Part shown: positions 1 through 64,000 of the stretch, in pieces
How the letters are laid out: the number at the start of each line of letters is the position of its first letter
How positions within the stretch are numbered: the first letter of the stretch is position 1
DNA from: a virus
Direction: 5' to 3' (one strand)
DNA: 64,000 bases
IMG/VR virus record: IMGVR_UViG_3300043442_000189
Translations under genes and position numbers: made by a program
The notes under the pieces: model-generated
Databases searched by the model: none
Seen by the model: the letters and a program-made list of their open reading frames with translations, nothing else
What the model was told of the DNA's origin: nothing

Positions 1-1505
1 TAGAAGAACTGATTCTTCTGAGTTACAAATTCACCTTTAGCATTCTTTATCTTAGTGCTAGTAAACTCTCTTGTTAGGAAATTAATTATCGCTTGTTTAG
101 CTGCATCTTTATCAGAAGTATCTACAGCGTCTCTACCTAGGAATATTGTACCGGTAGTTATGTCGTACCTGAAACTGTCTGCAGTGGTTCCGAACTGTGT
201 AAAGTTTGTAAGGAGATTAAACTTTTGTGAAGGTGTCATAAGAACACCTTTCTGTTTAATCATTATATCGTTTAGTAATAAGTCCGCTACTTTACTCGCC
301 ATCTCTTGAGTGTATGGCGCCATAAAGAACTCGATAGGTTGTGATATACCGGGGACGTTTATTACTTTCTTATCTCCCGCAACTACAGGATTGAAAGATG
401 TAATATTCTTTACATTAGAAATAGGAGTTTGCTCACTACTAGCAAGGTTCATAAACCCTCTACTAATATCTTCTATATTTAATCTTACAGCAGAATCTTT
501 GTTTGCATCTAAGTAGTCTTGAATATCTTTAAGTCTTGCAAAAGCTGTTTGATATCTGAACTCAATTGCTTCCGGAGTAGTTCCTTCAACTCTAGCAGCA
601 TACGCAACAGATTGTATGGTGAGTCCTTCTACTTGTGATAGGTCAAATACTAAATTACCAGCTGGTCCTTTTGTACTAGACGGTATACGTCTTTGTGGAA
701 AGTAAACAATTCTTCCATCTTCGTTTGTAGCATTCTCGTAAGTCTCAGAAAAATACAACGGATTACCCGTCTCATCTGTAAATACAACATACATAGTATT
801 TGCAGAAGTCTTGATATAAGCTTCTGAATCTCTAGTAGTTGGGTACAATTGATTAGTAGGTATACTTGAACCAAGTACCATTGATACATATACTTTTCTT
901 CCGTTAAAATCTATTCCTCCGTTTTGATCCGGACCACCCAGATCTAACATTCGTTTCTCAATTGTCTTTAAGAAATCGTAGTACCAAATCATATCCTCAG
1001 ATGCTAACTCATTACCTGTAGAGGTCATTGGGTCAGCGGGAATTGCTTGGAACTCTCCAAGAATCTTTAGTTCTGATTGAGGAGGTGTTTGTGCTTTCTT
1101 TGCTTCTTCGTTAGCTGACTGAGAAGCTGCAATAGTATTTTGTACAAGATTCTTGTTTACATACGTCCTAACATTCTCAATATCAGCATTAAAACTACTA
1201 GCTAACTTAAATAGTTCATTAAGGTCCAATGGTCCTTTTCTCTTCATGAGCTCGTCACTTATGTCACTAAATGCGGAAACGACTATTTTCATAGTCTCTG
1301 GTACCGCTCTTAATAACGTAAGTGCTTTATCAGGATCACCATAACCCTGTAAGGATCTGTCATACAAATACTTTAAGAACTTCGTCATAACGAAAGGACT
1401 ATCTGCATTAGCCGCTTTCTCAGAAAGAAGTTTATAAATAGCGGTTTCTAATTTATCAATATCACTTTTCTCTAGTGACCAGTTACTTGAAGAATCACAA
1501 ATCAT
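1..1505 (-). CDS. Giant virion/ejection protein, N-terminal 501 codons (runs off left edge; missing from ORF track)
   Basis: Manual translation from ATG at 1505 (MICDSSSNWSLEKSDIDKLETAIYKLL...KNAKGEFVTQKNQFF) shows no stop to position 3; starts 13 nt after the 3029-aa gene stop. Confidence 0.85.
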   Translation of the reverse strand, partial: MICDSSSNWSLEKSDIDKLETAIYKLLSEKAANADSPFVMTKFLKYLYDRSLQGYGDPDKALTLLRAVPETMKIVVSAFSDISDELMKRKGPLDLNELFKLASSFNADIENVRTYVNKNLVQNTIAASQSANEEAKKAQTPPQSELKILGEFQAIPADPMTSTGNELASEDMIWYYDFLKTIEKRMLDLGGPDQNGGIDFNGRKVYVSMVLGSSIPTNQLYPTTRDSEAYIKTSANTMYVVFTDETGNPLYFSETYENATNEDGRIVYFPQRRIPSSTKGPAGNLVFDLSQVEGLTIQSVAYAARVEGTTPEAIEFRYQTAFARLKDIQDYLDANKDSAVRLNIEDISRGFMNLASSEQTPISNVKNITSFNPVVAGDKKVINVPGISQPIEFFMAPYTQEMASKVADLLLNDIMIKQKGVLMTPSQKFNLLTNFTQFGTTADSFRYDITTGTIFLGRDAVDTSDKDAAKQAIINFLTREFTSTKIKNAKGEFVTQKNQFF

Positions 1506-1518
1506 TTCTTAAACTTTA

Positions 1519-4500
1519 TTATTTAGTAGGACAATAATTAAACAAATCATTCAAACTATCGTCTGTAGATGTATTATTCATTGCAGTACGTTTTGCTTTC
1601 ATTGCCTGAATTCTAGCTGCTGCATCATTAGTTAAATCTGACTGTGCAGCATCTGACTTTTTAACAGTTTCGGTTTTAGGTTTTGGAGCTTTTTCTTCAA
1701 TGGTCATTGGACGTAGATTTTGATTAATATCCTCTTCTGCTAAGGTACGAAACTTAGCATTGGTACGCAAATCTAAGTCAGCTACTGTATCAAGATTTTC
1801 AAACTTATCTGTAACATCGTGGAAACTTACAAAGGTAGTACCTTTATTATATGGTATTAGTATAAGCTTAGTTCCATTATCATTAAATTCGTATATAACG
1901 GGTTCCTTGATACGTACAACTATATCCTTGATTTCTAATTGATTAGCTACTTCTTGTTTCTTAGTTGCTATAAGTGATTGTACTTCTTCATATGTAGTTC
2001 CAGCAAGTGCTAACTCTTTATCTAAAGTACCTAATGTTATTGCGTTATTGAGTTCTGCTCTGATTAAAGTCAATTGACTCTTATTTGTAACAGCACCTAT
2101 TCTTGCTCTGATATCACCAAGTCCGGTTTGTTGAGCAGTTCCTTTTAAGATATCTACTCCATAGATAGCAGATATAGTTAACCTCTTGTCAGCAGGAACT
2201 GCTTTTTCAGCTTTATTGATATTATCTGTTCCAGCATCTCTCTTTATATCTGATAAAGGATTTACTATAATAACATCAAACATATTATAAAAAGGTAATG
2301 CTCCTGTATTATCAAATACTACAGTAGTTCCAGTTGCTGCTTCTTCCTTAGCATTTTTTAATGCTTGTTGATATAAATATGTACGGGCATTGTTAGCACC
2401 AAGGTTAGTTGCAGCTAAAGGATTTAAGTAATACAATACATCTTTAAGATTTATGATATTTGCAGATAGTGCTCTTATCAAACCTTCAGCAAGATCATTA
2501 TCGCTTTTGGTGGTTGCTGACTTTCTAGCATCCTTAGCAATTTCCATTAACCTATTAAATATTCTAGGTTCATTAAGAATATCCTCTATAAACTCATTAC
2601 CTTTTTTGACACCATCGCCCAATTCACCAAAGTCCTCTTTAATACTACTATCTGTAGTAATGTATATGACTTTACCTTTAAACTGAGGTGCTACATTATT
2701 TACTCTCTCTGCAGGTTTTGGACGAGGTTCTCTTTTAACAAACTGAATCTTATCTACAGGATCTCTTACTTCATATGTATTCCTATCTATATAGTAGATG
2801 TCTTGGGTTTGTCCTAACCCTTCATACATCGTCATAAAATCATCAAAGTCTACACCAGTAATATCAAAGAAGTTCTCTTTAGCTGTTTCTATATTACCTT
2901 CAGCTGATAGTTCTTTCTTTAAATCATCAAGTGTTTTTTGACTAACCCCCCTAGGATTACGTTTCATTAAATCTATGATCATTTCACGTAATTCATCTTC
3001 ATCAGTTGTTTCATGAATTACACCTGATCCTGTAACGTCTTCTCCTCCTTTTAACACCATGATAAACTGATCCCATCCCATAGCGGTTTTATCGTCAGTG
3101 AACCACGCTTTTTCACTAACATCTGTTGCCCAGGTTAAATCTTTAGATCTTCTAAACTTAGTACCTCTTAGATTTTGTAACATTACGTACTCTATATTAG
3201 AAGGATCTTCCCCTATCAAATAACTATGTTTTTCTATAGAGTCAGCTGCTTTATAGTATTGATCAAATATTTCTTTTCTTTCTGCGTCATTTAATATTTG
3301 ATTCCACCATACTTTAAACCAACCTTTATTATTTCTAAATAGATTCTTAGCAAGTTGTTTAGACTTTTTAAAACTATACTCGTATTCTTGTTTCTTATTA
3401 AAGAATCTCCACATCAACTTTTCTCTATCCCATAAAGCAATGCTAGCACCTTTATTTTCACCAATTGCCATTACACCAGCTTGCTTCTTTAGATACTCAT
3501 AGCTGTCTTTATTTACTCTTTCTTCTTTTTTAAACTCATTCCAATTATCTTTTGATGTCTTCTGGAAACCTTTAAATTCTAAATAATCAGAAACCATCTT
3601 ATCCATACCAGCAGCATTGCCAACATTGAAAGTAGTTACTCCTTGGTTGATAGCTTTATCTATAAGTGGTTTATAGAATAACTGGAAGTGTCTGTTAATA
3701 TCTTCATCATTAATCTTTCCGCCGGTTTGTTTAGGATTCCATGTACCACTACCACTAATCATTACAGCAGTTATTCCTGTAAAGTCACTAGGGTTAGCTG
3801 CAGTACCCCAACCTCTTTGATATGCTTCTGTTGCAGATACATACGTATCTTTTGTTTCAGGTGCTTTGGAACCAATAAACGCATCAGACACACGCATCAT
3901 CTCAATATCCTTACGGATATTCTTCGCTTTAGATGGTGCTGTTTTAATTAACTCTTCTGCAGCTTGTATCGCACTTTCTCTTGGAGTAGGTTCAGTTTGA
4001 GTATCATCTTTTCCTGTTTGTTTAGGTTCTTTTTCTGGTTGTTTACCTTCTAAAGCAGCTAGTTCTGCTTCATATTTAGCATTAATATCCCCTACAACTT
4101 TACCATTAACAGGAGTAGTAATCGTACCCTCAAGTCTTGCTTTTATATAAGCTCTTTGACCTCCTATACTTGTATAAACACTTCTTACAAAACCTTGACT
4201 TGTTAAATATCTAATTACTTTATCAGCATCTTTTTCTCCATTTTCTATAAATGCTTGAATAAGTTCTTCAGCAGTATTTTTTTCTTCCTCTGTTAATTCT
4301 TTATTATTTCCATCTGCAATATATTTCATCATAGTAGCAGAACCTACAGGGATAGCTTTTAACTCTTCTTGTTTCCTTCTTTCTATATCAGCTATAATAA
4401 CATCCATTACAGGTTTACCTTCAGGATTAGCAACAGGAGTCATTGTACCATCAGGATTATTATAGAATATTAATCCATTATCTACACTGTAGTTTGAAGT

Positions 4501-7500
4501 ACCAACTTGCCCTTCTATATCAGAAACAGGAGTTTTTGGTGTTTTTGTTTTTTCTAAAGGTTCTGTATTTTCAGAATCAACTCTTTCTGCAATTTTATCA
4601 GAAAGTATTTGACTATAGGACATATTCTTACCATTGATGACTTCATCTTTACCGTAAGATGATTCTAGTATTTTATCACCATAGAACTCTTTAGCTACCT
4701 GTAAAGCTAGTTTAGCATCATTTTCTGAATAACCATGCATTACTACTTGGTCACTTAAAGCAGGACCTTGTACTTCTAAATCCTGAAATATTTTAACATC
4801 ACCATTATAACCTCTTTTTTGAAGCTCTATCATAAAGTCTCTAAACATTTCTGGAGAAAAATCATTAAGATTTTTTAGTGAGAAATAACTTTTATGTGTA
4901 AAGGATTCATTGGTATTAGTTCCATTATTTATACCAAAGTATAACCATGAGTTAGAATCTTTAGTTCCCGAGTACAGTCTTACATTTTGAGCTAAGTACC
5001 TCTCTGCTTGAGGTTTATTCACAATAGCCATCATTGCTCTATAAAAAGAATCAAATGCTTTTTTAGATTCCTCAGTTAAAGAATCTCTATCTGCTTTTTT
5101 AATATCTATTATCTCTTGTGCAGTTGTAGCGTTTCGGTGTTTTGGATTTGTTCTAAGTTGTGAATCATCTATTTTTAGATAATTCTTAATAGCATAGTTA
5201 GCATATTCTTCTCTTGATAGTTTAGATAAATCAACACCTTCTGTTTTAGCAATTTTTGCTAATTCATATGAAGCATCCCATCCTGAAAGTTTTTTTCTTC
5301 TTTCTATTTCTTCTTTACTAGTAGTACCAGACGTTGGTGGTTTTGTAGCACCAGGTTTAACAATAGGATTAGCAGGATAGTCAAATACAGTTTGTCTTAA
5401 ACTAGATATCTTATATGTACTATCAGGAGTGGTGATATCCATAACATAACCAGTTCTAGACTTACCTTTCTCAGTTCTTCCTGGTACCATAATACTTCTA
5501 TTATATTTTATAGAAGATCCTGCCTCTTTCAACGTCAGTATTGGGAAAATATAAAGTTTATCAGCCACAATACCCGTTGATTGTCTCAATAGTTCACGGT
5601 ATGCAGCTAACTGTGCTTGATCCGATTCCTTATATAAATACAAGTAACCCTTCTGTGCGCTTTCTTTTAACTCAGGATATTTGTTTCCAAACTTTGCAAA
5701 AGCAAGAGTCATCTTATTCTGCATCTCCGGAGTCAGTTTGTTTCTTATAAGTAAACTATTTTCATTATCTTTAAGAATAGATTTAAACTCAGCATAGTCT
5801 TCACCCATTGCTTCTTCAAACGCTTCCTCTAATGCATACTGCTCATTTCTTTCTAGAGTAGAAGTCTTTAAGTCGATAATAAATATCTCACCTTTGTTAT
5901 TATATCCTAGTAAGTCAATAGAACCAGCAGCATCTTTACCGTCTAGTTTACCGTAGAGCGTAGGTATGTCAGAAATAATTTTAATTCCATTTCTATCTAA
6001 CGCACGTTTTACAGTTCTTAGATTATCAAATAACTCATTAAGGAAGTTTGCTGTAAAGATTGGTAATTCACTTGCGTCTTTGTCTGTAAATCCAGGTTTA
6101 GACGATATTTTATTTCTAGATGCAGTGTATGCATCTTTAAAGTCACCTATATTCTGAATACGATTATTTAAGAAATCTCTGGTAAGATCATCTATAATAG
6201 TTCCTCTAAATGATGAAGTCTTTGACTTAGCTTCAAATGGATCTTTTACAATAGTGGTAACACGTTCGAATAATGTACCATCTTCATCTACATAGTTCTT
6301 ATCATCTTCTGTTAATGATAATTTCTTAGCAGCTAGTTTTTGACGTGCTTCACGAAGTGCATCACTGATAGCTTCCATACCTTCTTCATTTAGTACAGAT
6401 GCTTTTGGTGACACAACTTTATTATTGATAATATCAAGTAACTCCTGTGTTGGAGTACCGTCAAGAATCATTGCGTTTATTTCCTGAATTGTATATCCTA
6501 ATGCTGTTGCAAGTTGGGGAATATTATCCATTGTGATAACAGTACCTGCAGTACCTTCACCCTCTTTCTCTTTTGCTTTCTTCTTTGTTTTGAAGTTTGA
6601 TATAATACGACGAGCTTCAAGATCATTAAGATACCATTCATCTAAAGTCATTCCTTTAGCAATCTCCGGATCTGTCTCTGCAACTTTTGTTTTCTTACTT
6701 TCAAAAGCTGCTTTTAATTCTTCTTGTAGTTTAGGATCTAATTTAGAAAATTCTTCAGCAGCAGATGCTGGTTGTTTTTCTTTTTCAGTAGATTTAGGAC
6801 CCTCTGACAACTTATTAGCAAGAACATTTAATGCTTGTTTATATACAGAGCGTTCTTCGTTAGTGATGTTAAGTAGCTTCTTAATAAAATCAGTAAGAGT
6901 CTTAAAGAATGCGCCAAACATAGTCTGTGCTTCCTTTGTCATATCGACTTGCTCACCAGTGTACTCATACTGTGCAGCTAGATTAGCAAAGAAAGGATTG
7001 GTTAACATCTCTGATAAGAAAGATGTATTATTAGTGAACGCATAAGCATATGATGCTTTTTGCTGATCGCTTAATTCTTTAAGTAAAGACTCTCTAATAT
7101 CTTTAATCTTATCTGTAAACTCTTTGTCAGAACTATTCTCTATAACAATCTTCTGCATCAAAGCGCTTAAGATAGAATACTCTATGGATACTTTATCCAT
7201 TCCTAATACCTTGTAGTCTTCGGAACTATATCGAGCATCTACCATTACACCATTTCTCTGATCGTATGTAGAGTTTGTATAGTGGTTTCTTACAAATGTA
7301 ATTTTCTCATTACCATCAAGAAGACCTTTTAGTAGTCTAGCAAGTTCTTTTTGTTGTACGGTACCAGGACCATTTATAACAGCAGTTAATACAGATCCGA
7401 TAGTTACTTCACTCATAGGTGCGGATCTATCAAATCCGAATTGTTTTGCCATATCAACAAAATTCCTTTTATCAGAATCTTCTTTAGCAGCTACAGTTTG

Positions 7501-10500
7501 TGTAGCATATGCTTTTAATTCTTCAGCATAGAAAAGATCAGTTCCTTCTCTATAGAGTTTCTCACCGGCATCTTCTACTACAGGTTTAAATAATCTCTTA
7601 CCTGTAAGTTCAAAGTAACTGTCATCTGTAGCATCAATGAATTCTAGAATCTTTTGGTATCTAGAATCATTCGAAGGAATCAATTGACCGCTGTCTGCAT
7701 CAATAAATTTCTCTGGAATAATATTGTTTGCTAAATATGCTTCCGCCTCATCCTCAGATATATATGCATTGAACTGACTAAGCAATCCGTTTAAGAATGC
7801 ATCAGTAGCATGACGTCTTCTATATTCGTCAACTTCTTCTTTTGCTCTTTTAGCACTTACTTGAGACGCTACTTCTAAAGCACCGTTGATACGTCTAGCT
7901 ACGTTACTAAAGTACTCAGGATTATTTAACGCATTTACAGCTTCTGCGAACTGAGTCTTATCTCTATTAAGTCTCCAGTAATCTCTAAAGTCATCAAATG
8001 CTTTATCAATATCTTTATCTAAGATTGTCGTACCATTATTCTTTGCAAGCAATTTGATGTAATCACCAAATGCTGTTCTTAATAACTTTTCAGATTCTTC
8101 TGTAGATGTTGCTAATTCCTCTGCGTTTTCTTCAGTAGCTGTTTGAAGAGTATCCAAGTTAGAAGCATAGTCCTGAATAAGTGTAGACAAACTCTTTAAC
8201 TTATCATACTTATCTTGTAGTTTAACTGCTTCTGCTTTTTGCTCATCGGTACCAGCATTCATGTTATCAATCTCTTGCTTGAGAATCGCTAACATGTTGT
8301 TAGTACCACCAATACCTCCAGCGGCACCAGCGAGTAGTTTAGGATTGATACTAAACATTGTAGCAATGTCTGCATAATCAACACCTGCTAATGACGTATT
8401 TGTTTTAAGTTTCTCTAAGATACTTGTCATACGTTCTCCAGTTCTTTGATAACTGAAGTCGTTAAATACTGCAAGCTTTCTTGCAGACTCAAACGCAAAG
8501 TATCCAATAGGATCTTGTCTAAAATCAAAAGGATTAGTAAGACCTTGATATTTGTTGTATGTATCTTTTACTTGATTAATTCTCCCTACAACAGCATCAA
8601 TTCTTTCTAATGTTGTTTTCTTATCGTATGTGTTGTTACCGGGGTTCTCATAAAGTGATGCAGCAAGTTCTTTCTCATCTAACTGCTTTAATCCGTTTAA
8701 GTGATCAATAAACAAATCTAAATGTCCGGACTCCATAAGAGTCATAATGTGTTGAGCAAAAGAATCATCTTTAGCATCAACAGCACCTTTAACATCACCT
8801 TCAACCACTGCAGCTTCAAACAAATCAGCAAAGTCTTTTTGTGCTTTTACGTTAGCATCAACATTTGAAAAGTATGACTTAGTATCTTTTGTTAGAGTAT
8901 TTAGAGCATTTACAACTTTGTCATTGTATGCTTTTTGATCCTTTAAGTACTTCTCATACGGACTTACTTTACCTGCGTTTGCGGGATCTGCTTTAAATGC
9001 TTTATCTTTTATTTTTAGTTGTGCAAGTTGTCCGAGATTATACGCACCATGCACAGATGACTGTACTGCTTGTATTGGTCCCGCCATCAAGAAACCTGAT
9101 AAGAATACTTCTAAACCTTCACCAGACATCTGTGACTTAACACCTGTCTTTAGAGAGGATAGTATTTGTGCTTTACCTACTTTACTAGGGTTAAGATATG
9201 TCTGAGTGTAATAGTCAGTAACTCCTTTTGCAGTACCTTCTTGATACATCTCTTGAACACCTTCCATCATATTAGCAGACAAGAATCGCAATCCATTCTT
9301 AGGTGCATTCTTTAGTATCTGTTGTCTGTAATATTTATTACCGAGCGCTTTTACACCAGAACCAAATCCTGAGATAACTTCCCAAGGATTCTTTCCTGAA
9401 GTTTTCCAATCAGCATTCTGAATAAGTTTACCGTTTTTAATACCCTTACCGGCAAGATGTTCAACTTCATCCATAAAGGGTAAACCCTTAAGTGCTCTTT
9501 CTAAAACAACTTTATTGGATAAGTATATACCACCGGTATTTAAAAATCCTGCAGTGTATCCTGCAGTACGTGCTTGCTGATAAATACTTTGTGCTTCTTG
9601 ATCGTTAGGATCACGACCATTCTTTTTCTTAAACTCATCAATAAGATTGTTTGCTACCTCATTCTGTACAAACCCTCCTTCGAGTTTTGCTTCAGCTGTA
9701 ACAAGATTAATCTCACGTAAGTCTCTATAGAATGCACCAAATGTTTTATATCCAGCAGCTAAGTCAGATAGTTTATCTATGTTAGCAGCTGCTCTTCCAG
9801 AATCTCTAAATAGTTCCGCAGTATTTTGGAAAGGTAACCAGCTCTTAGCAAAGTTACCTAATGTCTTAGATGCATCATATGCTTGTTTAGCGTTCTGAAT
9901 ATTATTTGCAGCGCGAAACGTATCAAACAATCTATCAAATGCTAAACCTCCTCTAAGTAAATTCTGTCCTGTTCTTGCAGCAGCTAAACCTTGCATACCG
10001 GGTATGCGAGATGCTAACATCAATGCCGCTTCTTCAGCATATATTTCACTTATAACACCAAGTGTGTATGGTACATTAGATAGAAAGTTTACAGTTTTAG
10101 CACCAAGTGTATCTCTAGATGATGATGCAATACTCATTGCTTTCTCCATCTCCTCAGCACTTTCAGTATCAGGTTTCATGCTGAACATGTTGCTCCAGTT
10201 ACCAAATGTAGATGTAATACCTAAACCAAACATTTTAGGCATCTGTTTAACAGCGCGACCTAAATCATCCCATGTACTACTATGTTGATTATAGAAAGAT
10301 TCATTATCACGTAATGGAGTAAAACCTAATTGTTTAAACTTAGGATGAGAATAATACCTATCATAGTTAAAACCTTTCTGACCAGCGTTAAATGTAGTAG
10401 GTTTATCAAATCTAAACGCATCTGGTCTAGATGCGTTCATGAAGTTCTTATCTAGCATCGACTGCGCTTTTTTCTTAGCGTCTGTCGACGTAGTTGGATT

Positions 10501-10608
10501 TGGTAACGGATCTACACCTTGTATTGCATTCCCTACTGAGTATTTATATAAATCTGCTGTTGAAGGTTTCCCATTAGGTGTTGGGGTAATGTTTACTCTA
10601 TTCTCCAT
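1519..10608 (-). CDS. Giant virion cargo/ejection (polyvalent) protein, 3029 aa, with PD-(D/E)XK nuclease domain
   Basis: Size and position after tail and cargo genes; motif AGSIDLLG..IFIIDLKTS..QLAAYRELL; helical N-terminal half; several degenerate enzyme-like domains. Confidence 0.75.
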   Translation of the reverse strand: MENRVNITPTPNGKPSTADLYKYSVGNAIQGVDPLPNPTTSTDAKKKAQSMLDKNFMNASRPDAFRFDKPTTFNAGQKGFNYDRYYSHPKFKQLGFTPLRDNESFYNQHSSTWDDLGRAVKQMPKMFGLGITSTFGNWSNMFSMKPDTESAEEMEKAMSIASSSRDTLGAKTVNFLSNVPYTLGVISEIYAEEAALMLASRIPGMQGLAAARTGQNLLRGGLAFDRLFDTFRAANNIQNAKQAYDASKTLGNFAKSWLPFQNTAELFRDSGRAAANIDKLSDLAAGYKTFGAFYRDLREINLVTAEAKLEGGFVQNEVANNLIDEFKKKNGRDPNDQEAQSIYQQARTAGYTAGFLNTGGIYLSNKVVLERALKGLPFMDEVEHLAGKGIKNGKLIQNADWKTSGKNPWEVISGFGSGVKALGNKYYRQQILKNAPKNGLRFLSANMMEGVQEMYQEGTAKGVTDYYTQTYLNPSKVGKAQILSSLKTGVKSQMSGEGLEVFLSGFLMAGPIQAVQSSVHGAYNLGQLAQLKIKDKAFKADPANAGKVSPYEKYLKDQKAYNDKVVNALNTLTKDTKSYFSNVDANVKAQKDFADLFEAAVVEGDVKGAVDAKDDSFAQHIMTLMESGHLDLFIDHLNGLKQLDEKELAASLYENPGNNTYDKKTTLERIDAVVGRINQVKDTYNKYQGLTNPFDFRQDPIGYFAFESARKLAVFNDFSYQRTGERMTSILEKLKTNTSLAGVDYADIATMFSINPKLLAGAAGGIGGTNNMLAILKQEIDNMNAGTDEQKAEAVKLQDKYDKLKSLSTLIQDYASNLDTLQTATEENAEELATSTEESEKLLRTAFGDYIKLLAKNNGTTILDKDIDKAFDDFRDYWRLNRDKTQFAEAVNALNNPEYFSNVARRINGALEVASQVSAKRAKEEVDEYRRRHATDAFLNGLLSQFNAYISEDEAEAYLANNIIPEKFIDADSGQLIPSNDSRYQKILEFIDATDDSYFELTGKRLFKPVVEDAGEKLYREGTDLFYAEELKAYATQTVAAKEDSDKRNFVDMAKQFGFDRSAPMSEVTIGSVLTAVINGPGTVQQKELARLLKGLLDGNEKITFVRNHYTNSTYDQRNGVMVDARYSSEDYKVLGMDKVSIEYSILSALMQKIVIENSSDKEFTDKIKDIRESLLKELSDQQKASYAYAFTNNTSFLSEMLTNPFFANLAAQYEYTGEQVDMTKEAQTMFGAFFKTLTDFIKKLLNITNEERSVYKQALNVLANKLSEGPKSTEKEKQPASAAEEFSKLDPKLQEELKAAFESKKTKVAETDPEIAKGMTLDEWYLNDLEARRIISNFKTKKKAKEKEGEGTAGTVITMDNIPQLATALGYTIQEINAMILDGTPTQELLDIINNKVVSPKASVLNEEGMEAISDALREARQKLAAKKLSLTEDDKNYVDEDGTLFERVTTIVKDPFEAKSKTSSFRGTIIDDLTRDFLNNRIQNIGDFKDAYTASRNKISSKPGFTDKDASELPIFTANFLNELFDNLRTVKRALDRNGIKIISDIPTLYGKLDGKDAAGSIDLLGYNNKGEIFIIDLKTSTLERNEQYALEEAFEEAMGEDYAEFKSILKDNENSLLIRNKLTPEMQNKMTLAFAKFGNKYPELKESAQKGYLYLYKESDQAQLAAYRELLRQSTGIVADKLYIFPILTLKEAGSSIKYNRSIMVPGRTEKGKSRTGYVMDITTPDSTYKISSLRQTVFDYPANPIVKPGATKPPTSGTTSKEEIERRKKLSGWDASYELAKIAKTEGVDLSKLSREEYANYAIKNYLKIDDSQLRTNPKHRNATTAQEIIDIKKADRDSLTEESKKAFDSFYRAMMAIVNKPQAERYLAQNVRLYSGTKDSNSWLYFGINNGTNTNESFTHKSYFSLKNLNDFSPEMFRDFMIELQKRGYNGDVKIFQDLEVQGPALSDQVVMHGYSENDAKLALQVAKEFYGDKILESSYGKDEVINGKNMSYSQILSDKIAERVDSENTEPLEKTKTPKTPVSDIEGQVGTSNYSVDNGLIFYNNPDGTMTPVANPEGKPVMDVIIADIERRKQEELKAIPVGSATMMKYIADGNNKELTEEEKNTAEELIQAFIENGEKDADKVIRYLTSQGFVRSVYTSIGGQRAYIKARLEGTITTPVNGKVVGDINAKYEAELAALEGKQPEKEPKQTGKDDTQTEPTPRESAIQAAEELIKTAPSKAKNIRKDIEMMRVSDAFIGSKAPETKDTYVSATEAYQRGWGTAANPSDFTGITAVMISGSGTWNPKQTGGKINDEDINRHFQLFYKPLIDKAINQGVTTFNVGNAAGMDKMVSDYLEFKGFQKTSKDNWNEFKKEERVNKDSYEYLKKQAGVMAIGENKGASIALWDREKLMWRFFNKKQEYEYSFKKSKQLAKNLFRNNKGWFKVWWNQILNDAERKEIFDQYYKAADSIEKHSYLIGEDPSNIEYVMLQNLRGTKFRRSKDLTWATDVSEKAWFTDDKTAMGWDQFIMVLKGGEDVTGSGVIHETTDEDELREMIIDLMKRNPRGVSQKTLDDLKKELSAEGNIETAKENFFDITGVDFDDFMTMYEGLGQTQDIYYIDRNTYEVRDPVDKIQFVKREPRPKPAERVNNVAPQFKGKVIYITTDSSIKEDFGELGDGVKKGNEFIEDILNEPRIFNRLMEIAKDARKSATTKSDNDLAEGLIRALSANIINLKDVLYYLNPLAATNLGANNARTYLYQQALKNAKEEAATGTTVVFDNTGALPFYNMFDVIIVNPLSDIKRDAGTDNINKAEKAVPADKRLTISAIYGVDILKGTAQQTGLGDIRARIGAVTNKSQLTLIRAELNNAITLGTLDKELALAGTTYEEVQSLIATKKQEVANQLEIKDIVVRIKEPVIYEFNDNGTKLILIPYNKGTTFVSFHDVTDKFENLDTVADLDLRTNAKFRTLAEEDINQNLRPMTIEEKAPKPKTETVKKSDAAQSDLTNDAAARIQAMKAKRTAMNNTSTDDSLNDLFNYCPTK

Positions 10609-13600
10609 TTTTCTTTCTTAACTGTCTAACAATACTTTCATAATTATTTTGAAGGTCTGTTGATAGTTGAGCATAAAGATAATTAATATCAATGTCTTGC
10701 TCAACATACTGCTGATTAACACTCATCAATTGTCCGGATTCTGGATCCACATATTTAAGAGAGTGATCAATTACATACTGACCGTTTGCTGACTTCTTGA
10801 TACTAGAAGCTCCTCCATATTGAGAATAGGAACTTATATCTAATTGACCTGTTGAATTCAATATAAATTCTAAATCTGATGTCTCAGTAGATTTAAAGAA
10901 CTGCGAGTTTACTTTATCTCTATCCATAACCACAGAAATATCAGTACCTTCAAGTCCCCAAGTAATTCCTTTGTTCTTCTCTGTACCTTTATACTTCTTT
11001 ATAAAGTCTTCTGATAAAGTAAATGTCAAACCTACTTTGTTAGGATCACCTTGAACCATACCACTTCTTGTAATATCAAACAAGGGTCTGTCATCATTTG
11101 ATTCTTTCCATTTTGTCTGGAAAGAACTTCTTAGAATCTGAGACAAGATACGAGATGCGTTTGGATTATTACCAACCTCATCATCTGCCTCTAAATTCAT
11201 TAAGTTACCCTCAAGGAATGTTGCTCCTTTAGCAGCAGGATTCTTTAATGCGGGTGCGATATCTTTAGCATATAAATCTCTTACTGCATCTTTCAGCGCA
11301 CTCTTTCCAGCAGGATCAAAACTATAAATTCTATTCTGAGAAAAGATACCTGTAATACCATCATCTAAAGAACCACGTCCTGACTTTAATCCTTGAACTT
11401 CATCACTATTATAAGTCTTTCTGTATTTCTCGTCTAGGTCTTGATAGATATCATCAACATCATCAATAACACCATTAAAAATCAAACCTGCAAGAAATCC
11501 TACACCAGCACCAATAGGTCCTCCGGTAGCACCAGCTGCGGTAAGACCTGCTGTAGTAAGTAATTCACCATAGCCAGATGATTCACCTTCTAATAAACTA
11601 GGATCATACTTAGCTGCATAGTCTTTTGCAAATTGCTCAAAGTTTTTCTTTGTACCGTTTGGTGTAAACATCATATCGATCATACCAGGTTCAAAGTCAT
11701 TACCGTATTTAGCAATCATTCTATCACGAACAAGCTTGTTATTATTAGCAACATTGCCTAAAGCAGCATTCTTTTTCATTTGAGCAAGATCAATACTTTG
11801 TTTTAATTTAGCATTGTTTGCTAAAAATACTTGATCATCTCTAAATAATCCGTCTCCTTGAGTTGATACAAAACTATCAAGTCTTGATTTTAAAGCATCA
11901 AAGTTATTAGGGTTATTATAATCTGTTCCGGTTACATTATTTCTAAAACTAGCAAGTTCGCCAGCAGATGTCATATAACCATCTTTTGTTTTCTTTGGTA
12001 CTGGTACACTGGATGTCTTATCAGAGTTATCCATGAAATCCTCAACACCGTTATACATTGCAATACCACCAACAGCAAGTGCAGCCCAACCAATAGGGTT
12101 ACTTAAACCTGCTGCTAGTAATATACCCGAACCTATAATACCCATGTCAGCACCAGCTGCAAATTCTACACCACCTAGTATCTCATTAAATAACGAACCT
12201 TCTCCATTTTCTGCAGCTTCTTTAAGTGCTTTCTGATACTCGGGATCATTAGGATCTTCATATACAGATGCTGTACCGAATATTTCTTCTCTCTTCTTAG
12301 CTGCTAATTCACGTTCTTGTTTTGATCTATTAGGATCTGCAATTACCGCGTTTAGTTTATCAAGTACATATTTTGATTGTGCTTCTAAACCACCAGCGTA
12401 ATCATCGTTAGCACTATTAATTTCACCCTCAACTAACTTGATAGGATCTACTTTATTTACTTGACCAGCACCACCATCAACAGGCATTCCTTCTTCATCA
12501 AATACCATTTCAGCTTCTGCTTCTGCAGCTGCTTTCTCTTCTGCTTTCTGTCTTCTTTCTAAAGTATCTTTTAGTAATATTTCTGAAACACGTAAACTGT
12601 GCTCATATCCTGCAAGTGCGTATTGATCTGCTTTGATATCTACTTTCATAGTATTCATAGCGAAGTCTGTAGCAGCACCTTGCATATCACCATAGAATAG
12701 TTGATTTGCCATAGCACTATCTACACGAGCACGCATAGAATTGATATCTAGATTCTCAATACCTTCTATATTACTAAGAGTGGATTTAGAAAAGTCAACT
12801 GCTGATGTGTTAAGTTCTTCTTGGGTATTTAATGAGTCAAACGCTTCTAGGAAACTCTTATCTAGATTTTCTTCTATAGGAGTTTTCTCGATTGATTTCT
12901 GACCAGCAACTTTCTTATTCTTAGTAGTCTTGAGTTCTTCCTCTGCTTGTTTTAATAACTCTTGTTGGATCCGATTAATCTCAGTAATCTTAGTATTAAG
13001 ATAATCTCTTTCAGCTCCTTCTTCTCCACCAAACTTTTCAGCGTATTGAGTAGCATAATCTTTACGTTCTAGATATGCTGATGTTTGATACATGCTCATA
13101 GCAGCACCATCACCTTTAAGGTAGTTTACAAATGCATCTGTAAGACTAGGAATCTGTTGTGGTCCACCTGTGGTTGTAATAATATATCTTCCGTCAGGTG
13201 TCCAGCTGATGTTCTGTGCTTCATCAAATCCCATTTCTTTTGCAAAGTCCATTGCTTTTGCATAGACATTTACATAAGGTGTGTAAGTAGGGTTAGCAAA
13301 ACCTAACGTATCATTAATATTTACTTTTGTAAACTCATCTAATTTATAATTCAATGCTCTTACACCACCATCCCAATATTTACCACCGCATTTCTTTTCG
13401 TCAGTACAGTTCTTAAAACCTTCTGCTCTCTCTAACTCCCTTCTATAATTCTTTGTAAACGCTATATCTCTTTGAATAAACTTATCGTCAATAAGAGGTT
13501 GGAATATTTTCCCAGCTGCTTTTACATTCTGATCTTTAGATAAATCTAAACCAGATATTTTTTTAATATCATTATCAATCTTTGTAAAGAATTCGTCTCG

Positions 13601-13789
13601 TCTGTTAATGTTATCAGTACGAGACATTTCAGAGTTTAACAGAGTTCCGTATATGCTACTAATCTTTTCATAACCTGCATCATATTGCGCTTGCTTTGTT
13701 TGTAAAGCATTCGAATAGAAGTTAAAGTCAGGTACAAAAGGTTGTATCCTTGGTATATAATCTGTTACTCCGGGTAAGTACGTTGCCAT
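10598..13789 (-). CDS. Virion cargo/ejection protein with putative transmembrane glycine-zipper segments
   Basis: 1063 aa; N-terminus MATYLPGVTDYIPRIQPFVPDFNFY; two Gly/Ala-rich hydrophobic stretches (GIIGSGILLAAGLSNPIGWAALAVGG; TAGLTAAGATGGPIGAGVGFLAGLIF). Confidence 0.65.
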   Translation of the reverse strand: MATYLPGVTDYIPRIQPFVPDFNFYSNALQTKQAQYDAGYEKISSIYGTLLNSEMSRTDNINRRDEFFTKIDNDIKKISGLDLSKDQNVKAAGKIFQPLIDDKFIQRDIAFTKNYRRELERAEGFKNCTDEKKCGGKYWDGGVRALNYKLDEFTKVNINDTLGFANPTYTPYVNVYAKAMDFAKEMGFDEAQNISWTPDGRYIITTTGGPQQIPSLTDAFVNYLKGDGAAMSMYQTSAYLERKDYATQYAEKFGGEEGAERDYLNTKITEINRIQQELLKQAEEELKTTKNKKVAGQKSIEKTPIEENLDKSFLEAFDSLNTQEELNTSAVDFSKSTLSNIEGIENLDINSMRARVDSAMANQLFYGDMQGAATDFAMNTMKVDIKADQYALAGYEHSLRVSEILLKDTLERRQKAEEKAAAEAEAEMVFDEEGMPVDGGAGQVNKVDPIKLVEGEINSANDDYAGGLEAQSKYVLDKLNAVIADPNRSKQERELAAKKREEIFGTASVYEDPNDPEYQKALKEAAENGEGSLFNEILGGVEFAAGADMGIIGSGILLAAGLSNPIGWAALAVGGIAMYNGVEDFMDNSDKTSSVPVPKKTKDGYMTSAGELASFRNNVTGTDYNNPNNFDALKSRLDSFVSTQGDGLFRDDQVFLANNAKLKQSIDLAQMKKNAALGNVANNNKLVRDRMIAKYGNDFEPGMIDMMFTPNGTKKNFEQFAKDYAAKYDPSLLEGESSGYGELLTTAGLTAAGATGGPIGAGVGFLAGLIFNGVIDDVDDIYQDLDEKYRKTYNSDEVQGLKSGRGSLDDGITGIFSQNRIYSFDPAGKSALKDAVRDLYAKDIAPALKNPAAKGATFLEGNLMNLEADDEVGNNPNASRILSQILRSSFQTKWKESNDDRPLFDITRSGMVQGDPNKVGLTFTLSEDFIKKYKGTEKNKGITWGLEGTDISVVMDRDKVNSQFFKSTETSDLEFILNSTGQLDISSYSQYGGASSIKKSANGQYVIDHSLKYVDPESGQLMSVNQQYVEQDIDINYLYAQLSTDLQNNYESIVRQLRKKNGE

Positions 13790-13813
13790 AGTTTGTAAAG
13801 GTAATAATTATCT

Positions 13814-16381
13814 TTATCCGTTTTGTGAATATTGTGGTCCTACGTTATATCCGTATGCATTCATATATGCGTCCGCAGCTGCAGTATTTCTTTTAGATTT
13901 ACCTGGTGTACTGGTTGCCATTTCCCAAATTGTTTGACTATCTTCATCAGGCATGATTCCACGCAATTGTCTGAATCTATCGATTTGTGGATCATATCCC
14001 ACATTGCTAGCTACCATTTCATCACCACCAGTAAATGTGGTAAATCCACCACTTATAGGATCAACCATATAATTATCACCATATACAGCATTAAGTGTTT
14101 GTGCTTTAGCTCTATTGGTGATAGCATTTATAAATGATGAGCGTAGTTGTTCTCTTGCTTGTGCTTTAGCATTATCATACTGTTGATTTGCAATAACATT
14201 TGAGTCATACAAATTCTTAGCAATATCTGCATTTGCCATTGCAGTTTGATTAAATATATTTGCTTTAGTCAACTCAAACTGATTAGCTGCACCAACATTA
14301 AGATTGTTATATCTAGATAGAGTATCTGCTGCAGCTTTTGCTGCTTGACCTTGAATCTGAGAAGAACGTGCGTTAAATGCTTGTGCTGGTGCATACGCTG
14401 CAGCACCTTGTGTAGCAATATTTGCTTGCTCACCTATTGTTGCAAGTTCTCTAGTAGGATCGTAGAATGTTGGATTAGGAATATAGGGTGACAACTTAGG
14501 TGACCAAGGTTGGTACTTTTTAATACGTGCCATATCACCAAGTGCTCCTGTTGTAGCAATAATATCCTGTAACCAGAAATCTGCATTTGGATCTTCTTGA
14601 TCAACTTCTAGTTCTTCTGTTGGTACTTCATCAGCTACCTCATCTTGACCTAGATCTTCTTCTGCAATGTTCTCACCGGGAACACCAATGATTTCACCAG
14701 CTGTAGTATTTGTATAAATACCATCGATAGGCGATATCTGTTTGTTTTTACCTGGTTCATCAGCAGCACCAACTTGACCTGGAATAAATCCATCTGCTTC
14801 ACCAGCAAGTGCTAGTTCATTCATTGCACGATAAGTTGCTTGTTGTAATGCAGCATCTGCTGCACCTGGCATTGGTACACCAGCTTCAGCTGCTGCTTTT
14901 TCTAATTCTTCATTAGATACACCTTTTGCAGTATCTGTAGGATTATTAGCAGTCTTTGCAACTTTACCATGATGCACTCCTAAAGCAATGTTACGCTTCT
15001 GCATATCTAAGAACTGTTTTACAACTTGTTCTTTTGTCAATGATTTTTTTAATTCAGCAGGTTTAACTCCCCTAGATGCAAGTGCTTGAGATCTTTGACT
15101 TTCTGGGTTATCAAGTTCCTTTAATGTTGCTTGATAAAGTTTTTCTTGAAGTGCAGGATTAGACATCAACTGATCTTCAATATATTGATACTTACCAGCA
15201 ACATCTTTGTTACCCTTAAATGCTTTATCAGCATCCTTACCTTTATATTCAGGTGCTGTAAATGCTTTACTTACAACTCGGTAACTCTTTCCACTTGCAT
15301 CAGTTGTATAAACGTTTCCTTTATTCTTTGCATCCTTGAAAGCTTTATCACGTGCTTTGCGGTATTCTTCATCTGTTTTATAATCAGATCTCTTAATTAC
15401 CGTAGCACCTTCCGGAATCTTTCTATCAACCTTAATCGTTTTAGTTTGTGTTCCCTTACCTGTAGTTGTTTTTGTAACTCTAGCACCAGGTTTGATAAAC
15501 TCTTGAGGAAGTTGAACATTAGGAGGCAGCGGAGTACCACGACCATCTGTATAGATAACTTCTCCGTTTCTACCAGTCTTCATATAAATACCAGTAGTAG
15601 GATCGAACTGTTGTTGAGAACGTAATCTATTAAGTCTTCTTGCTAAACGATTTTGTCTTCTAACGTTCATACCAAACTGTGCTTCCGGCATAGTCTCCTC
15701 ATCTACAAACTCCTCTTCACTTGGGTTCTCTTCTGCATACATTTCATCTTCATCCATTTCTTCTTGAGGTGTCTCTTGACCCTTTAGAGGTAAAACATCT
15801 TGTGGTTGAATATTATTTGTTGCAAGATATGGTAATGCTACAGTAGGTACTCCACCAGGGAAACCTTTTGTAGACTCTTGATATAAAGCAAGTTTAGCTA
15901 ACTTAAGATTGTAGTTAGCTATCATTTTCTCAGCAGTTTCTTTACTGCGCTTATCCATATCAGGATCAGCTAGAATTTCACGATATTTATTTATATCATA
16001 CTTCTTAGCAATCTGTGCAGGAGTCTTTGGTTTAGTCTCATCAAAGTCAGCAAGTACTTCAGGATCACGGATGATCATACCACGAGTGTCGCTAAAGATA
16101 AACGTATCTTCTGGTAAGTTCAAAGGTGTACCACCTTGTGAATGACGCTTACCACCAATCTTGTAGTGAGCAGGTAATCCGTTTGCATCAGTGATTAAAG
16201 CTGTTTCATTTTTCTCAGCTTCTAAATTCGCTAACTCTCTAGGTACGGGTTGTAATGTATCTCTAACTTGAATAGGTTTCTGACCCATATTGTTAGGCAT
16301 GTACATAGGAGCTAGTTGATTATAACTAACTCCTCCGTCTTTCTTTCGAGGTAAATTTTTTATTTTAACTCTCTTAAGCAT
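13814..16381 (-). CDS. Virion cargo/internal protein, 855 aa
   Basis: Basic N-terminus KRVKIKNLPRK, GKRHSQGG segment, acidic linkers, Ala/Gln-rich helical C-terminus; lies in the cargo block. Confidence 0.6.
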   Translation of the reverse strand: MLKRVKIKNLPRKKDGGVSYNQLAPMYMPNNMGQKPIQVRDTLQPVPRELANLEAEKNETALITDANGLPAHYKIGGKRHSQGGTPLNLPEDTFIFSDTRGMIIRDPEVLADFDETKPKTPAQIAKKYDINKYREILADPDMDKRSKETAEKMIANYNLKLAKLALYQESTKGFPGGVPTVALPYLATNNIQPQDVLPLKGQETPQEEMDEDEMYAEENPSEEEFVDEETMPEAQFGMNVRRQNRLARRLNRLRSQQQFDPTTGIYMKTGRNGEVIYTDGRGTPLPPNVQLPQEFIKPGARVTKTTTGKGTQTKTIKVDRKIPEGATVIKRSDYKTDEEYRKARDKAFKDAKNKGNVYTTDASGKSYRVVSKAFTAPEYKGKDADKAFKGNKDVAGKYQYIEDQLMSNPALQEKLYQATLKELDNPESQRSQALASRGVKPAELKKSLTKEQVVKQFLDMQKRNIALGVHHGKVAKTANNPTDTAKGVSNEELEKAAAEAGVPMPGAADAALQQATYRAMNELALAGEADGFIPGQVGAADEPGKNKQISPIDGIYTNTTAGEIIGVPGENIAEEDLGQDEVADEVPTEELEVDQEDPNADFWLQDIIATTGALGDMARIKKYQPWSPKLSPYIPNPTFYDPTRELATIGEQANIATQGAAAYAPAQAFNARSSQIQGQAAKAAADTLSRYNNLNVGAANQFELTKANIFNQTAMANADIAKNLYDSNVIANQQYDNAKAQAREQLRSSFINAITNRAKAQTLNAVYGDNYMVDPISGGFTTFTGGDEMVASNVGYDPQIDRFRQLRGIMPDEDSQTIWEMATSTPGKSKRNTAAADAYMNAYGYNVGPQYSQNG

Positions 16382-16387
16382 AATTTA

Positions 16388-18715
16388 TTAATCTAAGAAT
16401 TCTACTTGTCCGCCCATAGCAATGATCTCGTCGATCTCTTCTTGAGTAAGATAGTATTCACCACCTTTCTTGTAAGATCCTCCCATTCTTGCATAGGGTG
16501 ATTCAAAGTTATATCCGGTAAATTGTGTAGGAACTTGTTGATCAGGTCTGAAGTAACCTTCATTTGCGGTATAGTCACCTCTAGACATATCCGGCATTTC
16601 TGTAAATACTTGATCAGCTCCCATCTTATTTCTAAACATTTTTTCATTTCTAGAAGCTTCTCTATTCTGCAAACCTGCAGACAATAGATCTAATCCAGCA
16701 CCGATAAATTGTTTAGTATATGGATTTTGTTTTTTACCATACTTAACTTTTAAATTACCTTTTCCTTTTTCACCCATCATTTGAGTAGTATTAGGAACTA
16801 AATCTACAGGAGCAATATTTCCAACATAAGTTGATGCTAAATCTTTTTCACCCATAGAACTATAATCGGGTATTCCATTACTAACTGGAGTATTTAGAGA
16901 TACTGATTCACCTGTTACAGAATCTGTTATTGAATCTGGAATATATTCATTCTCAAAAGTAACAGGACCTGCATCTTGATAATGTTTTAAATATCCACCG
17001 TATTGAAATTCTGGTTCTGTATACTCGTCTCTATTAAATCTATTAGCAATTCTATTATATCTTCGTTCATCACGATTTCTTAAACGCTCCATTCTATCTG
17101 ATATAGGTGCGTCGTAACGCTCATCCAATGACTTTTCTCTCTGCAAATTTCTATCAATACGTTCACCTAAACGAGTTAAACGATCTGTTGCTCTTTGATT
17201 TCTAACATCAGACATATAATTTTTGTCAGAATATCCTTCTGGATTAAATTGACTTTTTCCTATAAGTGGTTCTTTTTCTTCTAGTTTTGGACCCTTTTCA
17301 GGATTCCATCTTTCTTGTTCATCAGGTCTTCCAAATACTCTTTTGAAAAAACCATCTTTCTTTTCTGTCTCAGATTGCTTTTTTCTACCGGGTACATCAC
17401 CTTCCATCTTTCCTGTAGCATTGTCATAGAAAAATGGTTTCTGTTGATTAGCAGATGCTGTAATAGGAGTCATACCGGGACCGTATGTAGTAAAGTCAAA
17501 ACTTGCGCTACGTAAACGTCTTTTTAACGGACCCATCTTAACATCAGCATGAGTTATGAATGTCATATACTGTTGAGGTGACATTCCTAATTGTGCAGCT
17601 TCTTGTTGAACTTGCTGAGGTGTTTTGTTTTCTGGTGCACCTGCTCCTGTTTCTGCTGGAGTTGGTTTAGTGTCTGTACCAGTAGTAGTAGTTATTGTAG
17701 TTGATGCATCCTCAGCTTTTGGTTTCTCTTCTGTTTTACCAGCGGCAGGTGCTTCAGGTTTAGTAGTAGCTTTAGGTTTAGTAGATGTTGCTTTAGGTGC
17801 AGTAGTAGTAGTTGTCTGAGTTCCTCCAATAGGTTGAAAAGGTCTCCAAGGAGCTATTATAGGTTGAGGTACATAACGGGCATAACTATTCTCACCTACA
17901 TAATAATCAGGCATTTCTATAGGAGCATCGCGATCAATAGTTCTAACAGGTCTTTTCTGACCTCTGTTAGTTACTGTAGCTTGTGCAGCACCAGGAATAC
18001 TAAATATCTGAAAAGGATTACCAACTGGTCCTGAAGCTGTTGCAGGTAAATTTCTAAGACGTTCTGCATTCATCATTGCCATATCTCTATTATACTGAGA
18101 AGAACCAAAGTCACCTTGAAATTCTTGTAACTCCATACCATACTGAGCAGTTGGTTTGTAGCGGTACTTCATCTTCTTAATGTAATAGTCATCACCAACA
18201 CTTCCGAAATCTTGAGCAGCTTGTGCAAAATTACCAAAAGCACCCATCACATCACCTTGATCTTCACTAAGATCTGCCCATTGATTTGCTTTATCAAAGT
18301 TGGTTTCGTATCCACCAGACCAACCTCCACCCCATTGCATCATAGCATTATCCATTTCCATAGAAGCTTGATCGTAAGCATCACCCATCATCATACTCTC
18401 ATCTTCCATTTCTTTCTGGAGCGCTTCATACCCTTTCTTTTTAATTCTTTCTAGGAAACTATTAACCTTATTAGGTTTAGGATCTTCGAAAGACATCATG
18501 TTACCACCATCTTGAAATACAAAAGGTGTGTATGGTGTAGGTGCACCATAATTATAGAACTGGTCCATAGTAGGTGCTTGGGGGTATGCTTCACCACCGG
18601 TTTTTTTAACCTTGGGAGCAAATCGTGATGGATTACTATACATAAGAAAGTCTCTTAAATCTATTGAGAGCGGTGAACTTTTTCTACTGCTGTGATTTCT
18701 TTTTTTTCTGTTCAT
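16388..18715 (-). CDS. Virion cargo/internal protein, 775 aa, low complexity, many xQxGG motifs
   Basis: KKTGG, FQDGG, MQWGG, FQYGG, YKKGG motifs; Thr/Pro/Lys-rich linker; cargo block position. Confidence 0.6.
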   Translation of the reverse strand: MNRKKRNHSSRKSSPLSIDLRDFLMYSNPSRFAPKVKKTGGEAYPQAPTMDQFYNYGAPTPYTPFVFQDGGNMMSFEDPKPNKVNSFLERIKKKGYEALQKEMEDESMMMGDAYDQASMEMDNAMMQWGGGWSGGYETNFDKANQWADLSEDQGDVMGAFGNFAQAAQDFGSVGDDYYIKKMKYRYKPTAQYGMELQEFQGDFGSSQYNRDMAMMNAERLRNLPATASGPVGNPFQIFSIPGAAQATVTNRGQKRPVRTIDRDAPIEMPDYYVGENSYARYVPQPIIAPWRPFQPIGGTQTTTTTAPKATSTKPKATTKPEAPAAGKTEEKPKAEDASTTITTTTGTDTKPTPAETGAGAPENKTPQQVQQEAAQLGMSPQQYMTFITHADVKMGPLKRRLRSASFDFTTYGPGMTPITASANQQKPFFYDNATGKMEGDVPGRKKQSETEKKDGFFKRVFGRPDEQERWNPEKGPKLEEKEPLIGKSQFNPEGYSDKNYMSDVRNQRATDRLTRLGERIDRNLQREKSLDERYDAPISDRMERLRNRDERRYNRIANRFNRDEYTEPEFQYGGYLKHYQDAGPVTFENEYIPDSITDSVTGESVSLNTPVSNGIPDYSSMGEKDLASTYVGNIAPVDLVPNTTQMMGEKGKGNLKVKYGKKQNPYTKQFIGAGLDLLSAGLQNREASRNEKMFRNKMGADQVFTEMPDMSRGDYTANEGYFRPDQQVPTQFTGYNFESPYARMGGSYKKGGEYYLTQEEIDEIIAMGGQVEFLD

Positions 18716-18736
18716 CTGGCTAAGATAGTGATATTA

Positions 18737-18746
18737 TATAAGATAC
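18737..18746 (-). promoter_or_regulatory. Putative phage late promoter GTATCTTATA
   Basis: Intergenic copy preceded by AAATTTTA, upstream of the cargo genes. Confidence 0.5.
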
Positions 18747-18752
18747 TAAAAT

Positions 18753-21700
18753 TTACTGGTTTTTCCTAGGGAGACTCTTGATCTTTACTTTTCTTACAGA
18801 ACCTCCATTCTTTTCTTGCATCAATCCTAACTGACCAATCTGATCATAGAATTTACTATAAGATCCGGGATCATTCATTGTTTTAAATCTTTCCCCTGTA
18901 AGCATGTATCTATCTAATGCTTGGTCTCCTATATACTGACCTGATACTACTGAAGGTACATCGATGTCACCTTCATCACTTCCGTAAGTATATTTATATT
19001 CTGTAGCTCCAGTATCCATACCTAGATTAGGTCTTTGTGGATCTGGAAGAATCTCACCTGTTTCTGGATTTATAGGTTGATTATATTCAGGAAGTAAATA
19101 TATATTTTGTTCTTTTAATGGTAATCCAAATGGCATGTCACCACCTTCTTGCATTCGTACAAGACCACCATCTTTGAATTCATAGGTACCCATATAGATA
19201 CCACCGTCCTGCATTCTAACTTTTTTCTTTACTTTATTCACAGCACCTCTGGTTTTTTTCTCTAATGCTTTCAAACCTCTTTCTATTTTTCTATCCGCAG
19301 CGCGCATGCCTCTTCCTGCATATTTTGTTCCTTCGCGAACAACACTTTCAACATTTTCAACTACTGGAGAAATAGCTTCATCGTAAACAAAAGAAGGATC
19401 TGTCCAATCTGTATAATCATAATGTTCACGATCAGCTCTTTGTTTAGCATCTGTATTCCAATAATTACTCTTTACTTTATTATAATCTACGTCTAAGGAT
19501 GCACTATAATCTTGTACTAAGTTAGCATATGAACCAGCATTCTTATGAAGATTAGCATACTGACCTAATCCAGATTTTAAACTACCGTAGTCTCTTCTCT
19601 TAGTTCCTTTTAACTTACTTTCAGACCATGATGTATCAGTTGTTGCATAATCGTACGCTCTTTCAAGTAAGTTTCTACTTTCTGCTTTACTAATATCAGT
19701 AAACTCATTTTTAAGTACGTTATCTATTCCTTTATTATGAGCAAGTGCTAAGACATTTCTCATTGTAATAGGATCCATGTTATCAAATCCTACACCAAAT
19801 GCCTGTTTAAATCTTTCATAATTTCTTGCAGTTTCTAGGAGTGTGGCAGCAGCAGCGTTCTTTTCATCCCAGATATTTTTATCATCTACACCATACTTTT
19901 GAAGAAGTGCTTTTTCTTTATCTGTATTAAAATTAGTATCTACTTTAATTTGAGTTGGTCCACTACTCATCTCATCACCTTCAAACATCCAGTCAGGTGC
20001 TATATCTTTATACAGTTTTGTAAGTTTTCTATTTTTTCTCTTGCTTGTGTATTTATCACCATGAGAAAATCCAGATTCTTTTCCATACACACCAAATGCT
20101 AACTTCATTATCTCTGATGTCTCATTATCAGATAGTTTGAAATCTTGCTGTACTTGAGGCGCGTAGTATGCTAATCCTTGTACATAGTTGTTTGCTTCTG
20201 TAGACTGAGCGGGTATTACCGCACCATTATCACCTTGCTTAGATGACCACTTTTCACCCTCATGTATCAAGCCTCTTTCTTCATCATCTGCTTTTAAGTA
20301 CCTGGGTTTATCACTTACTTTAACACCAAGAGCATTCTCATCAACTTTGTAATTAGGTCGAACAATACCTGATGCCATGTATTTTCTTTTACCATTAATT
20401 ACATCTTGAAGTTTATCTGTATGCCATGTACCATGTATATTGTGTGTTACATATTTGACACCATCTTTTTCTGTAACAACACCAGAGTGGGTTGTTAGAG
20501 TATTACCTTTTGAATTGGATAGCGCTTCCTCTTGAGAACCTGAGTCCTTGTACCACATTTCAACAACGTCTCCTACTTGAGCATCATTAGTTATTTTTTG
20601 AGCATCAATTTTTCTTTTCTTTTTTTCAGACTCAAGTAAGTTTTTAACTCCTTTATTATCATACTCTGTCGGTGTAATGTCAAGATCATTAGTTAATCCG
20701 TATACGCGAGATCCTCCTTTATCAATTATATTTTGACCAACTTCCCAAGAGTCACCGGTTATACCTAAATCTTTTCTGTTTAACTTATCTCCAAAATTTA
20801 TATCTAATCCTAATTGATATCCTGCAGCACATCTATCCTCTACTTTACCATTGATCATACAAGATGTACCATCATCTCTATAAAGATTTGGTGCATTTTT
20901 TTGTAGGACATAATCGAGTTTTTCTACTGTACCTTCTGTTAAAGCTTGGGTTTCTGCTTCTATAGGATTATAGGGTACATCACTTATCTCTCCCATAATA
21001 CTTTGAGAAGGTACCGTTTCCATAAATGCTTGTTTGGTACCATCTGGGAGCTCTATTACACCTCTCTTACTTCCATAATAAAATTGATCAGGATTCAATG
21101 TATCCGCTGGAATACTATAGTCAGGATTTTTAATCTCGTAAGCATACTTGTCTTCAGTCTCTAAAGGTTGAAAACCTTGATCAACTGCTAGTCCACTTTG
21201 CGTATACTGGGGTATATCTGTAACTTTAATATTCTTTTGCTGAACTTGTTCGGGTAAAGAATTATCTAAAGCTTTATTATGAAGAGTCGATGATGTATCA
21301 GCAATTTGTTCATTAAATACAGTACTATCTTCTTCACTAAAGATTGGAGTTTGTGTAGAGTCTTGAGAAGTTTCAGTTCTTGCTTTCTTATTAGTAAAGT
21401 CTCGGTATGCTTTTTCTGTTTTAGGACCCCACACACCATCAACACCATCTTTACTCTTACCAGACTTACCCAAATCATAACCAGCATTCTTAAGTTCTTT
21501 CTGTAGAGATAGAACTTTACTTTTATCTATATTAGTTCTTCTAAAGTTTGTTTGTATACCCTCTGATGCTTTAACTAGACCCCCGTCTTTAAATTCATAT
21601 TTACCTAGGTATATACCACCTTGTTTATACGTATCTTCTTCAAACGCTTGTTGACTGTCCCAGTTTAAGTCACGCATGTATACATTTCCATCAATACCAA

Positions 21701-22757
21701 TAAGAGGTACATATGTATCATCCCCAAGTGGAGTTTTATCTACAGCATAATTAAATGTAGGATGAGTCGGTGCTTTTAAAATTTTACCAGTTTCAGGGTG
21801 TCTGCTGAATGCGTGGTAGTAACCATCTTCTTGAGTAGGTTGAGAATAATCAAATTCTTCCGGTCTACCGGATGCATCCCAATAACCTCTTATATCATAC
21901 ATGCTGTCATCAGCTCTTAAATTATCAGGAAGTGTTTGAAAAAACTTTTTAAATTGTTTTTCCTCTTCTGCAGATAATTTAGTTTTAAAATTACTACCAC
22001 CTTCTTGATACTTCTTTTTTGTATTTTTAGGTACAAATACTGGTTGATTAGTAGATTCAGAAACTGCAAATCTATCTAAAGATTGTCTAGGAGTTTCTAA
22101 TGGTTGATAATGATTTACTGGAGGTTCCAGTAATATCTTGTTTAACTCTCTACCTACAGGAGTAGCTGATACTACACTCATTGCTGTTCCAATCGTTTGA
22201 GTGGCGCGATGTGGAATTAATTGTAATGTATTACCTACATATCCTATTGGGTTTTTATTTATAACATCACTTATTGCTCCTGCAGCAGATAATTGTCTAC
22301 TTATAGATGGATTTAATGCTCCTATTGCTTCTAACATTAATTGATTTATATCCCATCCTTCATTATTTGCTTTTTCTAATGCTTCATTTATTGGAGTATT
22401 AGGATCATAATTTGGAGGAATATACCCTGATACTGATAACATTGGAATACATCTTTTTTGTTCTTCGGACCAAATGTATCCAGTAGGACAAGAATTTACT
22501 TTACCTCCAGTTTCTTTTTTAATTTTACCCTTTTGATACTTACCCATAGGTATCTCAGTAACATAATCACCTGGAAACGAATACTCTCCACCAGGCATCA
22601 TTGTTTGTTTGTTACCTAGATTGTCTATACCAACTATAGGGAACGGAACTTCTTTCATAGTAATCTGGTTACTAGGAATGATGTTCATGTCATTGTGTCT
22701 GTCTGGACTATCTGGTAAATATCCGGTCTTGGTAATTTTTACTTTACGCTTCTTCAT
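18753..22757 (-). CDS. Virion-associated multidomain peptidoglycan hydrolase (PG-binding + NlpC/P60/CHAP-like peptidase + lytic transglycosylase-like)
   Basis: PG_binding_1-like LQKELKNAGYDLG..DGVDGVWGPKTEKAY; Cys (DRCAAG), GDVV, HSGVV, THN; SLT-like KESGF, GPTQI, LAHNKG. Confidence 0.75.
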   Translation of the reverse strand: MKKRKVKITKTGYLPDSPDRHNDMNIIPSNQITMKEVPFPIVGIDNLGNKQTMMPGGEYSFPGDYVTEIPMGKYQKGKIKKETGGKVNSCPTGYIWSEEQKRCIPMLSVSGYIPPNYDPNTPINEALEKANNEGWDINQLMLEAIGALNPSISRQLSAAGAISDVINKNPIGYVGNTLQLIPHRATQTIGTAMSVVSATPVGRELNKILLEPPVNHYQPLETPRQSLDRFAVSESTNQPVFVPKNTKKKYQEGGSNFKTKLSAEEEKQFKKFFQTLPDNLRADDSMYDIRGYWDASGRPEEFDYSQPTQEDGYYHAFSRHPETGKILKAPTHPTFNYAVDKTPLGDDTYVPLIGIDGNVYMRDLNWDSQQAFEEDTYKQGGIYLGKYEFKDGGLVKASEGIQTNFRRTNIDKSKVLSLQKELKNAGYDLGKSGKSKDGVDGVWGPKTEKAYRDFTNKKARTETSQDSTQTPIFSEEDSTVFNEQIADTSSTLHNKALDNSLPEQVQQKNIKVTDIPQYTQSGLAVDQGFQPLETEDKYAYEIKNPDYSIPADTLNPDQFYYGSKRGVIELPDGTKQAFMETVPSQSIMGEISDVPYNPIEAETQALTEGTVEKLDYVLQKNAPNLYRDDGTSCMINGKVEDRCAAGYQLGLDINFGDKLNRKDLGITGDSWEVGQNIIDKGGSRVYGLTNDLDITPTEYDNKGVKNLLESEKKKRKIDAQKITNDAQVGDVVEMWYKDSGSQEEALSNSKGNTLTTHSGVVTEKDGVKYVTHNIHGTWHTDKLQDVINGKRKYMASGIVRPNYKVDENALGVKVSDKPRYLKADDEERGLIHEGEKWSSKQGDNGAVIPAQSTEANNYVQGLAYYAPQVQQDFKLSDNETSEIMKLAFGVYGKESGFSHGDKYTSKRKNRKLTKLYKDIAPDWMFEGDEMSSGPTQIKVDTNFNTDKEKALLQKYGVDDKNIWDEKNAAAATLLETARNYERFKQAFGVGFDNMDPITMRNVLALAHNKGIDNVLKNEFTDISKAESRNLLERAYDYATTDTSWSESKLKGTKRRDYGSLKSGLGQYANLHKNAGSYANLVQDYSASLDVDYNKVKSNYWNTDAKQRADREHYDYTDWTDPSFVYDEAISPVVENVESVVREGTKYAGRGMRAADRKIERGLKALEKKTRGAVNKVKKKVRMQDGGIYMGTYEFKDGGLVRMQEGGDMPFGLPLKEQNIYLLPEYNQPINPETGEILPDPQRPNLGMDTGATEYKYTYGSDEGDIDVPSVVSGQYIGDQALDRYMLTGERFKTMNDPGSYSKFYDQIGQLGLMQEKNGGSVRKVKIKSLPRKNQ
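19140..19214 (-). repeat. Second copy of a triple-GG linker block within the 1334-aa gene (first copy about 21558-21629)
   Basis: MQDGGIYMGTYEFKDGGLVRMQEGG vs YKQGGIYLGKYEFKDGGLVKASEG. Confidence 0.75.
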
Positions 22758-25700
22758 TATCTAGGAGAGTATTGATTCTTCACATTAGTTATCTTGAACA
22801 ACATTTTGATTGGTCCTGATATATTACGATATAACAAGACGTGAGTAGTATAGTGTCTAAACTTCTTTCTTTCAAATGCTGACTTCTGATAATCTAGGTT
22901 GTTTATATTTAGTTGCCTCTTGTAACCGTTTAGTTCGGTGCTCCATATGGATTGCTGAACATTAGGAAAGGTGAATTCTCCGCGATCTCTAGTTATATCC
23001 CAGAACTGATTCATTCTATATTTCTGTTCTTCTTTACTATACAGAATATCAATACTAGTGGGATTAATTATAGGATACTGTAGCGCAGCTATTGGATTAC
23101 CTTTCGGATTCAGATTTAGATTTAATACACCTGATACTTGTTCTGTATTGTGTACAACAGCATGATCAAAGTTAAAATCAAGCACATGATACATATCAAT
23201 ACCATCAACATCGTAAGTATAACACTCTAAATCATACTCTAATGACTTTAGTGTGTTTACTATCTGTCCTGTTGCAGCAATGTATTCAATTTCAAATGGG
23301 TAGTCAACACCATAGAAGTTAGAAAATAAATCTGTTCTATCGTTATGTCTCCAGATACCACCTTCACCAGCAGCATTAGTTTTAGTTGTCAAGAAATAAT
23401 TTTTACTTGATACAGCTAACTCAGGATGCCAATCGTGGAAAGATATCCACATTTGATTTTTTGGATCATAACTAATAGTCCAACTACAATCTTCAAAGTA
23501 TGCAGGATCACCAAGTTGAACTTCAATAGAATTATTAACTAAGAAAGTATTATATCCTTTTTGAGGAGCATATACCACAGTATCTGTAATATCTCTTCTC
23601 TTTCTAAAATCTCGTTTAGAAAAATACAGTATCATATTACTATTATCAAATACTGATTGGCATCCAATACCCACAATAGGATTATCCGTATATATGTAAT
23701 CAGGAAAATCTAAGGTAAGCTGATATGGTAAATATTTATTAAACCACCAGCGCATACTTGCTGCTGATATTTCATCTAAACCTTGTCCGGTTACAGCAAA
23801 AACTTTACCCTGAGATTGACTAACATAAAAAGCACCAACTGGAGTATTTGTAATAGACAATCTATTCTGACAAGATCCATGTTGGAACTCTGAGTCAGCA
23901 TTAGTTAAGTACTGTAAAGGTTGTGAAAATAATCCACCATCACCTATAGTTATCTTAGTACCAGCATCTGTTTGTAAAGTATCCACCCCTAAAAACTGCG
24001 CAGGTCCCTGTGTTTCAAATAGTATCAAAGCTCCATTTTTAGAAATGGGTTTAACAGCTATTACTCTAGATGTAAAGTCTTTGTAATTATTTGGTAAGAA
24101 TACTTGCCAAAAGTCATTGACTGCTTCATCTTGTTGTGGTAATGAATATATAATTCTATTAGGATAATATGTGTAACAAGTTTCTGCAACCATTGGGTTA
24201 TAGTATCTTGCTTGCATTGATCCCCAAGATACAAAGTTGTTAAAGATTCTAGACACACTTAAAGATAAGTCATATTTAAAATAGTTACCAGATTTGATTA
24301 CATCTGTTCCAAATAGTTCTTTTAAATTAGTAAATCTATAAGGATCGTAATGTCTTTCAGCTATGCTATTTCCCCAGTCTCTTAAGTCTACATTAATTTC
24401 AGACTCTACAAAAAAGTCACGAACACCAGATTGAAATAAGTAAAAGTATACATCTTTTTTAGATAACTTAAATGCACTACCTATAGCACTAAGACCCTGA
24501 CCAAAAAATCCTTCACTATCTGTAAACGGATCAAGATCTAAATTATGCATATCATTAGGTAGCGCATCAAATAATTGACCTATTTGAAATCCTACTATTG
24601 AGCTTATGAACTTACTTACAAATAAGTTTGTATCAAACTTTGTAAAATCTGCCCAGAATCTAGGATTAGATACCATACTTCTAAGTCTATAATCAAACTC
24701 AGTTCCATCAGGTTGATCCATCAACCAATCATAGAAATAGAAAAATGTATTCTTTTCTGTATATCTTCCTATATACACATCTCCTCCAAATACTATAGAA
24801 GAATCTGGCATTAAAACAGATGTGTCTGTAGAGGTATTTGTGATGGGAACTTTAGTTACGCAACCTGTAGTAAGTTGTCTTATCGTAGGTAATTGTCCAT
24901 ACTGATTACGCAATCTTACTTTTAATCCAGCATAATAACTATAGCTACTAGTTTGAAACTCTTCAAATCTTCTTTTTTCGTTTTGTAATCTAGGTTCAAT
25001 ATTTCTAGCAGTACTAAGAACTTGTGTTGAGTTATCTATACCAACCGTAGCACTTATAGGATTCGAGGTATTTAATGTTACACAACGTCCTCTGAATATA
25101 TTATTTATCGTAATATTTTCAAAGTTCTGAAGTTGATTTTCTAAATACCCTGAAGCTTTTATATATCTTCTAGAATTACCTATAGTTAAAGCTCCTTTAG
25201 TGTGTCTTAATAAAGAACCGTGGGATATGTATTTTAAAGCATATTGTCTATACTTTGTAAACTTTAAAATTAAATCAATAAATCTATCGGTACCATCAAC
25301 AACATAATTAATATACATAAACGCACCTGTAACAGCTCTGATTGCAGTTGGCATAGATCCAAATTCACTATACTCATAAGTAGTTACCTGAGTTGATCCT
25401 ATACCACCTGTTGTAGGTGTTACTGTTGTAGCAGGTACTAAAAGAGCACTATCTGTACCTGTAAAACCCGCATCTAGATATATACTTAAAGCACTATCTC
25501 CAGCAGGGTTAAAAAGGGTTCCGATTACGTTAGCTAATGTCCATTCAGCTTGATCATATGCATTTTGTGCAAATGGTAAAGCTGCGTTATTAACAGCATT
25601 ACCCGCCGAAATTATAGGACCGCTTACAGGACCAGCTATTAAACCAGATATACCAGCATTAAATATTTGTGCTGGTTTATATTCTTTTATTTCTTTACCT

Positions 25701-27865
25701 CTAATTGCTTGACTCGCTATAGAAATACCACCTACTGCAGCTAGTACAAATGCTAAGTCTGTTGGTAATTTATGTTTAGGATGCTTATCAATAGGTTCAA
25801 AATTACCAGTAACATTATTAGGACTACCTACTTCTCCATATAATTTTAATTCTTGTGCAGAAAGAAAAGGATTTTTAAATTGTGTATCAGGAGAATGAAA
25901 GGTAAACAAACTATCTGAAACATTATTTAAAAAGTTGTTAGAGTCATTCCAACCTGAATCGTCTATCCATGATATAGATGTTAATGAAGGGTCGGGTTGT
26001 CTAGAATTATATGGGTAGTTTTGATAATAAATATTTTCATTATCTACGTTTCTATATGAACGCATGTTGTTAATGATACCCTTTGCTATGACAGTTTTGT
26101 TTCCTTCTCTAGAACTTCTTAAAATTTCATATCCCACAATACCCGGTATTGCCATACCATAGTTATCAACAGGACATTTTATATTTTTAAATTGTACACC
26201 TAATACGCGAATAGCTACAGGTTTTAATCCATTAACGCGAATTCTAGAAAAACCATCTACACCTGAAGGAAGATCTAATGATACATTTAGAACATCCGCA
26301 GGCATTTTGTGATGACGAATAGGTTTACCACAAAGATCATAACTATCATTTCCAGGATCTGACCAACTGTGTGCTGACGCATTCCATATGTCAGGTCTAT
26401 CATTAGGATAATTCTCAGTGGATTCCCAATACCCCATTTTACCAGTAGCAATAACAGCACCACCAACAAATGGAGCAGATTCTTGTAAAGCCACACTGTT
26501 TGTATATGCAGTATTAATACTTTCCCAAATTGCAGGTGCTACATAAGGACCCCCTTGATCAAGATGTTGTTGATATTCTACGTTATCAAAAGTACCAGTT
26601 GCAAGTGATGCTATATCAGTACCATCAGGATTTAATTCTCTTCCTATTTCTTTTGCTCTACCTGGAATATGATACGAACTTGATCTTTCTCCTGTGTTAT
26701 ATACCCATCTGATCCAGAATGCATATTGTTCATCGCGCATGTATCCTGTATCATTTCCTCCTCTCTTATAGTAATCAGGAGACTGTTCAACCATAACCCA
26801 CTCAGTATTAATCTGATTAGCTAAAGGTTGATAGTTGAAATCAAATTTAGTACGGGGTCCTGTTCGTAGCATATACGGACCGTTCACATACAAACCATCT
26901 GACTTTTCATAAGCAGGTGATCTTAACGGAATTACTTCAATAGGTACACTAGGTAAACTCTCATCTATGTAATCTATAGATATAGATACTGGTCCTTTTG
27001 TATTATATAATCCTATTCTTTTAGCGCTTGTTTGTTGATTAATAGTTCTTACAATGACTAATTCAAATTCATCAAATGTTTTTGAATCTAGATTTTTTAT
27101 TGTAACTTCTAATGATCCTGATAAGTTATCATGATCAAATAGTGCTTGAACTTCACTAGGTGTATAATAATCTGAATATCTCTGACCATTAATAGTATAC
27201 GCTACCACAGCATAATAAGATCCATTTTGTAAAGCACCGCCTGCCGCTCCTTTACTAATTGTAACACATGGTATAGTGATTAATTTAGCAAGTCTTATTT
27301 CTTCACAATCTAACTGATATGGTGGTTTAGGTTGACAATCAACGCAATCTCTATCAGGATTAATGTCTTCACAAAAGTATGGTACACCCGGCCATGGTTG
27401 ATCGAACGGTCCTAATCTAATATCACCAATGTTCATGGTTCTGTCAGGATTTAAACCATCTATCCAATACAACTGATAAGAACAATCAAAGTTCTCTTTT
27501 GCTGTACCAATAATAAGATTTGACTTTTTAAAGTTTAGACAAGGATCGTTTACTACAGTAGTGTAAGTACACGAATCTTCTTTAAATAATCCAATTTCAG
27601 AATTTACATCATCAGTAGAGTATACTGCCCAATAGTCACTTGTAACTCGTACCTGACCGATAATAGTATATGGTGCATTTGTACACAACTTGTTTGCGGG
27701 TTCGTTACCAATGATACCTACGTCTCCACCAGCTGTATTATTTGTAGCATTGCGCGCATGCGACCACGTACCTTCTGGATAAAAGATATCATCAAAGTCT
27801 TTAATAAGACCTTTATTAAAGATTTCTGATTCTTGACTATTCGCTGAATCTTGCTGCTTCGCCAT
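22757..27865 (-). CDS. Tail muzzle / tail stabilization protein
   Basis: 1702 aa beta-rich protein; N-terminus FNKGLIKDFDD..WSHARNA; position right after ring proteins as in crAss-like phages. Confidence 0.7.
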   Translation of the reverse strand: MAKQQDSANSQESEIFNKGLIKDFDDIFYPEGTWSHARNATNNTAGGDVGIIGNEPANKLCTNAPYTIIGQVRVTSDYWAVYSTDDVNSEIGLFKEDSCTYTTVVNDPCLNFKKSNLIIGTAKENFDCSYQLYWIDGLNPDRTMNIGDIRLGPFDQPWPGVPYFCEDINPDRDCVDCQPKPPYQLDCEEIRLAKLITIPCVTISKGAAGGALQNGSYYAVVAYTINGQRYSDYYTPSEVQALFDHDNLSGSLEVTIKNLDSKTFDEFELVIVRTINQQTSAKRIGLYNTKGPVSISIDYIDESLPSVPIEVIPLRSPAYEKSDGLYVNGPYMLRTGPRTKFDFNYQPLANQINTEWVMVEQSPDYYKRGGNDTGYMRDEQYAFWIRWVYNTGERSSSYHIPGRAKEIGRELNPDGTDIASLATGTFDNVEYQQHLDQGGPYVAPAIWESINTAYTNSVALQESAPFVGGAVIATGKMGYWESTENYPNDRPDIWNASAHSWSDPGNDSYDLCGKPIRHHKMPADVLNVSLDLPSGVDGFSRIRVNGLKPVAIRVLGVQFKNIKCPVDNYGMAIPGIVGYEILRSSREGNKTVIAKGIINNMRSYRNVDNENIYYQNYPYNSRQPDPSLTSISWIDDSGWNDSNNFLNNVSDSLFTFHSPDTQFKNPFLSAQELKLYGEVGSPNNVTGNFEPIDKHPKHKLPTDLAFVLAAVGGISIASQAIRGKEIKEYKPAQIFNAGISGLIAGPVSGPIISAGNAVNNAALPFAQNAYDQAEWTLANVIGTLFNPAGDSALSIYLDAGFTGTDSALLVPATTVTPTTGGIGSTQVTTYEYSEFGSMPTAIRAVTGAFMYINYVVDGTDRFIDLILKFTKYRQYALKYISHGSLLRHTKGALTIGNSRRYIKASGYLENQLQNFENITINNIFRGRCVTLNTSNPISATVGIDNSTQVLSTARNIEPRLQNEKRRFEEFQTSSYSYYAGLKVRLRNQYGQLPTIRQLTTGCVTKVPITNTSTDTSVLMPDSSIVFGGDVYIGRYTEKNTFFYFYDWLMDQPDGTEFDYRLRSMVSNPRFWADFTKFDTNLFVSKFISSIVGFQIGQLFDALPNDMHNLDLDPFTDSEGFFGQGLSAIGSAFKLSKKDVYFYLFQSGVRDFFVESEINVDLRDWGNSIAERHYDPYRFTNLKELFGTDVIKSGNYFKYDLSLSVSRIFNNFVSWGSMQARYYNPMVAETCYTYYPNRIIYSLPQQDEAVNDFWQVFLPNNYKDFTSRVIAVKPISKNGALILFETQGPAQFLGVDTLQTDAGTKITIGDGGLFSQPLQYLTNADSEFQHGSCQNRLSITNTPVGAFYVSQSQGKVFAVTGQGLDEISAASMRWWFNKYLPYQLTLDFPDYIYTDNPIVGIGCQSVFDNSNMILYFSKRDFRKRRDITDTVVYAPQKGYNTFLVNNSIEVQLGDPAYFEDCSWTISYDPKNQMWISFHDWHPELAVSSKNYFLTTKTNAAGEGGIWRHNDRTDLFSNFYGVDYPFEIEYIAATGQIVNTLKSLEYDLECYTYDVDGIDMYHVLDFNFDHAVVHNTEQVSGVLNLNLNPKGNPIAALQYPIINPTSIDILYSKEEQKYRMNQFWDITRDRGEFTFPNVQQSIWSTELNGYKRQLNINNLDYQKSAFERKKFRHYTTHVLLYRNISGPIKMLFKITNVKNQYSPR

Positions 27866-27866
27866 A

Positions 27867-28772
27867 TTAAACTACATTATTGATATTAAATTGTGTGGGA
27901 CGACCTATAGATTTAAACATATCATAGTACTTAGAGTACATTGCTTTTCTATTCATCGCCCATACCTTTTGCATCTCAGAGAAGTTAGGTGTATTAACTA
28001 TAGATAACGCATTGTTTCTAGCGGCACGTAACTCGGCGTTTACTAACTGAAACTGATTAGCAATTGTTGGATTACCATCCATCAACATATTTTCTAATAT
28101 ACGCTTCTTAAGCGCATACTCATAATATTCATTAATCATTGGATGATCAGGAACTAGTAAGTTACCTTCAGCATCTTCCATATTACCTTGGTAGTTGATA
28201 TATAGTTTTCCAGTTTCTAGATTTGTAAATATAAACCCATCTTTGATATAACCTTCATCTTTACCTTTATAGTTTAAGTCTGCACAATCACAATTGATCA
28301 TGTAAGCATTTTTAAATCTTAAAGGAGTAAGCATGTTATATGTACGAGTTTCTGTACCTATTACCTGTATGAGACTATATGTATTACCGCATTGTGTTAA
28401 GCATGTAGACTCAGGAGGTAACGTTGTTCCAGCACATGTTGTAGCTTCAACCCAAGGTTTGTAACTAGGTACAACTTCTTGAATATTAGTTCCTTGCGGA
28501 AGTGTTGTTGTAATACTGTATTCTCCACAAAGTAATGCAAAGTTCATTACATGAAAGTTCTCAGGAAGACGTGTCCTATAGTGTTCTATTTCTAGAACCA
28601 TTTCATTAGTCTTTTCTATGCGCAGACCTAAATCATAGTTTACTTTCATTGCAATCTTAATTAACTGTGCTGGTTCAATAACACCGTCTGTTGCAATACT
28701 GCGTAAGTCTGTTCTTACATCTTCGAGTAAAGAATCAAAACTTCTGTATTTGAGTGTATAATTATAATTCAT
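27867..28772 (-). CDS. Tail ring (tubular) protein
   Basis: 301 aa; LYINYQG..D..GNLLVPDHP..EYYEYALK pattern of tail tubular proteins; adjacent to muzzle gene. Confidence 0.6.
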   Translation of the reverse strand: MNYNYTLKYRSFDSLLEDVRTDLRSIATDGVIEPAQLIKIAMKVNYDLGLRIEKTNEMVLEIEHYRTRLPENFHVMNFALLCGEYSITTTLPQGTNIQEVVPSYKPWVEATTCAGTTLPPESTCLTQCGNTYSLIQVIGTETRTYNMLTPLRFKNAYMINCDCADLNYKGKDEGYIKDGFIFTNLETGKLYINYQGNMEDAEGNLLVPDHPMINEYYEYALKKRILENMLMDGNPTIANQFQLVNAELRAARNNALSIVNTPNFSEMQKVWAMNRKAMYSKYYDMFKSIGRPTQFNINNVV

Positions 28773-28774
28773 GA

Positions 28775-29443
28775 TTATGATCTAAGTAAACTTTGTTTGT
28801 CTGCAGGTGCCGGATCCGTATTTATCTGACTACTTCTTAAGAAGTCGTTGATTACTTGTTGTTCTATTTGTGCAAATAGATCAGCGGGTATATTTAAGTA
28901 TTGACTTTGTACAGCTTGACATTCATCATCACAAGTTAATCCAGCTAAGGAACCTTCAAAGATTCCATCAATTTGAGCACTATCCCATTCAACATTAGGA
29001 ATAAAAAGATAACCGTCTAATAACCAGTAATACTTTTTGTTATTATATTTGAATCCGGATGTTTTTTGTAATGACGTATATAACTGAGGAGTTGTTCTGA
29101 ACGCTTCTACGGAACCATCTATAGATGCTACTGTTCTTAATAGCGGTCCATTAGATCCTTCTAAAATAGCAGGTAGTTTTTCTTTAGTACGTTTAATTTT
29201 TATTCCTGATTGCACTTCGCAACAAGCTGCAACTTTATCAACCTCTATAAGATCGACGCAAGGTATTCTTTTATACAAAGAGTTAAACTTTGCTTGACTG
29301 GTTTGACCATCCTGTCTTTTGATAAACATCTTAGCATACTTAAGTATGTTACTGTAAATCAATCGATCAGTAATAAAAGAGTCAGCATCAACTGCTTTGA
29401 TACCATTACGTACTCTTGATATTGCTTCAGCTATTGTATTCAT
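28775..29443 (-). CDS. Tail ring protein
   Basis: 222 aa; YWLLDGYLFIPN..IDGIFE and terminal IP.DL..QIEQ.V pattern; synteny. Confidence 0.55.
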   Translation of the reverse strand: MNTIAEAISRVRNGIKAVDADSFITDRLIYSNILKYAKMFIKRQDGQTSQAKFNSLYKRIPCVDLIEVDKVAACCEVQSGIKIKRTKEKLPAILEGSNGPLLRTVASIDGSVEAFRTTPQLYTSLQKTSGFKYNNKKYYWLLDGYLFIPNVEWDSAQIDGIFEGSLAGLTCDDECQAVQSQYLNIPADLFAQIEQQVINDFLRSSQINTDPAPADKQSLLRS

Positions 29444-30009
29444 TATTCAAATTCGTTATATTCATCTGATATATCCACGTTTATTTTTTTCTTAGGTACT
29501 TTATGGTAACTTGATATATAATCTTTACCGTTAACCTCTACATACATTTTCCAGTTTTCTGGAAACATCTTTGCTACCAATCTTTTAAACTCACGCGCTG
29601 GTTTAAAAATCCATAATGTACTATCCTCTATTCTATACTTAACATTAGTGTTTGTATAGAATATTTTACCTAGCTGACCATCTGTGGTCCAGTTCTTATG
29701 CATGACTTTTACACCATACTTAATTGATTTACCAAAGTCCACATTCTCTTTTTGAACAACATGACAGCTACCTATAAATAATCTACCAATACCTTGCGAT
29801 AAGTCTACACCCTCTCTAGTATTAATAACAGTATCAACTATTTTCTCTTTATTAAATGTTCTGATAATCTTAGCTATCTGAGCAGGTTTATATTTTTTCA
29901 AATGAGGATACTTCTCCCGTAAAGCTTTTAAAAAATGTTTATCGTGTGCATTTTTTCTAGGTGCTCTGTAACGAGGTTTATTAAGATCCGGTTTTCTAAA
30001 GTTCTCCAT
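29443..30009 (-). CDS. HU/IHF-like DNA-binding protein
   Basis: Basic 188 aa; IIRTF..KIVDTVIN.REGVDLSQGIGRLFIG and FKPAREFKRLV resemble the HU/IHF fold; such genes occur in crAss tail modules. Confidence 0.55.
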   Translation of the reverse strand: MENFRKPDLNKPRYRAPRKNAHDKHFLKALREKYPHLKKYKPAQIAKIIRTFNKEKIVDTVINTREGVDLSQGIGRLFIGSCHVVQKENVDFGKSIKYGVKVMHKNWTTDGQLGKIFYTNTNVKYRIEDSTLWIFKPAREFKRLVAKMFPENWKMYVEVNGKDYISSYHKVPKKKINVDISDEYNEFE

Positions 30010-30018
30010 AGTCCTTAT

Positions 30019-30028
30019 TATAATTTAC
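30019..30028 (-). promoter_or_regulatory. Putative phage late promoter GTAAATTATA
   Basis: One of six intergenic GTAWMTTATW copies; downstream of a terminator and 9 nt before ATG. Confidence 0.55.
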
Positions 30029-30081
30029 AAAATTTATTCGAGGTTTGAAAGTTACAAAGGATTTAAGTATCAACCAAATAG

Positions 30082-30107
30082 AAAAACCCCTGATCATTAC
30101 CAGGGGT
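30082..30107 (-). terminator. Rho-independent terminator
   Basis: Minus strand ACCCCTGGT-AATG-ATCAGGGGT followed by TTTT. Confidence 0.8.
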
Positions 30108-30118
30108 CTCTCAGGTTA

Positions 30119-30144
30119 GTCACGCTAAACCAACAAACGTAGAC
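30119..30144 (-). other. Intergenic RNA stem-loop with UGUUGGUUU loop (candidate regulatory element)
   Basis: GUCUACGUU-UGUUGGUUU-AGCGUGAC: 8 pairs with one bulge, between a stop codon and the terminator. Confidence 0.45.
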
Positions 30145-30147
30145 TAT

Positions 30148-30699
30148 TTATGAATTTGTTGTAAATGAGATTGTAGCTGTAATACTACCTTGTCCAATAC
30201 CACATACGCTTTCTAATTTCGCATAGTAGGTTGTACCAGCTGTTAAATTCTGAACAGTTAAACTACCACCTGTTAAAGTATCAATAGTACTAACTGTTCC
30301 AAAATTAGGATCTGTAGATATGCTTAATGAATAGGTATCACCTAAAGGAAGTACATCTGTCCAGTTAAATACTACAGCTGTAGTACCTAAATAACTAAGA
30401 TGGAAATCCATTGCACAAGGACAAGTTGGTTCCCAAAAGTTAACTGATAACATCTGATATACTTGTTCTAAAGTAGTATTCGGAGTTATCTGCATACCTG
30501 GTAAACCTACTGAGTTTAGCGCGTTATATATATTATATAGAGGTCGATGTTTTACACAAGTATCTAAGATAGTTTCACTACAAGGATTAGGATCTGGAAA
30601 CAATGGGTCCGGAGGACATTGTGGAACAAAAGGAACTTGAACAGGTGTATCCTTACACCCGCAAGTATTATTTGATGTATTACATTTAGTGCATGCCAT
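30148..30699 (-). CDS. Cys-rich virion decoration protein with C-terminal FN3 domain
   Basis: MACTKCNT..CGC N-terminus; FN3 pattern VVFNW..Y.L....LTVQNLTAGTTYYAKLESVC. Confidence 0.6.
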   Translation of the reverse strand: MACTKCNTSNNTCGCKDTPVQVPFVPQCPPDPLFPDPNPCSETILDTCVKHRPLYNIYNALNSVGLPGMQITPNTTLEQVYQMLSVNFWEPTCPCAMDFHLSYLGTTAVVFNWTDVLPLGDTYSLSISTDPNFGTVSTIDTLTGGSLTVQNLTAGTTYYAKLESVCGIGQGSITATISFTTNS

Positions 30700-30700
30700 A

Positions 30701-32212
30701 TTACGAAGCTGTTACTGAGTCAAATCCTGAATATCTAATGTATGTACCAACTTGTGTACCGATTCTTATCTTATAGTCAGTACCTGATGTCAAACCTATA
30801 AAACCATCTGTGAGAGGTGTTGTGATAGGATTAACAAAAGTTTTAGTATCGATTAGTGTTACTTCATCGTCAGCATAAAGTTGAACATAGTAAGTAACAC
30901 CTACAATAGAAGCGGGGTTAGTAAATTGGAAATAAATTTCTGCAGGTATAGAAGTGTTGTAAGTTAAAGAAGGAACCATTCCGGGATTCAAGAAAGATGA
31001 ACTGATACTACCAGTACAAGCAATATTATTTGTATTCTCTATACAGTATGTTAGTATTATATCTAAGTCTGACCATGATTGTACAGCAGTTGCTCCAAGT
31101 GCTACAGTTATCGGAGCACCATTAAGATTAGCTACGATAGCTGGAACTGGAGAAACAGCATAGGTGTTCCCAAATTTATCAGCAATTGTTAAAGCGATAC
31201 CTGCAGCACAATCAACAGCACCGGGTGCGGTAGTTCCTAAAAGAGGAACACTTAAGTTTGTTGACACTATACTAATGGTTCCGAATGAAACACTTGTACT
31301 ATTACAAGTAAGAGAATCATTACAGCAAGTGTTTAAGATATTATCTACAGCAGCTCTAAGATCACACACGGTCAACCAAAGATTATTGATAGCATCAGCT
31401 GCGGTACTATAGTTAGATTGTAAAACCCAACCTGGTGTCATACCCATCAACCCAGAACCATATAGTTTTGGAAGATTATCTAAGTTAGTGCATTGTTTAG
31501 AAATAGCACTAATGATAGATGTAGTTGTTCCTGTAGCATTTCTTAGATTACAAAACTCTTGCTCAAGTGATTGACAAAAAGTAGTAACCTGTAATACAGT
31601 ATTAGGATATAAACAATTAGATAAAGTTGTAGGAACAGAAGGTGAATAATTATTCACCCATGTTTCAAGATTAGTAATACGTTGACCTTGATTACTTACA
31701 GTAGTTTGCAATCCTGCAAACTGAGTTGACAATGTACAAACACGAGCTCCTATCGCAGCAGCATAGTCTGCAATATTCATTGTGGTAATGTTATTACCAA
31801 AACCGTCTGTATACTGAAAACAAGGTGCTATTGTTATTACACAATCAGGACAATTTCCGGTTGTTTGTGCAGACGATACCGAGAAAGATTTAGCTGTAGA
31901 AGAGAGTGCTACAGGTGTAGCTCCTGAACAACAGTTATTTAATGCACATAGTTTGTCAATAATAAACTGAACTAAATCATGAAAGTTTTCTGGTTTTGGA
32001 CAAACAGGATCAAAACAACTTAAATCAAAAGAATCAAGATTTGTTTGATCTAATAAGTCGCAAAGTTCAACAGCTAGTTTATAAGTAACATCACTTACTG
32101 TATCACCCTTTTGTAGATTGATACATGCAATATCTGGTCCTTGCCAAGTAACACAGTTACTCGATATAGGGTTACAGTTCTGTTGATTATTTGAAGGTTT
32201 TACTGGGATCAT
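30701..32212 (-). CDS. Cys-rich fibre/decoration protein with coiled coil and FN3-like C-terminus
   Basis: CNPISSNCVTWQGPDIAC N-terminal module; heptads FAGLQTTVSNQGQRITNLE; GLTSGTDYKIRI. Confidence 0.55.
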   Translation of the reverse strand: MIPVKPSNNQQNCNPISSNCVTWQGPDIACINLQKGDTVSDVTYKLAVELCDLLDQTNLDSFDLSCFDPVCPKPENFHDLVQFIIDKLCALNNCCSGATPVALSSTAKSFSVSSAQTTGNCPDCVITIAPCFQYTDGFGNNITTMNIADYAAAIGARVCTLSTQFAGLQTTVSNQGQRITNLETWVNNYSPSVPTTLSNCLYPNTVLQVTTFCQSLEQEFCNLRNATGTTTSIISAISKQCTNLDNLPKLYGSGLMGMTPGWVLQSNYSTAADAINNLWLTVCDLRAAVDNILNTCCNDSLTCNSTSVSFGTISIVSTNLSVPLLGTTAPGAVDCAAGIALTIADKFGNTYAVSPVPAIVANLNGAPITVALGATAVQSWSDLDIILTYCIENTNNIACTGSISSSFLNPGMVPSLTYNTSIPAEIYFQFTNPASIVGVTYYVQLYADDEVTLIDTKTFVNPITTPLTDGFIGLTSGTDYKIRIGTQVGTYIRYSGFDSVTAS

Positions 32213-32218
32213 CTTATA

Positions 32219-32228
32219 TATAATTTAC
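32219..32228 (-). promoter_or_regulatory. Putative phage late promoter GTAAATTATA
   Basis: Intergenic copy of the repeated motif, 6 nt before ATG. Confidence 0.55.
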
Positions 32229-32253
32229 GTATTTTTTAGTCAGTTTCAAAATA

Positions 32254-33096
32254 TTAGGAGAAACAAGAATTACACTCTCCATTATTTATAATCATTGTTT
32301 CAGCAGGGTTTGTAAAATCAATAGTTTTGATTTTAGGAATAACAGTCGGACTTATTGGAGAAACAACGTTATTAATAAGCATACAACAACCTTGATAGTT
32401 TACAAGTACTGGTAAGTCTGCAGGTGTAATCTCCTCAGTTACAACAAAGTTAAAAGTAAAAATTTCATCTCCTAAATCTTCTAAGAAATAAGTACAGCAA
32501 ATATCACCAGGACAACAACCTATGGATGGTTCTATCGATGGGTTATATGTATGATCACCATAAGTTCCGTATGTATAGGTAACAGTAACAGGAGCTGGTA
32601 ATGGAACACCTGTAGGTTCCTCACAAACTTCTGGTTCTGGTGCAGGTGTCGGTACTATACATGCATTTGCATTATATAAGTTAGCAAGATCGCATGCTTT
32701 CTTTTTTACAGTAATTCTGTCAATATCAATATTAGTGCATACTGATTCTATACCATGTTTTAAACCTTTGAATATATCCCAATAAGCATTAGCAAACTTA
32801 ACATTAGTATCAATCTCATTCTGAGTTTCAGAAGTTTGTGTAAACTGCTCAAAGTATTCAGGAACTACCTTTGGTATTTCTGGTTCAGTAGCTGGCAAGC
32901 ATGTTATACAATCGTCACAGACTTGTGTTATCGTAACATCAGGAACTCCATCACAAGGTGCTGTGTTATTAATAACACTCCAACAAGCATCAGATCCTGC
33001 GATTTTAATAACAGTACCAACATATACTGAGTATATTGCTGGTATTATCAGTACTTCATTGTTATTCTCACAGTTCTGTAAAGTTACGCAATTCAT
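32254..33096 (-). CDS. Cys-rich virion protein with two repeats ending in CxxC
   Basis: 280 aa; repeats end in DDCITC and GECNSC. Confidence 0.5.
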   Translation of the reverse strand: MNCVTLQNCENNNEVLIIPAIYSVYVGTVIKIAGSDACWSVINNTAPCDGVPDVTITQVCDDCITCLPATEPEIPKVVPEYFEQFTQTSETQNEIDTNVKFANAYWDIFKGLKHGIESVCTNIDIDRITVKKKACDLANLYNANACIVPTPAPEPEVCEEPTGVPLPAPVTVTYTYGTYGDHTYNPSIEPSIGCCPGDICCTYFLEDLGDEIFTFNFVVTEEITPADLPVLVNYQGCCMLINNVVSPISPTVIPKIKTIDFTNPAETMIINNGECNSCFS

Positions 33097-33101
33097 TTAT
33101 A

Positions 33102-35945
33102 TTAGGGTTTACATGAGTATTGTTTACAGCAGTCACAGTCATCATAAATTTTCTTTATGGTAACTGGTACTAATTCTGTAGGAAACTCGGGTTCGACATC
33201 AATTCTCCAGCAAAATCCTGGATATTCAAATAACTCAACAGACTTTCCGATATTATTATAGAGTACTTCTGATTCTACCTGAATGTAAATTTCCTCATTA
33301 TAACAAGAAGTTAGTCTAACAGCTAATGGTGCACACTCTTCGCAAGTTGTAAACTGCTCGCTAACATTAACATTGCTTACATCTAATGGATCACAATAGT
33401 CAATATCACTTACAGCAATTACAAAACAACCATCTATAGGGTTTCCGTCTATTTCAATTTTTACAACAATATCAAATCCTATGTAAGCACTTAAATCATT
33501 CTTTGAACAATACAGAGGTGTAGTAAGATCTTGACAATCATATACATTATATATACATGGTGTTATATATACTGTTTTGGGACATTCGCACTGAGCATTA
33601 TTTCCTACAACAACAACTTCACACCCTTCACCACAACTTACATTAATTGTATTAGAACAAATACCTTCCGCAATTTGAGGCGCTAGTTGATCCGCTGCAT
33701 CCGCAAAAGAAGATATGTAAGCATCAAGATCACCAGTTGATTTATAACTGCACATAGGTGCATAAATATTTGCAGGGTCGCCAGGTGCGTTACAGTTCCA
33801 TATTCCTGCAGGAGAAAAAGTAGAATTAGTAATTGACAAACTAGGATTACCTGTTATACTATCTGTATATGCAGCTGGTAAAGCTTTCCAAAAACCACCA
33901 GGTGAAGTAGAAAATAAACTATAGTTTGTACTACTTTGTGCTGGACCATATACAAGTCTTCCGAAAGGAATACCTGTAGGTACATTGGTAAGTCCAGTAA
34001 GTCCTAAATTACCACCAGCTATAGGGTTTGGTGGTTGATAACCATCTGTAGAATCTACATAATATGGACTTGCTGGATTTTGAGAAGGTGGAAATATATG
34101 AGTCATCTGATCAAGATAACCTTCTACAATAGCACGATACGTAAGATACGCTTCTACACTAGGCGCTCCTGATGGATTTTGACTTGGTAATAAAACAGTG
34201 TTTAAACTAGTTGGTGTAGTAGCCGTTAAAATAGCAAGTGTTATGTTTACATTTAGGGAGTTTTTAATGAAGTCAGACATCTCCATAGAAGTCTGATAAA
34301 TATCACACCTGGTACAATCATTATATGCACCGGAATCTCTACAGGAAGATCCTGTTGAAGATGTAATTGTCCAACTGTTTGAAACACCTGCATTATTACT
34401 TAATGAAAAAGTTTGAGAACTTCCTGTAATACTTGCTGGAAATCCATCAGTAACTAAAATAAATTTCTTTATAGCATTAGGATCAGAACCCGCTCCGAAT
34501 ATTATTTGAGTACCTGTTACAAAACCGTCTAATGTTTTTGTACCTGACCCTTGAGCAAGTCCTGATAAACTAGTAATGTAATTATTTATATCTATTATAT
34601 TGTTAGTTAAGAATAGAGGATTATCTTGACTATTACCAGGTAGTGCAGCTACTGAAAATGTACAGAATCCTAATTTAATAGTACTATTTTGTAGACCTGC
34701 TAAAATATTTGGCGCACTAACAACAGATTGTAGAAAAGCAATCATATCTGTTCTTTCTTGCGCAGAAACAGAACCTCCTAAATCTAATATAAAAACAATT
34801 TCACTTAAAGGACAATCTTGTGTACCAATACATGTTCCTGATGGAACATCATAGTTGAATCCTGGAGGACATAAGTTCGGACCTAAAGATTTACCATCAC
34901 ACTGATCAAGATTATTATTCTTTATGTATCCTGGAGGACATTCTCCACAATTGTAAAAAACAGCTTGTAGATCTAATGCTGTTCCACCTATATTGTCAGC
35001 TACTTGCCAAGTAACACCTGCATCAAATGTTCTTAATATCTGATGGATACCTAAACTATTATTATATCTAGCTGTATATCCTTCAGTCTCAGAATAAAAA
35101 CTAAACAAGTGAGAATTATTTCCTGGAGAACTGGATTGAAGAGTCCATGTTATACCACCATTTACAGTCATGTAAATAGTATCATTTCCTCCCATAGCAA
35201 ACATTACAAGATCATTTATTGCATCGAATGCTGTCCCATATATAGTTGTTGATACTGGAGAAAAAACCTGCGCTACACTCCAAGTTGCTCCAGAGTCTGT
35301 AGAAAGATATATTTTTGATTTTCCTACAACAACCATTTTTGTACCATCACTTGAAAGATGTACACCACAGATTTGATCTATAGATAATAATGCATCAAAT
35401 CCTACAACAGTTGTCCAGGTTATACCTCCATCATTAGTCTGCAATAATTTTACTTGAGGATTAGGAGTCGCTCCCGGATTACTAAAACCTATAATACCAT
35501 TTAGTTCATCCGACATATGAAGTTTTACAAAACTTATAGTACTAGCGTATAAACTTGCAAAGTCATTGTTTACAATATTATAAGTGTTTCCGCCATCTAT
35601 TGATTTATATAAACCCTCTGTTCCGTATATGTAACTTATATTCGAATCCAGTACAATCACTCTAGATCCTAGACCAGGATCCACATTTATATCAAAGCTT
35701 ATCCAATCACCTATTGGTGTATCTAGGGTATCACCGTTATCATCAGAAGTTCTTATAATAGTACCTGTACTTGGATTACCTGCAAAAATTACTTTATTAC
35801 CATTGTTAGGATCTATTCCTACACAACTTCCACCGCCTCCAAATTCCGAGGGAATTAAAGGTATGTTTTCAAAGTCATTTCCATTATTTGTATACCCTGC
35901 TTCTGAGGACGCTCTAGTAGTATAATAAGCTTTTATTAATGACAT
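33102..35945 (-). CDS. Putative adhesin/decoration protein: Asp-box (BNR) beta-propeller + vWA domain + Cys-rich repeats
   Basis: Six Asp-box-like motifs (RTSDDNGDT, YKSIDGGNTY, LQTNDGGITW, YLSTDSGATW, YMTVNGGITW, LRTFDAGVTW); vWA IVFILDLGGSV..FILVTDGFP; CPPG repeats. Confidence 0.7.
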   Translation of the reverse strand: MSLIKAYYTTRASSEAGYTNNGNDFENIPLIPSEFGGGGSCVGIDPNNGNKVIFAGNPSTGTIIRTSDDNGDTLDTPIGDWISFDINVDPGLGSRVIVLDSNISYIYGTEGLYKSIDGGNTYNIVNNDFASLYASTISFVKLHMSDELNGIIGFSNPGATPNPQVKLLQTNDGGITWTTVVGFDALLSIDQICGVHLSSDGTKMVVVGKSKIYLSTDSGATWSVAQVFSPVSTTIYGTAFDAINDLVMFAMGGNDTIYMTVNGGITWTLQSSSPGNNSHLFSFYSETEGYTARYNNSLGIHQILRTFDAGVTWQVADNIGGTALDLQAVFYNCGECPPGYIKNNNLDQCDGKSLGPNLCPPGFNYDVPSGTCIGTQDCPLSEIVFILDLGGSVSAQERTDMIAFLQSVVSAPNILAGLQNSTIKLGFCTFSVAALPGNSQDNPLFLTNNIIDINNYITSLSGLAQGSGTKTLDGFVTGTQIIFGAGSDPNAIKKFILVTDGFPASITGSSQTFSLSNNAGVSNSWTITSSTGSSCRDSGAYNDCTRCDIYQTSMEMSDFIKNSLNVNITLAILTATTPTSLNTVLLPSQNPSGAPSVEAYLTYRAIVEGYLDQMTHIFPPSQNPASPYYVDSTDGYQPPNPIAGGNLGLTGLTNVPTGIPFGRLVYGPAQSSTNYSLFSTSPGGFWKALPAAYTDSITGNPSLSITNSTFSPAGIWNCNAPGDPANIYAPMCSYKSTGDLDAYISSFADAADQLAPQIAEGICSNTINVSCGEGCEVVVVGNNAQCECPKTVYITPCIYNVYDCQDLTTPLYCSKNDLSAYIGFDIVVKIEIDGNPIDGCFVIAVSDIDYCDPLDVSNVNVSEQFTTCEECAPLAVRLTSCYNEEIYIQVESEVLYNNIGKSVELFEYPGFCWRIDVEPEFPTELVPVTIKKIYDDCDCCKQYSCKP

Positions 35946-35948
35946 ATC

Positions 35949-36089
35949 TTATGGTTTCTTTTGCACCTGATTTTGTGCAGGTGTCTTTAATTGATTAACA
36001 CATTTACTGCAACCTACTTTTCCATCAGGGGTTACTCTCTTTTGACATCCGCAGCTCATTGCTGCTCCACAGTTTGGACATTTGCTCAT
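35949..36089 (-). CDS. 46-aa Cys-rich (zinc-binding-like) protein, not in ORF track
   Basis: MSKCPNCGAAMSCGCQKRVTPDGKVGCSKCVNQLKTPAQNQVQKKP; fills the 35945-36110 gap; preceded by AAAAAACCAACAAT box. Confidence 0.75.
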   Translation of the reverse strand: MSKCPNCGAAMSCGCQKRVTPDGKVGCSKCVNQLKTPAQNQVQKKP

Positions 36090-36109
36090 ATTGTTGGTTT
36101 TTTAAAAAG

Positions 36110-36667
36110 TTAGCATGATTCACATCCGCAGTTACAACTAAGTTTTGTCAATCTGGACATTACATAATTATAGATGTCCATTCCTTGTTTAGGATTATGA
36201 CAATATTCAACTTTTGCTTTAGCTGCTTCTAACATAGTAGTTAGCAAATTTAGTTCTTTTAGTTTATCCTTCAAAGGTTGAACCGGTTCACAATTCGGAA
36301 CATCTAGACAACAAAGAATAGTTTGAATCTTAGCAAGCGCTGCTGTAATACGTAAGTGGTTATATTCCACATAGACATACTCATTTGGTGCAACACTATA
36401 CTTTATAGCATACACACCATCAGGAATATCATTACGAACTGTTGTACAGTTAGTCGTCTGCAATCCTAAATCACAAGCTGTAAGACTAAGATTAAATGAA
36501 CTACTTGTTGGATAGTATGCTACTGCATTGGTATATCCAGGTGCAAGAACTTCAAGAGTTAATGATCCCGGTGCCATACTAGGATCATATGTGCTGGTGT
36601 CTACCACTCTGAGAATACAAGTATTCAAAGTGTTAGGCATATCTAAAGATAAAAGATGTTTTGCCAT
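36110..36667 (-). CDS. Structural protein, probable tail hub/collar component
   Basis: 185 aa; PDGVYAIKYSV motif; Cys-rich end; synteny with crAss-like structural genes. Confidence 0.45.
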   Translation of the reverse strand: MAKHLLSLDMPNTLNTCILRVVDTSTYDPSMAPGSLTLEVLAPGYTNAVAYYPTSSSFNLSLTACDLGLQTTNCTTVRNDIPDGVYAIKYSVAPNEYVYVEYNHLRITAALAKIQTILCCLDVPNCEPVQPLKDKLKELNLLTTMLEAAKAKVEYCHNPKQGMDIYNYVMSRLTKLSCNCGCESC

Positions 36668-36706
36668 ATACTATTAAATTACGAAATTAATCATAATAAA
36701 TGAAAT

Positions 36707-36739
36707 AAAAAAGGGTGAGATTTGATTCTCACCCTTTTT
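36707..36739. terminator. Bidirectional Rho-independent terminator
   Basis: AAAAAA-GGGTGAGA-TTTGAT-TCTCACCC-TTTTT, perfect 8-bp core stem flanked by A and T tracts. Confidence 0.85.
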
Positions 36740-36756
36740 ATTATCAAAACTCTAGA

Positions 36757-38145
36757 TTAGTCATTAACAGGATCAATAAGGGTACAAGTAGCAGGGCACT
36801 GTAGTATTTCCAATTGTGTACAAGCACTACCAGCACTACTCAACCATGTTCCCATAAAATCTTCAAAATCTTCCCATGATGTAGTACCAGGAGTAGTTGT
36901 ATTAGAAGGAGCAATAATCTCAAGCAAATATTGATCATTATCAAAAGTACTTGATGGATTATTGAAACGAGGTACATTATGCTGAATATAGTAACGTGTA
37001 TATGATGTATTACGATTGATAGCTGCAGTTACATCATCACCGTTAGTGATTTCACGAATACGCAAATCTCTACCAGTGTAGAAAGGTTGTTGCATATAAG
37101 CTTCAGTCATGATTAAATCACGAATTACAGTTTCTCCGTATCCTGTACCTTGATAACCAGGACATGTGTTAGATACACAAACTCCACCAAATGCACAAGG
37201 ATCACCATTCAAATCTACTTCAGAAGCATAAATCTTAACTGGCTCCAATTTAGAAATCAAAGAATCACTTGGATAGAAAGTACAATCTCCGAACGTAGTA
37301 TCTACATAAGCACCATTGATGATCAAACCTGCACGACCTAATCCAGGAATAGCAGTGGTTCCTGAATAAGTTGTATAGTTAACAACATCAGGAAGTGGTG
37401 TTACACCATTGATATAATCTAACAATAGTTCCAAATTTTGAGCAGAGTTAGTACCATCACCAATACTTTCCCATACAGGACTTGCTGTATCATAATCCAA
37501 AGTATAAGTAATTTCAACCTGAATAAAAGGAGAGACTAAAGGAGAATTCAACAACTGATATGCCCATTGTACATATACAATCAAAGGATTAACCGCTTGA
37601 CCAATTCCATCAACTCCTTCAGCGCAACAACCTGTATAAGCAGCTGCTGTATAGTAACTGTTACGAGTTAAGAAACGTAATGCAGGAGAACCCTTAATGT
37701 CAACACGAAGATTGTAAGTACTATTACATACAAACTCACGGTTTACAACTGATCCTGAATTAAGATTGCAAGAAATCAAAGGATCACCAGCAGTAGGTTG
37801 ATTAGCATAGTTAGAACCTACAGTAATTTGTGCAAATTGTGAATCACAAGGAAGAACCTTGTAAAATTTACTAACGTACTTAGGGTTAATACTTTTTGAT
37901 TTTACAGATTCGCTGTAACCACCTGCAAAAGGACCGATTTTGTCATTTGCTGCAGCATGAATAGAACCTGCAACAAGTACCAAAGGACATCCGTTAGTAG
38001 GTGCAGTAGCTTGGTTTGTCCATGTTTTAGGATCATAGAAACCAAATTGACCAGTAGCTAAAGCTGATGTAGCTGTAGTACCGTCGTTAACAAAACCGTC
38101 TGTTCCCACAAAGGTTTTGTTAAAAGCATGATTAAAGTAACTCAT
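36757..38145 (-). CDS. Abundant structural protein (candidate auxiliary capsid protein)
   Basis: 462 aa, beta-rich, followed by a strong terminator; position matches the crAss auxiliary capsid gene (synteny only). Confidence 0.45.
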   Translation of the reverse strand: MSYFNHAFNKTFVGTDGFVNDGTTATSALATGQFGFYDPKTWTNQATAPTNGCPLVLVAGSIHAAANDKIGPFAGGYSESVKSKSINPKYVSKFYKVLPCDSQFAQITVGSNYANQPTAGDPLISCNLNSGSVVNREFVCNSTYNLRVDIKGSPALRFLTRNSYYTAAAYTGCCAEGVDGIGQAVNPLIVYVQWAYQLLNSPLVSPFIQVEITYTLDYDTASPVWESIGDGTNSAQNLELLLDYINGVTPLPDVVNYTTYSGTTAIPGLGRAGLIINGAYVDTTFGDCTFYPSDSLISKLEPVKIYASEVDLNGDPCAFGGVCVSNTCPGYQGTGYGETVIRDLIMTEAYMQQPFYTGRDLRIREITNGDDVTAAINRNTSYTRYYIQHNVPRFNNPSSTFDNDQYLLEIIAPSNTTTPGTTSWEDFEDFMGTWLSSAGSACTQLEILQCPATCTLIDPVND

Positions 38146-38205
38146 AGTTTTTTGTTTTTATAAATATATAAGTAATATAAGAAGTCTTGTTTAAACTTCC
38201 AAATT

Positions 38206-38631
38206 TTATTTCAAGAAAATTAGCTTGTACTTAGTACTGTTAATCAATGACTTAATCTCATCGATTGTGTTTATAATCTCAGAATGCTCACAAGTATCTT
38301 GAACTTTGCTACACATATCATAAAGTCCACGAAGATACTTTACACATTCTTCAGGTGTACTCATTGCTTTAAGTTCAGTAGATGTAGGATAGTCTAGTAG
38401 TTTCTCAGTAACACCTTGCCATTGTTCAGCAAGACTATCTGCAAAGTCACCAACACCATCATAGAACTCACCCATTGCAATATGTGCAGAGTAACTAGTT
38501 GTTTTAAGATGAGCAATGTGGATTTTTGTAACACCATTTAAAAGTTCAAATGTAAGTGCTGTTATAGCACCGGTCATTTGTTTCATTGCATTACCGGTAG
38601 CTCCACCACCTTCAATTTTCAATTGTCTCAT
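38206..38631 (-). CDS. Dps/ferritin-like four-helix-bundle protein
   Basis: HLKTTSYSAHIAMGEFYDGVGDFADSLAE matches the H..H..Y..D..AE spacing of Dps-like ferroxidase centres. Confidence 0.65.
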   Translation of the reverse strand: MRQLKIEGGGATGNAMKQMTGAITALTFELLNGVTKIHIAHLKTTSYSAHIAMGEFYDGVGDFADSLAEQWQGVTEKLLDYPTSTELKAMSTPEECVKYLRGLYDMCSKVQDTCEHSEIINTIDEIKSLINSTKYKLIFLK

Positions 38632-38633
38632 GA

Positions 38634-39341
38634 TTAACTATTTTCTTGTACTGATTGTTGAGATACTTGATACTGTGTCATGTATTCAATATCTCCTGAT
38701 AAGATGTTTACAGCTGCATCTACAAGGATCTCCGTAATATCATCTTTAAATTCACAAAGTACATCTGCTGTAGATTGTACTGTTGTATAAGGATCGACAC
38801 AGTTAATAAGCTGTACAAATACAGGGAGTCTATAATACATAAGTTTTACTTCATGTAAACTAAACTCTCCATTTGTATAGATTCTTATTTTATTACCTAC
38901 TAGTGTACAGAAAGTTTCACCCCATTCAAAACTGGGTTTCTTTAGTTCATCTGACAAAAGCAAAGGAACATTCTCTTCTTCTGCTAAGTAAGTAATTGTC
39001 ATTGCCATAGGATTATCACAACAATCTTTTTGACCGTGACCATTAATACGTTTAAAGTATAAATAGTTTGTAGGTAATTCCTGTGTCTCCATATACAAAC
39101 CTTTGTTTGTAAGAGTCATAGGAACTTCTATCAACAATCTTTGTAGATCGTCAATACGCATTTTGGTTTGCTCATCACCTGTCTTGGTAAGATTAACACC
39201 CTGCACTTGACGACGCACCCACTCTACTTGAGCTTTATTAAAAGCTTCAACGATTTGCCAGCACTGCAAGTTATCATAGTCTAAACTATCTAACTTGTTT
39301 AGACGCTGCTTAATCTTTAATTGTAGAGTAAGATTATTCAT
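38634..39341 (-). CDS. Head-tail connector / ring protein
   Basis: 235 aa; FNKAQ.EWV and Y.RLP..V..C.F..DITEILVD.AV pattern of crAss-type ring proteins; downstream of MCP. Confidence 0.55.
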   Translation of the reverse strand: MNNLTLQLKIKQRLNKLDSLDYDNLQCWQIVEAFNKAQVEWVRRQVQGVNLTKTGDEQTKMRIDDLQRLLIEVPMTLTNKGLYMETQELPTNYLYFKRINGHGQKDCCDNPMAMTITYLAEEENVPLLLSDELKKPSFEWGETFCTLVGNKIRIYTNGEFSLHEVKLMYYRLPVFVQLINCVDPYTTVQSTADVLCEFKDDITEILVDAAVNILSGDIEYMTQYQVSQQSVQENS

Positions 39342-39631
39342 TATCCTTTAACGCGTTTTAATCTTGGATTTGCTTTTTTAGCAGCGGGTGATGCTTTACG
39401 AGAAGAAGATGCAAGAATAGCTGATGCTGCTTCTTTTGATACACCTTGCTTCTTAGCAATACTAGCAGCTACTGCTTTAAAACCAGGATGCGCTTGACCA
39501 CCCTTTTTAAATACACCACGTCCTTTTAGAACGTCTGCTTTTGTAACTTTACCGTCTCCAGTTAAGTCCGGAAAAGATCCACCAGATTTCATCTTCATGG
39601 ATCCTCCACATTTCATACATTTTTTTGCCAT
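39341..39631 (-). CDS. Small basic protein with EF-hand/dockerin-like loop and GG motifs
   Basis: MKCGG, MKSGG, FKKGG; DLTGDGKVTKAD loop; Lys/Ala-rich. Confidence 0.7.
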   Translation of the reverse strand: MAKKCMKCGGSMKMKSGGSFPDLTGDGKVTKADVLKGRGVFKKGGQAHPGFKAVAASIAKKQGVSKEAASAILASSSRKASPAAKKANPRLKRVKG

Positions 39632-39642
39632 AGTTATTTAGT

Positions 39643-39894
39643 TTAACACTTCCACTTACGAAGTGATTTGTTTATTCTACTATTAGGATCGTTAGCTGTT
39701 TTAGAAGATGTATTCTTCTTCTTCATACCTTCCATTCGAGCACAAAATGATCTCTTTCTAGGACCACCTCCAGGTTGTGGTGCTTTTAAATCTGATCCAG
39801 GATTTTGTCTTTCGTAAGACTTTCTACCTTTTTCATTAAGACCACCTGAAGGTGACTTACCAGCTTTACGTGTCCACGCAGCAGATTTCGCCAT
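39643..39894 (-). CDS. Small basic phage protein (DUF6321-like from memory, unverified)
   Basis: GGLNEKGRKSY..RKRSFCARM..SRINKSLRKWKC. Confidence 0.65.
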   Translation of the reverse strand: MAKSAAWTRKAGKSPSGGLNEKGRKSYERQNPGSDLKAPQPGGGPRKRSFCARMEGMKKKNTSSKTANDPNSRINKSLRKWKC

Positions 39895-40235
39895 TACTTT
39901 TTCTTTTTTACAGAACCACCTTGTTTTTTAACCGAACCTCCTTTTTTATATGAATCCGGCTTGGTTAGATAATCCATACGTTTCTCTTGAAGGTCCTGAG
40001 ATTTTCTATTTAGTCGAGATGCTTTGTAGCTTAGTCTATCCCCTTTATTGTCAAATCTACTTTCACTAGGTTTACCAAAGTTTTCACCAGCTTTTGCATA
40101 AGCATCATCAGCGCGTTGTGCAACTTTCTTAACTTTAGAATCTAATCTATTAATTTTGTTTGTAGTTCTTCTTATGACTCGTTCATCTCTTTCAGGAGAA
40201 CCACCATTTTGTTTTTTAACTAGTTTTTTTGCCAT
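39894..40235 (-). CDS. Small basic protein with GG motifs
   Basis: KQNGG, YKKGG, KKQGG; very Lys/Arg-rich; coupled to neighbouring genes. Confidence 0.7.
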   Translation of the reverse strand: MAKKLVKKQNGGSPERDERVIRRTTNKINRLDSKVKKVAQRADDAYAKAGENFGKPSESRFDNKGDRLSYKASRLNRKSQDLQEKRMDYLTKPDSYKKGGSVKKQGGSVKKKK

Positions 40236-40438
40236 TATTTTTTAGTTTTACGATTTGTTGTAGATTTTACCATACCACCTAACATCATTAGTTGTTCTTG
40301 AGTAGCTTTACGAACCTTACCTAAAAGTGCTTTATCTTTCTGTAGGTCGTTATATCTGCGTATAGTATCCATAGCAGATTCTACTTTCCAGCGTTCTTCA
40401 CGCATCTTGTCTTCTTTAGACATTTTGATTTGTGCCAT
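40235..40438 (-). CDS. Small basic helical protein, 67 aa (start corrected to ATG at 40438)
   Basis: MAQIKMSKEDKMREERW...; the track's 103-aa version overlaps the upstream gene, whereas ATG 40438 follows that gene's stop (40440) directly. Confidence 0.65.
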   Translation of the reverse strand: MAQIKMSKEDKMREERWKVESAMDTIRRYNDLQKDKALLGKVRKATQEQLMMLGGMVKSTTNRKTKK

Positions 40439-40439
40439 A

Positions 40440-40709
40440 TTATCTGAAGTTTTTAGATTTTTGTTTTGCTGATTTTGGTTGAGGTACAAACTGTTTACCA
40501 GATTTGTTACCTTTTGCTTTAGCAGCATTAGTAGCAGCTTTCTCACCAGGAGTTAAAGCATCCCACGCAGCTTTAGGTAAGTATCTTTTTTTACCTTTAG
40601 ATTGAACCTCTTTAGAAGATCCTTTCTTAGTGTTTGCATGAGTACCTGAAGTCATCCATTTTTGATCACTCCAATTCTTTAAACTCTGTTGTGATTTAGC
40701 TAGCGCCAT
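40440..40709 (-). CDS. Small basic phage protein (DUF5872-like from memory, unverified)
   Basis: SQQSLKNWSDQKWMT..KRYLPKAAW..FVPQPK. Confidence 0.65.
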   Translation of the reverse strand: MALAKSQQSLKNWSDQKWMTSGTHANTKKGSSKEVQSKGKKRYLPKAAWDALTPGEKAATNAAKAKGNKSGKQFVPQPKSAKQKSKNFR

Positions 40710-40894
40710 TACTTATATCCTCCACCTTTAGACTTATACTCTTTAGCAAGTAATTGTGCTTTTCTAGCTGACCATTCCCCTGGATCACCACCTTTAGTAC
40801 CAGCTTTGATCTTCTTAAACAAAGATTCTCTCATACCAGGTTTGGTGTAATTACCAGCGGCGTTCACCTTAGATTTTGTTTTCTTAGCTGCCAT
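40709..40894 (-). CDS. Small basic phage protein (WSARKAQ family, DUF5872-like from memory)
   Basis: VNAAGNYTKPGMR..GEWSARKAQLLAKEYKSKGGGYK. Confidence 0.7.
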   Translation of the reverse strand: MAAKKTKSKVNAAGNYTKPGMRESLFKKIKAGTKGGDPGEWSARKAQLLAKEYKSKGGGYK

Positions 40895-40897
40895 ACT

Positions 40898-40907
40898 AAT
40901 AATATAC
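40898..40907 (-). promoter_or_regulatory. Putative phage late promoter GTATATTATT
   Basis: Repeated motif overlapping the upstream stop codon, 3 nt before ATG of the basic-protein cluster. Confidence 0.5.
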
Positions 40908-41920
40908 TAATTATTCCAATACTTTTCTACAGTTTTTGTTGCGTCTGCTAAAATACTTTCGTTCAGAGGATTTCTTAAATACTCAACAACCTCCGCAACA
41001 TTTCTACCTAGTAGAGAACCTGTGTTCTTATGATAGATCATACCGTCTGCTTTTGCTGTAAATACTTTGTAGTAAATACTATCTTTAACAATCGCCTTGA
41101 GTTTCAAAGTCTCCATGTCAAGATTTGCAGTATTAAGGAATTCTTCAGCAGCACGTTTAGCATTACGTTCTGTACCTTCTCCCATAATGTGTTTATCCAT
41201 CATATCATAGATTACATCAATAGGGGTAGATTTACGATATGTTGCACCAGCTACATCCACTAACTTACCTATATAGAATAACTTATTAGTATTCTTATCA
41301 ATAAGTTTCTGAAGTTCAGCAAGTGCTTTGTTACGAAGTTTCTTAAGTTCAGTTCTTGTAGAAGCTGTATCTTCATATCTGTCTAAATAGAATTTAGGTG
41401 TTTTAGTTCTAATTTTTGCATCTTCATAAGATTTAGCAATAATGCTAAAACCACCTGATTCAATTGCATATATTTTAATAAGATCATAAGGATCTTTTGT
41501 AGGATCTAAATTAACAGGTGTGTTACCACAACGCATTGTAATCTTTGCCCAAAACTCATCATTGTCAGGACGAAGTAATTTTACTTTATTCCAGAACTCA
41601 GGATCATCAGGATTAAGAACATTTGCAGCAAGTTGTTTTTCTAACTCACATACTACATTTCTAATCTCTCTGATTTTAGCTTCTCTTACTTCAGGATCTT
41701 TAATCAATTTGATCTCAGGAGCAAATTCATTAAGACCTGTAACATAACGTTTGATTCCGTTATGTTCGATACAAGCTAATTGTTCTTCGTGATATACACC
41801 TTCAAAAAGTGCTAGTCCGTAATTTTGAAGACCCATGTTGTCAACGGACTGATTGACGTAAGGTTTAACTGCAATAGGACCCTTTTTAGAAATAGGTTCC
41901 TGTACCATTGTAAAGCTCAT
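40907..41920 (-). CDS. Conserved structural-module protein downstream of MCP
   Basis: 337 aa; C-terminal LLGRNVAEVVEYLRNPLN; gene position typical of crAss-like phages; function unknown. Confidence 0.55.
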   Translation of the reverse strand: MSFTMVQEPISKKGPIAVKPYVNQSVDNMGLQNYGLALFEGVYHEEQLACIEHNGIKRYVTGLNEFAPEIKLIKDPEVREAKIREIRNVVCELEKQLAANVLNPDDPEFWNKVKLLRPDNDEFWAKITMRCGNTPVNLDPTKDPYDLIKIYAIESGGFSIIAKSYEDAKIRTKTPKFYLDRYEDTASTRTELKKLRNKALAELQKLIDKNTNKLFYIGKLVDVAGATYRKSTPIDVIYDMMDKHIMGEGTERNAKRAAEEFLNTANLDMETLKLKAIVKDSIYYKVFTAKADGMIYHKNTGSLLGRNVAEVVEYLRNPLNESILADATKTVEKYWNN

Positions 41921-41955
41921 AATTTTGTTGGTTTTTTATGTTTGACAAATATAGT

Positions 41956-41983
41956 AAAAAGGGGAGAGTTTTCACCCTCCCCC
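41956..41983 (-). terminator. Rho-independent terminator after MCP
   Basis: Minus strand GGGGAGGG-TGAAAA-CTCTCCCC-TTTTT. Confidence 0.8.
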
Positions 41984-42001
41984 GTTTTACATTTATAAAG
42001 A

Positions 42002-43639
42002 TTAGAAAGAACCTCCGGTAATTGGGTTGCGCATAACAATCTTCAATACCTTGGTTGGGTCTTTTACCCAGATAGCAGGCATCATTTGTGTCATGTATAC
42101 GCGGTATCCGTTGAATTGACCAGAAGACTGGAATCCTTGAGTACGTCCCATGTAATCCATGGTTCCGTTTTGGTACCACCACTTCAATTGATTATCCCAT
42201 CCCAACTTCAACATGTAGATGTTATCGTTAGTGTTATCGGTGATATCAAAAATAATGAAGTTGTAAGAAGACAATGGGAAACCATCGATAAGAGGATTCT
42301 CAATATCGTTAGTATGCAAGTTGTCGAACGCAGGATTCAATACAAACTTAACATTTGCCAAGAATGGGATAACGTAAGAAGTGTAAGCAAAACCGAAGTT
42401 CAAATCCATACCCTTACCAGTGATAGCACCGATATCAGCAGCTTGGATCAACAAACCAGAATTGATTGCCTCTTTCTTAATAGCTTCGTTAACCATACGC
42501 ATACCACCCATACCGGTTTGTACGATCAATTGACGCTTAGGATCTGGTCCTTGGAAGTCAACTTTACCAGCATAGAAGTTATAGATCTCAGAACGGAACA
42601 AATCCAAAGTGAAACCAGACTTGTTGTATACGCGCTTGAAAGAGTTATCCAACTGCTTCCAAAGACCCACAGACAAACGCAAATCATCTGGACCGTCTTG
42701 ACGAACACGACCACCTTGTCCCCACATCAAGTAAGTCTCAATGTCAGATGCAACTTTGGTCAAGTGAGCTGCTTCCATAGCAGTCAAGAAAGTACGAGAC
42801 AATGAACCGTTACCCATTGCACGCTTAACATAATCCTTACCCATCTTAGAAACCATAGTTTCCATAGAAGTGATAGAAGGATCAGAAGTCTTATCAAAGT
42901 TTCTCCAGATCTCAACTACAGGAACTGTACCGTCAGCGTTCATACCACCTTTGATCATCAAGTCAGCACGAGATGAAACAGAGTAATGTACGTGAGCTTC
43001 AGCACCACCTACGAAGTTGTAGTATTCACGGAAACCTGATTGAATTTGGATATCAGAGAAACGCTCTCCGTACTCACCACGAGCAGAACCTTTACGGAAC
43101 AACTTGTCACCAGGTTGCAAGTACTTGCTACAGTCAATACCTTGACCATTGTCATTGTTTACCAATTGTACAGTGTAGATGAAACCATCACCAGTAGGGA
43201 TGATATCGTCTGCAGTGATGTACATCTCAGATCCATTGTACTTGTCATAAGTGATGATGTCACCATGTCCAAACTCACGACGTGAAATCTTGATTTGGAA
43301 TGTAGTTCCATCAGTACCTAGGTTAGTTGGTTGTGTACCCTCACCTAAATCGGTAAGAACATTGTCAACAACGTAAGGAAGATCTTGAACGACAGGTGTC
43401 TGCCATTTGTACTCTCCGCGAGCGTTATCAACTGTGATTACGTTCTTTCCACCAAAGCTAGACATCTGATAAAGAGGCATTTCTACTTTCTGAACCATTG
43501 CCCACAAGTCAACTGGTCCTAGATCCATAGGTTCTGCATTTCTCAACATGTTAACCAAGTGGTAAGAATCTACGTGTGAACTAGCTTGGTAGTTGGTATC
43601 TCGTAGAAATATACCATTGTTTAAAACTGGAGTTGCCAT
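42002..43639 (-). CDS. Major capsid protein (HK97 fold, crAss-like)
   Basis: 545 aa after scaffold and portal; strong highly-expressed codon bias; own terminator; motifs GEYKWQ, SVGLWKQL, FVLNPAFD. Confidence 0.85.
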   Translation of the reverse strand: MATPVLNNGIFLRDTNYQASSHVDSYHLVNMLRNAEPMDLGPVDLWAMVQKVEMPLYQMSSFGGKNVITVDNARGEYKWQTPVVQDLPYVVDNVLTDLGEGTQPTNLGTDGTTFQIKISRREFGHGDIITYDKYNGSEMYITADDIIPTGDGFIYTVQLVNNDNGQGIDCSKYLQPGDKLFRKGSARGEYGERFSDIQIQSGFREYYNFVGGAEAHVHYSVSSRADLMIKGGMNADGTVPVVEIWRNFDKTSDPSITSMETMVSKMGKDYVKRAMGNGSLSRTFLTAMEAAHLTKVASDIETYLMWGQGGRVRQDGPDDLRLSVGLWKQLDNSFKRVYNKSGFTLDLFRSEIYNFYAGKVDFQGPDPKRQLIVQTGMGGMRMVNEAIKKEAINSGLLIQAADIGAITGKGMDLNFGFAYTSYVIPFLANVKFVLNPAFDNLHTNDIENPLIDGFPLSSYNFIIFDITDNTNDNIYMLKLGWDNQLKWWYQNGTMDYMGRTQGFQSSGQFNGYRVYMTQMMPAIWVKDPTKVLKIVMRNPITGGSF

Positions 43640-43662
43640 TTTTTATTTATTAATTAAAAGGG

Positions 43663-43941
43663 TTATTTTTTCTTCATCGATCCACCTTTCTTAAAAGGTG
43701 AAATTGCTTTCATTACTTTTTTTACGTCTTTCTTCATACCTCTGTATGTAGAACTTTTATCTAGCTTATCGTCAATTGCTTTAGCACCTGCATAAGCGCT
43801 TTTACCAGCACTCTTTGCTCCCTTAATTATCATATCCTCTCCTTTCTTTACAATCGTGCTCGGTCTTGCTACACCGGGTACATATCCGGATCCACTAGAT
43901 TTTTTTGCTGGTGTCTTACCACCTTTTTGCATTTTTTTCAT
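43663..43941 (-). CDS. Small basic protein with GG motifs at both ends
   Basis: MKKMQKGG...FKKGGSMKKK; lies between scaffold and MCP. Confidence 0.7.
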   Translation of the reverse strand: MKKMQKGGKTPAKKSSGSGYVPGVARPSTIVKKGEDMIIKGAKSAGKSAYAGAKAIDDKLDKSSTYRGMKKDVKKVMKAISPFKKGGSMKKK

Positions 43942-43944
43942 TTT

Positions 43945-45189
43945 CTATCGTTTAAAAAAGTTATCGTTTCTTGGTATCCTACGCTGGCGTGTTTCTTCAC
44001 GTTCAACTACAGGAGTACTAGATTGCATTTTAGCTTGTTCGGTTTTTAACTGACGCACAGTCTTTTCAACTGTTTGTTGTTGACCCTGACCTCTAAGTTT
44101 AGTTTTATATCCGTCAGGATCTGCTAGCAACCACAATGCTTCAGCAATCAAATCATGGCGAGGTTCAACATACTGATACTTCTCTAGTAAGTGTCCCAAC
44201 AAGTTTGTTGGTCTACCTGACATGGATGGGTATTGTGGTTGAACTAATCCACTGTATAACATTGATTGTGTTTTCTTATCAAGTTTTACACCGTTTAACT
44301 CACCTGGTTGTAATGTAGAGTAAACATTCTGCATGTAGTGTTGAGCTGCTGCTTCTTGTTGTTTTCTAATTCTTTCTTGTTCAGCAACTTTGCGAGCTAC
44401 AACTTGTTCTTGCATCTTGTCCAACTTTGGTTTGAACTTCATAGCTTTCGCTTCTAGTTCACCTCTGTCTTTCCATCCTATGATCTCTTCGTCAATATCG
44501 TCATCAGTTCCAAAGTTTGTTGCTCTTAAGTATTCGCGTAGAATTACTTCTTGGTCACGCTCATTCTTAGGATTCAACTCTCTGTGTTCTTCGACTTCTG
44601 ACAAGATCTTAAACAAACCTTTTAGATCAGCACCACCATCTGCTACATACTTTGCAGCATATTGTAGTTCTTCTGGAAGAGAATCAAAAAACTCTAGGGG
44701 AGTTTCTTGACGAAGTCTGTTTTCCATTTCGTTAAAGTTTGCATCAAGCAACTCTTCAAAATCTTTTACAGAATATTCTTCCAAAGGTTTGTCATCATCA
44801 AAAGGAACAATCTTACCTGATTCAATCATTTTATTGAATACTTCTGCAAGTCCGCTTTTTTCAACTTTTGGTCTACCTACTGGTTTCTCATTAGTTTCAT
44901 TATCTTTTGGACCAGAGAAGTCATCTTCAGGATCTGCTTCTTTGATAATAGAATCTACATCTACCTTTTTTTCCTTTGAATCATCTGAGTCATCCTCATC
45001 TAATTCGTTGTCAATAAATGACATATCTGGTGAAGTTGAACTGAAGATACTTGGTTTCGCTTCAGTCTTCTTACCATCTGTGTCAGGAAGCATAACGTTT
45101 TCTGCTCCCGGGGTTCCTAGAATTTCATCTAGGTTGATTTCTACTTCTTCTACAGAAGTAGAATCATTGTTTTGGTTAGTCGTACTCAT
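43945..45189 (-). CDS. Capsid scaffolding-like protein
   Basis: 414 aa; very acidic N-terminal half and coiled-coil C-terminal half; located between portal and MCP. Confidence 0.6.
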   Translation of the reverse strand: MSTTNQNNDSTSVEEVEINLDEILGTPGAENVMLPDTDGKKTEAKPSIFSSTSPDMSFIDNELDEDDSDDSKEKKVDVDSIIKEADPEDDFSGPKDNETNEKPVGRPKVEKSGLAEVFNKMIESGKIVPFDDDKPLEEYSVKDFEELLDANFNEMENRLRQETPLEFFDSLPEELQYAAKYVADGGADLKGLFKILSEVEEHRELNPKNERDQEVILREYLRATNFGTDDDIDEEIIGWKDRGELEAKAMKFKPKLDKMQEQVVARKVAEQERIRKQQEAAAQHYMQNVYSTLQPGELNGVKLDKKTQSMLYSGLVQPQYPSMSGRPTNLLGHLLEKYQYVEPRHDLIAEALWLLADPDGYKTKLRGQGQQQTVEKTVRQLKTEQAKMQSSTPVVEREETRQRRIPRNDNFFKR

Positions 45190-45211
45190 AAAGTTGGTTT
45201 AGCTTTACATT

Positions 45212-45221
45212 AATAATATAC
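45212..45221 (-). promoter_or_regulatory. Putative phage late promoter GTATATTATT
   Basis: Intergenic copy upstream of the scaffold-MCP operon. Confidence 0.55.
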
Positions 45222-45291
45222 ACAAAATTATAACTTTAAACTTTATAGATTAATATTCTAAAAAAAGAAAATAAGATTCTATAGCAAAAAG

Positions 45292-48042
45292 TTATTTTTT
45301 CTTATTTTTATCGTTGTCTTTTTTGTCGTATTTGTTCTTGTTTTCTCTTGCAATTTGCAATTGTGTTTGTGCAATCTGCTGTTGAGTAGCAAGTTTTTGA
45401 CGCTCGATTTCCATTTTATCTCTATGTTCTGATTGCTTGTTTACCTCTTTTTCTTTTTCAAAACCCATTGTCTGAATGTATTCTTCAGAACTTTGAATTT
45501 GTTTAAGAGCATCCATGTAATCAGACTGTTGATTCTGGTTTTGATCTTGCATAGCACCGTAACCAGCAGATCTAATCTGTGCTTCAACAATACGAGCTTC
45601 TCTATCTTTCTGATTCTCACTAGCTTCAAATTCCAACTTCTGACGTTGTTCTTCAGCTTTTGCTTGAAGTGCTTGTTCTTGCATCTGCTGTTGCTGTTGC
45701 ATTTCTGCTTGCTTTTGTTCTTGTTGCTTAACTTCAGCTTTCTTAAGAACATTAGATACCTCAGCAATAGATTCAGATTTAAGTACATTACCTAGATCAT
45801 AGATAGACGCACCTGTTGTGTTATTCTGAATTGCCATTTGTTTAAGCTGTTCAAGAATAGCACGTTGATTTGCTTTAGTAGCTACAAATATATTTAGATC
45901 TCTAAGTAATAGATCTGTTCCGTTTATTTCAAAGTTCGTACGCTCATCCTCCGTAATCATATACTGTAAACGATTTGACGGTTTAGTAGAATGATAATAC
46001 TGTGCTAGGTCTGTACGCATTTGATGCACTCTAGGCATCAAGTAGTCACAGTGTTGTATAAAGTAAGTCTCTGTCTGCGCGTACGAAGCATTAATAGATT
46101 GCTCAATACCGGTAGCGGTCTGCTGACCGATCTGCTGACCTAAACGTTGTGGAGTAATACCAATAACTTCAAATGCTTGCATCTTAAAGTAATTAGCAAG
46201 CTGTATACGTGACATCAAGCGATTAGTTTGATCTAGATCCAATTTCTGATAATGCTGGAATGATAAAGCGTTCTCAGTATTAGTAATAGATGTATCTAAG
46301 GGTAACATCTGGAAGTTCTTCATAGCAACATAAGCTTTCGCTAAGTTGTTCTTACCCCAGTCTTCACCCAAAGAATGTTTAGGTAGAGCGTTCTGATCTA
46401 ACATGATTACTGTACCCAACTCATCTACAAGAATATCCGCAATCTGATTATTTACAATATTGTATCCAATCTGGAAAGGTTTCATCAAATCTACAAGTGA
46501 CGTAGACCTGGTGTTCCTATCTGTAAATACAGAACCTTCAACTGGTAGTTTGCATCCATACAAACTAGATTCACCTTTAAACTGGAACTTCAACGGTTTG
46601 ATGTTGTTCTGATTAATACCTAAGTATATAGGATTAATACCACCAGGGTTATTCGATCCCCAGAATGTAGGTCTATTAGGACCAATCTTTACACCACCCC
46701 ATACTTCGTTAATCCAGATCCAATCAATATGCTCACCAAAGATTAAGTTATCCTTCGTTTTATTTTTAATAAGAGACGTGTTGTACTGAGGTTTGTCGGT
46801 AATTTTATAAGATTCATCTACAATATCTTGGAACACATCTCCATTATCATTAATCTTAGTTAAGTGTCCTACTTTACGTTGTGACTTCCAATATGCTGTA
46901 GTTACACGAAGCATGTTAGACATACCCATATCAAAATAGTCTTCGTCTTGAGACATGATCCAGTTTACGATATCACCACCGTGCTGGGTATTATCCCACA
47001 TAGAAGTAAATTGGCGATAACCTAAAGATGGTAAATTAGTGTTCCATTCGTGAGATTTAGTCGCATCGTAGTAACTACCATCATTTTGATAACCTTGAAT
47101 AGGATAACCAGCAGAACGAACAGGATAAATTAATTCTAAAGAAGCAAGTTGTTCTTCAGTCATTAACCATCCGTATTTATCAATAACGTCAGCAACAGTC
47201 ATCATATCAAACTTACCAACCCATTGACCTTGAGATATATATCGATTATCTGGTGACTTATGATAGAATGTAAGAACAGGATTCCATAACTCTACATCAT
47301 AATCATCTTCCATCATTTTAAAATGCCAGAACTCTCTATCAGTAATAAGCATATCGCGGAAAGCACGTTCTTCAAGTTCTTCCATTTTAAACCTGTCAAC
47401 GTCTACTTTATGCTGATGTTCTGCCCACTGCTCAACCATACTCTTATAACTCTTAGAAAAGAAGTCTTGTATTTCTGGTAGAGTTTTCATTTTATCTGGC
47501 GCCATTGCTTGTTGAAACTCTTCAGAATCTTCTGGGTATCCCATTTCTGAAAGTTTCATCATCATATCTTGTTGAGCGTTAAATAAAAGAACTTCTTCTA
47601 CTTGAGCACGCTTTTGTTCTAACATCTCATTATAAGAGATATCATCAACCCCACTATAAGATACGCGTGTATTTCTTTTAGCAAACTCAGAAACTAGTGT
47701 ATTAATAACATTAGGAACGATTGGATAAAACTTAAGTTCTAGTGCAGATACATCTTCTTGTGTTAATGTCTCAATAAGATCAGCATATTCATTATCCTGC
47801 TCAACGATATAATCACCACGATCAATGATACCTTTAGCAAGTTTATAGTTTTTCATCAAACGACGTGCGTTACGACGAATTTGTTTCAATCCTTCCCACT
47901 CCAACCAGTCTAGATTCCATGCTGTCCAATCGTTATCTTTCTTAGAACGAGGTATAAACTGAATGGGTTGATTAAGTGTTCCCATTCTATTGTAATCCGC
48001 TTTCGCACCATTCTTTAATTGTAGGGCGTTATATACTTGCAT
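45292..48042 (-). CDS. Portal protein
   Basis: 916 aa right after terminase; YPIVPNVIN..E, GITPQRLGQ motifs and Gln-rich coiled-coil barrel of crAss-like portals. Confidence 0.85.
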   Translation of the reverse strand: MQVYNALQLKNGAKADYNRMGTLNQPIQFIPRSKKDNDWTAWNLDWLEWEGLKQIRRNARRLMKNYKLAKGIIDRGDYIVEQDNEYADLIETLTQEDVSALELKFYPIVPNVINTLVSEFAKRNTRVSYSGVDDISYNEMLEQKRAQVEEVLLFNAQQDMMMKLSEMGYPEDSEEFQQAMAPDKMKTLPEIQDFFSKSYKSMVEQWAEHQHKVDVDRFKMEELEERAFRDMLITDREFWHFKMMEDDYDVELWNPVLTFYHKSPDNRYISQGQWVGKFDMMTVADVIDKYGWLMTEEQLASLELIYPVRSAGYPIQGYQNDGSYYDATKSHEWNTNLPSLGYRQFTSMWDNTQHGGDIVNWIMSQDEDYFDMGMSNMLRVTTAYWKSQRKVGHLTKINDNGDVFQDIVDESYKITDKPQYNTSLIKNKTKDNLIFGEHIDWIWINEVWGGVKIGPNRPTFWGSNNPGGINPIYLGINQNNIKPLKFQFKGESSLYGCKLPVEGSVFTDRNTRSTSLVDLMKPFQIGYNIVNNQIADILVDELGTVIMLDQNALPKHSLGEDWGKNNLAKAYVAMKNFQMLPLDTSITNTENALSFQHYQKLDLDQTNRLMSRIQLANYFKMQAFEVIGITPQRLGQQIGQQTATGIEQSINASYAQTETYFIQHCDYLMPRVHQMRTDLAQYYHSTKPSNRLQYMITEDERTNFEINGTDLLLRDLNIFVATKANQRAILEQLKQMAIQNNTTGASIYDLGNVLKSESIAEVSNVLKKAEVKQQEQKQAEMQQQQQMQEQALQAKAEEQRQKLEFEASENQKDREARIVEAQIRSAGYGAMQDQNQNQQSDYMDALKQIQSSEEYIQTMGFEKEKEVNKQSEHRDKMEIERQKLATQQQIAQTQLQIARENKNKYDKKDNDKNKKK

Positions 48043-48043
48043 A

Positions 48044-50254
48044 TTATCTTAAGTTTCTAAAAGGTTGTTTGGGTATCTTCATTCCATTAAATGCTGAACC
48101 GGATCCACCAATATGACGGAACGGGCTCATATTCAATTTACTGAAATTATCGCGTTTATCCAACTTTTTCGCCTTATCTGTCTCCTCATATCTCTTTTTA
48201 TAACCACGATTTGCTTGTTGGACTTTAGCAAATGCAATTAATGCAGCAAACGATACTAGTCTATCGACGTTTAATCCTTCCTGATATGCTGCCATTTCAG
48301 TAAGTAGCATAGGGTCCGGTATACGTTCTACACCATAAACGGTTTTTACAACTTCACCATCAGACTTAGTTTCTACATCTAACTCTTCTTTAAGAAAGTC
48401 AATTGCATAACTAAGCATGTGACTTTTAAATAGGGTACCTGTATTCTTCCAACCGTACTCCTGGAATACATTAGCATTTGCACCAAGATCTTTAAGAAAT
48501 AATATTTGTGATCTCTGAACTAAATACTTTTGTTTTTTCCTATACAGCATGTGGTTAATGAACTGAGAAATATTATTTTCTACTATTGTCCACGCGTTAT
48601 ACCACTCTATAATTAATTCAAGACGCTCGTGTGTTTTATTAATATCATCAAAACGACCACACCAAGCTGCTACAATCTTATCTCTTTCTACAAAAGTCTC
48701 TACTTTTTCACCGTCATTTCTGGTTACTTCTACCGCTGTTTTGTATACGTATATAGAACACAATGACTCCGATGTTGTAGTTTTACCTTCACCTACCGGG
48801 TCAACAGAAGCATAGTACATTCCGAACTCCGGATTCTTTACAGGTCTTTCATAACATACAAATACCCCTGTTTTATCTTCACGTTTTTTATCTACAGGGA
48901 ATTCCATGATCGGTAACTTAGATGTTGGTTTAACATCCACATCCCCTTTCTCATCCCTATAAATATCTAAGAACTCAGTAGGATAAGTTTTCTCTTCAAT
49001 CCTTCGCATCTGAGCACCTATAAGATTTAACGGGAATATAGATACCTTTCTGTAAGCAAACGCTTCTTCAATATTTCTGGGATGCTGAGAAATACGCAAC
49101 TGATATTGTTCAGGACTAAGATCTTTCTTCCACTTCTCAAACTGTTCATCTAGTGCTTTAAGTGCTTCTTCTACTTTAGAGTTACCAAACTCATCAATAA
49201 ATGGTGGCATTGACCATTGTTCCGGAATAAACAAACCCGATCTACCATGCGTACCCTTAGAGTCTATAAGATCTGTTTCTACTGCGTATATGTCATTGGG
49301 GTCTGGTCTGAGTGTCATCTCTTTTAGAGGTTCACACTGATCAAGGTCACCCACAGATCCTGCTGCGATAAACATACCTGTAGTAACAAATCCGGATCTC
49401 ATAGCAGGACGGATATACTCAAAGGTAGTATCCATTTTAGGAGCAATACCAGCTTCCTCGTGGAAGAAATACTTACAAGGTCCCCCTACCCCATTTGTAG
49501 GATCTTTCTCAAAAGACATTCCTTGAAGTACACCTTTGAGACCTACTTCTGTTTTACGCTTTTGTGAACCTTGTACTATTTCGATCTTTTGTTGCCATAA
49601 CAAAACTTTCCCGGGGTTCATTGGACGATACCATGCTGTATGTTTATTCAAGAATGCTTCGTATTCATTTAAAAACTTCCATGAACCTTTATCATTAATA
49701 TAGTCTTTTAGACTAGCACCTACTTTTAGAGTAATACCCTCTTCAAACCAGATCTGATTAATCATCTTACCCATGTGGTAGTATGATGAAGCTATCTGAC
49801 GTTTCTTAAGTATAGAACTATGCTTGTAATGTAACTCAGCTAATAGTTCGTATAGCGCCATATGGTACTGCGCATCACGCACGTCCGCGAAACCAAACTT
49901 CTGAATCTCCTTATTAAAGATAGGTAAGAAGTTCAACCACATGTAATAGTCTCTAGGGAGATACCAAGTATTGGTACCATTCTGGAAGATCACACCGTAC
50001 CGACACTTATTTTTCTCATTATCCCAATATATTCTATAGTCTTTACTTCCTTGGGGAGAGATGCAGTATACACCATTTTGATTGAATAATCTAGCTTGCT
50101 CGTTAAATAAGAAACTAGTCTCATCAAAATTATATTTACCGGGTTCTTTAAATACAGATAGTACAAAGTCCTTGTATTCATCTCTTGTTTCAAAAGATGT
50201 TGTGAACCATATACCGTTTTTCCAAGTAGGTATTTCTATAAAACTAGTATTCAT
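48044..50254 (-). CDS. terL: Terminase large subunit
   Basis: ATPase motifs LKKRQIASSY and YFFHEEAG; RNase H-like YYASVDP, IVENN and VDRLVS. Confidence 0.9.
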   Translation of the reverse strand: MNTSFIEIPTWKNGIWFTTSFETRDEYKDFVLSVFKEPGKYNFDETSFLFNEQARLFNQNGVYCISPQGSKDYRIYWDNEKNKCRYGVIFQNGTNTWYLPRDYYMWLNFLPIFNKEIQKFGFADVRDAQYHMALYELLAELHYKHSSILKKRQIASSYYHMGKMINQIWFEEGITLKVGASLKDYINDKGSWKFLNEYEAFLNKHTAWYRPMNPGKVLLWQQKIEIVQGSQKRKTEVGLKGVLQGMSFEKDPTNGVGGPCKYFFHEEAGIAPKMDTTFEYIRPAMRSGFVTTGMFIAAGSVGDLDQCEPLKEMTLRPDPNDIYAVETDLIDSKGTHGRSGLFIPEQWSMPPFIDEFGNSKVEEALKALDEQFEKWKKDLSPEQYQLRISQHPRNIEEAFAYRKVSIFPLNLIGAQMRRIEEKTYPTEFLDIYRDEKGDVDVKPTSKLPIMEFPVDKKREDKTGVFVCYERPVKNPEFGMYYASVDPVGEGKTTTSESLCSIYVYKTAVEVTRNDGEKVETFVERDKIVAAWCGRFDDINKTHERLELIIEWYNAWTIVENNISQFINHMLYRKKQKYLVQRSQILFLKDLGANANVFQEYGWKNTGTLFKSHMLSYAIDFLKEELDVETKSDGEVVKTVYGVERIPDPMLLTEMAAYQEGLNVDRLVSFAALIAFAKVQQANRGYKKRYEETDKAKKLDKRDNFSKLNMSPFRHIGGSGSAFNGMKIPKQPFRNLR

Positions 50255-50906
50255 TAAGGAGTCTTAGGATTTCATTTAATGACTCATGCCTATGATTATC
50301 ATGTAGGATGATTTTATTTACCCAATCAGATTTATCAAGCTTTGCTATATCGTGAATCGCTGAATCATTTTTAAACTTTAAATCTATTTGCTGAGAGTCC
50401 CCTGTGAAAATCATTGTAGCATTTTTACCCAGACGTCCTATACACATTTGTAATTGAGCTTTAGTTAAGTTCTGAAACTCATCTATGATGCATACACAAT
50501 CTTCAAAAGTCCTTCCTCTAAAGTGCGTAAGGGATACTAACTCTAAAGATTCATTTTCTTCAAGCTTTGTAAGTATCTCAGGTTTATTATACACTTTACG
50601 AATGTTAGATTTAATAGGGACTAACCAAGGTTCCATTTTTTCTTTTTCAGAACCGGGTAAGAAACCATTGTCTTCAGTAGACACAGTGGGTCTTGTGATA
50701 ACAATCTTATTTACCTTCCGTTTAAATAGCATATCTAATGCTATCTGTACAGCTAATAAGGTTTTACCAGAACCAGCTTGACCAATTAGAAAGTTAAATG
50801 GTCTTTGTAAGATAAGTTCCTTAGCACGTTTTTGCTCTTCTGAAAGAGTTAATGAAAACTTGATGTCACCTTTAGGTGGATCTTTCTCAATGTTTTGCTT
50901 TGCCAT
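50244..50906 (-). CDS. phoH: PhoH-family ATPase
   Basis: Walker A GQAGSGKT, ITRP, GFLPG, RGRTF, IIDEFQN, GDSQQID, RH. Confidence 0.92.
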   Translation of the reverse strand: MAKQNIEKDPPKGDIKFSLTLSEEQKRAKELILQRPFNFLIGQAGSGKTLLAVQIALDMLFKRKVNKIVITRPTVSTEDNGFLPGSEKEKMEPWLVPIKSNIRKVYNKPEILTKLEENESLELVSLTHFRGRTFEDCVCIIDEFQNLTKAQLQMCIGRLGKNATMIFTGDSQQIDLKFKNDSAIHDIAKLDKSDWVNKIILHDNHRHESLNEILRLLNEY

Positions 50907-51063
50907 CTTCTATCCTTTTTATCAAAGATACAACATCTTTATGACTTGTAGGTAAAGAAGCGTCATTCATAAATTCAGCAACCTTGTCTCTAGGTATTGC
51001 TAACCATTCTTTTCTATACTCAGCATAGTATAAAAAGAACTCTGATAAATTACATTTGGTCAT
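50887..51063 (-). CDS. Hypothetical protein, 58 aa (start corrected to ATG at 51063)
   Basis: MTKCNLSEFFLYYAEYRKEWLAIPRD...; the longer track version overlaps the upstream gene by about 150 nt. Confidence 0.55.
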   Translation of the reverse strand: MTKCNLSEFFLYYAEYRKEWLAIPRDKVAEFMNDASLPTSHKDVVSLIKRIEDGKAKH

Positions 51064-51568
51064 ATGCGAGTCCTTGTCCACCTCTAACGTGGCTTGTTTG
51101 TTCATCTTGTAAATCTTTGTATGCTCCTTTATAACTCTCTCTGATTTGTTGGAACTTGGACGCAGCCGAGACCAACGCTGTAATATTTCCATCTCTTCCA
51201 TGTGTTATAGGTGTTTTATCCATATAGTCAGCTAGTTTATCTAGCATTTTCTTAATACCATTGTACGCGCGCGATGTTGGTGTTTCATATAACTTCCTAC
51301 AGAAATGTAAAGCTGCAGGAATACCATCATCTTCTGGACTAAAATCAGCAGCTATTTCTGATAACACAACCTCTTCTTTATCTTCTTCCATCATATAAAA
51401 GAATGGATTAAGATCTGGATTAGGACATGTCATATAAAATAAGTACTGATAAATCTTCAAGTAACTATCAGGATATTTATCCATTAAGTTCTTTAATGTC
51501 TCTAGGGTGTAGCAGTGTTCCGTTGGAACAACTACACCATTCTGTATGTCAAATAATTTAATTGTCAT
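51050..51568 (-). CDS. Conserved hypothetical protein upstream of terminase (possible packaging accessory/small terminase-like)
   Basis: 172 aa, helical, C-terminal VRGGQGLAYD; synteny only. Confidence 0.5.
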   Translation of the reverse strand: MTIKLFDIQNGVVVPTEHCYTLETLKNLMDKYPDSYLKIYQYLFYMTCPNPDLNPFFYMMEEDKEEVVLSEIAADFSPEDDGIPAALHFCRKLYETPTSRAYNGIKKMLDKLADYMDKTPITHGRDGNITALVSAASKFQQIRESYKGAYKDLQDEQTSHVRGGQGLAYDQM

Positions 51569-51942
51569 ATTAATTCTTCTTTGTATAATTCAAAGTCATC
51601 ATCAAAACTCTCATAATCTACCAGTATTTCTTCACCGGGATTAATATCTCTTGCAGCTATCATTTTATCATCTTCATAACCTATTGAATTAGGATTACTA
51701 CTGTGATTTTGAAAGTTAGAATGATCACAAGAGGAGTATAAATAATCTCCTTCTGCCCAAAAATACTTATCTATAAATTTTTTTTGTAAGTCTGATAACA
51801 AATGATATTGATCTTTATGTACTCTTATATCAAAGCCTTCAACAAATTTCCAAATTATGGTATCTTTAGGAATAAAGTTTTTAGCATACAAACCTATTCC
51901 TTTACCTGGTGATTCTGCTAAATATGTTTCTATTAATAGCAT
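51565..51942 (-). CDS. SET-domain protein lysine methyltransferase
   Basis: SPGKGIGLYA (GxG), FQNHSSNPN (NHSxxPN), ARDINPGEEILVDY (ExxxDY): all SET signature motifs present. Confidence 0.88.
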   Translation of the reverse strand: MLLIETYLAESPGKGIGLYAKNFIPKDTIIWKFVEGFDIRVHKDQYHLLSDLQKKFIDKYFWAEGDYLYSSCDHSNFQNHSSNPNSIGYEDDKMIAARDINPGEEILVDYESFDDDFELYKEELI

Positions 51943-52565
51943 TAGTCTATTTTGTTTATTGTGTAATAATAATTACTAGAATCTTCAGACACCCATCTAT
52001 CAGACTGAGCTTCAACAGATTCTATATGCACATCTACTTTAAATGAGGATGGTTCTACAGGAAATTCTTTTGTTACCCAATTAGAGTCTTTCCAGTAAAT
52101 TCTATTATTGGGTTGACATAGTAAATACCCATCATCTGCTACTAGTATATGACCACATTTGTAATCACTTGGCTCATCTGAATAAGGATTTTGATACCAG
52201 TCCACAGTCATGCGGTACGTTGCCCATATTTTACTACCATCTTTTAAGACTACCTGACATCTTTTTTCATAGAGATAATCATAGGTGATAACACTTACAT
52301 TCTCAGAAAAACAATCCCAAAGTTGTTTAAAATGAAACGGTATATCATCAACAGGTTCTTTCATAAATATCTCAGAGATAGGAACTCTTGATCTAAGCAT
52401 ACCATAGTCAGTCATTACATGAAAAGTTAATATCTTTCCTGCTACAGATTGTACTGCAAAAGCATACGCTTTATGGTACACATCGTTATCTTCTTCTTTC
52501 TTTGTAAAGTGTGATGCTCTTACATAACACTTAAAAAGATCTATATTTTCATTAAGAATTGCCAT
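51942..52565 (-). CDS. Conserved phage hypothetical protein
   Basis: 207 aa; QLWDCFS, TVDW and QPNNRI motifs recalled from other phage hypothetical proteins; function unknown. Confidence 0.6.
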   Translation of the reverse strand: MAILNENIDLFKCYVRASHFTKKEEDNDVYHKAYAFAVQSVAGKILTFHVMTDYGMLRSRVPISEIFMKEPVDDIPFHFKQLWDCFSENVSVITYDYLYEKRCQVVLKDGSKIWATYRMTVDWYQNPYSDEPSDYKCGHILVADDGYLLCQPNNRIYWKDSNWVTKEFPVEPSSFKVDVHIESVEAQSDRWVSEDSSNYYYTINKID

Positions 52566-53373
52566 TGTCTCTAAGGTAATTAATTATACTAATAACTTCT
52601 GATTTTAAATAAGGTAGCTCATAAGTTACTACTTTATCTACGACAGGTTCTCCAAACTCATCATAATATACAACTCTATTGTCATAAGCGTCTTTACCCG
52701 CTTCTTTAAACTGTATGTGTTCTATTATAAGTTTACCGGGTTTGAGTTTAGGATTATGCTTTAGAATCATATACATATACAAACTAAGCTGAATATTGTA
52801 ATGATTCAAATTACAATCATCTAAATGACTAAGTGGATCTAGCATTTTATCTGAGATACCTTCCCAGTTAATGTAAGACTCTACTTTGATTTCTTTATTG
52901 GTTTTGTAATCATATACGTTTACAAATCCATTAATTACCTCCACTCTATCTGCTTGACCACATATACCAGCAGACTTAAGATATACCAGATGCTCAGGGT
53001 AAATACCATCAGCAAGCTTTTGTTCCGGAGCTTTTTTAAATCCATCTTCTTCTATAGGTTTTATTATAGGTACAATGATGTCTTCGCGACTTATTGAATC
53101 ACATGAAAGTAAATCTTTTTCACGTTGGTTATGGTACCATGTACCAAGATTCATTGCTTTCTGTGATTCGTTTTTCCAAGCTTCTTTGATTTCTTCTGGG
53201 GTCATACCATACCATTTGCTCTTCTTGTTTTTAGAAGATTTTATAGCAATAGCTTCCGCATCAAAAGGTTTCTTAAACTTGGATATGACACTGGTTACGC
53301 TTGTCCATATGATGTTCTCACTAGGATCAATACTTACGTAACTATGTGTTTCTGGTTTAAATATTAGTGCCAT
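52552..53373 (-). CDS. PD-(D/E)XK (Cas4-like/RecB-like) exonuclease
   Basis: SVTSVIS, GTWYH, ICGQADRV..VYDYKT, YNIQLSLY. Confidence 0.8.
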   Translation of the reverse strand: MALIFKPETHSYVSIDPSENIIWTSVTSVISKFKKPFDAEAIAIKSSKNKKSKWYGMTPEEIKEAWKNESQKAMNLGTWYHNQREKDLLSCDSISREDIIVPIIKPIEEDGFKKAPEQKLADGIYPEHLVYLKSAGICGQADRVEVINGFVNVYDYKTNKEIKVESYINWEGISDKMLDPLSHLDDCNLNHYNIQLSLYMYMILKHNPKLKPGKLIIEHIQFKEAGKDAYDNRVVYYDEFGEPVVDKVVTYELPYLKSEVISIINYLRDNGNS

Positions 53374-53677
53374 CTATGTATGCGTTTAATTTATCTTCGT
53401 CTTCTTCAGACATTATAGCATCCCAGTATCCTTCTGGACAGAATGATGACATACTGTGTACTTTATAATCTAAAGAGCATCCGCAGCTACCACAACAAGG
53501 TTGAGTACCGGGTACTAAACAGCTTTTACCAACTATATCAAATAGAGGACAATTTCTACAGATAGTCATTCTATAGCCTGCTATCTTCTTGTGTTTCTTC
53601 TTAGTAAAGTAATATCCTATTACCCCTTCTAGAATCAACCACTTATTCTTCCAGATTGTTTTGATCTTTTGTATCAT
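53357..53677 (-). CDS. Zinc-binding protein (CxxC..CxxCGC..CP)
   Basis: RMTICRNCP..CCGSCGCSL..K..CPEGYW. Confidence 0.65.
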   Translation of the reverse strand: MIQKIKTIWKNKWLILEGVIGYYFTKKKHKKIAGYRMTICRNCPLFDIVGKSCLVPGTQPCCGSCGCSLDYKVHSMSSFCPEGYWDAIMSEEDEDKLNAYIDGTNI

Positions 53678-54032
53678 TTAGTAATGCTTGTTTAAATCTG
53701 TTTCTTCTATGAACCAGTTCATGACTTTTGCTTTGTAATTCTTTATACGCAGCGAGTCTTTTTTCTAAGTCTGTATATTTTGCAATACCTGTATAATCTT
53801 TCTTATTTAAACTAGCTATTGCTTGATAAGTTTTAGCAATCTTTCCCGCTAACTTCTTTCTATTTATAGCAAACTCACCTAGACCTACTAAAAAAAGAAG
53901 AGGGTGTTCCTTATTAACCATTAACTTTCTGGTATAAGACCAATAGAATGAAAGAATCTCCTCAACGTCTTCAGCATTGTCTACTTCAGAACAATAGTCT
54001 TTTATTAACTGATTAACTGTTTTCGCTTTCAA
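53643..54032 (-). CDS. HU/IHF-like DNA-binding protein (TTG start)
   Basis: LIKDY..EEILSFYW..LFLVGLGEFAI resembles the HU/IHF N-terminal helices and first strand. Confidence 0.5.
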   Translation of the reverse strand: MKAKTVNQLIKDYCSEVDNAEDVEEILSFYWSYTRKLMVNKEHPLLFLVGLGEFAINRKKLAGKIAKTYQAIASLNKKDYTGIAKYTDLEKRLAAYKELQSKSHELVHRRNRFKQALLNDTKDQNNLEE

Positions 54033-54384
54033 CTCTTACAAATTTATAGTCTAACAAAATATTACCGGTTGTTTGAATCTTTAAGTCCGGATTAAGTTTG
54101 ATTAACTTATTGTAATCACCATTTTTAACGACTAGGTTTTTCTTTTCCGCTTTTGTAATCGCACTTCTAACAGATTGACTGCTACCAAAAATCTTGTTCT
54201 TGGTAGCAGTATCACAAAATTCTGTTAAAGGTTGTTCACCACCTAATGCTAAAAAGGTTAAGCAATTCAAATCTAAATCCGATACATTCATCTGTTTCAA
54301 TGTACAATGCGTTGCAATCTGAAAACGTACAATATTCCAGAGATCCATTCTTACAGTTTTACGTACCTGATTTACCTTTGCCAT
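54013..54384 (-). CDS. Winged helix-turn-helix DNA-binding protein
   Basis: SDLDLNCLTFL..SSQSVRSAITKAEKKNLVVK, MarR-like pattern; ATG at 54384 overlaps the upstream TGA. Confidence 0.55.
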   Translation of the reverse strand: MAKVNQVRKTVRMDLWNIVRFQIATHCTLKQMNVSDLDLNCLTFLALGGEQPLTEFCDTATKNKIFGSSQSVRSAITKAEKKNLVVKNGDYNKLIKLNPDLKIQTTGNILLDYKFVRVESENS

Positions 54385-54611
54385 CACTTCTCTTTTTTAG
54401 GTTCTTCATCAGTTTGTTCAGGAGCTGGTGCATAGATATTTGCAAGCTTCTGTTGTATCAATGCTCTACGTAAACGCTGTTCATCAATATCAGAGATTAA
54501 AGTCTCATATTCTTTTTGAACTTTTAGGAACTCCATTTCTTTTTGAAAGTGTTCCATCATCTCAGCTTTTCTAGCTTCGTACTCTTCTGGAGTAACTTCA
54601 TGTTGACTCAT
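54384..54611 (-). CDS. Small coiled-coil hypothetical protein
   Basis: 75 aa, charged helix; first gene after the host-type promoter. Confidence 0.6.
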   Translation of the reverse strand: MSQHEVTPEEYEARKAEMMEHFQKEMEFLKVQKEYETLISDIDEQRLRRALIQQKLANIYAPAPEQTDEEPKKEK

Positions 54612-54638
54612 ATACTGTTGGTTTTTAAAAGTTTAAAG

Positions 54639-54669
54639 CAAAGATATAATAAAAGTTTAAATTTCCAAA
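54639..54669 (-). promoter_or_regulatory. Bacteroidota housekeeping-sigma promoter (-33 TTTG / -7 TAnnTTTG)
   Basis: Minus strand TTTG (54669-54666), 19-nt spacer, TATCTTTG (54646-54639): matches the established Bacteroidetes consensus. Confidence 0.75.
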
Positions 54670-54673
54670 CATT

Positions 54674-54696
54674 AAAAAACCCAGACTAGCCGGGTT
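54674..54696 (-). terminator. Rho-independent terminator
   Basis: Minus strand AACCCGG-CTAGT-CTGGGTT-TTTT. Confidence 0.7.
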
Positions 54697-54717
54697 ACTT
54701 TAATATATGTTTGAAGA

Positions 54718-55032
54718 TTAATCCTCTTTCTTAGCTTTAATGTATCCTGTAAGCTCAGCAAGACTGGTACTTATCGTATTCATATGCTGATTAAGAGTGT
54801 CTATTTTAACAGAAAGTTTTTCGTGATCAGACTTCTGTTCATCTTTAATTTCTGACATACGCTTATATATTATAGTTTCTTTGTGTAGCATCTGAGTATC
54901 TATTTCTTTGATTTTAGTAACTGCTTTTTCTACGTCTTTCTTTAAAGCAAAATAAGCACCTAACACTGAAACAGCTAGTAAGATTATACCTATAACATCC
55001 TTTGCTGTAAATACTAAGTTTTCAGCTTCCAT
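54718..55032 (-). CDS. Single-pass membrane protein with coiled coil (holin-like)
   Basis: VIGIILLAVSVLGAYFAL hydrophobic helix followed by heptads; last gene of the fibre operon. Confidence 0.45.
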   Translation of the reverse strand: MEAENLVFTAKDVIGIILLAVSVLGAYFALKKDVEKAVTKIKEIDTQMLHKETIIYKRMSEIKDEQKSDHEKLSVKIDTLNQHMNTISTSLAELTGYIKAKKED

Positions 55033-55481
55033 TATACTATTTTATATAATCTTATTTCAAAAGGAAATCCTATATCTTTACTTTGTCCTATACCTCTAGA
55101 ATCTGGAGTAAAAGCACTTGAAGCATTTTCAGAAAAATATTGCAGTATAAGATTTTGAGTACTTAATGGATCTGGTATACATGCTACCACACAACTTGGA
55201 TGCATGGAAGTTCCGTTAAATACCTGAAATGTTTTTTTACTATAGGGTGATGTTTCAGCAAAAGCATGTATTACAACAAGTTCTACAAATCCATCATTTA
55301 CGGTACCTGGTACTACTGATAAACCTGTCTCATTAATAGTTTCTGATATATCTAGGGACCATGCTCCATCAAATTGAGGTGTGAAAAAACCACTTATGGT
55401 GTCATAAGGTTTACTACCTATATTTTCATAAATACCCTTTAAGAGTTCAATTGTATATCTTTCAAACTGAGGATCTGTCAT
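55032..55481 (-). CDS. Putative fibre/decoration protein with N-terminal anchor helix
   Basis: N-terminus FERYTIELLKGIY; small beta-rich C-terminal domain. Confidence 0.5.
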   Translation of the reverse strand: MTDPQFERYTIELLKGIYENIGSKPYDTISGFFTPQFDGAWSLDISETINETGLSVVPGTVNDGFVELVVIHAFAETSPYSKKTFQVFNGTSMHPSCVVACIPDPLSTQNLILQYFSENASSAFTPDSRGIGQSKDIGFPFEIRLYKIV

Positions 55482-55483
55482 AA

Positions 55484-55552
55484 CTATTGTTTTACCTTAT
55501 TATAGATTCCTTTTAGTAGCTCTATCATGTATTTCTTGAATGCTTCGCTCAT
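55484..55552 (-). CDS. 22-aa micro-protein MSEAFKKYMIELLKGIYNKVKQ (not in track)
   Basis: Fills the intergenic gap; shares IELLKGIY with the next gene's N-terminus; follows a GTATATTATA motif. Confidence 0.65.
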   Translation of the reverse strand: MSEAFKKYMIELLKGIYNKVKQ

Positions 55553-55554
55553 AC

Positions 55555-55564
55555 TATAATATAC
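55555..55564 (-). promoter_or_regulatory. Putative phage late promoter GTATATTATA
   Basis: Intergenic copy of the repeated motif preceded by AATTTTTT. Confidence 0.55.
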
Positions 55565-55570
55565 AAAAAA

Positions 55571-55771
55571 TTAAGGCTCTATAAAAATTAAATATGCTGT
55601 ATCAGGATTTGCAACAAGTAGATCTATAAAAAGATTTATACCCTTACTGTTTAAAGCGTTCACAAATTCTTCATTCGAATTTTCCCACGCGAAACAAATA
55701 GTACCCCACTTTGTATCGCTATTAATTGCAAGATGCGTTACATTATCTTCTTGAATTATTGAATATGTCAT
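55571..55771 (-). CDS. Small hypothetical protein (possible fibre chaperone)
   Basis: 66 aa, coupled (ATGA) to the fibre gene upstream. Confidence 0.5.
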   Translation of the reverse strand: MTYSIIQEDNVTHLAINSDTKWGTICFAWENSNEEFVNALNSKGINLFIDLLVANPDTAYLIFIEP

Positions 55772-57291
55772 GCAGTTATAGTAAATGATAATCCATTAAA
55801 TGCGCCACCGCTACCTGTTGCATTATTCACCCTTCTTATCGATAATTTATCACCTGCAACAAAAGTAACTGGATTGGTAGTATTTGAATAGGGTGTAGCA
55901 GTTGGAGCAGCTCCTGCTGCTATTGTAATAACAAGTGCAGTATCAACAGCATTTTTTCTAACAGTTATGACTTGTGAACCACTCGCTGGTTGAGTTAGTG
56001 TATAATGCATCAAATACATATTTGTTAATGTCATTGCATGAGGTATAATAACCGTTGATGTTTGTTCATTACTACCTGCTGTCATACCCACCCCTATCCA
56101 TGTAGTAGTACTTGCCGCTATAACAGCAGCCGTTTGAAAATTCCAAATTTGATTTGTTAATCCACTACCTCCCGAATACTGAGGGATATTTAACGTATTA
56201 CCCACCAAAGTAGCAGCTCCGCTTGATCCGGTAGTAGTTAAGGTTAATTGCTCTTGAGGAGTATATCCTAGTATGGTAGCAATAGATGCTGTTTTCCACT
56301 GAGCAGGACTTACTGTATTATCGTAATAAAGAGTATCTTTTAAACTAGGACTTTGAGCTTGCACATTATGTAACTCATCTAATTCATAACCATTCTGCAC
56401 CCTTACATAAAGTCTACCTGCGTTACCGTTACTAGCTGTAGTTACATAACCTAAATATACAAGATGATTAGGAGCATAAGGTTTTGTTTTAGTAATTGAT
56501 CCTGCTGTTGCTCCTAAATATACAGGATCGCTATCTGCCCATGTTGAAGTGGGTAGTATATTTAATCCTGTTAAAAGACCTTGCATAATAATAATACCTT
56601 GTTGACCAGCTGCTATAGATGAAGAAAATACTAAACCTATAGTCTGAGCAGATGTAGAATCTCCTGTATTATATGCTAGTTTTACTTTTAATCTATCACC
56701 CACACCACCAGATGCATATACAGGTTGTCCCTTAGTAATAGTTACAGTATCATCATTAGTTACGTAACTAAGTAATGTATTAGGAGATGTACCTATACAT
56801 TGAAAACTTGGTGTTGTAGAGTTATATACACAAAGCATTTCTGCTCCATCTAGTATATCTCCGGGAACTATAGGTCCGTCATTGTTACGATATAATGTAA
56901 TAGCACCTAAACCATTAATATTAAGAGTTGCTCCTGTAGTATTACCATTCGTAAATCTAATAAGATAAGCATCACCATCATTATACGCAGTAACTCCTGA
57001 TACCGTAGCTGTGTATGTGTCAGTTCCTGAAGCTGTAGTTTTGGGTATACCTTCGATTATAGTTAAATCACCAGATCCTAATACACTATTACTATTAATA
57101 GTCTTGATATTAGTACCAGAAACAAGAGTATCTTGTTTTGCATTTAACGCACTTTGTAAGTCTCCTTGACTAGATAATGTTCCAGTAATAGTTCCCCAGA
57201 CTGTTGCGCCCGGGGGTGAACTAACGATCAAATCATAAATAGTTTGAAGCTTTCTTAGTACTAATATTTGAAAACCTAAAAAAGGAATCAT
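55768..57291 (-). CDS. Tail/head fibre protein
   Basis: WGTITGTLSSQGDLQSALNAKQDTLVSGTNIKTIN; TASGTDTYT..LNINGLGA; KGQPVY..IGLV modules common in phage fibres. Confidence 0.7.
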   Translation of the reverse strand: MIPFLGFQILVLRKLQTIYDLIVSSPPGATVWGTITGTLSSQGDLQSALNAKQDTLVSGTNIKTINSNSVLGSGDLTIIEGIPKTTASGTDTYTATVSGVTAYNDGDAYLIRFTNGNTTGATLNINGLGAITLYRNNDGPIVPGDILDGAEMLCVYNSTTPSFQCIGTSPNTLLSYVTNDDTVTITKGQPVYASGGVGDRLKVKLAYNTGDSTSAQTIGLVFSSSIAAGQQGIIIMQGLLTGLNILPTSTWADSDPVYLGATAGSITKTKPYAPNHLVYLGYVTTASNGNAGRLYVRVQNGYELDELHNVQAQSPSLKDTLYYDNTVSPAQWKTASIATILGYTPQEQLTLTTTGSSGAATLVGNTLNIPQYSGGSGLTNQIWNFQTAAVIAASTTTWIGVGMTAGSNEQTSTVIIPHAMTLTNMYLMHYTLTQPASGSQVITVRKNAVDTALVITIAAGAAPTATPYSNTTNPVTFVAGDKLSIRRVNNATGSGGAFNGLSFTITA

Positions 57292-57356
57292 GGTGTTAAT
57301 GCTGCTATAATCTTATCTAGCAAATTTAATACTTTATTTTGAAAGTTTTGAATCAT
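57288..57356 (-). CDS. 22-aa micro-protein [22 protein letters not shown] (not in track)
   Basis: Start overlaps the upstream stop (TAATG) and stop overlaps the downstream start (ATGA); resembles the N-terminus of the next gene. Confidence 0.7.
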   Translation of the reverse strand: MIQNFQNKVLNLLDKIIAALTP

Positions 57357-59845
57357 TAGTAGCATCTATTTACATAACAGTTATAAGAACTTGTTGCCAA
57401 ATCATTATACAAATCTGCAGGGGGTTCGTAGACTAATCTATCACTAGGTGCATAATTAAAATACCTAGTAAACGCGGAGTATCCTTTTATACTAACCATT
57501 TCTCCTGCTATACTAGTAGTTGGAGCTGCCAATTGATTACCACAAGAAGGATATATAATTTTACCTATAGATTGACTAATTCCAAAAGTCGAACCTCCTG
57601 TTAATAGATTGGATGAATAAGAATTTGCAAAAAATGAACTTGTACCTATCCAACCTGGTATTATTGAATTGTTTTTATTAAAATTACCTGCATAACCACC
57701 ACTTGTAGCTTTTGGATTATTTGGATCGGCAGGATTTGTTATAGGATAGTCACTACCTGTAAACGTAAATGGTGATGATGATGATGTAGCGAGAGTCATT
57801 CCAAATATTAAACCATTAGGTACTATAGTTGGTGCAGGGTTAACATTCGGCCATGATCCTTGAACTCCTACTGTTAAAGATGGTCCGTATGGATAAATTG
57901 TATCTGTTGTTGTATCAATAATATAAGGTCTAAATAAACTATTTGGTATATTAGAACCAGTACCAGAAAAACCAGGATACATTATGATTTTTACATTATC
58001 CAACATCTGTTGAGTAGGACTTACTTTTATCAAGTCATTCACCTGAAAATTCTGCTGAAGAACATTACCTGCTGTAGTATCTTTTGCTACAAAAGTATTA
58101 TTAATTTTATCCACACTCTCTACAATCACACTTGAAGGATTTGTAAATGATCCTTGTCCTGAATAAACAGTAACGGTCATTCCGGTATAAATGTAATTAG
58201 AATCTGAAACTTTTATTGTGACTGTAGCACCCGACGTGTATGAAGTTGCTTCTGTTACTTTTGCAATATATTCACTAATAGGTTTTTCAATCATTGCTGT
58301 TCTAAAACCAGTAACAGCTGTATAGTCTGCAATATTCGATCTTAGCGCCAAACTATTTTTTGAATATATAACATTAGCATCTCCTAAACTCCATTTAGAA
58401 GGGTCTAGTATAAATACCCATCTAGACATACCAAATAGATATATTTTACCATTTGGATGTAAAATACCAGAATGAATATATGATAAAAATTGTCCTCGTA
58501 AACGTGTCCACCAAAATGTAGCATTTGTTGTAGGATAGGGTGCTACTTTACTTAAAGGTGAACCTGTATCATCAGTAGGAGTAAAAAATCTAGACGTGGA
58601 TGTAGCCGCCACACCGTTTATAAAAGTAGCTGTTATACCGTTATAAAAACCATGCATCTCCCATCTATCAGTGGATGAGGGATTTATTGATGTATTTCTA
58701 GGTGCGATTCTTACTAATATACCTCCAGCAACACCTGAAGTAGCTGCACCAGGCATGCAATATAGATACCCATCTTTTGCTAATACAGGAGCTCTTAAAT
58801 TACGAGCTACTACAAGAGGTTGTTGTGTAGTAGGATTTATCGCTGGTGAAAATTTAGTAGCAGCAATACTTGCAAATGTTTCTGTTTCCCAAGTACATGT
58901 TGGAAACTCCCCTCCTGATATTGTAGTTGCTACTGTAACATTATTAGGTACAGCTGAGTCTAATCTATAAGTTCCTACACCACCTGTACCTGTTGTTGCT
59001 AACGATGATGTTGTTATAGCTGTAGAAGCTACTGTTTGTGGAGTACTAACAATATATGTACCCGTTCCCCCAATACCAGTACCTAAAGCTGTAATTGTTG
59101 TTCCTGGAGTAATACCGGATCCTGATATTGTTGCGCCAACAAAAATTGTACCTGAAGCAACTGCTGAAACATTTAATGTAGTTCCTGAAATAGAACCTGT
59201 AAATGATGCTGTACCAGGATCTACAAATACTATAGTTCTAGTAACAGTATTACTTGTTACAGGATCTGTAAACGATATAGTTTGTCCTATACCATATGTT
59301 CCTGATGCAACAGATGTCATAGTTAAAACTCTATTAGATATTGTACCTTGTCCTGATGCTGTTGTTAAACCAGTAGAATATCCTGCATTAGGATTAAATA
59401 CCACTAATGAACTACCTGCAGGATTAGCTTCTGGAAATAAATACATTAAACCATTAGGTGCTAAAACAGGTCTTGCGTCAAATGCCTTATAAGATCTTTG
59501 ACAACCTGCTTGAGCACTATTTGTACCAGGAGCAGGATCAATCCATCCCGGTAGAGTAGGTCTATTTAAACTAGCATTTGTATATACAGTAAACCATTTA
59601 GTTTTTTCATTAGGTTTTCCTAATTTACCAACCACAACATAATCTTTAGCTTGATTATTGCAACCAAATAAATATACTAAACCATTAGGTGCAGTGACTG
59701 GTACAGACCATTGCTCAGTTCCCAGACCTGTTAATGCTGGAAAAGTTGTTGCGCCAACAGCTGATCCAGATGGTAATAAGAAAGGACTATATGATGCTAA
59801 ATATTGTGCCCAAATACCCGCTTGGGTTGCTGCAGTTGCTATCAT
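57356..59845 (-). CDS. Receptor-binding/fibre protein (beta-propeller-like repeats + GTGGxGTY beta modules)
   Basis: Repeated [11 protein letters not shown] / [11 protein letters not shown] / [11 protein letters not shown] blades; Thr/Gly-rich inserted modules. Confidence 0.6.
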
Positions 59846-59849
59846 AATC

Positions 59850-61253
59850 TTATAGGAATGAACTAATTAAATCACCAAACATGTACCAATTAGAATTACC
59901 AGAAAGTGACCAAGCATTTTGTTTTACAAGTGTGACACCACTTCCTGTACTTCTTAGTCTATTCATACTATCAGCACTGGTTAAAACAACATTTGTAGTT
60001 GCTGTAAGAGCTGTACCTGGAGTTACTGATGATGGGATATTAACCACATATGTACCAGCACCCCCTGTAGTACCTGATGATTGAGATACAATAACAGTTC
60101 CTGAATTAACACCAGTACCGCTAACTGTAGCTCCTGGATATAGCGTACCTGAAGCTACAGCAGTAACTGTCAAAGTAGTTCCTGATATACCACCAGTTAC
60201 AGATGCCGCTCCTGGAACAACTACATCGACGTTTACACCGGAACCGGAAAGTTTTACAATCATTGTTTGAGCACCTACTGGATAAGTTGAATCTGATAAG
60301 TTTGGTACAATAATCTGAATATTTGAACTACTGTTAACAAGAATTACTTTACCAACATCAGTTGCGCTTAATATATGAGTAGACACAGCTCCGGTAATAG
60401 TAACAAATCCTGCTACAGTTGCTGCTGCAGTTACTGCAGAATATCCAATAGATTGTGGAGTAGTTACAGTTGACCAGTCTGCTGTAGTTGTTGTAGCATC
60501 AGTATCATCATTGGATACAAATAAAGACAATCTATAAAGAGTTTGTCCTGATCCTGGTGTTCCGATAGTTTGACTCCAACCGTTTAATGTTGCAGGGTTT
60601 GAAAATGTACCATTTGCCCACGTGTAGACGGATGTTCCTGAAGGAAGTAATGTTGGTATACCATTATTCCACAAATACAAATCCATATATGCAGATCTTC
60701 TACCAGCAGGTCCTTCTAAACCTAACTGCGCCCAGTAAATATTTGATGAAACTCCATCCATTATAGGTAGATTGAAACCTGCAGGAGGAGTAGCTGTATC
60801 ATTATACATCCAGTATGTGTAGTAGATATTTGTTCCTGGATCTACGTATGATACAACATCATTATATACATAGTTTGCCGTAGCAATATTCCAAGTACCT
60901 CTCCAATTCAAACCATTAGGAATACTAACAGTATTAAATTTAATAATACTATTTTCACCAGGTGTAAATGGGTCAGTTTTTTGAACATACTGAGAAGAAC
61001 TTTCTGTTTTTTCATAAATTTCAGTGAATCCTGCAGGGTCTGCGTATAGTTGAAAATTTACACCACCACCTCCACCACCACCAATAGCAGCAGCAAGGTC
61101 ACTAAGTGTCATTGCATAGGGTTGCCAGGTATCTTGTTTTTTCAAACTACCTGCAGTGTTAGTACCAATAATGACTAAGTCATTATTTAAATCTCTTGGT
61201 GTCTTAGCTAGTCTTTTAGACTTTAGTAGATCTGACCAGTTATTAATTTGCAT
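59850..61253 (-). CDS. Tail fibre protein
   Basis: N-terminal anchor plus poly-Gly hinge; [14 protein letters not shown] module; [19 protein letters not shown] module. Confidence 0.65.
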
Positions 61254-61273
61254 ATATCTTTGTTTTTAAATTT

Positions 61274-64000
61274 TTAAACTGCGTAAGGTGCACATATTCC
61301 CTTAATAGTAGTATTACTAGTTAAAATATAAATGAAATTATTAGGTTCACCGTTTAAAATTATAGGGAGGCTCTTAGTAATATATAATGAATACTGACTA
61401 GGATTTCCACCTACTGATTGCGGTATGCTTCCTATTATATAATCATCTGTTACGTTATAAGCTTCAAAACTAGTATTAACAGAACTTTCATCAAAACTTA
61501 GTGTTCTTTTGTAAAAAACAAAAATTCTTTTACTATTAATGACTTTTTCAGTTACATGTCCTATAACTCCTAAAGACCACGTATCAAGAATATTATGGTT
61601 GAAGTCTACTTCATATAGGGTTTGACGACCAGCATCAGCTATTAACATAGTATCAGTACTTTCTGAATAAGTTATTGTTTGCGACTGTTGCGTAGTAAAA
61701 GGTACTGGTGTTGCATCATATACATGCATCGTTACCATACCTGTTTCTAAATTCAAACTTCCATAGACACTTTCGCTTGAACCTTGTGGAAACCAAAAAT
61801 AACTTTGCAAAACTTCATCAGGATTAGCATCATTATATTTTATATTAAAATTTAAGTCAGACACGGGCATATCTAATTTGTCTTGAGCAGCTCCTGTATA
61901 ACTAGTTCCAATAGCTAATGAGTTTAAATTAAATGTTGTAACAACAATGTAACCACTTTGAGGGGAAACACTAGTTGCTCTTCTAACTACATATAATTGA
62001 CCATTAAATACATAAACTTGACAACCACCTCCAAATACATTATAAGCATCTTCTGATTGCGCTATTGATAAATCTAATAAGGAATAAACTTGATCTATTT
62101 GATTAGTCGATAAATTAAATTTTATAACAAATTGACTACTGCCAGCTGCTTGACTATCTGAAACGTTATATTGAGTATTATTTGGTGTTGTATTAGATGC
62201 TGTAAAATAAAAAGAATTAGTTTCTGTTGAATACGCAAAATTAGTACTGAGTACAAAACTCGTACCGGCATAATTAACTATTGGTTGTAAATCATCTTCC
62301 GAAAGTAATGAAATTATTGTTTGATTAGTATAATCAAACATTGAAATTACAGAAGAAATTGATGTATTATTAAGAGTTGTAGAACTTGCTGGACCATACG
62401 CGTATAATTTATCACCTAGTCTTATAAAAGACTTTGCACCACCTCCACCAGTAATAACACCATCATTAATATACGAAATTAGCTGTATACCACCATTAGG
62501 AAATACACATTCAGGAGCTGGAGTAGGAGCAGTAGTACAACATGTATCAAACCAAGCAGAACCACTATACATATACAACTTATTCAATGTTGTATTAAAA
62601 TAGATGGTACCAGCTTGAGGATTAGCAGGATGAACTTCAAAGGTAGGTAGTGTAAATCTGCTTAATGCTTGTAAGTTTTCTATTCTATAATTTTCACTAG
62701 AATCCCCTATAAGCGCCCTTCTTCCAGTAAAACTTGTAGAATCTTCTAAATCTCCAAATATGTTACCTGTACCTTGATCTAATACATCTGCTACAGGCAT
62801 GTTCATAGAAGTGACATCGCTAGTCTCTGAAGGATTCAATGGATCAAAACTATAAATAGTATCGTCAATCTGTATCTTATGAGCATCTTCTAAACGATAT
62901 TTATACTTTACAGGAGCAAGACCTTGTCTCTTAAAGTTATCCATATTAACTTTAGTAGTTCCTGATGTTACAAAAATATGAGCGCTGTACTTACTCAAGT
63001 AAGTCGTCTCATCTTCTCTATTAGTAGGATCTTTAGAATAACAAGATGTACCTGTAATATTAGATCCGCCTGTAAATAAGAAACTAGTTCCTTTAATGAA
63101 GTTTACATTGTCAGAACCGATATCATTAACAAGCATTGTTCCTGCTGAATTAGGTATTGTAATACCTAAGTTGTTAGGAATATTAGATCTTACTTCGCAA
63201 ACTTCTGCACCACAACTGTTTAGAGTAACAGAGTTTGCATTTCTCATCCAGTAACCAACACCATTTGAATCAGATGCACAGCTTGTAAGTGTAGAATATG
63301 TAGTATCATTAATACAGAAACCTGCTAAGTAGTTACCTGATGCATAACAAGCATCTAAAGTAGTACTGGTAGTGCTACCAGCAATATAGAATCCATGACC
63401 CGCTGCGTTTCTTACACGAACGTTTTGAAGTTTAGACGCCATACCACCATAGATCATAACACCATGTTGTTTAGCACCACTTACCAAAACCTCACTGATC
63501 ATTACATTGTTCAAGTTAGAGTTTGGTTGATCTACGTTTCCTTCAGCAAGCATAATACCACCAGCACCTACCGTACTGTAACTAACAGTACCTCCTACAG
63601 AAGTATATATAGACTTCACACCTACAAAATCACAGTTCATTATTGTAAGTGAGTCCCAAGATGACCATGCTGGTCCGGTAGGTCTTGTATAAACATGATA
63701 TCCTGTATTAGGAGATTCCAATATAAAACGGGTAGAACCGTTTGTAGAAAGACTATCTTTTGCAGAACGACTAACACCAATAATTGTTACATTGGGCGCT
63801 TGAATATTAAACATGTTTACATCACCAGCAGCCTTCATAATGAAATCACCTTCGCTAAACAATAGGGTGATTCCAGGACGGGTGATTGTAATAGTTCCTG
63901 TAATTGTTTGAGAAGGTGTGGTATTTGATGTAAAACCACTACAGTCAAATACTGTACCTTCAGGATAAGCTGTGCTTGTACACGCATTTTGTAATTTCGC
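61274..64000 (-). CDS. Tailspike with parallel beta-helix (pectate-lyase-like) domain, 5'-truncated by the window edge
   Basis: Frame is open from 64000 (AKLQNACTSTAYPEG...), so the track's TTG start at 63862 is not the true start; GxxI-type coils (HGVMIYGG, HGFYIAGS, AGFCINDT, VGYWMRNA). Confidence 0.75.
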   Translation of the reverse strand, partial: AKLQNACTSTAYPEGTVFDCSGFTSNTTPSQTITGTITITRPGITLLFSEGDFIMKAAGDVNMFNIQAPNVTIIGVSRSAKDSLSTNGSTRFILESPNTGYHVYTRPTGPAWSSWDSLTIMNCDFVGVKSIYTSVGGTVSYSTVGAGGIMLAEGNVDQPNSNLNNVMISEVLVSGAKQHGVMIYGGMASKLQNVRVRNAAGHGFYIAGSTTSTTLDACYASGNYLAGFCINDTTYSTLTSCASDSNGVGYWMRNANSVTLNSCGAEVCEVRSNIPNNLGITIPNSAGTMLVNDIGSDNVNFIKGTSFLFTGGSNITGTSCYSKDPTNREDETTYLSKYSAHIFVTSGTTKVNMDNFKRQGLAPVKYKYRLEDAHKIQIDDTIYSFDPLNPSETSDVTSMNMPVADVLDQGTGNIFGDLEDSTSFTGRRALIGDSSENYRIENLQALSRFTLPTFEVHPANPQAGTIYFNTTLNKLYMYSGSAWFDTCCTTAPTPAPECVFPNGGIQLISYINDGVITGGGGAKSFIRLGDKLYAYGPASSTTLNNTSISSVISMFDYTNQTIISLLSEDDLQPIVNYAGTSFVLSTNFAYSTETNSFYFTASNTTPNNTQYNVSDSQAAGSSQFVIKFNLSTNQIDQVYSLLDLSIAQSEDAYNVFGGGCQVYVFNGQLYVVRRATSVSPQSGYIVVTTFNLNSLAIGTSYTGAAQDKLDMPVSDLNFNIKYNDANPDEVLQSYFWFPQGSSESVYGSLNLETGMVTMHVYDATPVPFTTQQSQTITYSESTDTMLIADAGRQTLYEVDFNHNILDTWSLGVIGHVTEKVINSKRIFVFYKRTLSFDESSVNTSFEAYNVTDDYIIGSIPQSVGGNPSQYSLYITKSLPIILNGEPNNFIYILTSNTTIKGICAPYAV

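Follow-up and report, generated by a model that had tools for sequence, protein, structure and literature searches.

A Gly-Gly motif shared by predicted cargo proteins of a divergent crAss-like phage and its possible role as an uncleaved docking and hinge tag

Introduction

Crassviruses are among the most abundant human gut viruses and are environmentally widespread, and a PhiCrAss001 particle could, by estimate, hold as much as ∼5.5 MDa of protein for injection. A 64,000-nucleotide stretch of viral DNA (IMG/VR record IMGVR_UViG_3300043442_000189; hereafter the window) raises the question of why six of its predicted proteins, three large and three small and basic, share a short signal, [MYFK]-[QK]-x-G-G. 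The original prediction, made from the window's letters, held that the signal is a tag for either head maturation cleavage or docking in the capsid interior.

Results

Judged by gene content and order, the window represents the structural module of a crAss-like phage that is divergent. The order tested was TerL, portal, scaffold-like protein, MCP, ring/hub proteins, muzzle, cargo and giant RNAP-related proteins, and the window displays this Crassvirales-type virion module with its cargo genes. TerL, portal, MCP and a muzzle-like protein have PHROG matches, the portal is 23–33% identical to those of crAss-like, Cellulophaga and Flavobacterium phages, and gp33-, gp40- and gp43-like genes are present in the order seen in PhiCrAss001. 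The muzzle gene adjoins the gp43-like gene (301 aa), lying directly after it, and both the N and the C terminus of the muzzle are kept in relatives. Genes for the 1334-, 775- and 855-aa proteins come after the muzzle gene, the slot held by the cargo genes gp45/gp46 in PhiCrAss001. The three large proteins are assigned to the cargo class, and their presence in the virion of this uncultured metagenomic phage is suggested by synteny. The genes concerned are:

13814..16381, minus strand: cargo protein, 855 aa, with 1399 database homologues for its N-terminal 200 residues
16388..18715, minus strand: cargo protein, 775 aa, with five strict motif copies plus RMGG and AMGG
18753..22757, minus strand: modular cargo protein, 1334 aa, with six strict motif copies
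22757..27865, minus strand: muzzle-like protein, 1702 aa (PHROG virion structural protein, 1e-50)
26756-26770, minus strand: the single motif copy of the muzzle, YKRGG (residue 366)
39341..39631, minus strand: basic protein, 96 aa
39894..40235, minus strand: basic protein, 113 aa
43663..43941, minus strand: basic protein, 92 aa, between the scaffold-like and MCP genes
43945..45189, minus strand: scaffold-like acidic protein, 414 aa, between portal and MCP (21% D+E, basic C terminus)

About 20 copies in six proteins had been listed from the sequence, and every one was found among 21 strict matches to [MYFK][QK]xGG (855 aa, 2; 775 aa, 5; 1334 aa, 6; 96 aa, 3; 113 aa, 3; 92 aa, 2); the KETGG and EKNGG variants of the 1334-aa protein are present beside its six strict copies. 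Residue shuffles of the six proteins (n = 5000) gave a mean of 0.82 matches and a maximum of 5, so the motif is more frequent than composition predicts. The remaining 38 ORFs (17.5 kaa) contain three matches versus 1.40 expected. TerL, portal, the 414-aa scaffold-like protein, MCP and fibre-like proteins have none, and the description of the motif as essentially absent from other structural proteins stands with a single copy in the muzzle. Isolated GG dipeptides are preceded by [MYFK][QK] at −3/−2 at 20/32 sites in the six proteins versus 3/75 elsewhere (Fisher P = 1e-10), and GG pairs spaced 5–12 residues apart number 9 versus 2.4 expected (P = 0.0002). Proteins carry up to eight copies, located at both termini and internally, and the wider family has a looser form in which an aromatic residue lies 1–3 positions ahead of GG. 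A second terminal tag, [KR]VKI[KT]xLP, accompanies the motif and is always separated from the protein body by GG.

Conservation was assessed in three diverged complete relatives (G002, G003 and G005), whose syntenic proteins gave 6, 5 and 4 matches to the pre-set pattern versus ∼0.67 expected in each, an enrichment of 6–9 fold. Across 36 homologues of the 775-aa protein, conservation is 90% or more at every motif site, and the C-terminal tail of this protein is invariant in the genome of the window (G000), the three relatives and 32 database homologues. The pattern recurs in relatives at both aligned and nonhomologous positions. From these comparisons, the shared tag is genuine and extends across the lineage, on a specific class of proteins predicted to be virion-internal or ejected; a literature search found no published description of the GG motif. 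Three points would suit an origin by chance or as a side effect of composition, of internal duplication or of a repeat at the DNA level: the pattern was chosen post hoc, K and G abound in the six proteins, and some copies are internal duplicates (the 113-aa tail and the two cassettes of the 1334-aa protein). Against this, the shuffles never exceeded 5 versus 21 observed, and relatives replicate the pattern at aligned and nonhomologous positions alike. Codons at motif sites also differ synonymously, which indicates a signal acting at the protein level, and the two duplicated cassettes are just 61% identical in DNA, with synonymous changes. A DNA-repeat origin is ruled out by these codon differences, and for chance or by-product origins as a whole we see scarcely any probability.

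Copies of the motif had been placed at termini or in linkers between domains, and AlphaFold2 bears this out with one exception, putting the sites of the 775-aa protein and the KKDGG of the 855-aa protein in disordered segments but YKIGG (residues 73–77 of the 855-aa protein) in a folded domain. The sites in these two proteins, and in a fourth protein at a cargo position (1063 aa), are:

13361..13396, minus strand: KKCGG-KYWD-GG double-GG cassette of the 1063-aa protein
16151..16165, minus strand: YKIGG of the 855-aa protein, within a folded beta-hairpin, not a linker
16331..16381, minus strand: N-terminal tag M-L-K-R-V-K-I-K-N-L-P plus KKDGG of the 855-aa protein, a disordered leader
16391..16495, minus strand: conserved C-terminal tail of the 775-aa protein (RMGG, SYKKGG, AMGG-QVEFLD)
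16994..17008, minus strand: FQYGG of the 775-aa protein
18326..18340, minus strand: MQWGG of the 775-aa protein
18503..18607, minus strand: proline-rich conserved leader of the 775-aa protein, KKTGG to FQDGG

Residues 1–40 of the 855-aa protein are predicted to be disordered (pLDDT ∼50), and the N-terminal tag and GG are kept in all family members listed from the 1399 database homologues. The strand holding YKIGG (69–75) is modeled at pLDDT >90, and the motif is here part of a conserved Y-x-I-x-G-x-R-H-x-x-G-G block. Most of the 775-aa protein is predicted to be disordered (mean pLDDT 43.5), with all five sites in segments of pLDDT <50. The 1063-aa cassette is kept as C-GG-x-[YW]W-x-GG in 4/4 genomes. 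Leaderless homologues beginning MAYGG were considered as an argument for docking and rejected: the DNA of one locus has an upstream ATG giving M-R-T-V-R-I-T-R-V-P-N-M-A-Y-G-G, and the MAYGG starts are thus gene-calling artefacts.

The 1334-aa protein consists of a leader, two variable modules, a peptidoglycan (PG)-binding domain with a conserved hydrolase-like core, a C-terminal module and a tag, and the motif marks the joints:

18756..18818, minus strand: C-terminal EKNGG, then basic tag RKVKIKSLP
19140..19214, minus strand: double/triple-GG cassette 2, MQDGG ... FKDGG ... MQEGG, directly after the conserved core
21570..21629, minus strand: double-GG cassette 1, YKQGG, an eight-residue aromatic stretch and FKDGG, directly before the PG-binding domain
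21996..22010, minus strand: YQEGG, joint of variable modules A and B
22503..22517, minus strand: KETGG, end of the conserved leader, where deletions in homologues P0156 and P0157 start

Homologues of this protein span 753–2118 aa, with modules gained or lost at the motif, and indels of 170–600 aa among homologues 72–97% identical to one another have both boundaries at a motif. Cassettes of type 1 also flank inserts in P0157, P0158 and P0159, and cassette 2 is partly kept in G003 and G005. Residues 397–465 match PG_binding_1/endolysin; in another homologue LysM replaces PG_binding_1, and either domain starts just past a motif. The insert of P0158 matches ART-PolyVal (2e-8). Such module swapping is reminiscent of polyvalent proteins, which are large, delivered with DNA and equipped with swappable effector modules (Iyer et al. 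2017, PMC5512222); the 1334-aa family is likewise multi-module, has variable conflict-type domains in a putative virion or injection setting and in P0158 carries ART-PolyVal, but differs in that MPTase (PF18818) is absent from all four genomes. The description of polyvalent proteins defines their domains and proposes MPTase autoprocessing, with no joint motif described (PMC5512222).

The small basic proteins carry the motif near their ends or before a conserved domain:

39497-39511, minus strand: FKKGG of the 96-aa protein, directly before a conserved PGFKAV domain
39578-39616, minus strand: MKCGG-SMK-MKSGG of the 96-aa protein
39897-39950, minus strand: C-terminal YKKGG-SVK-KQGG-SVKKKK of the 113-aa protein
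40200-40214, minus strand: KQNGG of the 113-aa protein

In relatives, N-terminal extensions of 0–330 aa on the 96-aa protein are packed with the motif. The 113-aa protein resembles residues 797–880 of a 936-aa cargo protein of G003 (E = 0.001), and the 92-aa protein, in which MQKGG forms residues 4–8 and FKKGG lies six residues short of the C terminus, resembles residues 1130–1178 of the 1334-aa protein (E = 0.006). The 92-aa gene was discarded as a conserved member of the module, as a survey of this gap in 61 relatives having both flanking genes found a comparable small basic ORF in one (G003). A SET-domain methyltransferase was similarly dismissed as reader or writer of the K position; a homologue occurs in 1/81 related loci, and Q alternates with K.

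Were the motif a signal for maturation cleavage, a protease of phage or host origin that has escaped recognition would cut after Gly-Gly in the head or after injection; leaders and tails would be trimmed and modules freed from cargo resembling a polyprotein, much as adenain processes the core precursors of adenovirus. Sites that bracket the small basic proteins and divide the modules of the large ones are consistent with cutting, a pattern shared with adenovirus pVII, pX and pVI, as are the GG that always divides terminal tag from body and the lone PGFKAV domain of some relatives, which starts exactly where the motif ends in others. The core of the 1334-aa protein moreover has invariant Cys174, His288 and His303 (D-E-C-A-A-G ... 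T-H-x-G ... T-H-N; alignment A5), possibly reminiscent of NlpC/P60 papain-like peptidases, with a putative SLT-like active site suggested as well, and autoprocessing has been proposed for polyvalent proteins (PMC5512222). However, this core is missing in G002 and G005, yet the motif is present there. NlpC/P60 and CHAP Pfam models gave no score on the 1334-aa protein, a PDB profile search with its core (A5) returned nothing significant, and Atlas look-alikes scored <0.9 and are treated as leads only. No protease had been recognisable in the window from its sequence, no peptidase family scored in the window ORFs scanned (Pfam, PHROGs), and a search of G000 and the three complete relatives for nine protease families (Pfam) also yielded none: neither G000 nor these relatives have Peptidase_C48, C5, C39, S78, S77, ClpP, MPTase-PolyVal or NlpC/P60, and CHAP appears as one sub-threshold match in a non-cargo ORF of G005. 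Cuts 4–8 residues from chain ends, or at tandem sites 6–8 residues apart, would have no obvious use, and PhiCrAss001 virion gel bands of ∼150, 270 and >300 kDa would fit intact RNAP-related proteins by predicted size. We consider a cleavage code unlikely.

Known systems with related signals were compared. Adenain (MEROPS C5) cuts core and cement precursors at (M/I/L)xGG|x; in the present motif, too, a hydrophobic residue shortly precedes Gly-Gly, and sites fall close to both ends of small, basic proteins associated with DNA as well as within larger internal ones. In contrast to adenain sites, the motif has its hydrophobic residue one position off, and there is no clan CE protease, C5/C48 (PF00770, PF02902) being absent from all four genomes. 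The T4 internal proteins IPI–III and Alt each carry a single N-terminal capsid-targeting peptide that is removed at L/I-x-E by the S77 protease gp21. In both cases a short shared terminal peptide would mark otherwise unrelated proteins to be packed into the head and injected afterwards, whereas here copies are many, lie at both ends and internally and have GG chemistry, and an S77/S78 prohead protease (PF03420, PF04586) is absent from G000, G002, G003 and G005. Cargo-loading peptides of encapsulins are single and C terminal and bind the shell protein; being short, glycine-containing, terminal and uncleaved, and tethering diverse cargo inside an HK97-fold shell, they resemble the motif, but tag binding is here only putative, and shell-bound peptide density is not reported for PhiCrAss001. 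The double-glycine leader/C39 export system does not apply: C39 peptidase (PF03412) is absent, and the leaders are basic and proline-containing, not amphipathic helices, whereas C39-type leaders are amphipathic, 15–30 aa long and end in GG.

The closest structural point of reference is gp45, cargo protein C1 of PhiCrAss001 (PDB 7QOG, 7QOI, 7QOJ, 7QOL and 8CKB; Bayfield et al. 2023, PMC10172136), which is located in capsid and tail and presumed to be ejected first, and N-terminal-region peptides of which are detected in virions (PMC10172136). Its gene, like the cargo genes here, sits after the muzzle gene, and in the protein x-x-GG comes after a basic N-terminal tag, the C terminus carries GG-GG-polyK, and there are 21 GG dipeptides and many aromatic-GG sites; the register differs, being mostly A-[YF]-G-G in gp45 and [YFM]-[KQ]-x-G-G here. 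The ordered docking segments of gp45 are a portal-bound segment (425–552) and a tail-barrel helix (214–245; PMC10172136). The former starts at A425-F-G-G428, the latter four residues after A-Y-G-G210, and the cryo-EM model of the portal-bound segment is unbroken through GG 427–428, 434–435 and 447–448 (PMC10172136); a chain modeled uncut through three GG sites argues against cleavage. The motif goes unmentioned in the published work (PMC10172136), and the SDS-PAGE and MALDI supplement on PhiCrAss001 yielded no band assignment for gp45. Between gp45 and the window proteins there was no BLASTP match, and neither sequence nor fold homology of gp45 to the 855-, 775- and 1334-aa proteins was detectable. 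The model of the 855-aa N-domain, searched with Foldseek (PDB) and VIA-align wide, returned generic helical hairpins only, and a PDB profile search with the 855-aa family (A1) returned nothing significant; none of these recovered gp45. The top hhalign match paired FIFSD...TPAQIAKKY of the 855-aa N-domain with gp45 480–512 (E = 0.41); with no fold match, homology of this N-domain to the portal-binding domain of gp45 is at most putative, a point that counts against the docking reading. The PhiCrAss001 argument also leans on a distant relative and a domain-internal site.

Discussion

With regard to the original alternatives, the existence of a specific shared tag is upheld, and docking fits the data better than cleavage does. 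We put about an even chance on the motif being an uncut docking and hinge tag of modular cargo. The element would be short, linear and uncleaved (a hydrophobic or aromatic residue, K/Q, x, G-G), often paired 5–12 residues apart, and would mark termini and module joints in the "beads-on-a-string" ejection proteins of this crAss-like lineage and likewise in its small virion-associated proteins, which are rich in lysine. Gly-Gly would supply a flexible hinge, while the aromatic/Met and K/Q side chains would form a small anchor seating each module on repeated internal surfaces of the particle, of which the portal wing, tail-barrel rings, muzzle or, transiently, the acidic scaffold are candidates. 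Many unrelated modules could thus be loaded, kept extended and released in order via the tail, with the extreme-terminal basic tag [KR]VKI[KT]xLP as the leading or trailing chain end. Because every module would bear the same joint, modules could be inserted, lost or become free small proteins with loading kept. Placement at module boundaries is, as an observation, equally expected of a polyprotein cleavage code.

As for the surface that might be bound, extra peptide density on the MCP interior is not reported in the 3.0-Å PhiCrAss001 capsid map (PMC10172136), which makes a persistent capsid-wall receptor unlikely. The 414-aa scaffold-like protein is a candidate transient receptor for the basic tags; co-folding it with residues 1–45 of the 855-aa protein gave a score of 0.00, which is evidence neither way.

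Another explanation dispenses with a dedicated receptor: the motif would be a structural or physicochemical element that combines a favoured beta-turn or hairpin (strand, K/Q-x-G-G turn, strand) with a point of flexibility, so that cargo stays soluble and extended and can be threaded through portal and tail; in its lysine-rich setting it might contact packaged DNA. YKIGG is predicted to be part of a beta-hairpin within a folded domain; the cassette of GG, eight aromatic-rich residues, KDGG and LV resembles a hairpin; the 775-aa protein is predicted to be largely disordered; and the motif occurs amid K-rich low-complexity tails. In gp45, residues 246–424, with four GG sites, must span the portal tunnel. 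A hinge alone, however, leaves unexplained the aromatic/Met and K/Q preference at fixed offsets, the at least 90% conservation of 5–6-residue blocks in fast-evolving disordered regions and the restriction to the cargo class, the context being found at 3/75 GG sites elsewhere, glycine-rich virion proteins included. We regard this explanation as unlikely.

A broader form of the docking and hinge reading, which we advance tentatively and with more doubt than belief, is that the motif and [KR]VKI[KT]xLP constitute a universal portable loading and ordering code of crAss-like phages, such that modules bracketed by it are loaded and injected and the small basic proteins are free-standing modules; possibly an undiscovered GG-specific protease reads the same code and frees modules after injection. 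Such a conserved code at cargo termini and joints would account for the free swapping of modules in cargo proteins, would make cargo selection, portal-spanning arrangement and ordered release directly testable and would provide a sequence rule by which cargo and ejected effectors (e.g., anti-defence ART-PolyVal) could be recognised in genomes of uncultured phages. Tandem copies at chain ends, as in YKKGG-SVK-KQGG-SVKKKK of the 113-aa protein and in the three C-terminal MY[NK]KGG repeats of a 295-aa protein of G002, fit avidity, and do not fit cutting.

Genomic setting of the predicted cargo genes

The window comprises bases 21546–85545 of the 91.5-kb virus record G000, which is ∼76% complete; relatives with direct terminal repeats are 110–120 kb. 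All long ORFs of the window lie on the minus strand, and PHROG and Pfam scans placed the following landmarks:

48044–50254, minus, TerL
45292–48042, minus, portal (916 aa)
42002–43639, minus, MCP
22757–27865, minus, 1702-aa "virion structural" protein

The portal is 23–33% identical to those of crAss-like gut phages, Cellulophaga and Flavobacterium crAss-like phages, and Leptolyngbya phage Lbo-JY46. Direct comparison with PhiCrAss001 gave weak matches in the same order between gp33, gp40, and gp43 and the 337-, 222-, and 301-aa proteins, therefore placing the 1702-aa protein in the muzzle position. The 1334-, 775-, 855-, and 1063-aa genes are placed as the cargo genes gp45/gp46 are in PhiCrAss001 (cargo being proteins presumably packed in the particle and ejected), ahead of giant 3029-, 3514-, and 2103-aa proteins. 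A 120,685-bp contig is recorded as encoding an identical copy of the 775-aa protein, and the full genome of this phage is therefore probably public.

Several other genes were observed. A 947-aa protein (33102–35945, minus) with BNR/sortilin-type beta-propeller repeats and a VWA domain is probably a tail or receptor-binding component. The 3029-aa protein (1519–10608, minus) has a weak exonuclease PHROG match (6.5e-5) at residues 1417–1688, and a free 273-aa PD-(D/E)XK nuclease (52552–53373, minus) lies upstream of the packaging genes. At 51565–51942 (minus) is a stand-alone SET-domain protein of 125 aa (Pfam SET, 1e-11), which is a putative lysine methyltransferase. Among 81 related loci, just one has a homologue of it; the phage encoding it has many lysine-rich virion proteins. 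At 40235–40709 (minus), a 103-aa ORF (GTG start) and an 89-aa ORF overlap by ∼100 nt in different frames. A confident PHROG match (2e-24) belongs to the 89-aa ORF alone, which makes the start of the 103-aa ORF doubtful.

Enrichment and conservation of a GG motif

The copies of [MYFK][QK]xGG listed in the original prediction were all found in the proteins named. The motif matches 21 times in six proteins of 855, 775, 1334, 96, 113, and 92 aa (3265 aa), as compared to a mean of 0.82 and a maximum of 5 in residue shuffles of these proteins (n = 5000), and the remaining 38 ORFs (17.5 kaa) contain three strict matches versus 1.4 expected. Isolated GG dipeptides carry the upstream context in 20 of 32 cases in the six proteins versus 3 of 75 elsewhere (Fisher P = 1e-10). 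Even allowing generously for post hoc choice of pattern, the excess is not chance, and an artefact is scarcely credible. Codons at the motif sites show synonymous variation, and DNA identity between the longest two of the repeated cassettes is only 61%; therefore the constraint is on the peptide. GG dipeptides also pair at spacings of 5–12 residues (9 versus 2.4 expected; P = 0.0002), forming cassettes (e.g., GG, IY-x-G-x-YEF, KDGG, LV), one of which lies on either side of the PG-binding domain and conserved core of the 1334-aa protein.

The pattern, unchanged, replicated in the syntenic cargo trio of all three complete, diverged relatives (portal 70–74% identical, cargo proteins 20–40%).

Strict motif matches in the cargo trio of relatives
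Relative; observed; expected; P
G003; 6; 0.68; 8e-5
G002; 5; 0.66; 6e-4
G005; 4; 0.67; 5e-3

Taken together, the GG contexts in these trios follow a looser rule, an aromatic residue or Met one to three positions before GG. In the 775-aa family (alignment of n = 36 sequences, identity down to 20%), the five strict sites, RMGG745, and AMGG768 are each at least 90% conserved, flanks included, within blocks such as P-F-V-F-Q-[DN]-G-G and S-Y-K-K-G-G-E-Y-Y-L. No published description of the motif was found in the literature searched, and it is not mentioned in the crassvirus structural paper (PMC10172136) or the polyvalent-protein paper (PMC5512222).

Motif copies at module boundaries and chain ends

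Close homologues of the 1334-aa protein (core 72–97% identical) vary by whole modules, the ends of which fall at the motif.

Module differences among database homologues of the 1334-aa protein
P0156; lacks residues 78–248, KETGG to YQEGG
P0157; lacks residues 78–379, the leader's YQNGG being joined straight to the cassette
P0158; different insert, with an ART-PolyVal domain
P0159; 600-aa insert with a cassette at each end
P0160; GG-WL-x-KY-Q-x-GG cassettes, and LysM in place of the PG_binding_1 of this phage

In P0158 (80% identical in the core), the inserted ADP-ribosyltransferase domain (residues 343–422) follows the leader and precedes the first double-GG cassette. The family thus has the behavior of a polyvalent protein that is injected and whose effector modules can be exchanged. 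Alignment of the conserved core (residues ∼470–1130 of the 1334-aa protein; 18753–22757, minus) revealed invariant Cys174, His288, and His303 (alignment numbering) and an E-S-G ... Q-I-K ... A-H-N-K-G pattern, which suggests NlpC/P60-like and SLT-like cell-wall hydrolase motifs; these gave no scoring match with Pfam models or in a PDB profile search. G002 and G005 do not share the core, which rules it out as a general protease for the motif.

In the 96-aa family, a conserved C-terminal PGFKAV domain follows 0–330 hypervariable, motif-packed residues, and three relatives encode a protein that begins right at the end of the motif. The 92- and 113-aa proteins are similar to cargo-protein segments that end at a motif (E = 0.006 and 0.001, respectively), and the gap between the two genes flanking the 92-aa gene lacks a comparable ORF in 60 of 61 relatives examined. 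The free 96-aa protein (39341–39631, minus) has C-x-x-C-GG-S-x-x-K-x-GG ... PGFKA in common with residues 305–325 of a 936-aa protein of G003 (E = 0.08, a short match). A DUF6321 protein (83 aa; 39643–39894, minus; 4e-21) is another small head-module protein found fused elsewhere, DUF6321 in PHROGs being the C terminus of far longer phage proteins, up to 928 aa.

The N terminus of the 855-aa family reads M-x-[KR]-[KR]-[VI]-[KR]-[IV]-[KT]-x-[LV]-P, then two to four residues, then GG, in four of four genomes and among the matches listed from 1399 database homologues. The same basic tag ends the 1334-aa protein (EKNGG then RKVKIKSLP) and is present at both termini of a 940-aa protein of G003; a pattern scan of the four genomes yielded essentially no further convincing copies. 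Whether N- or C-terminal, the tag forms the extreme end of the chain and is separated from the protein body by GG. Six public gene calls in the 855-aa family (P0062, P0067, P0088, P0090, P0097, and P0101) begin at an internal Met (MAYGG...). DNA at one database locus (L110:2968–3000) places the true start 11 codons upstream of the called Met, restoring the tag, and a ∼40-nt gap precedes the gene in three of three contigs checked with such calls.

Predicted structures bear out in part the proposed placement of motif copies at termini or in linkers. AlphaFold2 modeling of residues 1–200 of the 855-aa protein (81-sequence alignment, mean pLDDT 84.7) predicted a disordered leader (1–40) containing the tag and KKDGG, followed by a confident domain (41–200). 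The 775-aa protein is mostly low confidence (mean pLDDT 43.5), each motif site lying in a helix-flanking segment with pLDDT <50. In contrast, YKIGG (73–77) of the 855-aa protein is within a beta-hairpin of the confident domain, so some copies are not linkers.

Docking versus cleavage

As originally predicted, no protease was recognizable in the window by Pfam and PHROG scans of its proteins. Peptidase_C48, C5, C39, S78, S77, ClpP, MPTase-PolyVal, and NlpC/P60 had no match in G000 or the three complete relatives; the same search gave a single sub-threshold CHAP match, in a non-cargo 188-aa ORF of G005.

The strongest outside evidence is from PhiCrAss001, whose gp45 has a comparable layout, with a basic tag then F-D-T-G-G at the N terminus, Y-T-G-G ... 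A-K-G-G ... and a polyK tail at the C terminus, and 21 GG dipeptides in total. In the cryo-EM work (PMC10172136; PDB entries confirmed), gp45 residues 425–552 form one portal-bound modeled chain that starts A-F-G-G and spans two more GG sites, residues 214–245, modeled in the tail barrel, begin four residues after A-Y-G-G, and peptides 79–101 and 181–190 were found in virions. The model is continuous through its GG sites, which therefore are uncut, and the motif stands at, or shortly before, the start of both ordered docking segments. There is at best a hint that the 855-aa N-domain and the gp45 portal-binding domain are homologous, and fold searches with the former gave no support for it.

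The original prediction had left cleavage and docking side by side, and docking is now the likelier. A cleavage code of the polyprotein kind would account equally well for motif copies at module boundaries, for variants with the domain alone, and for the terminal tags set off by GG, but is unlikely given the absence of the tested protease families and the intact gp45 sites. We give a similarly small chance to a receptor-less turn, hinge, or DNA-contact element. The motif is similar in kind to the cargo-targeting T4 CTS and encapsulin loading peptides and to the viral adenain GG processing sites, but it departs from all three in those of their defining tests that could be run, chiefly in that a matching protease is absent. 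The most likely reading, at about even odds, is an uncut hinge-plus-anchor tag, by which cargo modules would be seated on inner surfaces of the virion and strung together, and which would tolerate module swapping. Tandem motif copies sit a few residues from chain ends, an arrangement that suits avidity better than proteolysis.

Follow-up and report, generated by a model that had tools for sequence, protein, structure and literature searches.

Conserved 22-codon genes resembling the N-terminal helix of neighbouring fibre-module proteins in a phage distantly related to Crassvirales

The window analyzed here is a 64,000-nucleotide stretch of viral DNA (IMG/VR record IMGVR_UViG_3300043442_000189). 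Its minus strand carries a fibre module in which two 22-codon genes, micro1 and micro2, lie among much larger fibre-like genes (Table 1). The portal, terminase and major head protein of this phage match PHROG families of those functions, and tblastn with the portal returned crassviruses, Cellulophaga phi17:2-like phages and Leptolyngbya phage Lbo-JY46 at 23-33% identity. By sequence comparison, the source phage is related to Crassvirales, distantly. A search of the cultured/GenBank phage collection gave no match for the DNA of the region, the 149-aa protein, a conserved 124-aa neighbour or a fibre of the B type described below.

Table 1. Genes and features of the fibre module (positions in the window)
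Feature	Position	Strand	Basis or remark
467-aa fibre protein, 'NW' N-terminal domain	59850..61253	-	alignment A3
829-aa fibre-like protein, upstream of micro1	57356..59845	-	swapped for other proteins in relatives
micro1: 22-codon gene	57288..57356	-	ORF and TAATG/ATGA junctions; orthologues
507-aa tail-fibre-like protein	55768..57291	-	PHROG tail / tail-fibre matches
66-aa protein after the 507-aa fibre	55571..55771	-	ATGA-coupled; kept in related modules
18-nt T-rich motif ending ..GTATATTATAGT	55553..55570	-	immediately 5' of the micro2 start codon
micro2: 22-codon gene	55484..55552	-	ORF; helix paralogue of the 149-aa N-terminus
149-aa anchored knob protein	55032..55481	-	AlphaFold2 model; family alignment A2
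104-aa membrane/coiled-coil protein, weakly holin-like	54718..55032	-	PHROG holin E 0.007

The 467-aa protein begins with a conserved domain of ~60 aa ('NW', alignment A3), which represents a second, different type of anchor, and in many relatives a micro-gene lies immediately 3' of the 'NW' fibre gene. In the 507-aa fibre, the anchor helix spans residues ~4-22. The central domain of this protein is widespread among phage fibres with other N-termini: it is common to 80 loci, among which the N-terminus of the 507-aa fibre is kept only in the closest relative, L003 (91% identical). Three further contigs, detected by pattern scans, carry this N-terminus on fibres that differ in length. The 149-aa protein was modelled by AlphaFold2 (pLDDT 90.6) with a helix at the N-terminus (residues 4-22) and a jelly-roll-type beta-sandwich after it. 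The best structural matches of this model in VIA-align were WSSV VP37 (Z 8.6), PRD1 P5 and TNF/C1q-type knobs (Z ~5-6), all with middling scores; Foldseek gave no clear match in PDB, and ESM Atlas features yielded nothing useful. The 66-aa protein has no Pfam or PHROG match, and its position alone prompts the guess that it could be a fibre chaperone. The 104-aa holin-like protein was used as a conserved marker for gathering related loci, of which 36 were obtained.

Both 22-aa ORFs named in the original prediction were present when the ORFs were read, and the coupling described for micro1 was seen at both of its ends: its start codon lies within TAATG, which also holds the TAA stop of the 829-aa gene, and its TGA stop lies within ATGA, which also holds the start codon of the 507-aa fibre gene. 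The gene upstream of micro1 varies among relatives. An alternative in-frame ATG at 57365 would extend micro1 to 25 aa; the relative read for comparison (L098) has no ATG there. Micro2 ends with TAG, followed after 2 nt by the ATG of the 149-aa gene. We also considered whether these short ORFs could be products of recoding. Stop-codon recoding was rejected, as readthrough of either micro stop would be halted by a further stop within 2-5 codons. An alternative genetic code was likewise rejected, given that the window has intact long table-11 ORFs throughout its length and that orthologous micro-ORFs end with TAA, TAG or TGA depending on the phage. Finally, a frameshift or readthrough product that fuses a micro-ORF to the fibre was discarded because the frame and spacing of the junction to the next gene vary and readthrough runs into stops at once.

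The pattern F-x3-[VMT]-[LI]-x2-L-x2-I had been read in four sequences, namely the two micro-ORFs and the N-termini of the 507-aa and 149-aa proteins. Among the 316 ATG-ORFs of at least 20 aa in the window (29,753 residues), it was matched four times, always N-terminally and in exactly these sequences, a count that is partly circular because the pattern was derived from the same four. The further claim that each micro-ORF copies the N-terminal helix of the gene directly downstream was upheld for micro2 within the window and for micro1 through its relatives, and failed for micro1 against the window's own fibre. Micro2 scored 57 against the N-terminus of the 149-aa protein, and none of 2000 shuffles (0/2000) reached this score. 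In the window itself, micro1 scored 19 against the N-terminus of the fibre, a score that 420/2000 shuffles also reached and that is not above chance; for the same pair in relatives, scores were 40-45 in four contigs (0/2000) and 26 in a fifth (25/2000). Since four relatives score 40-45, the homology of micro1 is real but eroded in the window genome. In the other types, micro-proteins scored 39-103 against their anchors for micro2 and the B types (0/2000) and 35-44 for micro3 (no more than 1/2000), and the similarity of A4-type micro-ORFs to downstream N-termini was not significant in the shuffle test.

Approximately 40 related metagenomic phage contigs share the arrangement, with one micro-gene of 19-37 codons and a protein with a similar N-terminus in the same fibre module. 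The micro-gene is usually located immediately upstream of the anchored gene, or else within a few genes of it. Orthologues of micro1 with exactly 22 codons were detected in 5 IMG/VR contigs (pN/pS 0.03-0.5); this protein is a helix-only version of a 34-37-aa 'B' micro-protein family and has the same ..LTP end as the B-type proteins P0006 and P0010. Orthologues of micro2 (21-22 codons) were found in 5 IMG/VR and 8 metagenome contigs (13 besides the window). Conservation and purifying selection in relatives, among the checks named with the original prediction, were found for both micro-ORFs: each type keeps a constant length, most pN/pS values between orthologues lie at 0.2-0.4, and codon positions 1, 2 and 3 hold 44, 25 and 69 variable sites (chi-square p = 2.5e-5). 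The peptide is also conserved where the junction to the next gene is a gap of 10-36 nt. On these comparative grounds, micro1 and micro2 are genuine, conserved protein-coding genes of an 'anchor-only' family of 19-37 aa. When a profile of the B-type micro-protein was searched against 1.84 billion proteins, 57 matches were obtained, nearly all at residues 1-34 and with bodies of 35-766 aa. The B-type anchor itself occupies residues 1-34 in proteins of 65-766 aa. The 19-22-aa forms are absent from this collection, probably because they are below the length used by gene callers.

Codon usage bears on the age of these genes. In the window, micro2 and its anchor share 10 of 17 aligned residues, only one of the 10 with the same codon (pS ~1.1), and, in general, comparison of micro2 with its anchor shows saturation at synonymous sites (pS 0.8-1.1; same codon in 1-3 of 7-10 identical residues). 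The micro-genes are, as judged by this divergence, old paralogues of the anchor helix that have been kept by selection. Two pairs depart from this: identical residues have the same codon in 9/10 cases for micro1 in L108 and in 9/9 for micro3 in L111, which indicates recent duplication or gene conversion.

The short amphipathic helix itself is exchanged between proteins. An identical N-terminus of 23 residues is found in the window and L108, where the C-domains are ~38% identical, and in L109 the C-domain is 80% identical and the N-terminus differs. The fibre modules are mosaics whose breakpoints adjoin the helix, and the joint between anchor and body contains Gly-rich linkers in many relatives. 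Sequence comparison shows the N-terminal helix as an exchangeable unit attached to receptor-side domains that vary, and, as with docking peptides, a short N-terminal segment is conserved across proteins whose remainder has diverged. This exchangeability is what would be expected of the docking or oligomerisation anchor that had been proposed; as for attachment proper, we infer that the helix attaches its protein either to the virion or to a different fibre. Docking of the anchors on the 'NW' fibre was considered and is weakened by one complete genome that has a micro-gene and anchored protein pair and no NW protein.

The pairing of micro-genes with anchored proteins is close. Three complete genomes of relatives and one 86%-complete genome contain exactly one micro-gene and one anchored protein each, and 18/18 B-type loci have exactly one micro-gene with 1-2 anchored proteins. 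Among the 10,940 ORFs of the loci gathered by then, a set that takes in ~80 fibre loci with other N-termini as well as L115, which lacks both micro-gene and anchored protein, no micro-type ORF scored where the anchored protein was missing. In the B type (34-37 codons), the micro-proteins are one conserved lineage and the anchors another (identity 0.69 between micro-proteins, 0.68 between anchors and 0.50 between the two groups), and lineage residues differ in most loci, for example position 8, which is Tyr in micro-proteins versus mostly Pro in anchors. Cognate pairs are slightly more alike than non-cognate pairs (88.5 versus 85.3, permutation p ~0.01, uncorrected for shared ancestry); because this margin is small, specific co-evolution of micro-protein and anchor is weakly shown. 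As a rule, the micro-protein of a pair is basic and the anchor acidic or neutral, with mean net charges of +2.9 and -0.8, respectively, and the micro-protein is the more positive member in 21/24 pairs (~5 independent families). The micro1 family does not follow this charge pattern and one B subtype follows it weakly, and in L149 the charge signs and helix motifs are apparently swapped between the micro-gene and the anchored gene. Because there is one micro-gene per anchored protein in complete genomes, the lineages are separate and conserved, and the charges usually differ, the comparative data lean towards the micro-protein being a dedicated partner; they give no preference to control of fibre occupancy over the other readings.

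We tentatively favour a reading in which the micro-protein is a small subunit consisting of the anchor alone, which assembles together with the anchor helix of the fibre or knob at the attachment joint. The free helix would serve as a dedicated small subunit of this joint and would pack on the anchor helices tethered to its cognate protein by way of a shared hydrophobic face and a usually opposite charge, and the packed helices would complete a docking helical bundle. If the bundle is completed in this manner, the joint would be a two-gene device consisting of a free helix and an anchored protein. Micro-anchor pairs are often translationally coupled. A complex prediction with three B-type anchors (residues 1-50, alignment A4) and three B-type micro-proteins (alignment A5) scored 0.26, the mark being 0.32, which does not speak for or against the complex; it used the 36-aa form of a relative, as the 22-aa peptides of the window fall under the 30 residues advised for the tool.

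Several other readings of the same data were weighed. The original prediction had offered plug, hetero-oligomer partner and competitor as roles for the peptides. The micro-protein could act as a plug or competitor that fills the virion socket of the anchor and caps sites without a body, thereby setting the number of fibres or filling sterically inaccessible sites. The micro-proteins have kept the hydrophobic pattern of the anchor despite saturated synonymous sites, micro2 and its anchor have 8 consecutive identical residues, as would fit two peptides binding the same site, and the Gly-rich linkers mean that each helix could bind a site alone. Yet a plug should track its anchor, whereas the micro lineage has residues of its own and usually a different charge, and complete genomes with one micro-gene and a single anchored protein leave no competition between fibres to arbitrate; we consider this reading unlikely. 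Less probable again is a non-structural helper, a free helix that pairs transiently with nascent anchors, nucleates or protects them before docking and is absent from the virion, in the manner of T4 gp57A, a small helical fibre chaperone. Tight translational coupling to the client gene, one-to-one pairing of the genes and the match of a basic amphipathic helix with an acidic client helix are all consistent with such a helper. Against it, to our knowledge, fibre chaperones bear no likeness to the termini of their clients, and a conserved gene of 66-74 aa already lies downstream of the fibres, a common place for chaperone genes.

A further reading is decay. Here the micro-genes would be truncated fibre genes reduced to the docking peptide, perhaps retained as landing pads for recombining new fibre genes, and both the mosaic modules with breakpoints beside the helix and the codons shared by micro1 in L108 and micro3 in L111 with their anchors would suit this. 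This reading is already disfavoured and we regard it as very improbable: length and sequence are retained even where the marker protein of a phage is only 37-50% identical to that of the window, pN/pS and the third-position excess reveal purifying selection, micro-proteins and anchors are distinct conserved lineages, an intact anchored gene is present in the same module and usually adjoins the micro-gene, and the low DNA identity between micro2 and its anchor offers little substrate for recombination. We give marginally less credence still to a leader or upstream ORF, whose translation would only supply ribosomes to the downstream gene or regulate it, the peptide being functionless. The TAATG and ATGA overlaps, the position of micro2 as the first ORF after a conserved promoter-like motif and the lack, on inspection by eye, of a Shine-Dalgarno-like sequence ahead of micro1 and micro2 in the stretch that was read are compatible with a leader, but it leaves unexplained the paralogy to the anchor, the amino-acid conservation with synonymous turnover and the conservation of the peptide across junction gaps of 10-36 nt.

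Eukaryotic microProteins such as LITTLE ZIPPER and Id are tiny paralogues of the interaction helix of a larger protein and act as dominant-negative regulators of transcription factors. The micro-proteins described here are likewise homologous to the interaction domain only, in the context of virion fibre attachment. An extension of the co-assembly model, in which the large uncultured crAss-related clade of this phage uses an obligate two-gene fibre joint with a free 2-4 kDa helix paired with each tethered anchor, would make this the first phage 'microProtein'; we consider this extension doubtful. Literature searches found no described free fibre-anchor peptide or phage microProtein.

Among known attachment systems, the branched ('anchor-branch') receptor-binding proteins (RBPs) of Klebsiella phages KP32/K11/KP34, of K1-5/K1E/SP6 and of G7C carry a conserved N-terminal docking peptide (PMC6872550), for which experimental validation is given in PMC13352976. 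These peptides, of 7 to 29 residues in the quoted examples, fix unrelated, horizontally exchanged RBP bodies and differ between phage groups (PMC6872550, PMC13352976). A short N-terminal segment on exchanged, diverged bodies is common to both systems; in the branched RBPs the peptide occurs only within the fibre and pairs with a T4gp10-like branching domain, whereas here the helix also has a gene of its own. Sequence searches of the 467-, 829- and 507-aa proteins gave no Pfam or PHROG match to a T4gp10-like or other partner domain. The nearest parallels in size are the truncated second RBPs of KpV767 (69 aa including a 29-aa peptide) and KP-Rio/2015 (61 aa), which keep the docking peptide; they are reported as single-phage cases that replace an intact RBP, are read as retrograde evolution and have been proposed as landing pads (PMC6872550). 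The likeness lies in a very small ORF with the anchor peptide and without a receptor-binding body. By contrast, the micro-genes (19-37 aa) do not replace an intact gene, as an intact anchored gene follows each of them, and, with purifying selection, fixed length and a lineage of their own in ~40 contigs, they are not sporadic, decaying or unselected.

In crAss001, gp22 residues 1-26 dock in the THA2-THB tail hub, and gp21 residues 1-38 and gp29 residues 1-58 of the head fibres dock in pockets of the capsid hexons (PMC10172136). This distantly related phage offers a precedent for docking by a short N-terminal segment. Its small fibre proteins consist of a short N-terminal docking segment and a small beta-domain, are encoded beside lysis genes, and its joints contain small unequal subunits (A2B hubs); a free anchor peptide is not mentioned in the excerpted description (PMC10172136). 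The likeness is by analogy only, as no sequence similarity to the N-termini of gp22 or gp29 was detected. A resemblance of the 467-aa N-terminus to gp22 noticed by eye was dropped after BLASTP against gp22 residues 1-77 gave E 85, and the profile of the 149-aa family matched gp29 with a probability of 0.2%.

Docking peptides are the handle for swapping RBPs, whether among phages in nature or by engineering. A conserved anchor copy with a gene of its own would add a component to fibre attachment for which no prior description was found. If attachment requires the micro-protein as a subunit, a fibre swap could fail when the anchored gene is moved alone, and cryo-EM maps of such phages should hold unassigned helices at the fibre joints; a true two-gene joint would imply a new rule for the transfer of RBP modules, namely that the micro-gene moves with its anchor. 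The finding also provides a concrete, testable viral case of a micro-protein that consists of an interaction domain only.

The region was also examined for nucleic acid signals. Rfam returned no credible RNA family in 54000-58500. The same or nearly the same 18-mer as that found before micro2 precedes micro2 or micro3 in 9 loci and in 8 metagenome contigs, and its core TTGTATATTAT also occurs in other gene-start gaps of the window, at a count not above that in shuffles. The motif is promoter-like; if it does act as a promoter, the transcript may start at or near the ATG of micro2.

All genes from 53 to 62 kb of the window lie on the minus strand, and re-reading of the ORFs and their junctions reproduced the coordinates, peptides and coupling that the original prediction had assigned to the two 22-codon micro-genes, micro1 and micro2. 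The start of micro1 overlaps the stop of the 829-aa gene as TAATG, its end overlaps the start of the 507-aa fibre as ATGA, and the TAG stop of micro2 is followed 2 nt further by the start of the 149-aa gene. An in-frame ATG 9 bases upstream of micro1, within the 3' end of the 829-aa gene, would extend it to 25 aa; no ATG was present there in L098, the one related contig read at this position. The window is contained in a 91.5-kb IMG/VR virus record (G+C, 35%) whose portal, terminase and major head protein have phage-family matches, with portal identity of 23-33% to crassviruses, Cellulophaga phi17:2-like phages and a Leptolyngbya phage; it therefore represents a distant, uncultured crAss-related phage.

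Positions of the micro-genes and associated features in the window and in related contigs (L-numbers)
Contig	Feature	Position	Strand	Length
Window	467-aa fibre protein	59850-61253	-	467 aa
Window	in-frame ATG upstream of micro1	57357-57365	-	
Window	829-aa fibre-like protein	57356-59845	-	829 aa
Window	micro1	57288-57356	-	22 aa
Window	507-aa fibre	55768-57291	-	507 aa
Window	66-aa protein (65-74-aa protein)	55571-55771	-	66 aa
Window	conserved 18-nt motif	55553-55570	-	18 nt
Window	micro2	55484-55552	-	22 aa
Window	149-aa protein	55032-55481	-	149 aa
Window	104-aa protein, weakly holin-like	54718-55032	-	104 aa
L108	65-74-aa protein	7256-7456		
L110	65-74-aa protein	7267-7470		
L149	65-74-aa protein	5321-5545		
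L149	acidic micro-protein, basic anchor	4001-4126, 4356-5324		
L149	NW version	4129-4353		74 aa
L146	GroES-like protein	3511-3834		107 aa as called
L165/L166	GroES-like protein	2506-2787		
L168	GroES-like protein	712-993		

The proposal that each micro-ORF copies the N-terminal helix of the next gene held for micro2, which agrees with the 149-aa N-terminus at 10 of 17 aligned positions, eight of them in one unbroken block (score 57, reached by 0/2000 shuffles). For micro1, comparison with the fibre N-terminus of the window gives no significant likeness by itself (score 19, reached by 420/2000 shuffles), and the corresponding pair in four relatives scores 40-45 (0/2000 shuffles); the fibre N-terminus of the window has drifted. 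The proposed helix motif is indeed confined, among 316 window ORFs, to the four sequences named for it, which is weak support because the motif was derived from the same four.

Relatives were gathered by searches with the 149-aa protein and the fibre, by degenerate DNA patterns, by a conserved 104-aa marker gene independent of the micro-ORFs, and by an alignment of the micro-proteins. Conserved micro-ORFs were found in related phages as anticipated: a micro-gene with an anchored protein, i.e., a fibre or knob protein bearing the short N-terminal helix (anchor), occurs in approximately 40 contigs and falls into five sequence types. These are the micro1 type (22 aa, 5 contigs), the micro2 type (21-22 aa, 13 contigs), a 20-aa type preceding 138-171-aa proteins with a matching helix, a 19-20-aa type preceding 139-145-aa proteins whose N-termini show no significant likeness to it, and a B type (34-37 aa; 18 IMG/VR contigs plus ENA and JGI contigs). 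The marker protein of B-type phages is no more than 37-50% identical to that of the window. The ..LTP/..ETP end of micro1 also terminates two B-type representatives, which makes micro1 the B family reduced to its helix. The B-type micro-proteins themselves are already on record as 'hypothetical protein' (four clusters, 23 sequences in the NCBI, JGI, ENA and Logan collection); the tested 20-22-aa forms have no entry there, and in this sense the micro-genes are hidden, as was claimed.

The N-terminal helix behaves as a module. Between the window and L108 the first 23 residues are identical and the C-domains approximately 38% identical; in L109 the C-domain is 80% identical and the N-terminus different. 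The central domain of the fibre was found in 80 loci, among which only the closest relative has the same N-terminus, and pattern scans detected this N-terminus in three more contigs, on fibres of other lengths. A profile of the B micro-protein matched 57 proteins among 1.84 billion, nearly all at residues 1-34, on bodies of 35-766 aa, often joined through Gly-rich linkers. The model of the 149-aa protein (pLDDT 90.6) has a helix at 4-22 and a beta-sandwich, whose best structural matches are WSSV VP37 (Z 8.6) and PRD1 P5 and TNF/C1q-type knobs (Z 5-6); these middling scores indicate a common fold of knob type and say nothing of function. Docking by short N-terminal segments is established in crAss001 (PMC10172136) and, for segments termed 'conserved peptides', in branched RBP systems (PMC6872550; PMC13352976). 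By analogy, the helix of the window's proteins may be a docking anchor; comparison with crAss001 gp22 and gp29 gave no sequence similarity.

The micro-ORFs are under purifying selection, the absence of which had been named as refuting: pairs of micro1 and of micro2 orthologues give pN/pS values of 0.03-0.8, most of them 0.2-0.4, and variable sites of all types are distributed 44/25/69 over codon positions 1/2/3 (p = 2.5e-5). Comparison of micro2 with its cognate anchor (that of the partner protein in the same module) shows saturated synonymous sites (pS 0.8-1.1), and just 1-3 of 7-10 identical residues are encoded by the same codon; their likeness is maintained in the protein and does not reflect recent duplication. 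Two other pairs (micro1 in L108, the 20-aa type in L111) do have codons in common, so gene conversion or re-duplication has also occurred occasionally. Junctions with the downstream gene are ATGA, TAATG or gaps of 1-36 nt, differing in frame. Such variation in type, gap and frame excludes a programmed frameshift product, and stop-codon recoding is excluded by further stops directly after readthrough and by the use of all three stop codons among orthologues.

The micro-gene family is real, and four comparative facts favour a dedicated partner of the anchored protein over a by-product or simple plug. The first is pairing: exactly one micro-gene with one or two anchored proteins in 18/18 B-type loci, and exactly one of each in three complete genomes and in a fourth at 86% completeness. 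The second is co-occurrence: among the 10,940 ORFs of the loci examined, no micro-type ORF scored outside loci encoding an anchored protein, and L115 lacks both. The B-family micro-proteins and anchors are separate conserved lineages, with identities of 0.69 within micro-proteins, 0.68 within anchors and 0.50 between, and several residues set them apart in most loci. Finally, micro-proteins are usually basic (mean net charge +2.9) and cognate anchors acidic or neutral (-0.8), the micro-protein having the higher charge in 21/24 pairs. In the JGI contig L149, the usual charge pattern is reversed, and micro-typical and anchor-typical helix motifs appear exchanged between the two genes. On these facts we adopt, with modest confidence, the reading of the micro-protein as a putative free helix subunit, which would pack against the tethered anchor helices and so build the attachment joint. 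Counting against it, the charge rule does not hold for micro1, likeness within cognate pairs only slightly exceeds that within non-cognate ones, and the 'NW' fibre can be dispensed with (one complete genome has the pair and no NW protein).

The finding belongs with the already known attachment of phage fibres by anchors or docking peptides. Two kinds of described counterpart come nearest: docking peptides in branched RBP systems, and the second RBPs of two Klebsiella phages, which are truncated to 61-69 aa and have been read as decay products or landing pads (PMC6872550). The micro-genes depart from that latter reading in two defining features: their module also holds an intact anchored gene, and they form a conserved lineage under selection. 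Functionally, the micro-genes resemble eukaryotic microProteins, of which no phage case was found in the literature searched.

An 18-nt motif, a T-run followed by GTATATTATAGT, directly abuts the start codon of micro2 and of the 20-aa type (micro3) and is nearly invariant across phages (the window, L108, L110, L111, L116, L118-L120 and L169-L176); variants with TGTATATTAT lie before the B-type micro-genes of L146, L165 and L168. It may be a phage promoter whose message is leaderless or nearly so. The motif core also lies 5' of other gene starts in the window (52663, 45213, 40899 and 30020).

In many relatives, a protein of 65-74 aa whose C-terminal half is conserved is encoded 3' of the fibre gene and ATGA-coupled to it; it has no Pfam or PHROG match, and its gene position suggests a putative fibre assembly helper. 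The NW domain (~60 residues at the start of the 467-aa fibre; alignment A3) is a second anchor system of the same module. It is conserved in both phage groups on bodies of 74-618 aa, with two to three consecutive NW-type genes in some genomes (L163, L164), and the version in L149 has little beyond this domain. The 829-aa and 467-aa proteins both match phrog_21413 and have in common a ~55-residue Gly/Thr/Ser-rich segment, and a similar segment is visible in P0059, an unrelated anchored protein from the profile search. One B subgroup encodes a protein of ~93 aa resembling, by eye, a GroES-type co-chaperonin, two genes (~170-220 nt) upstream of the micro-gene.
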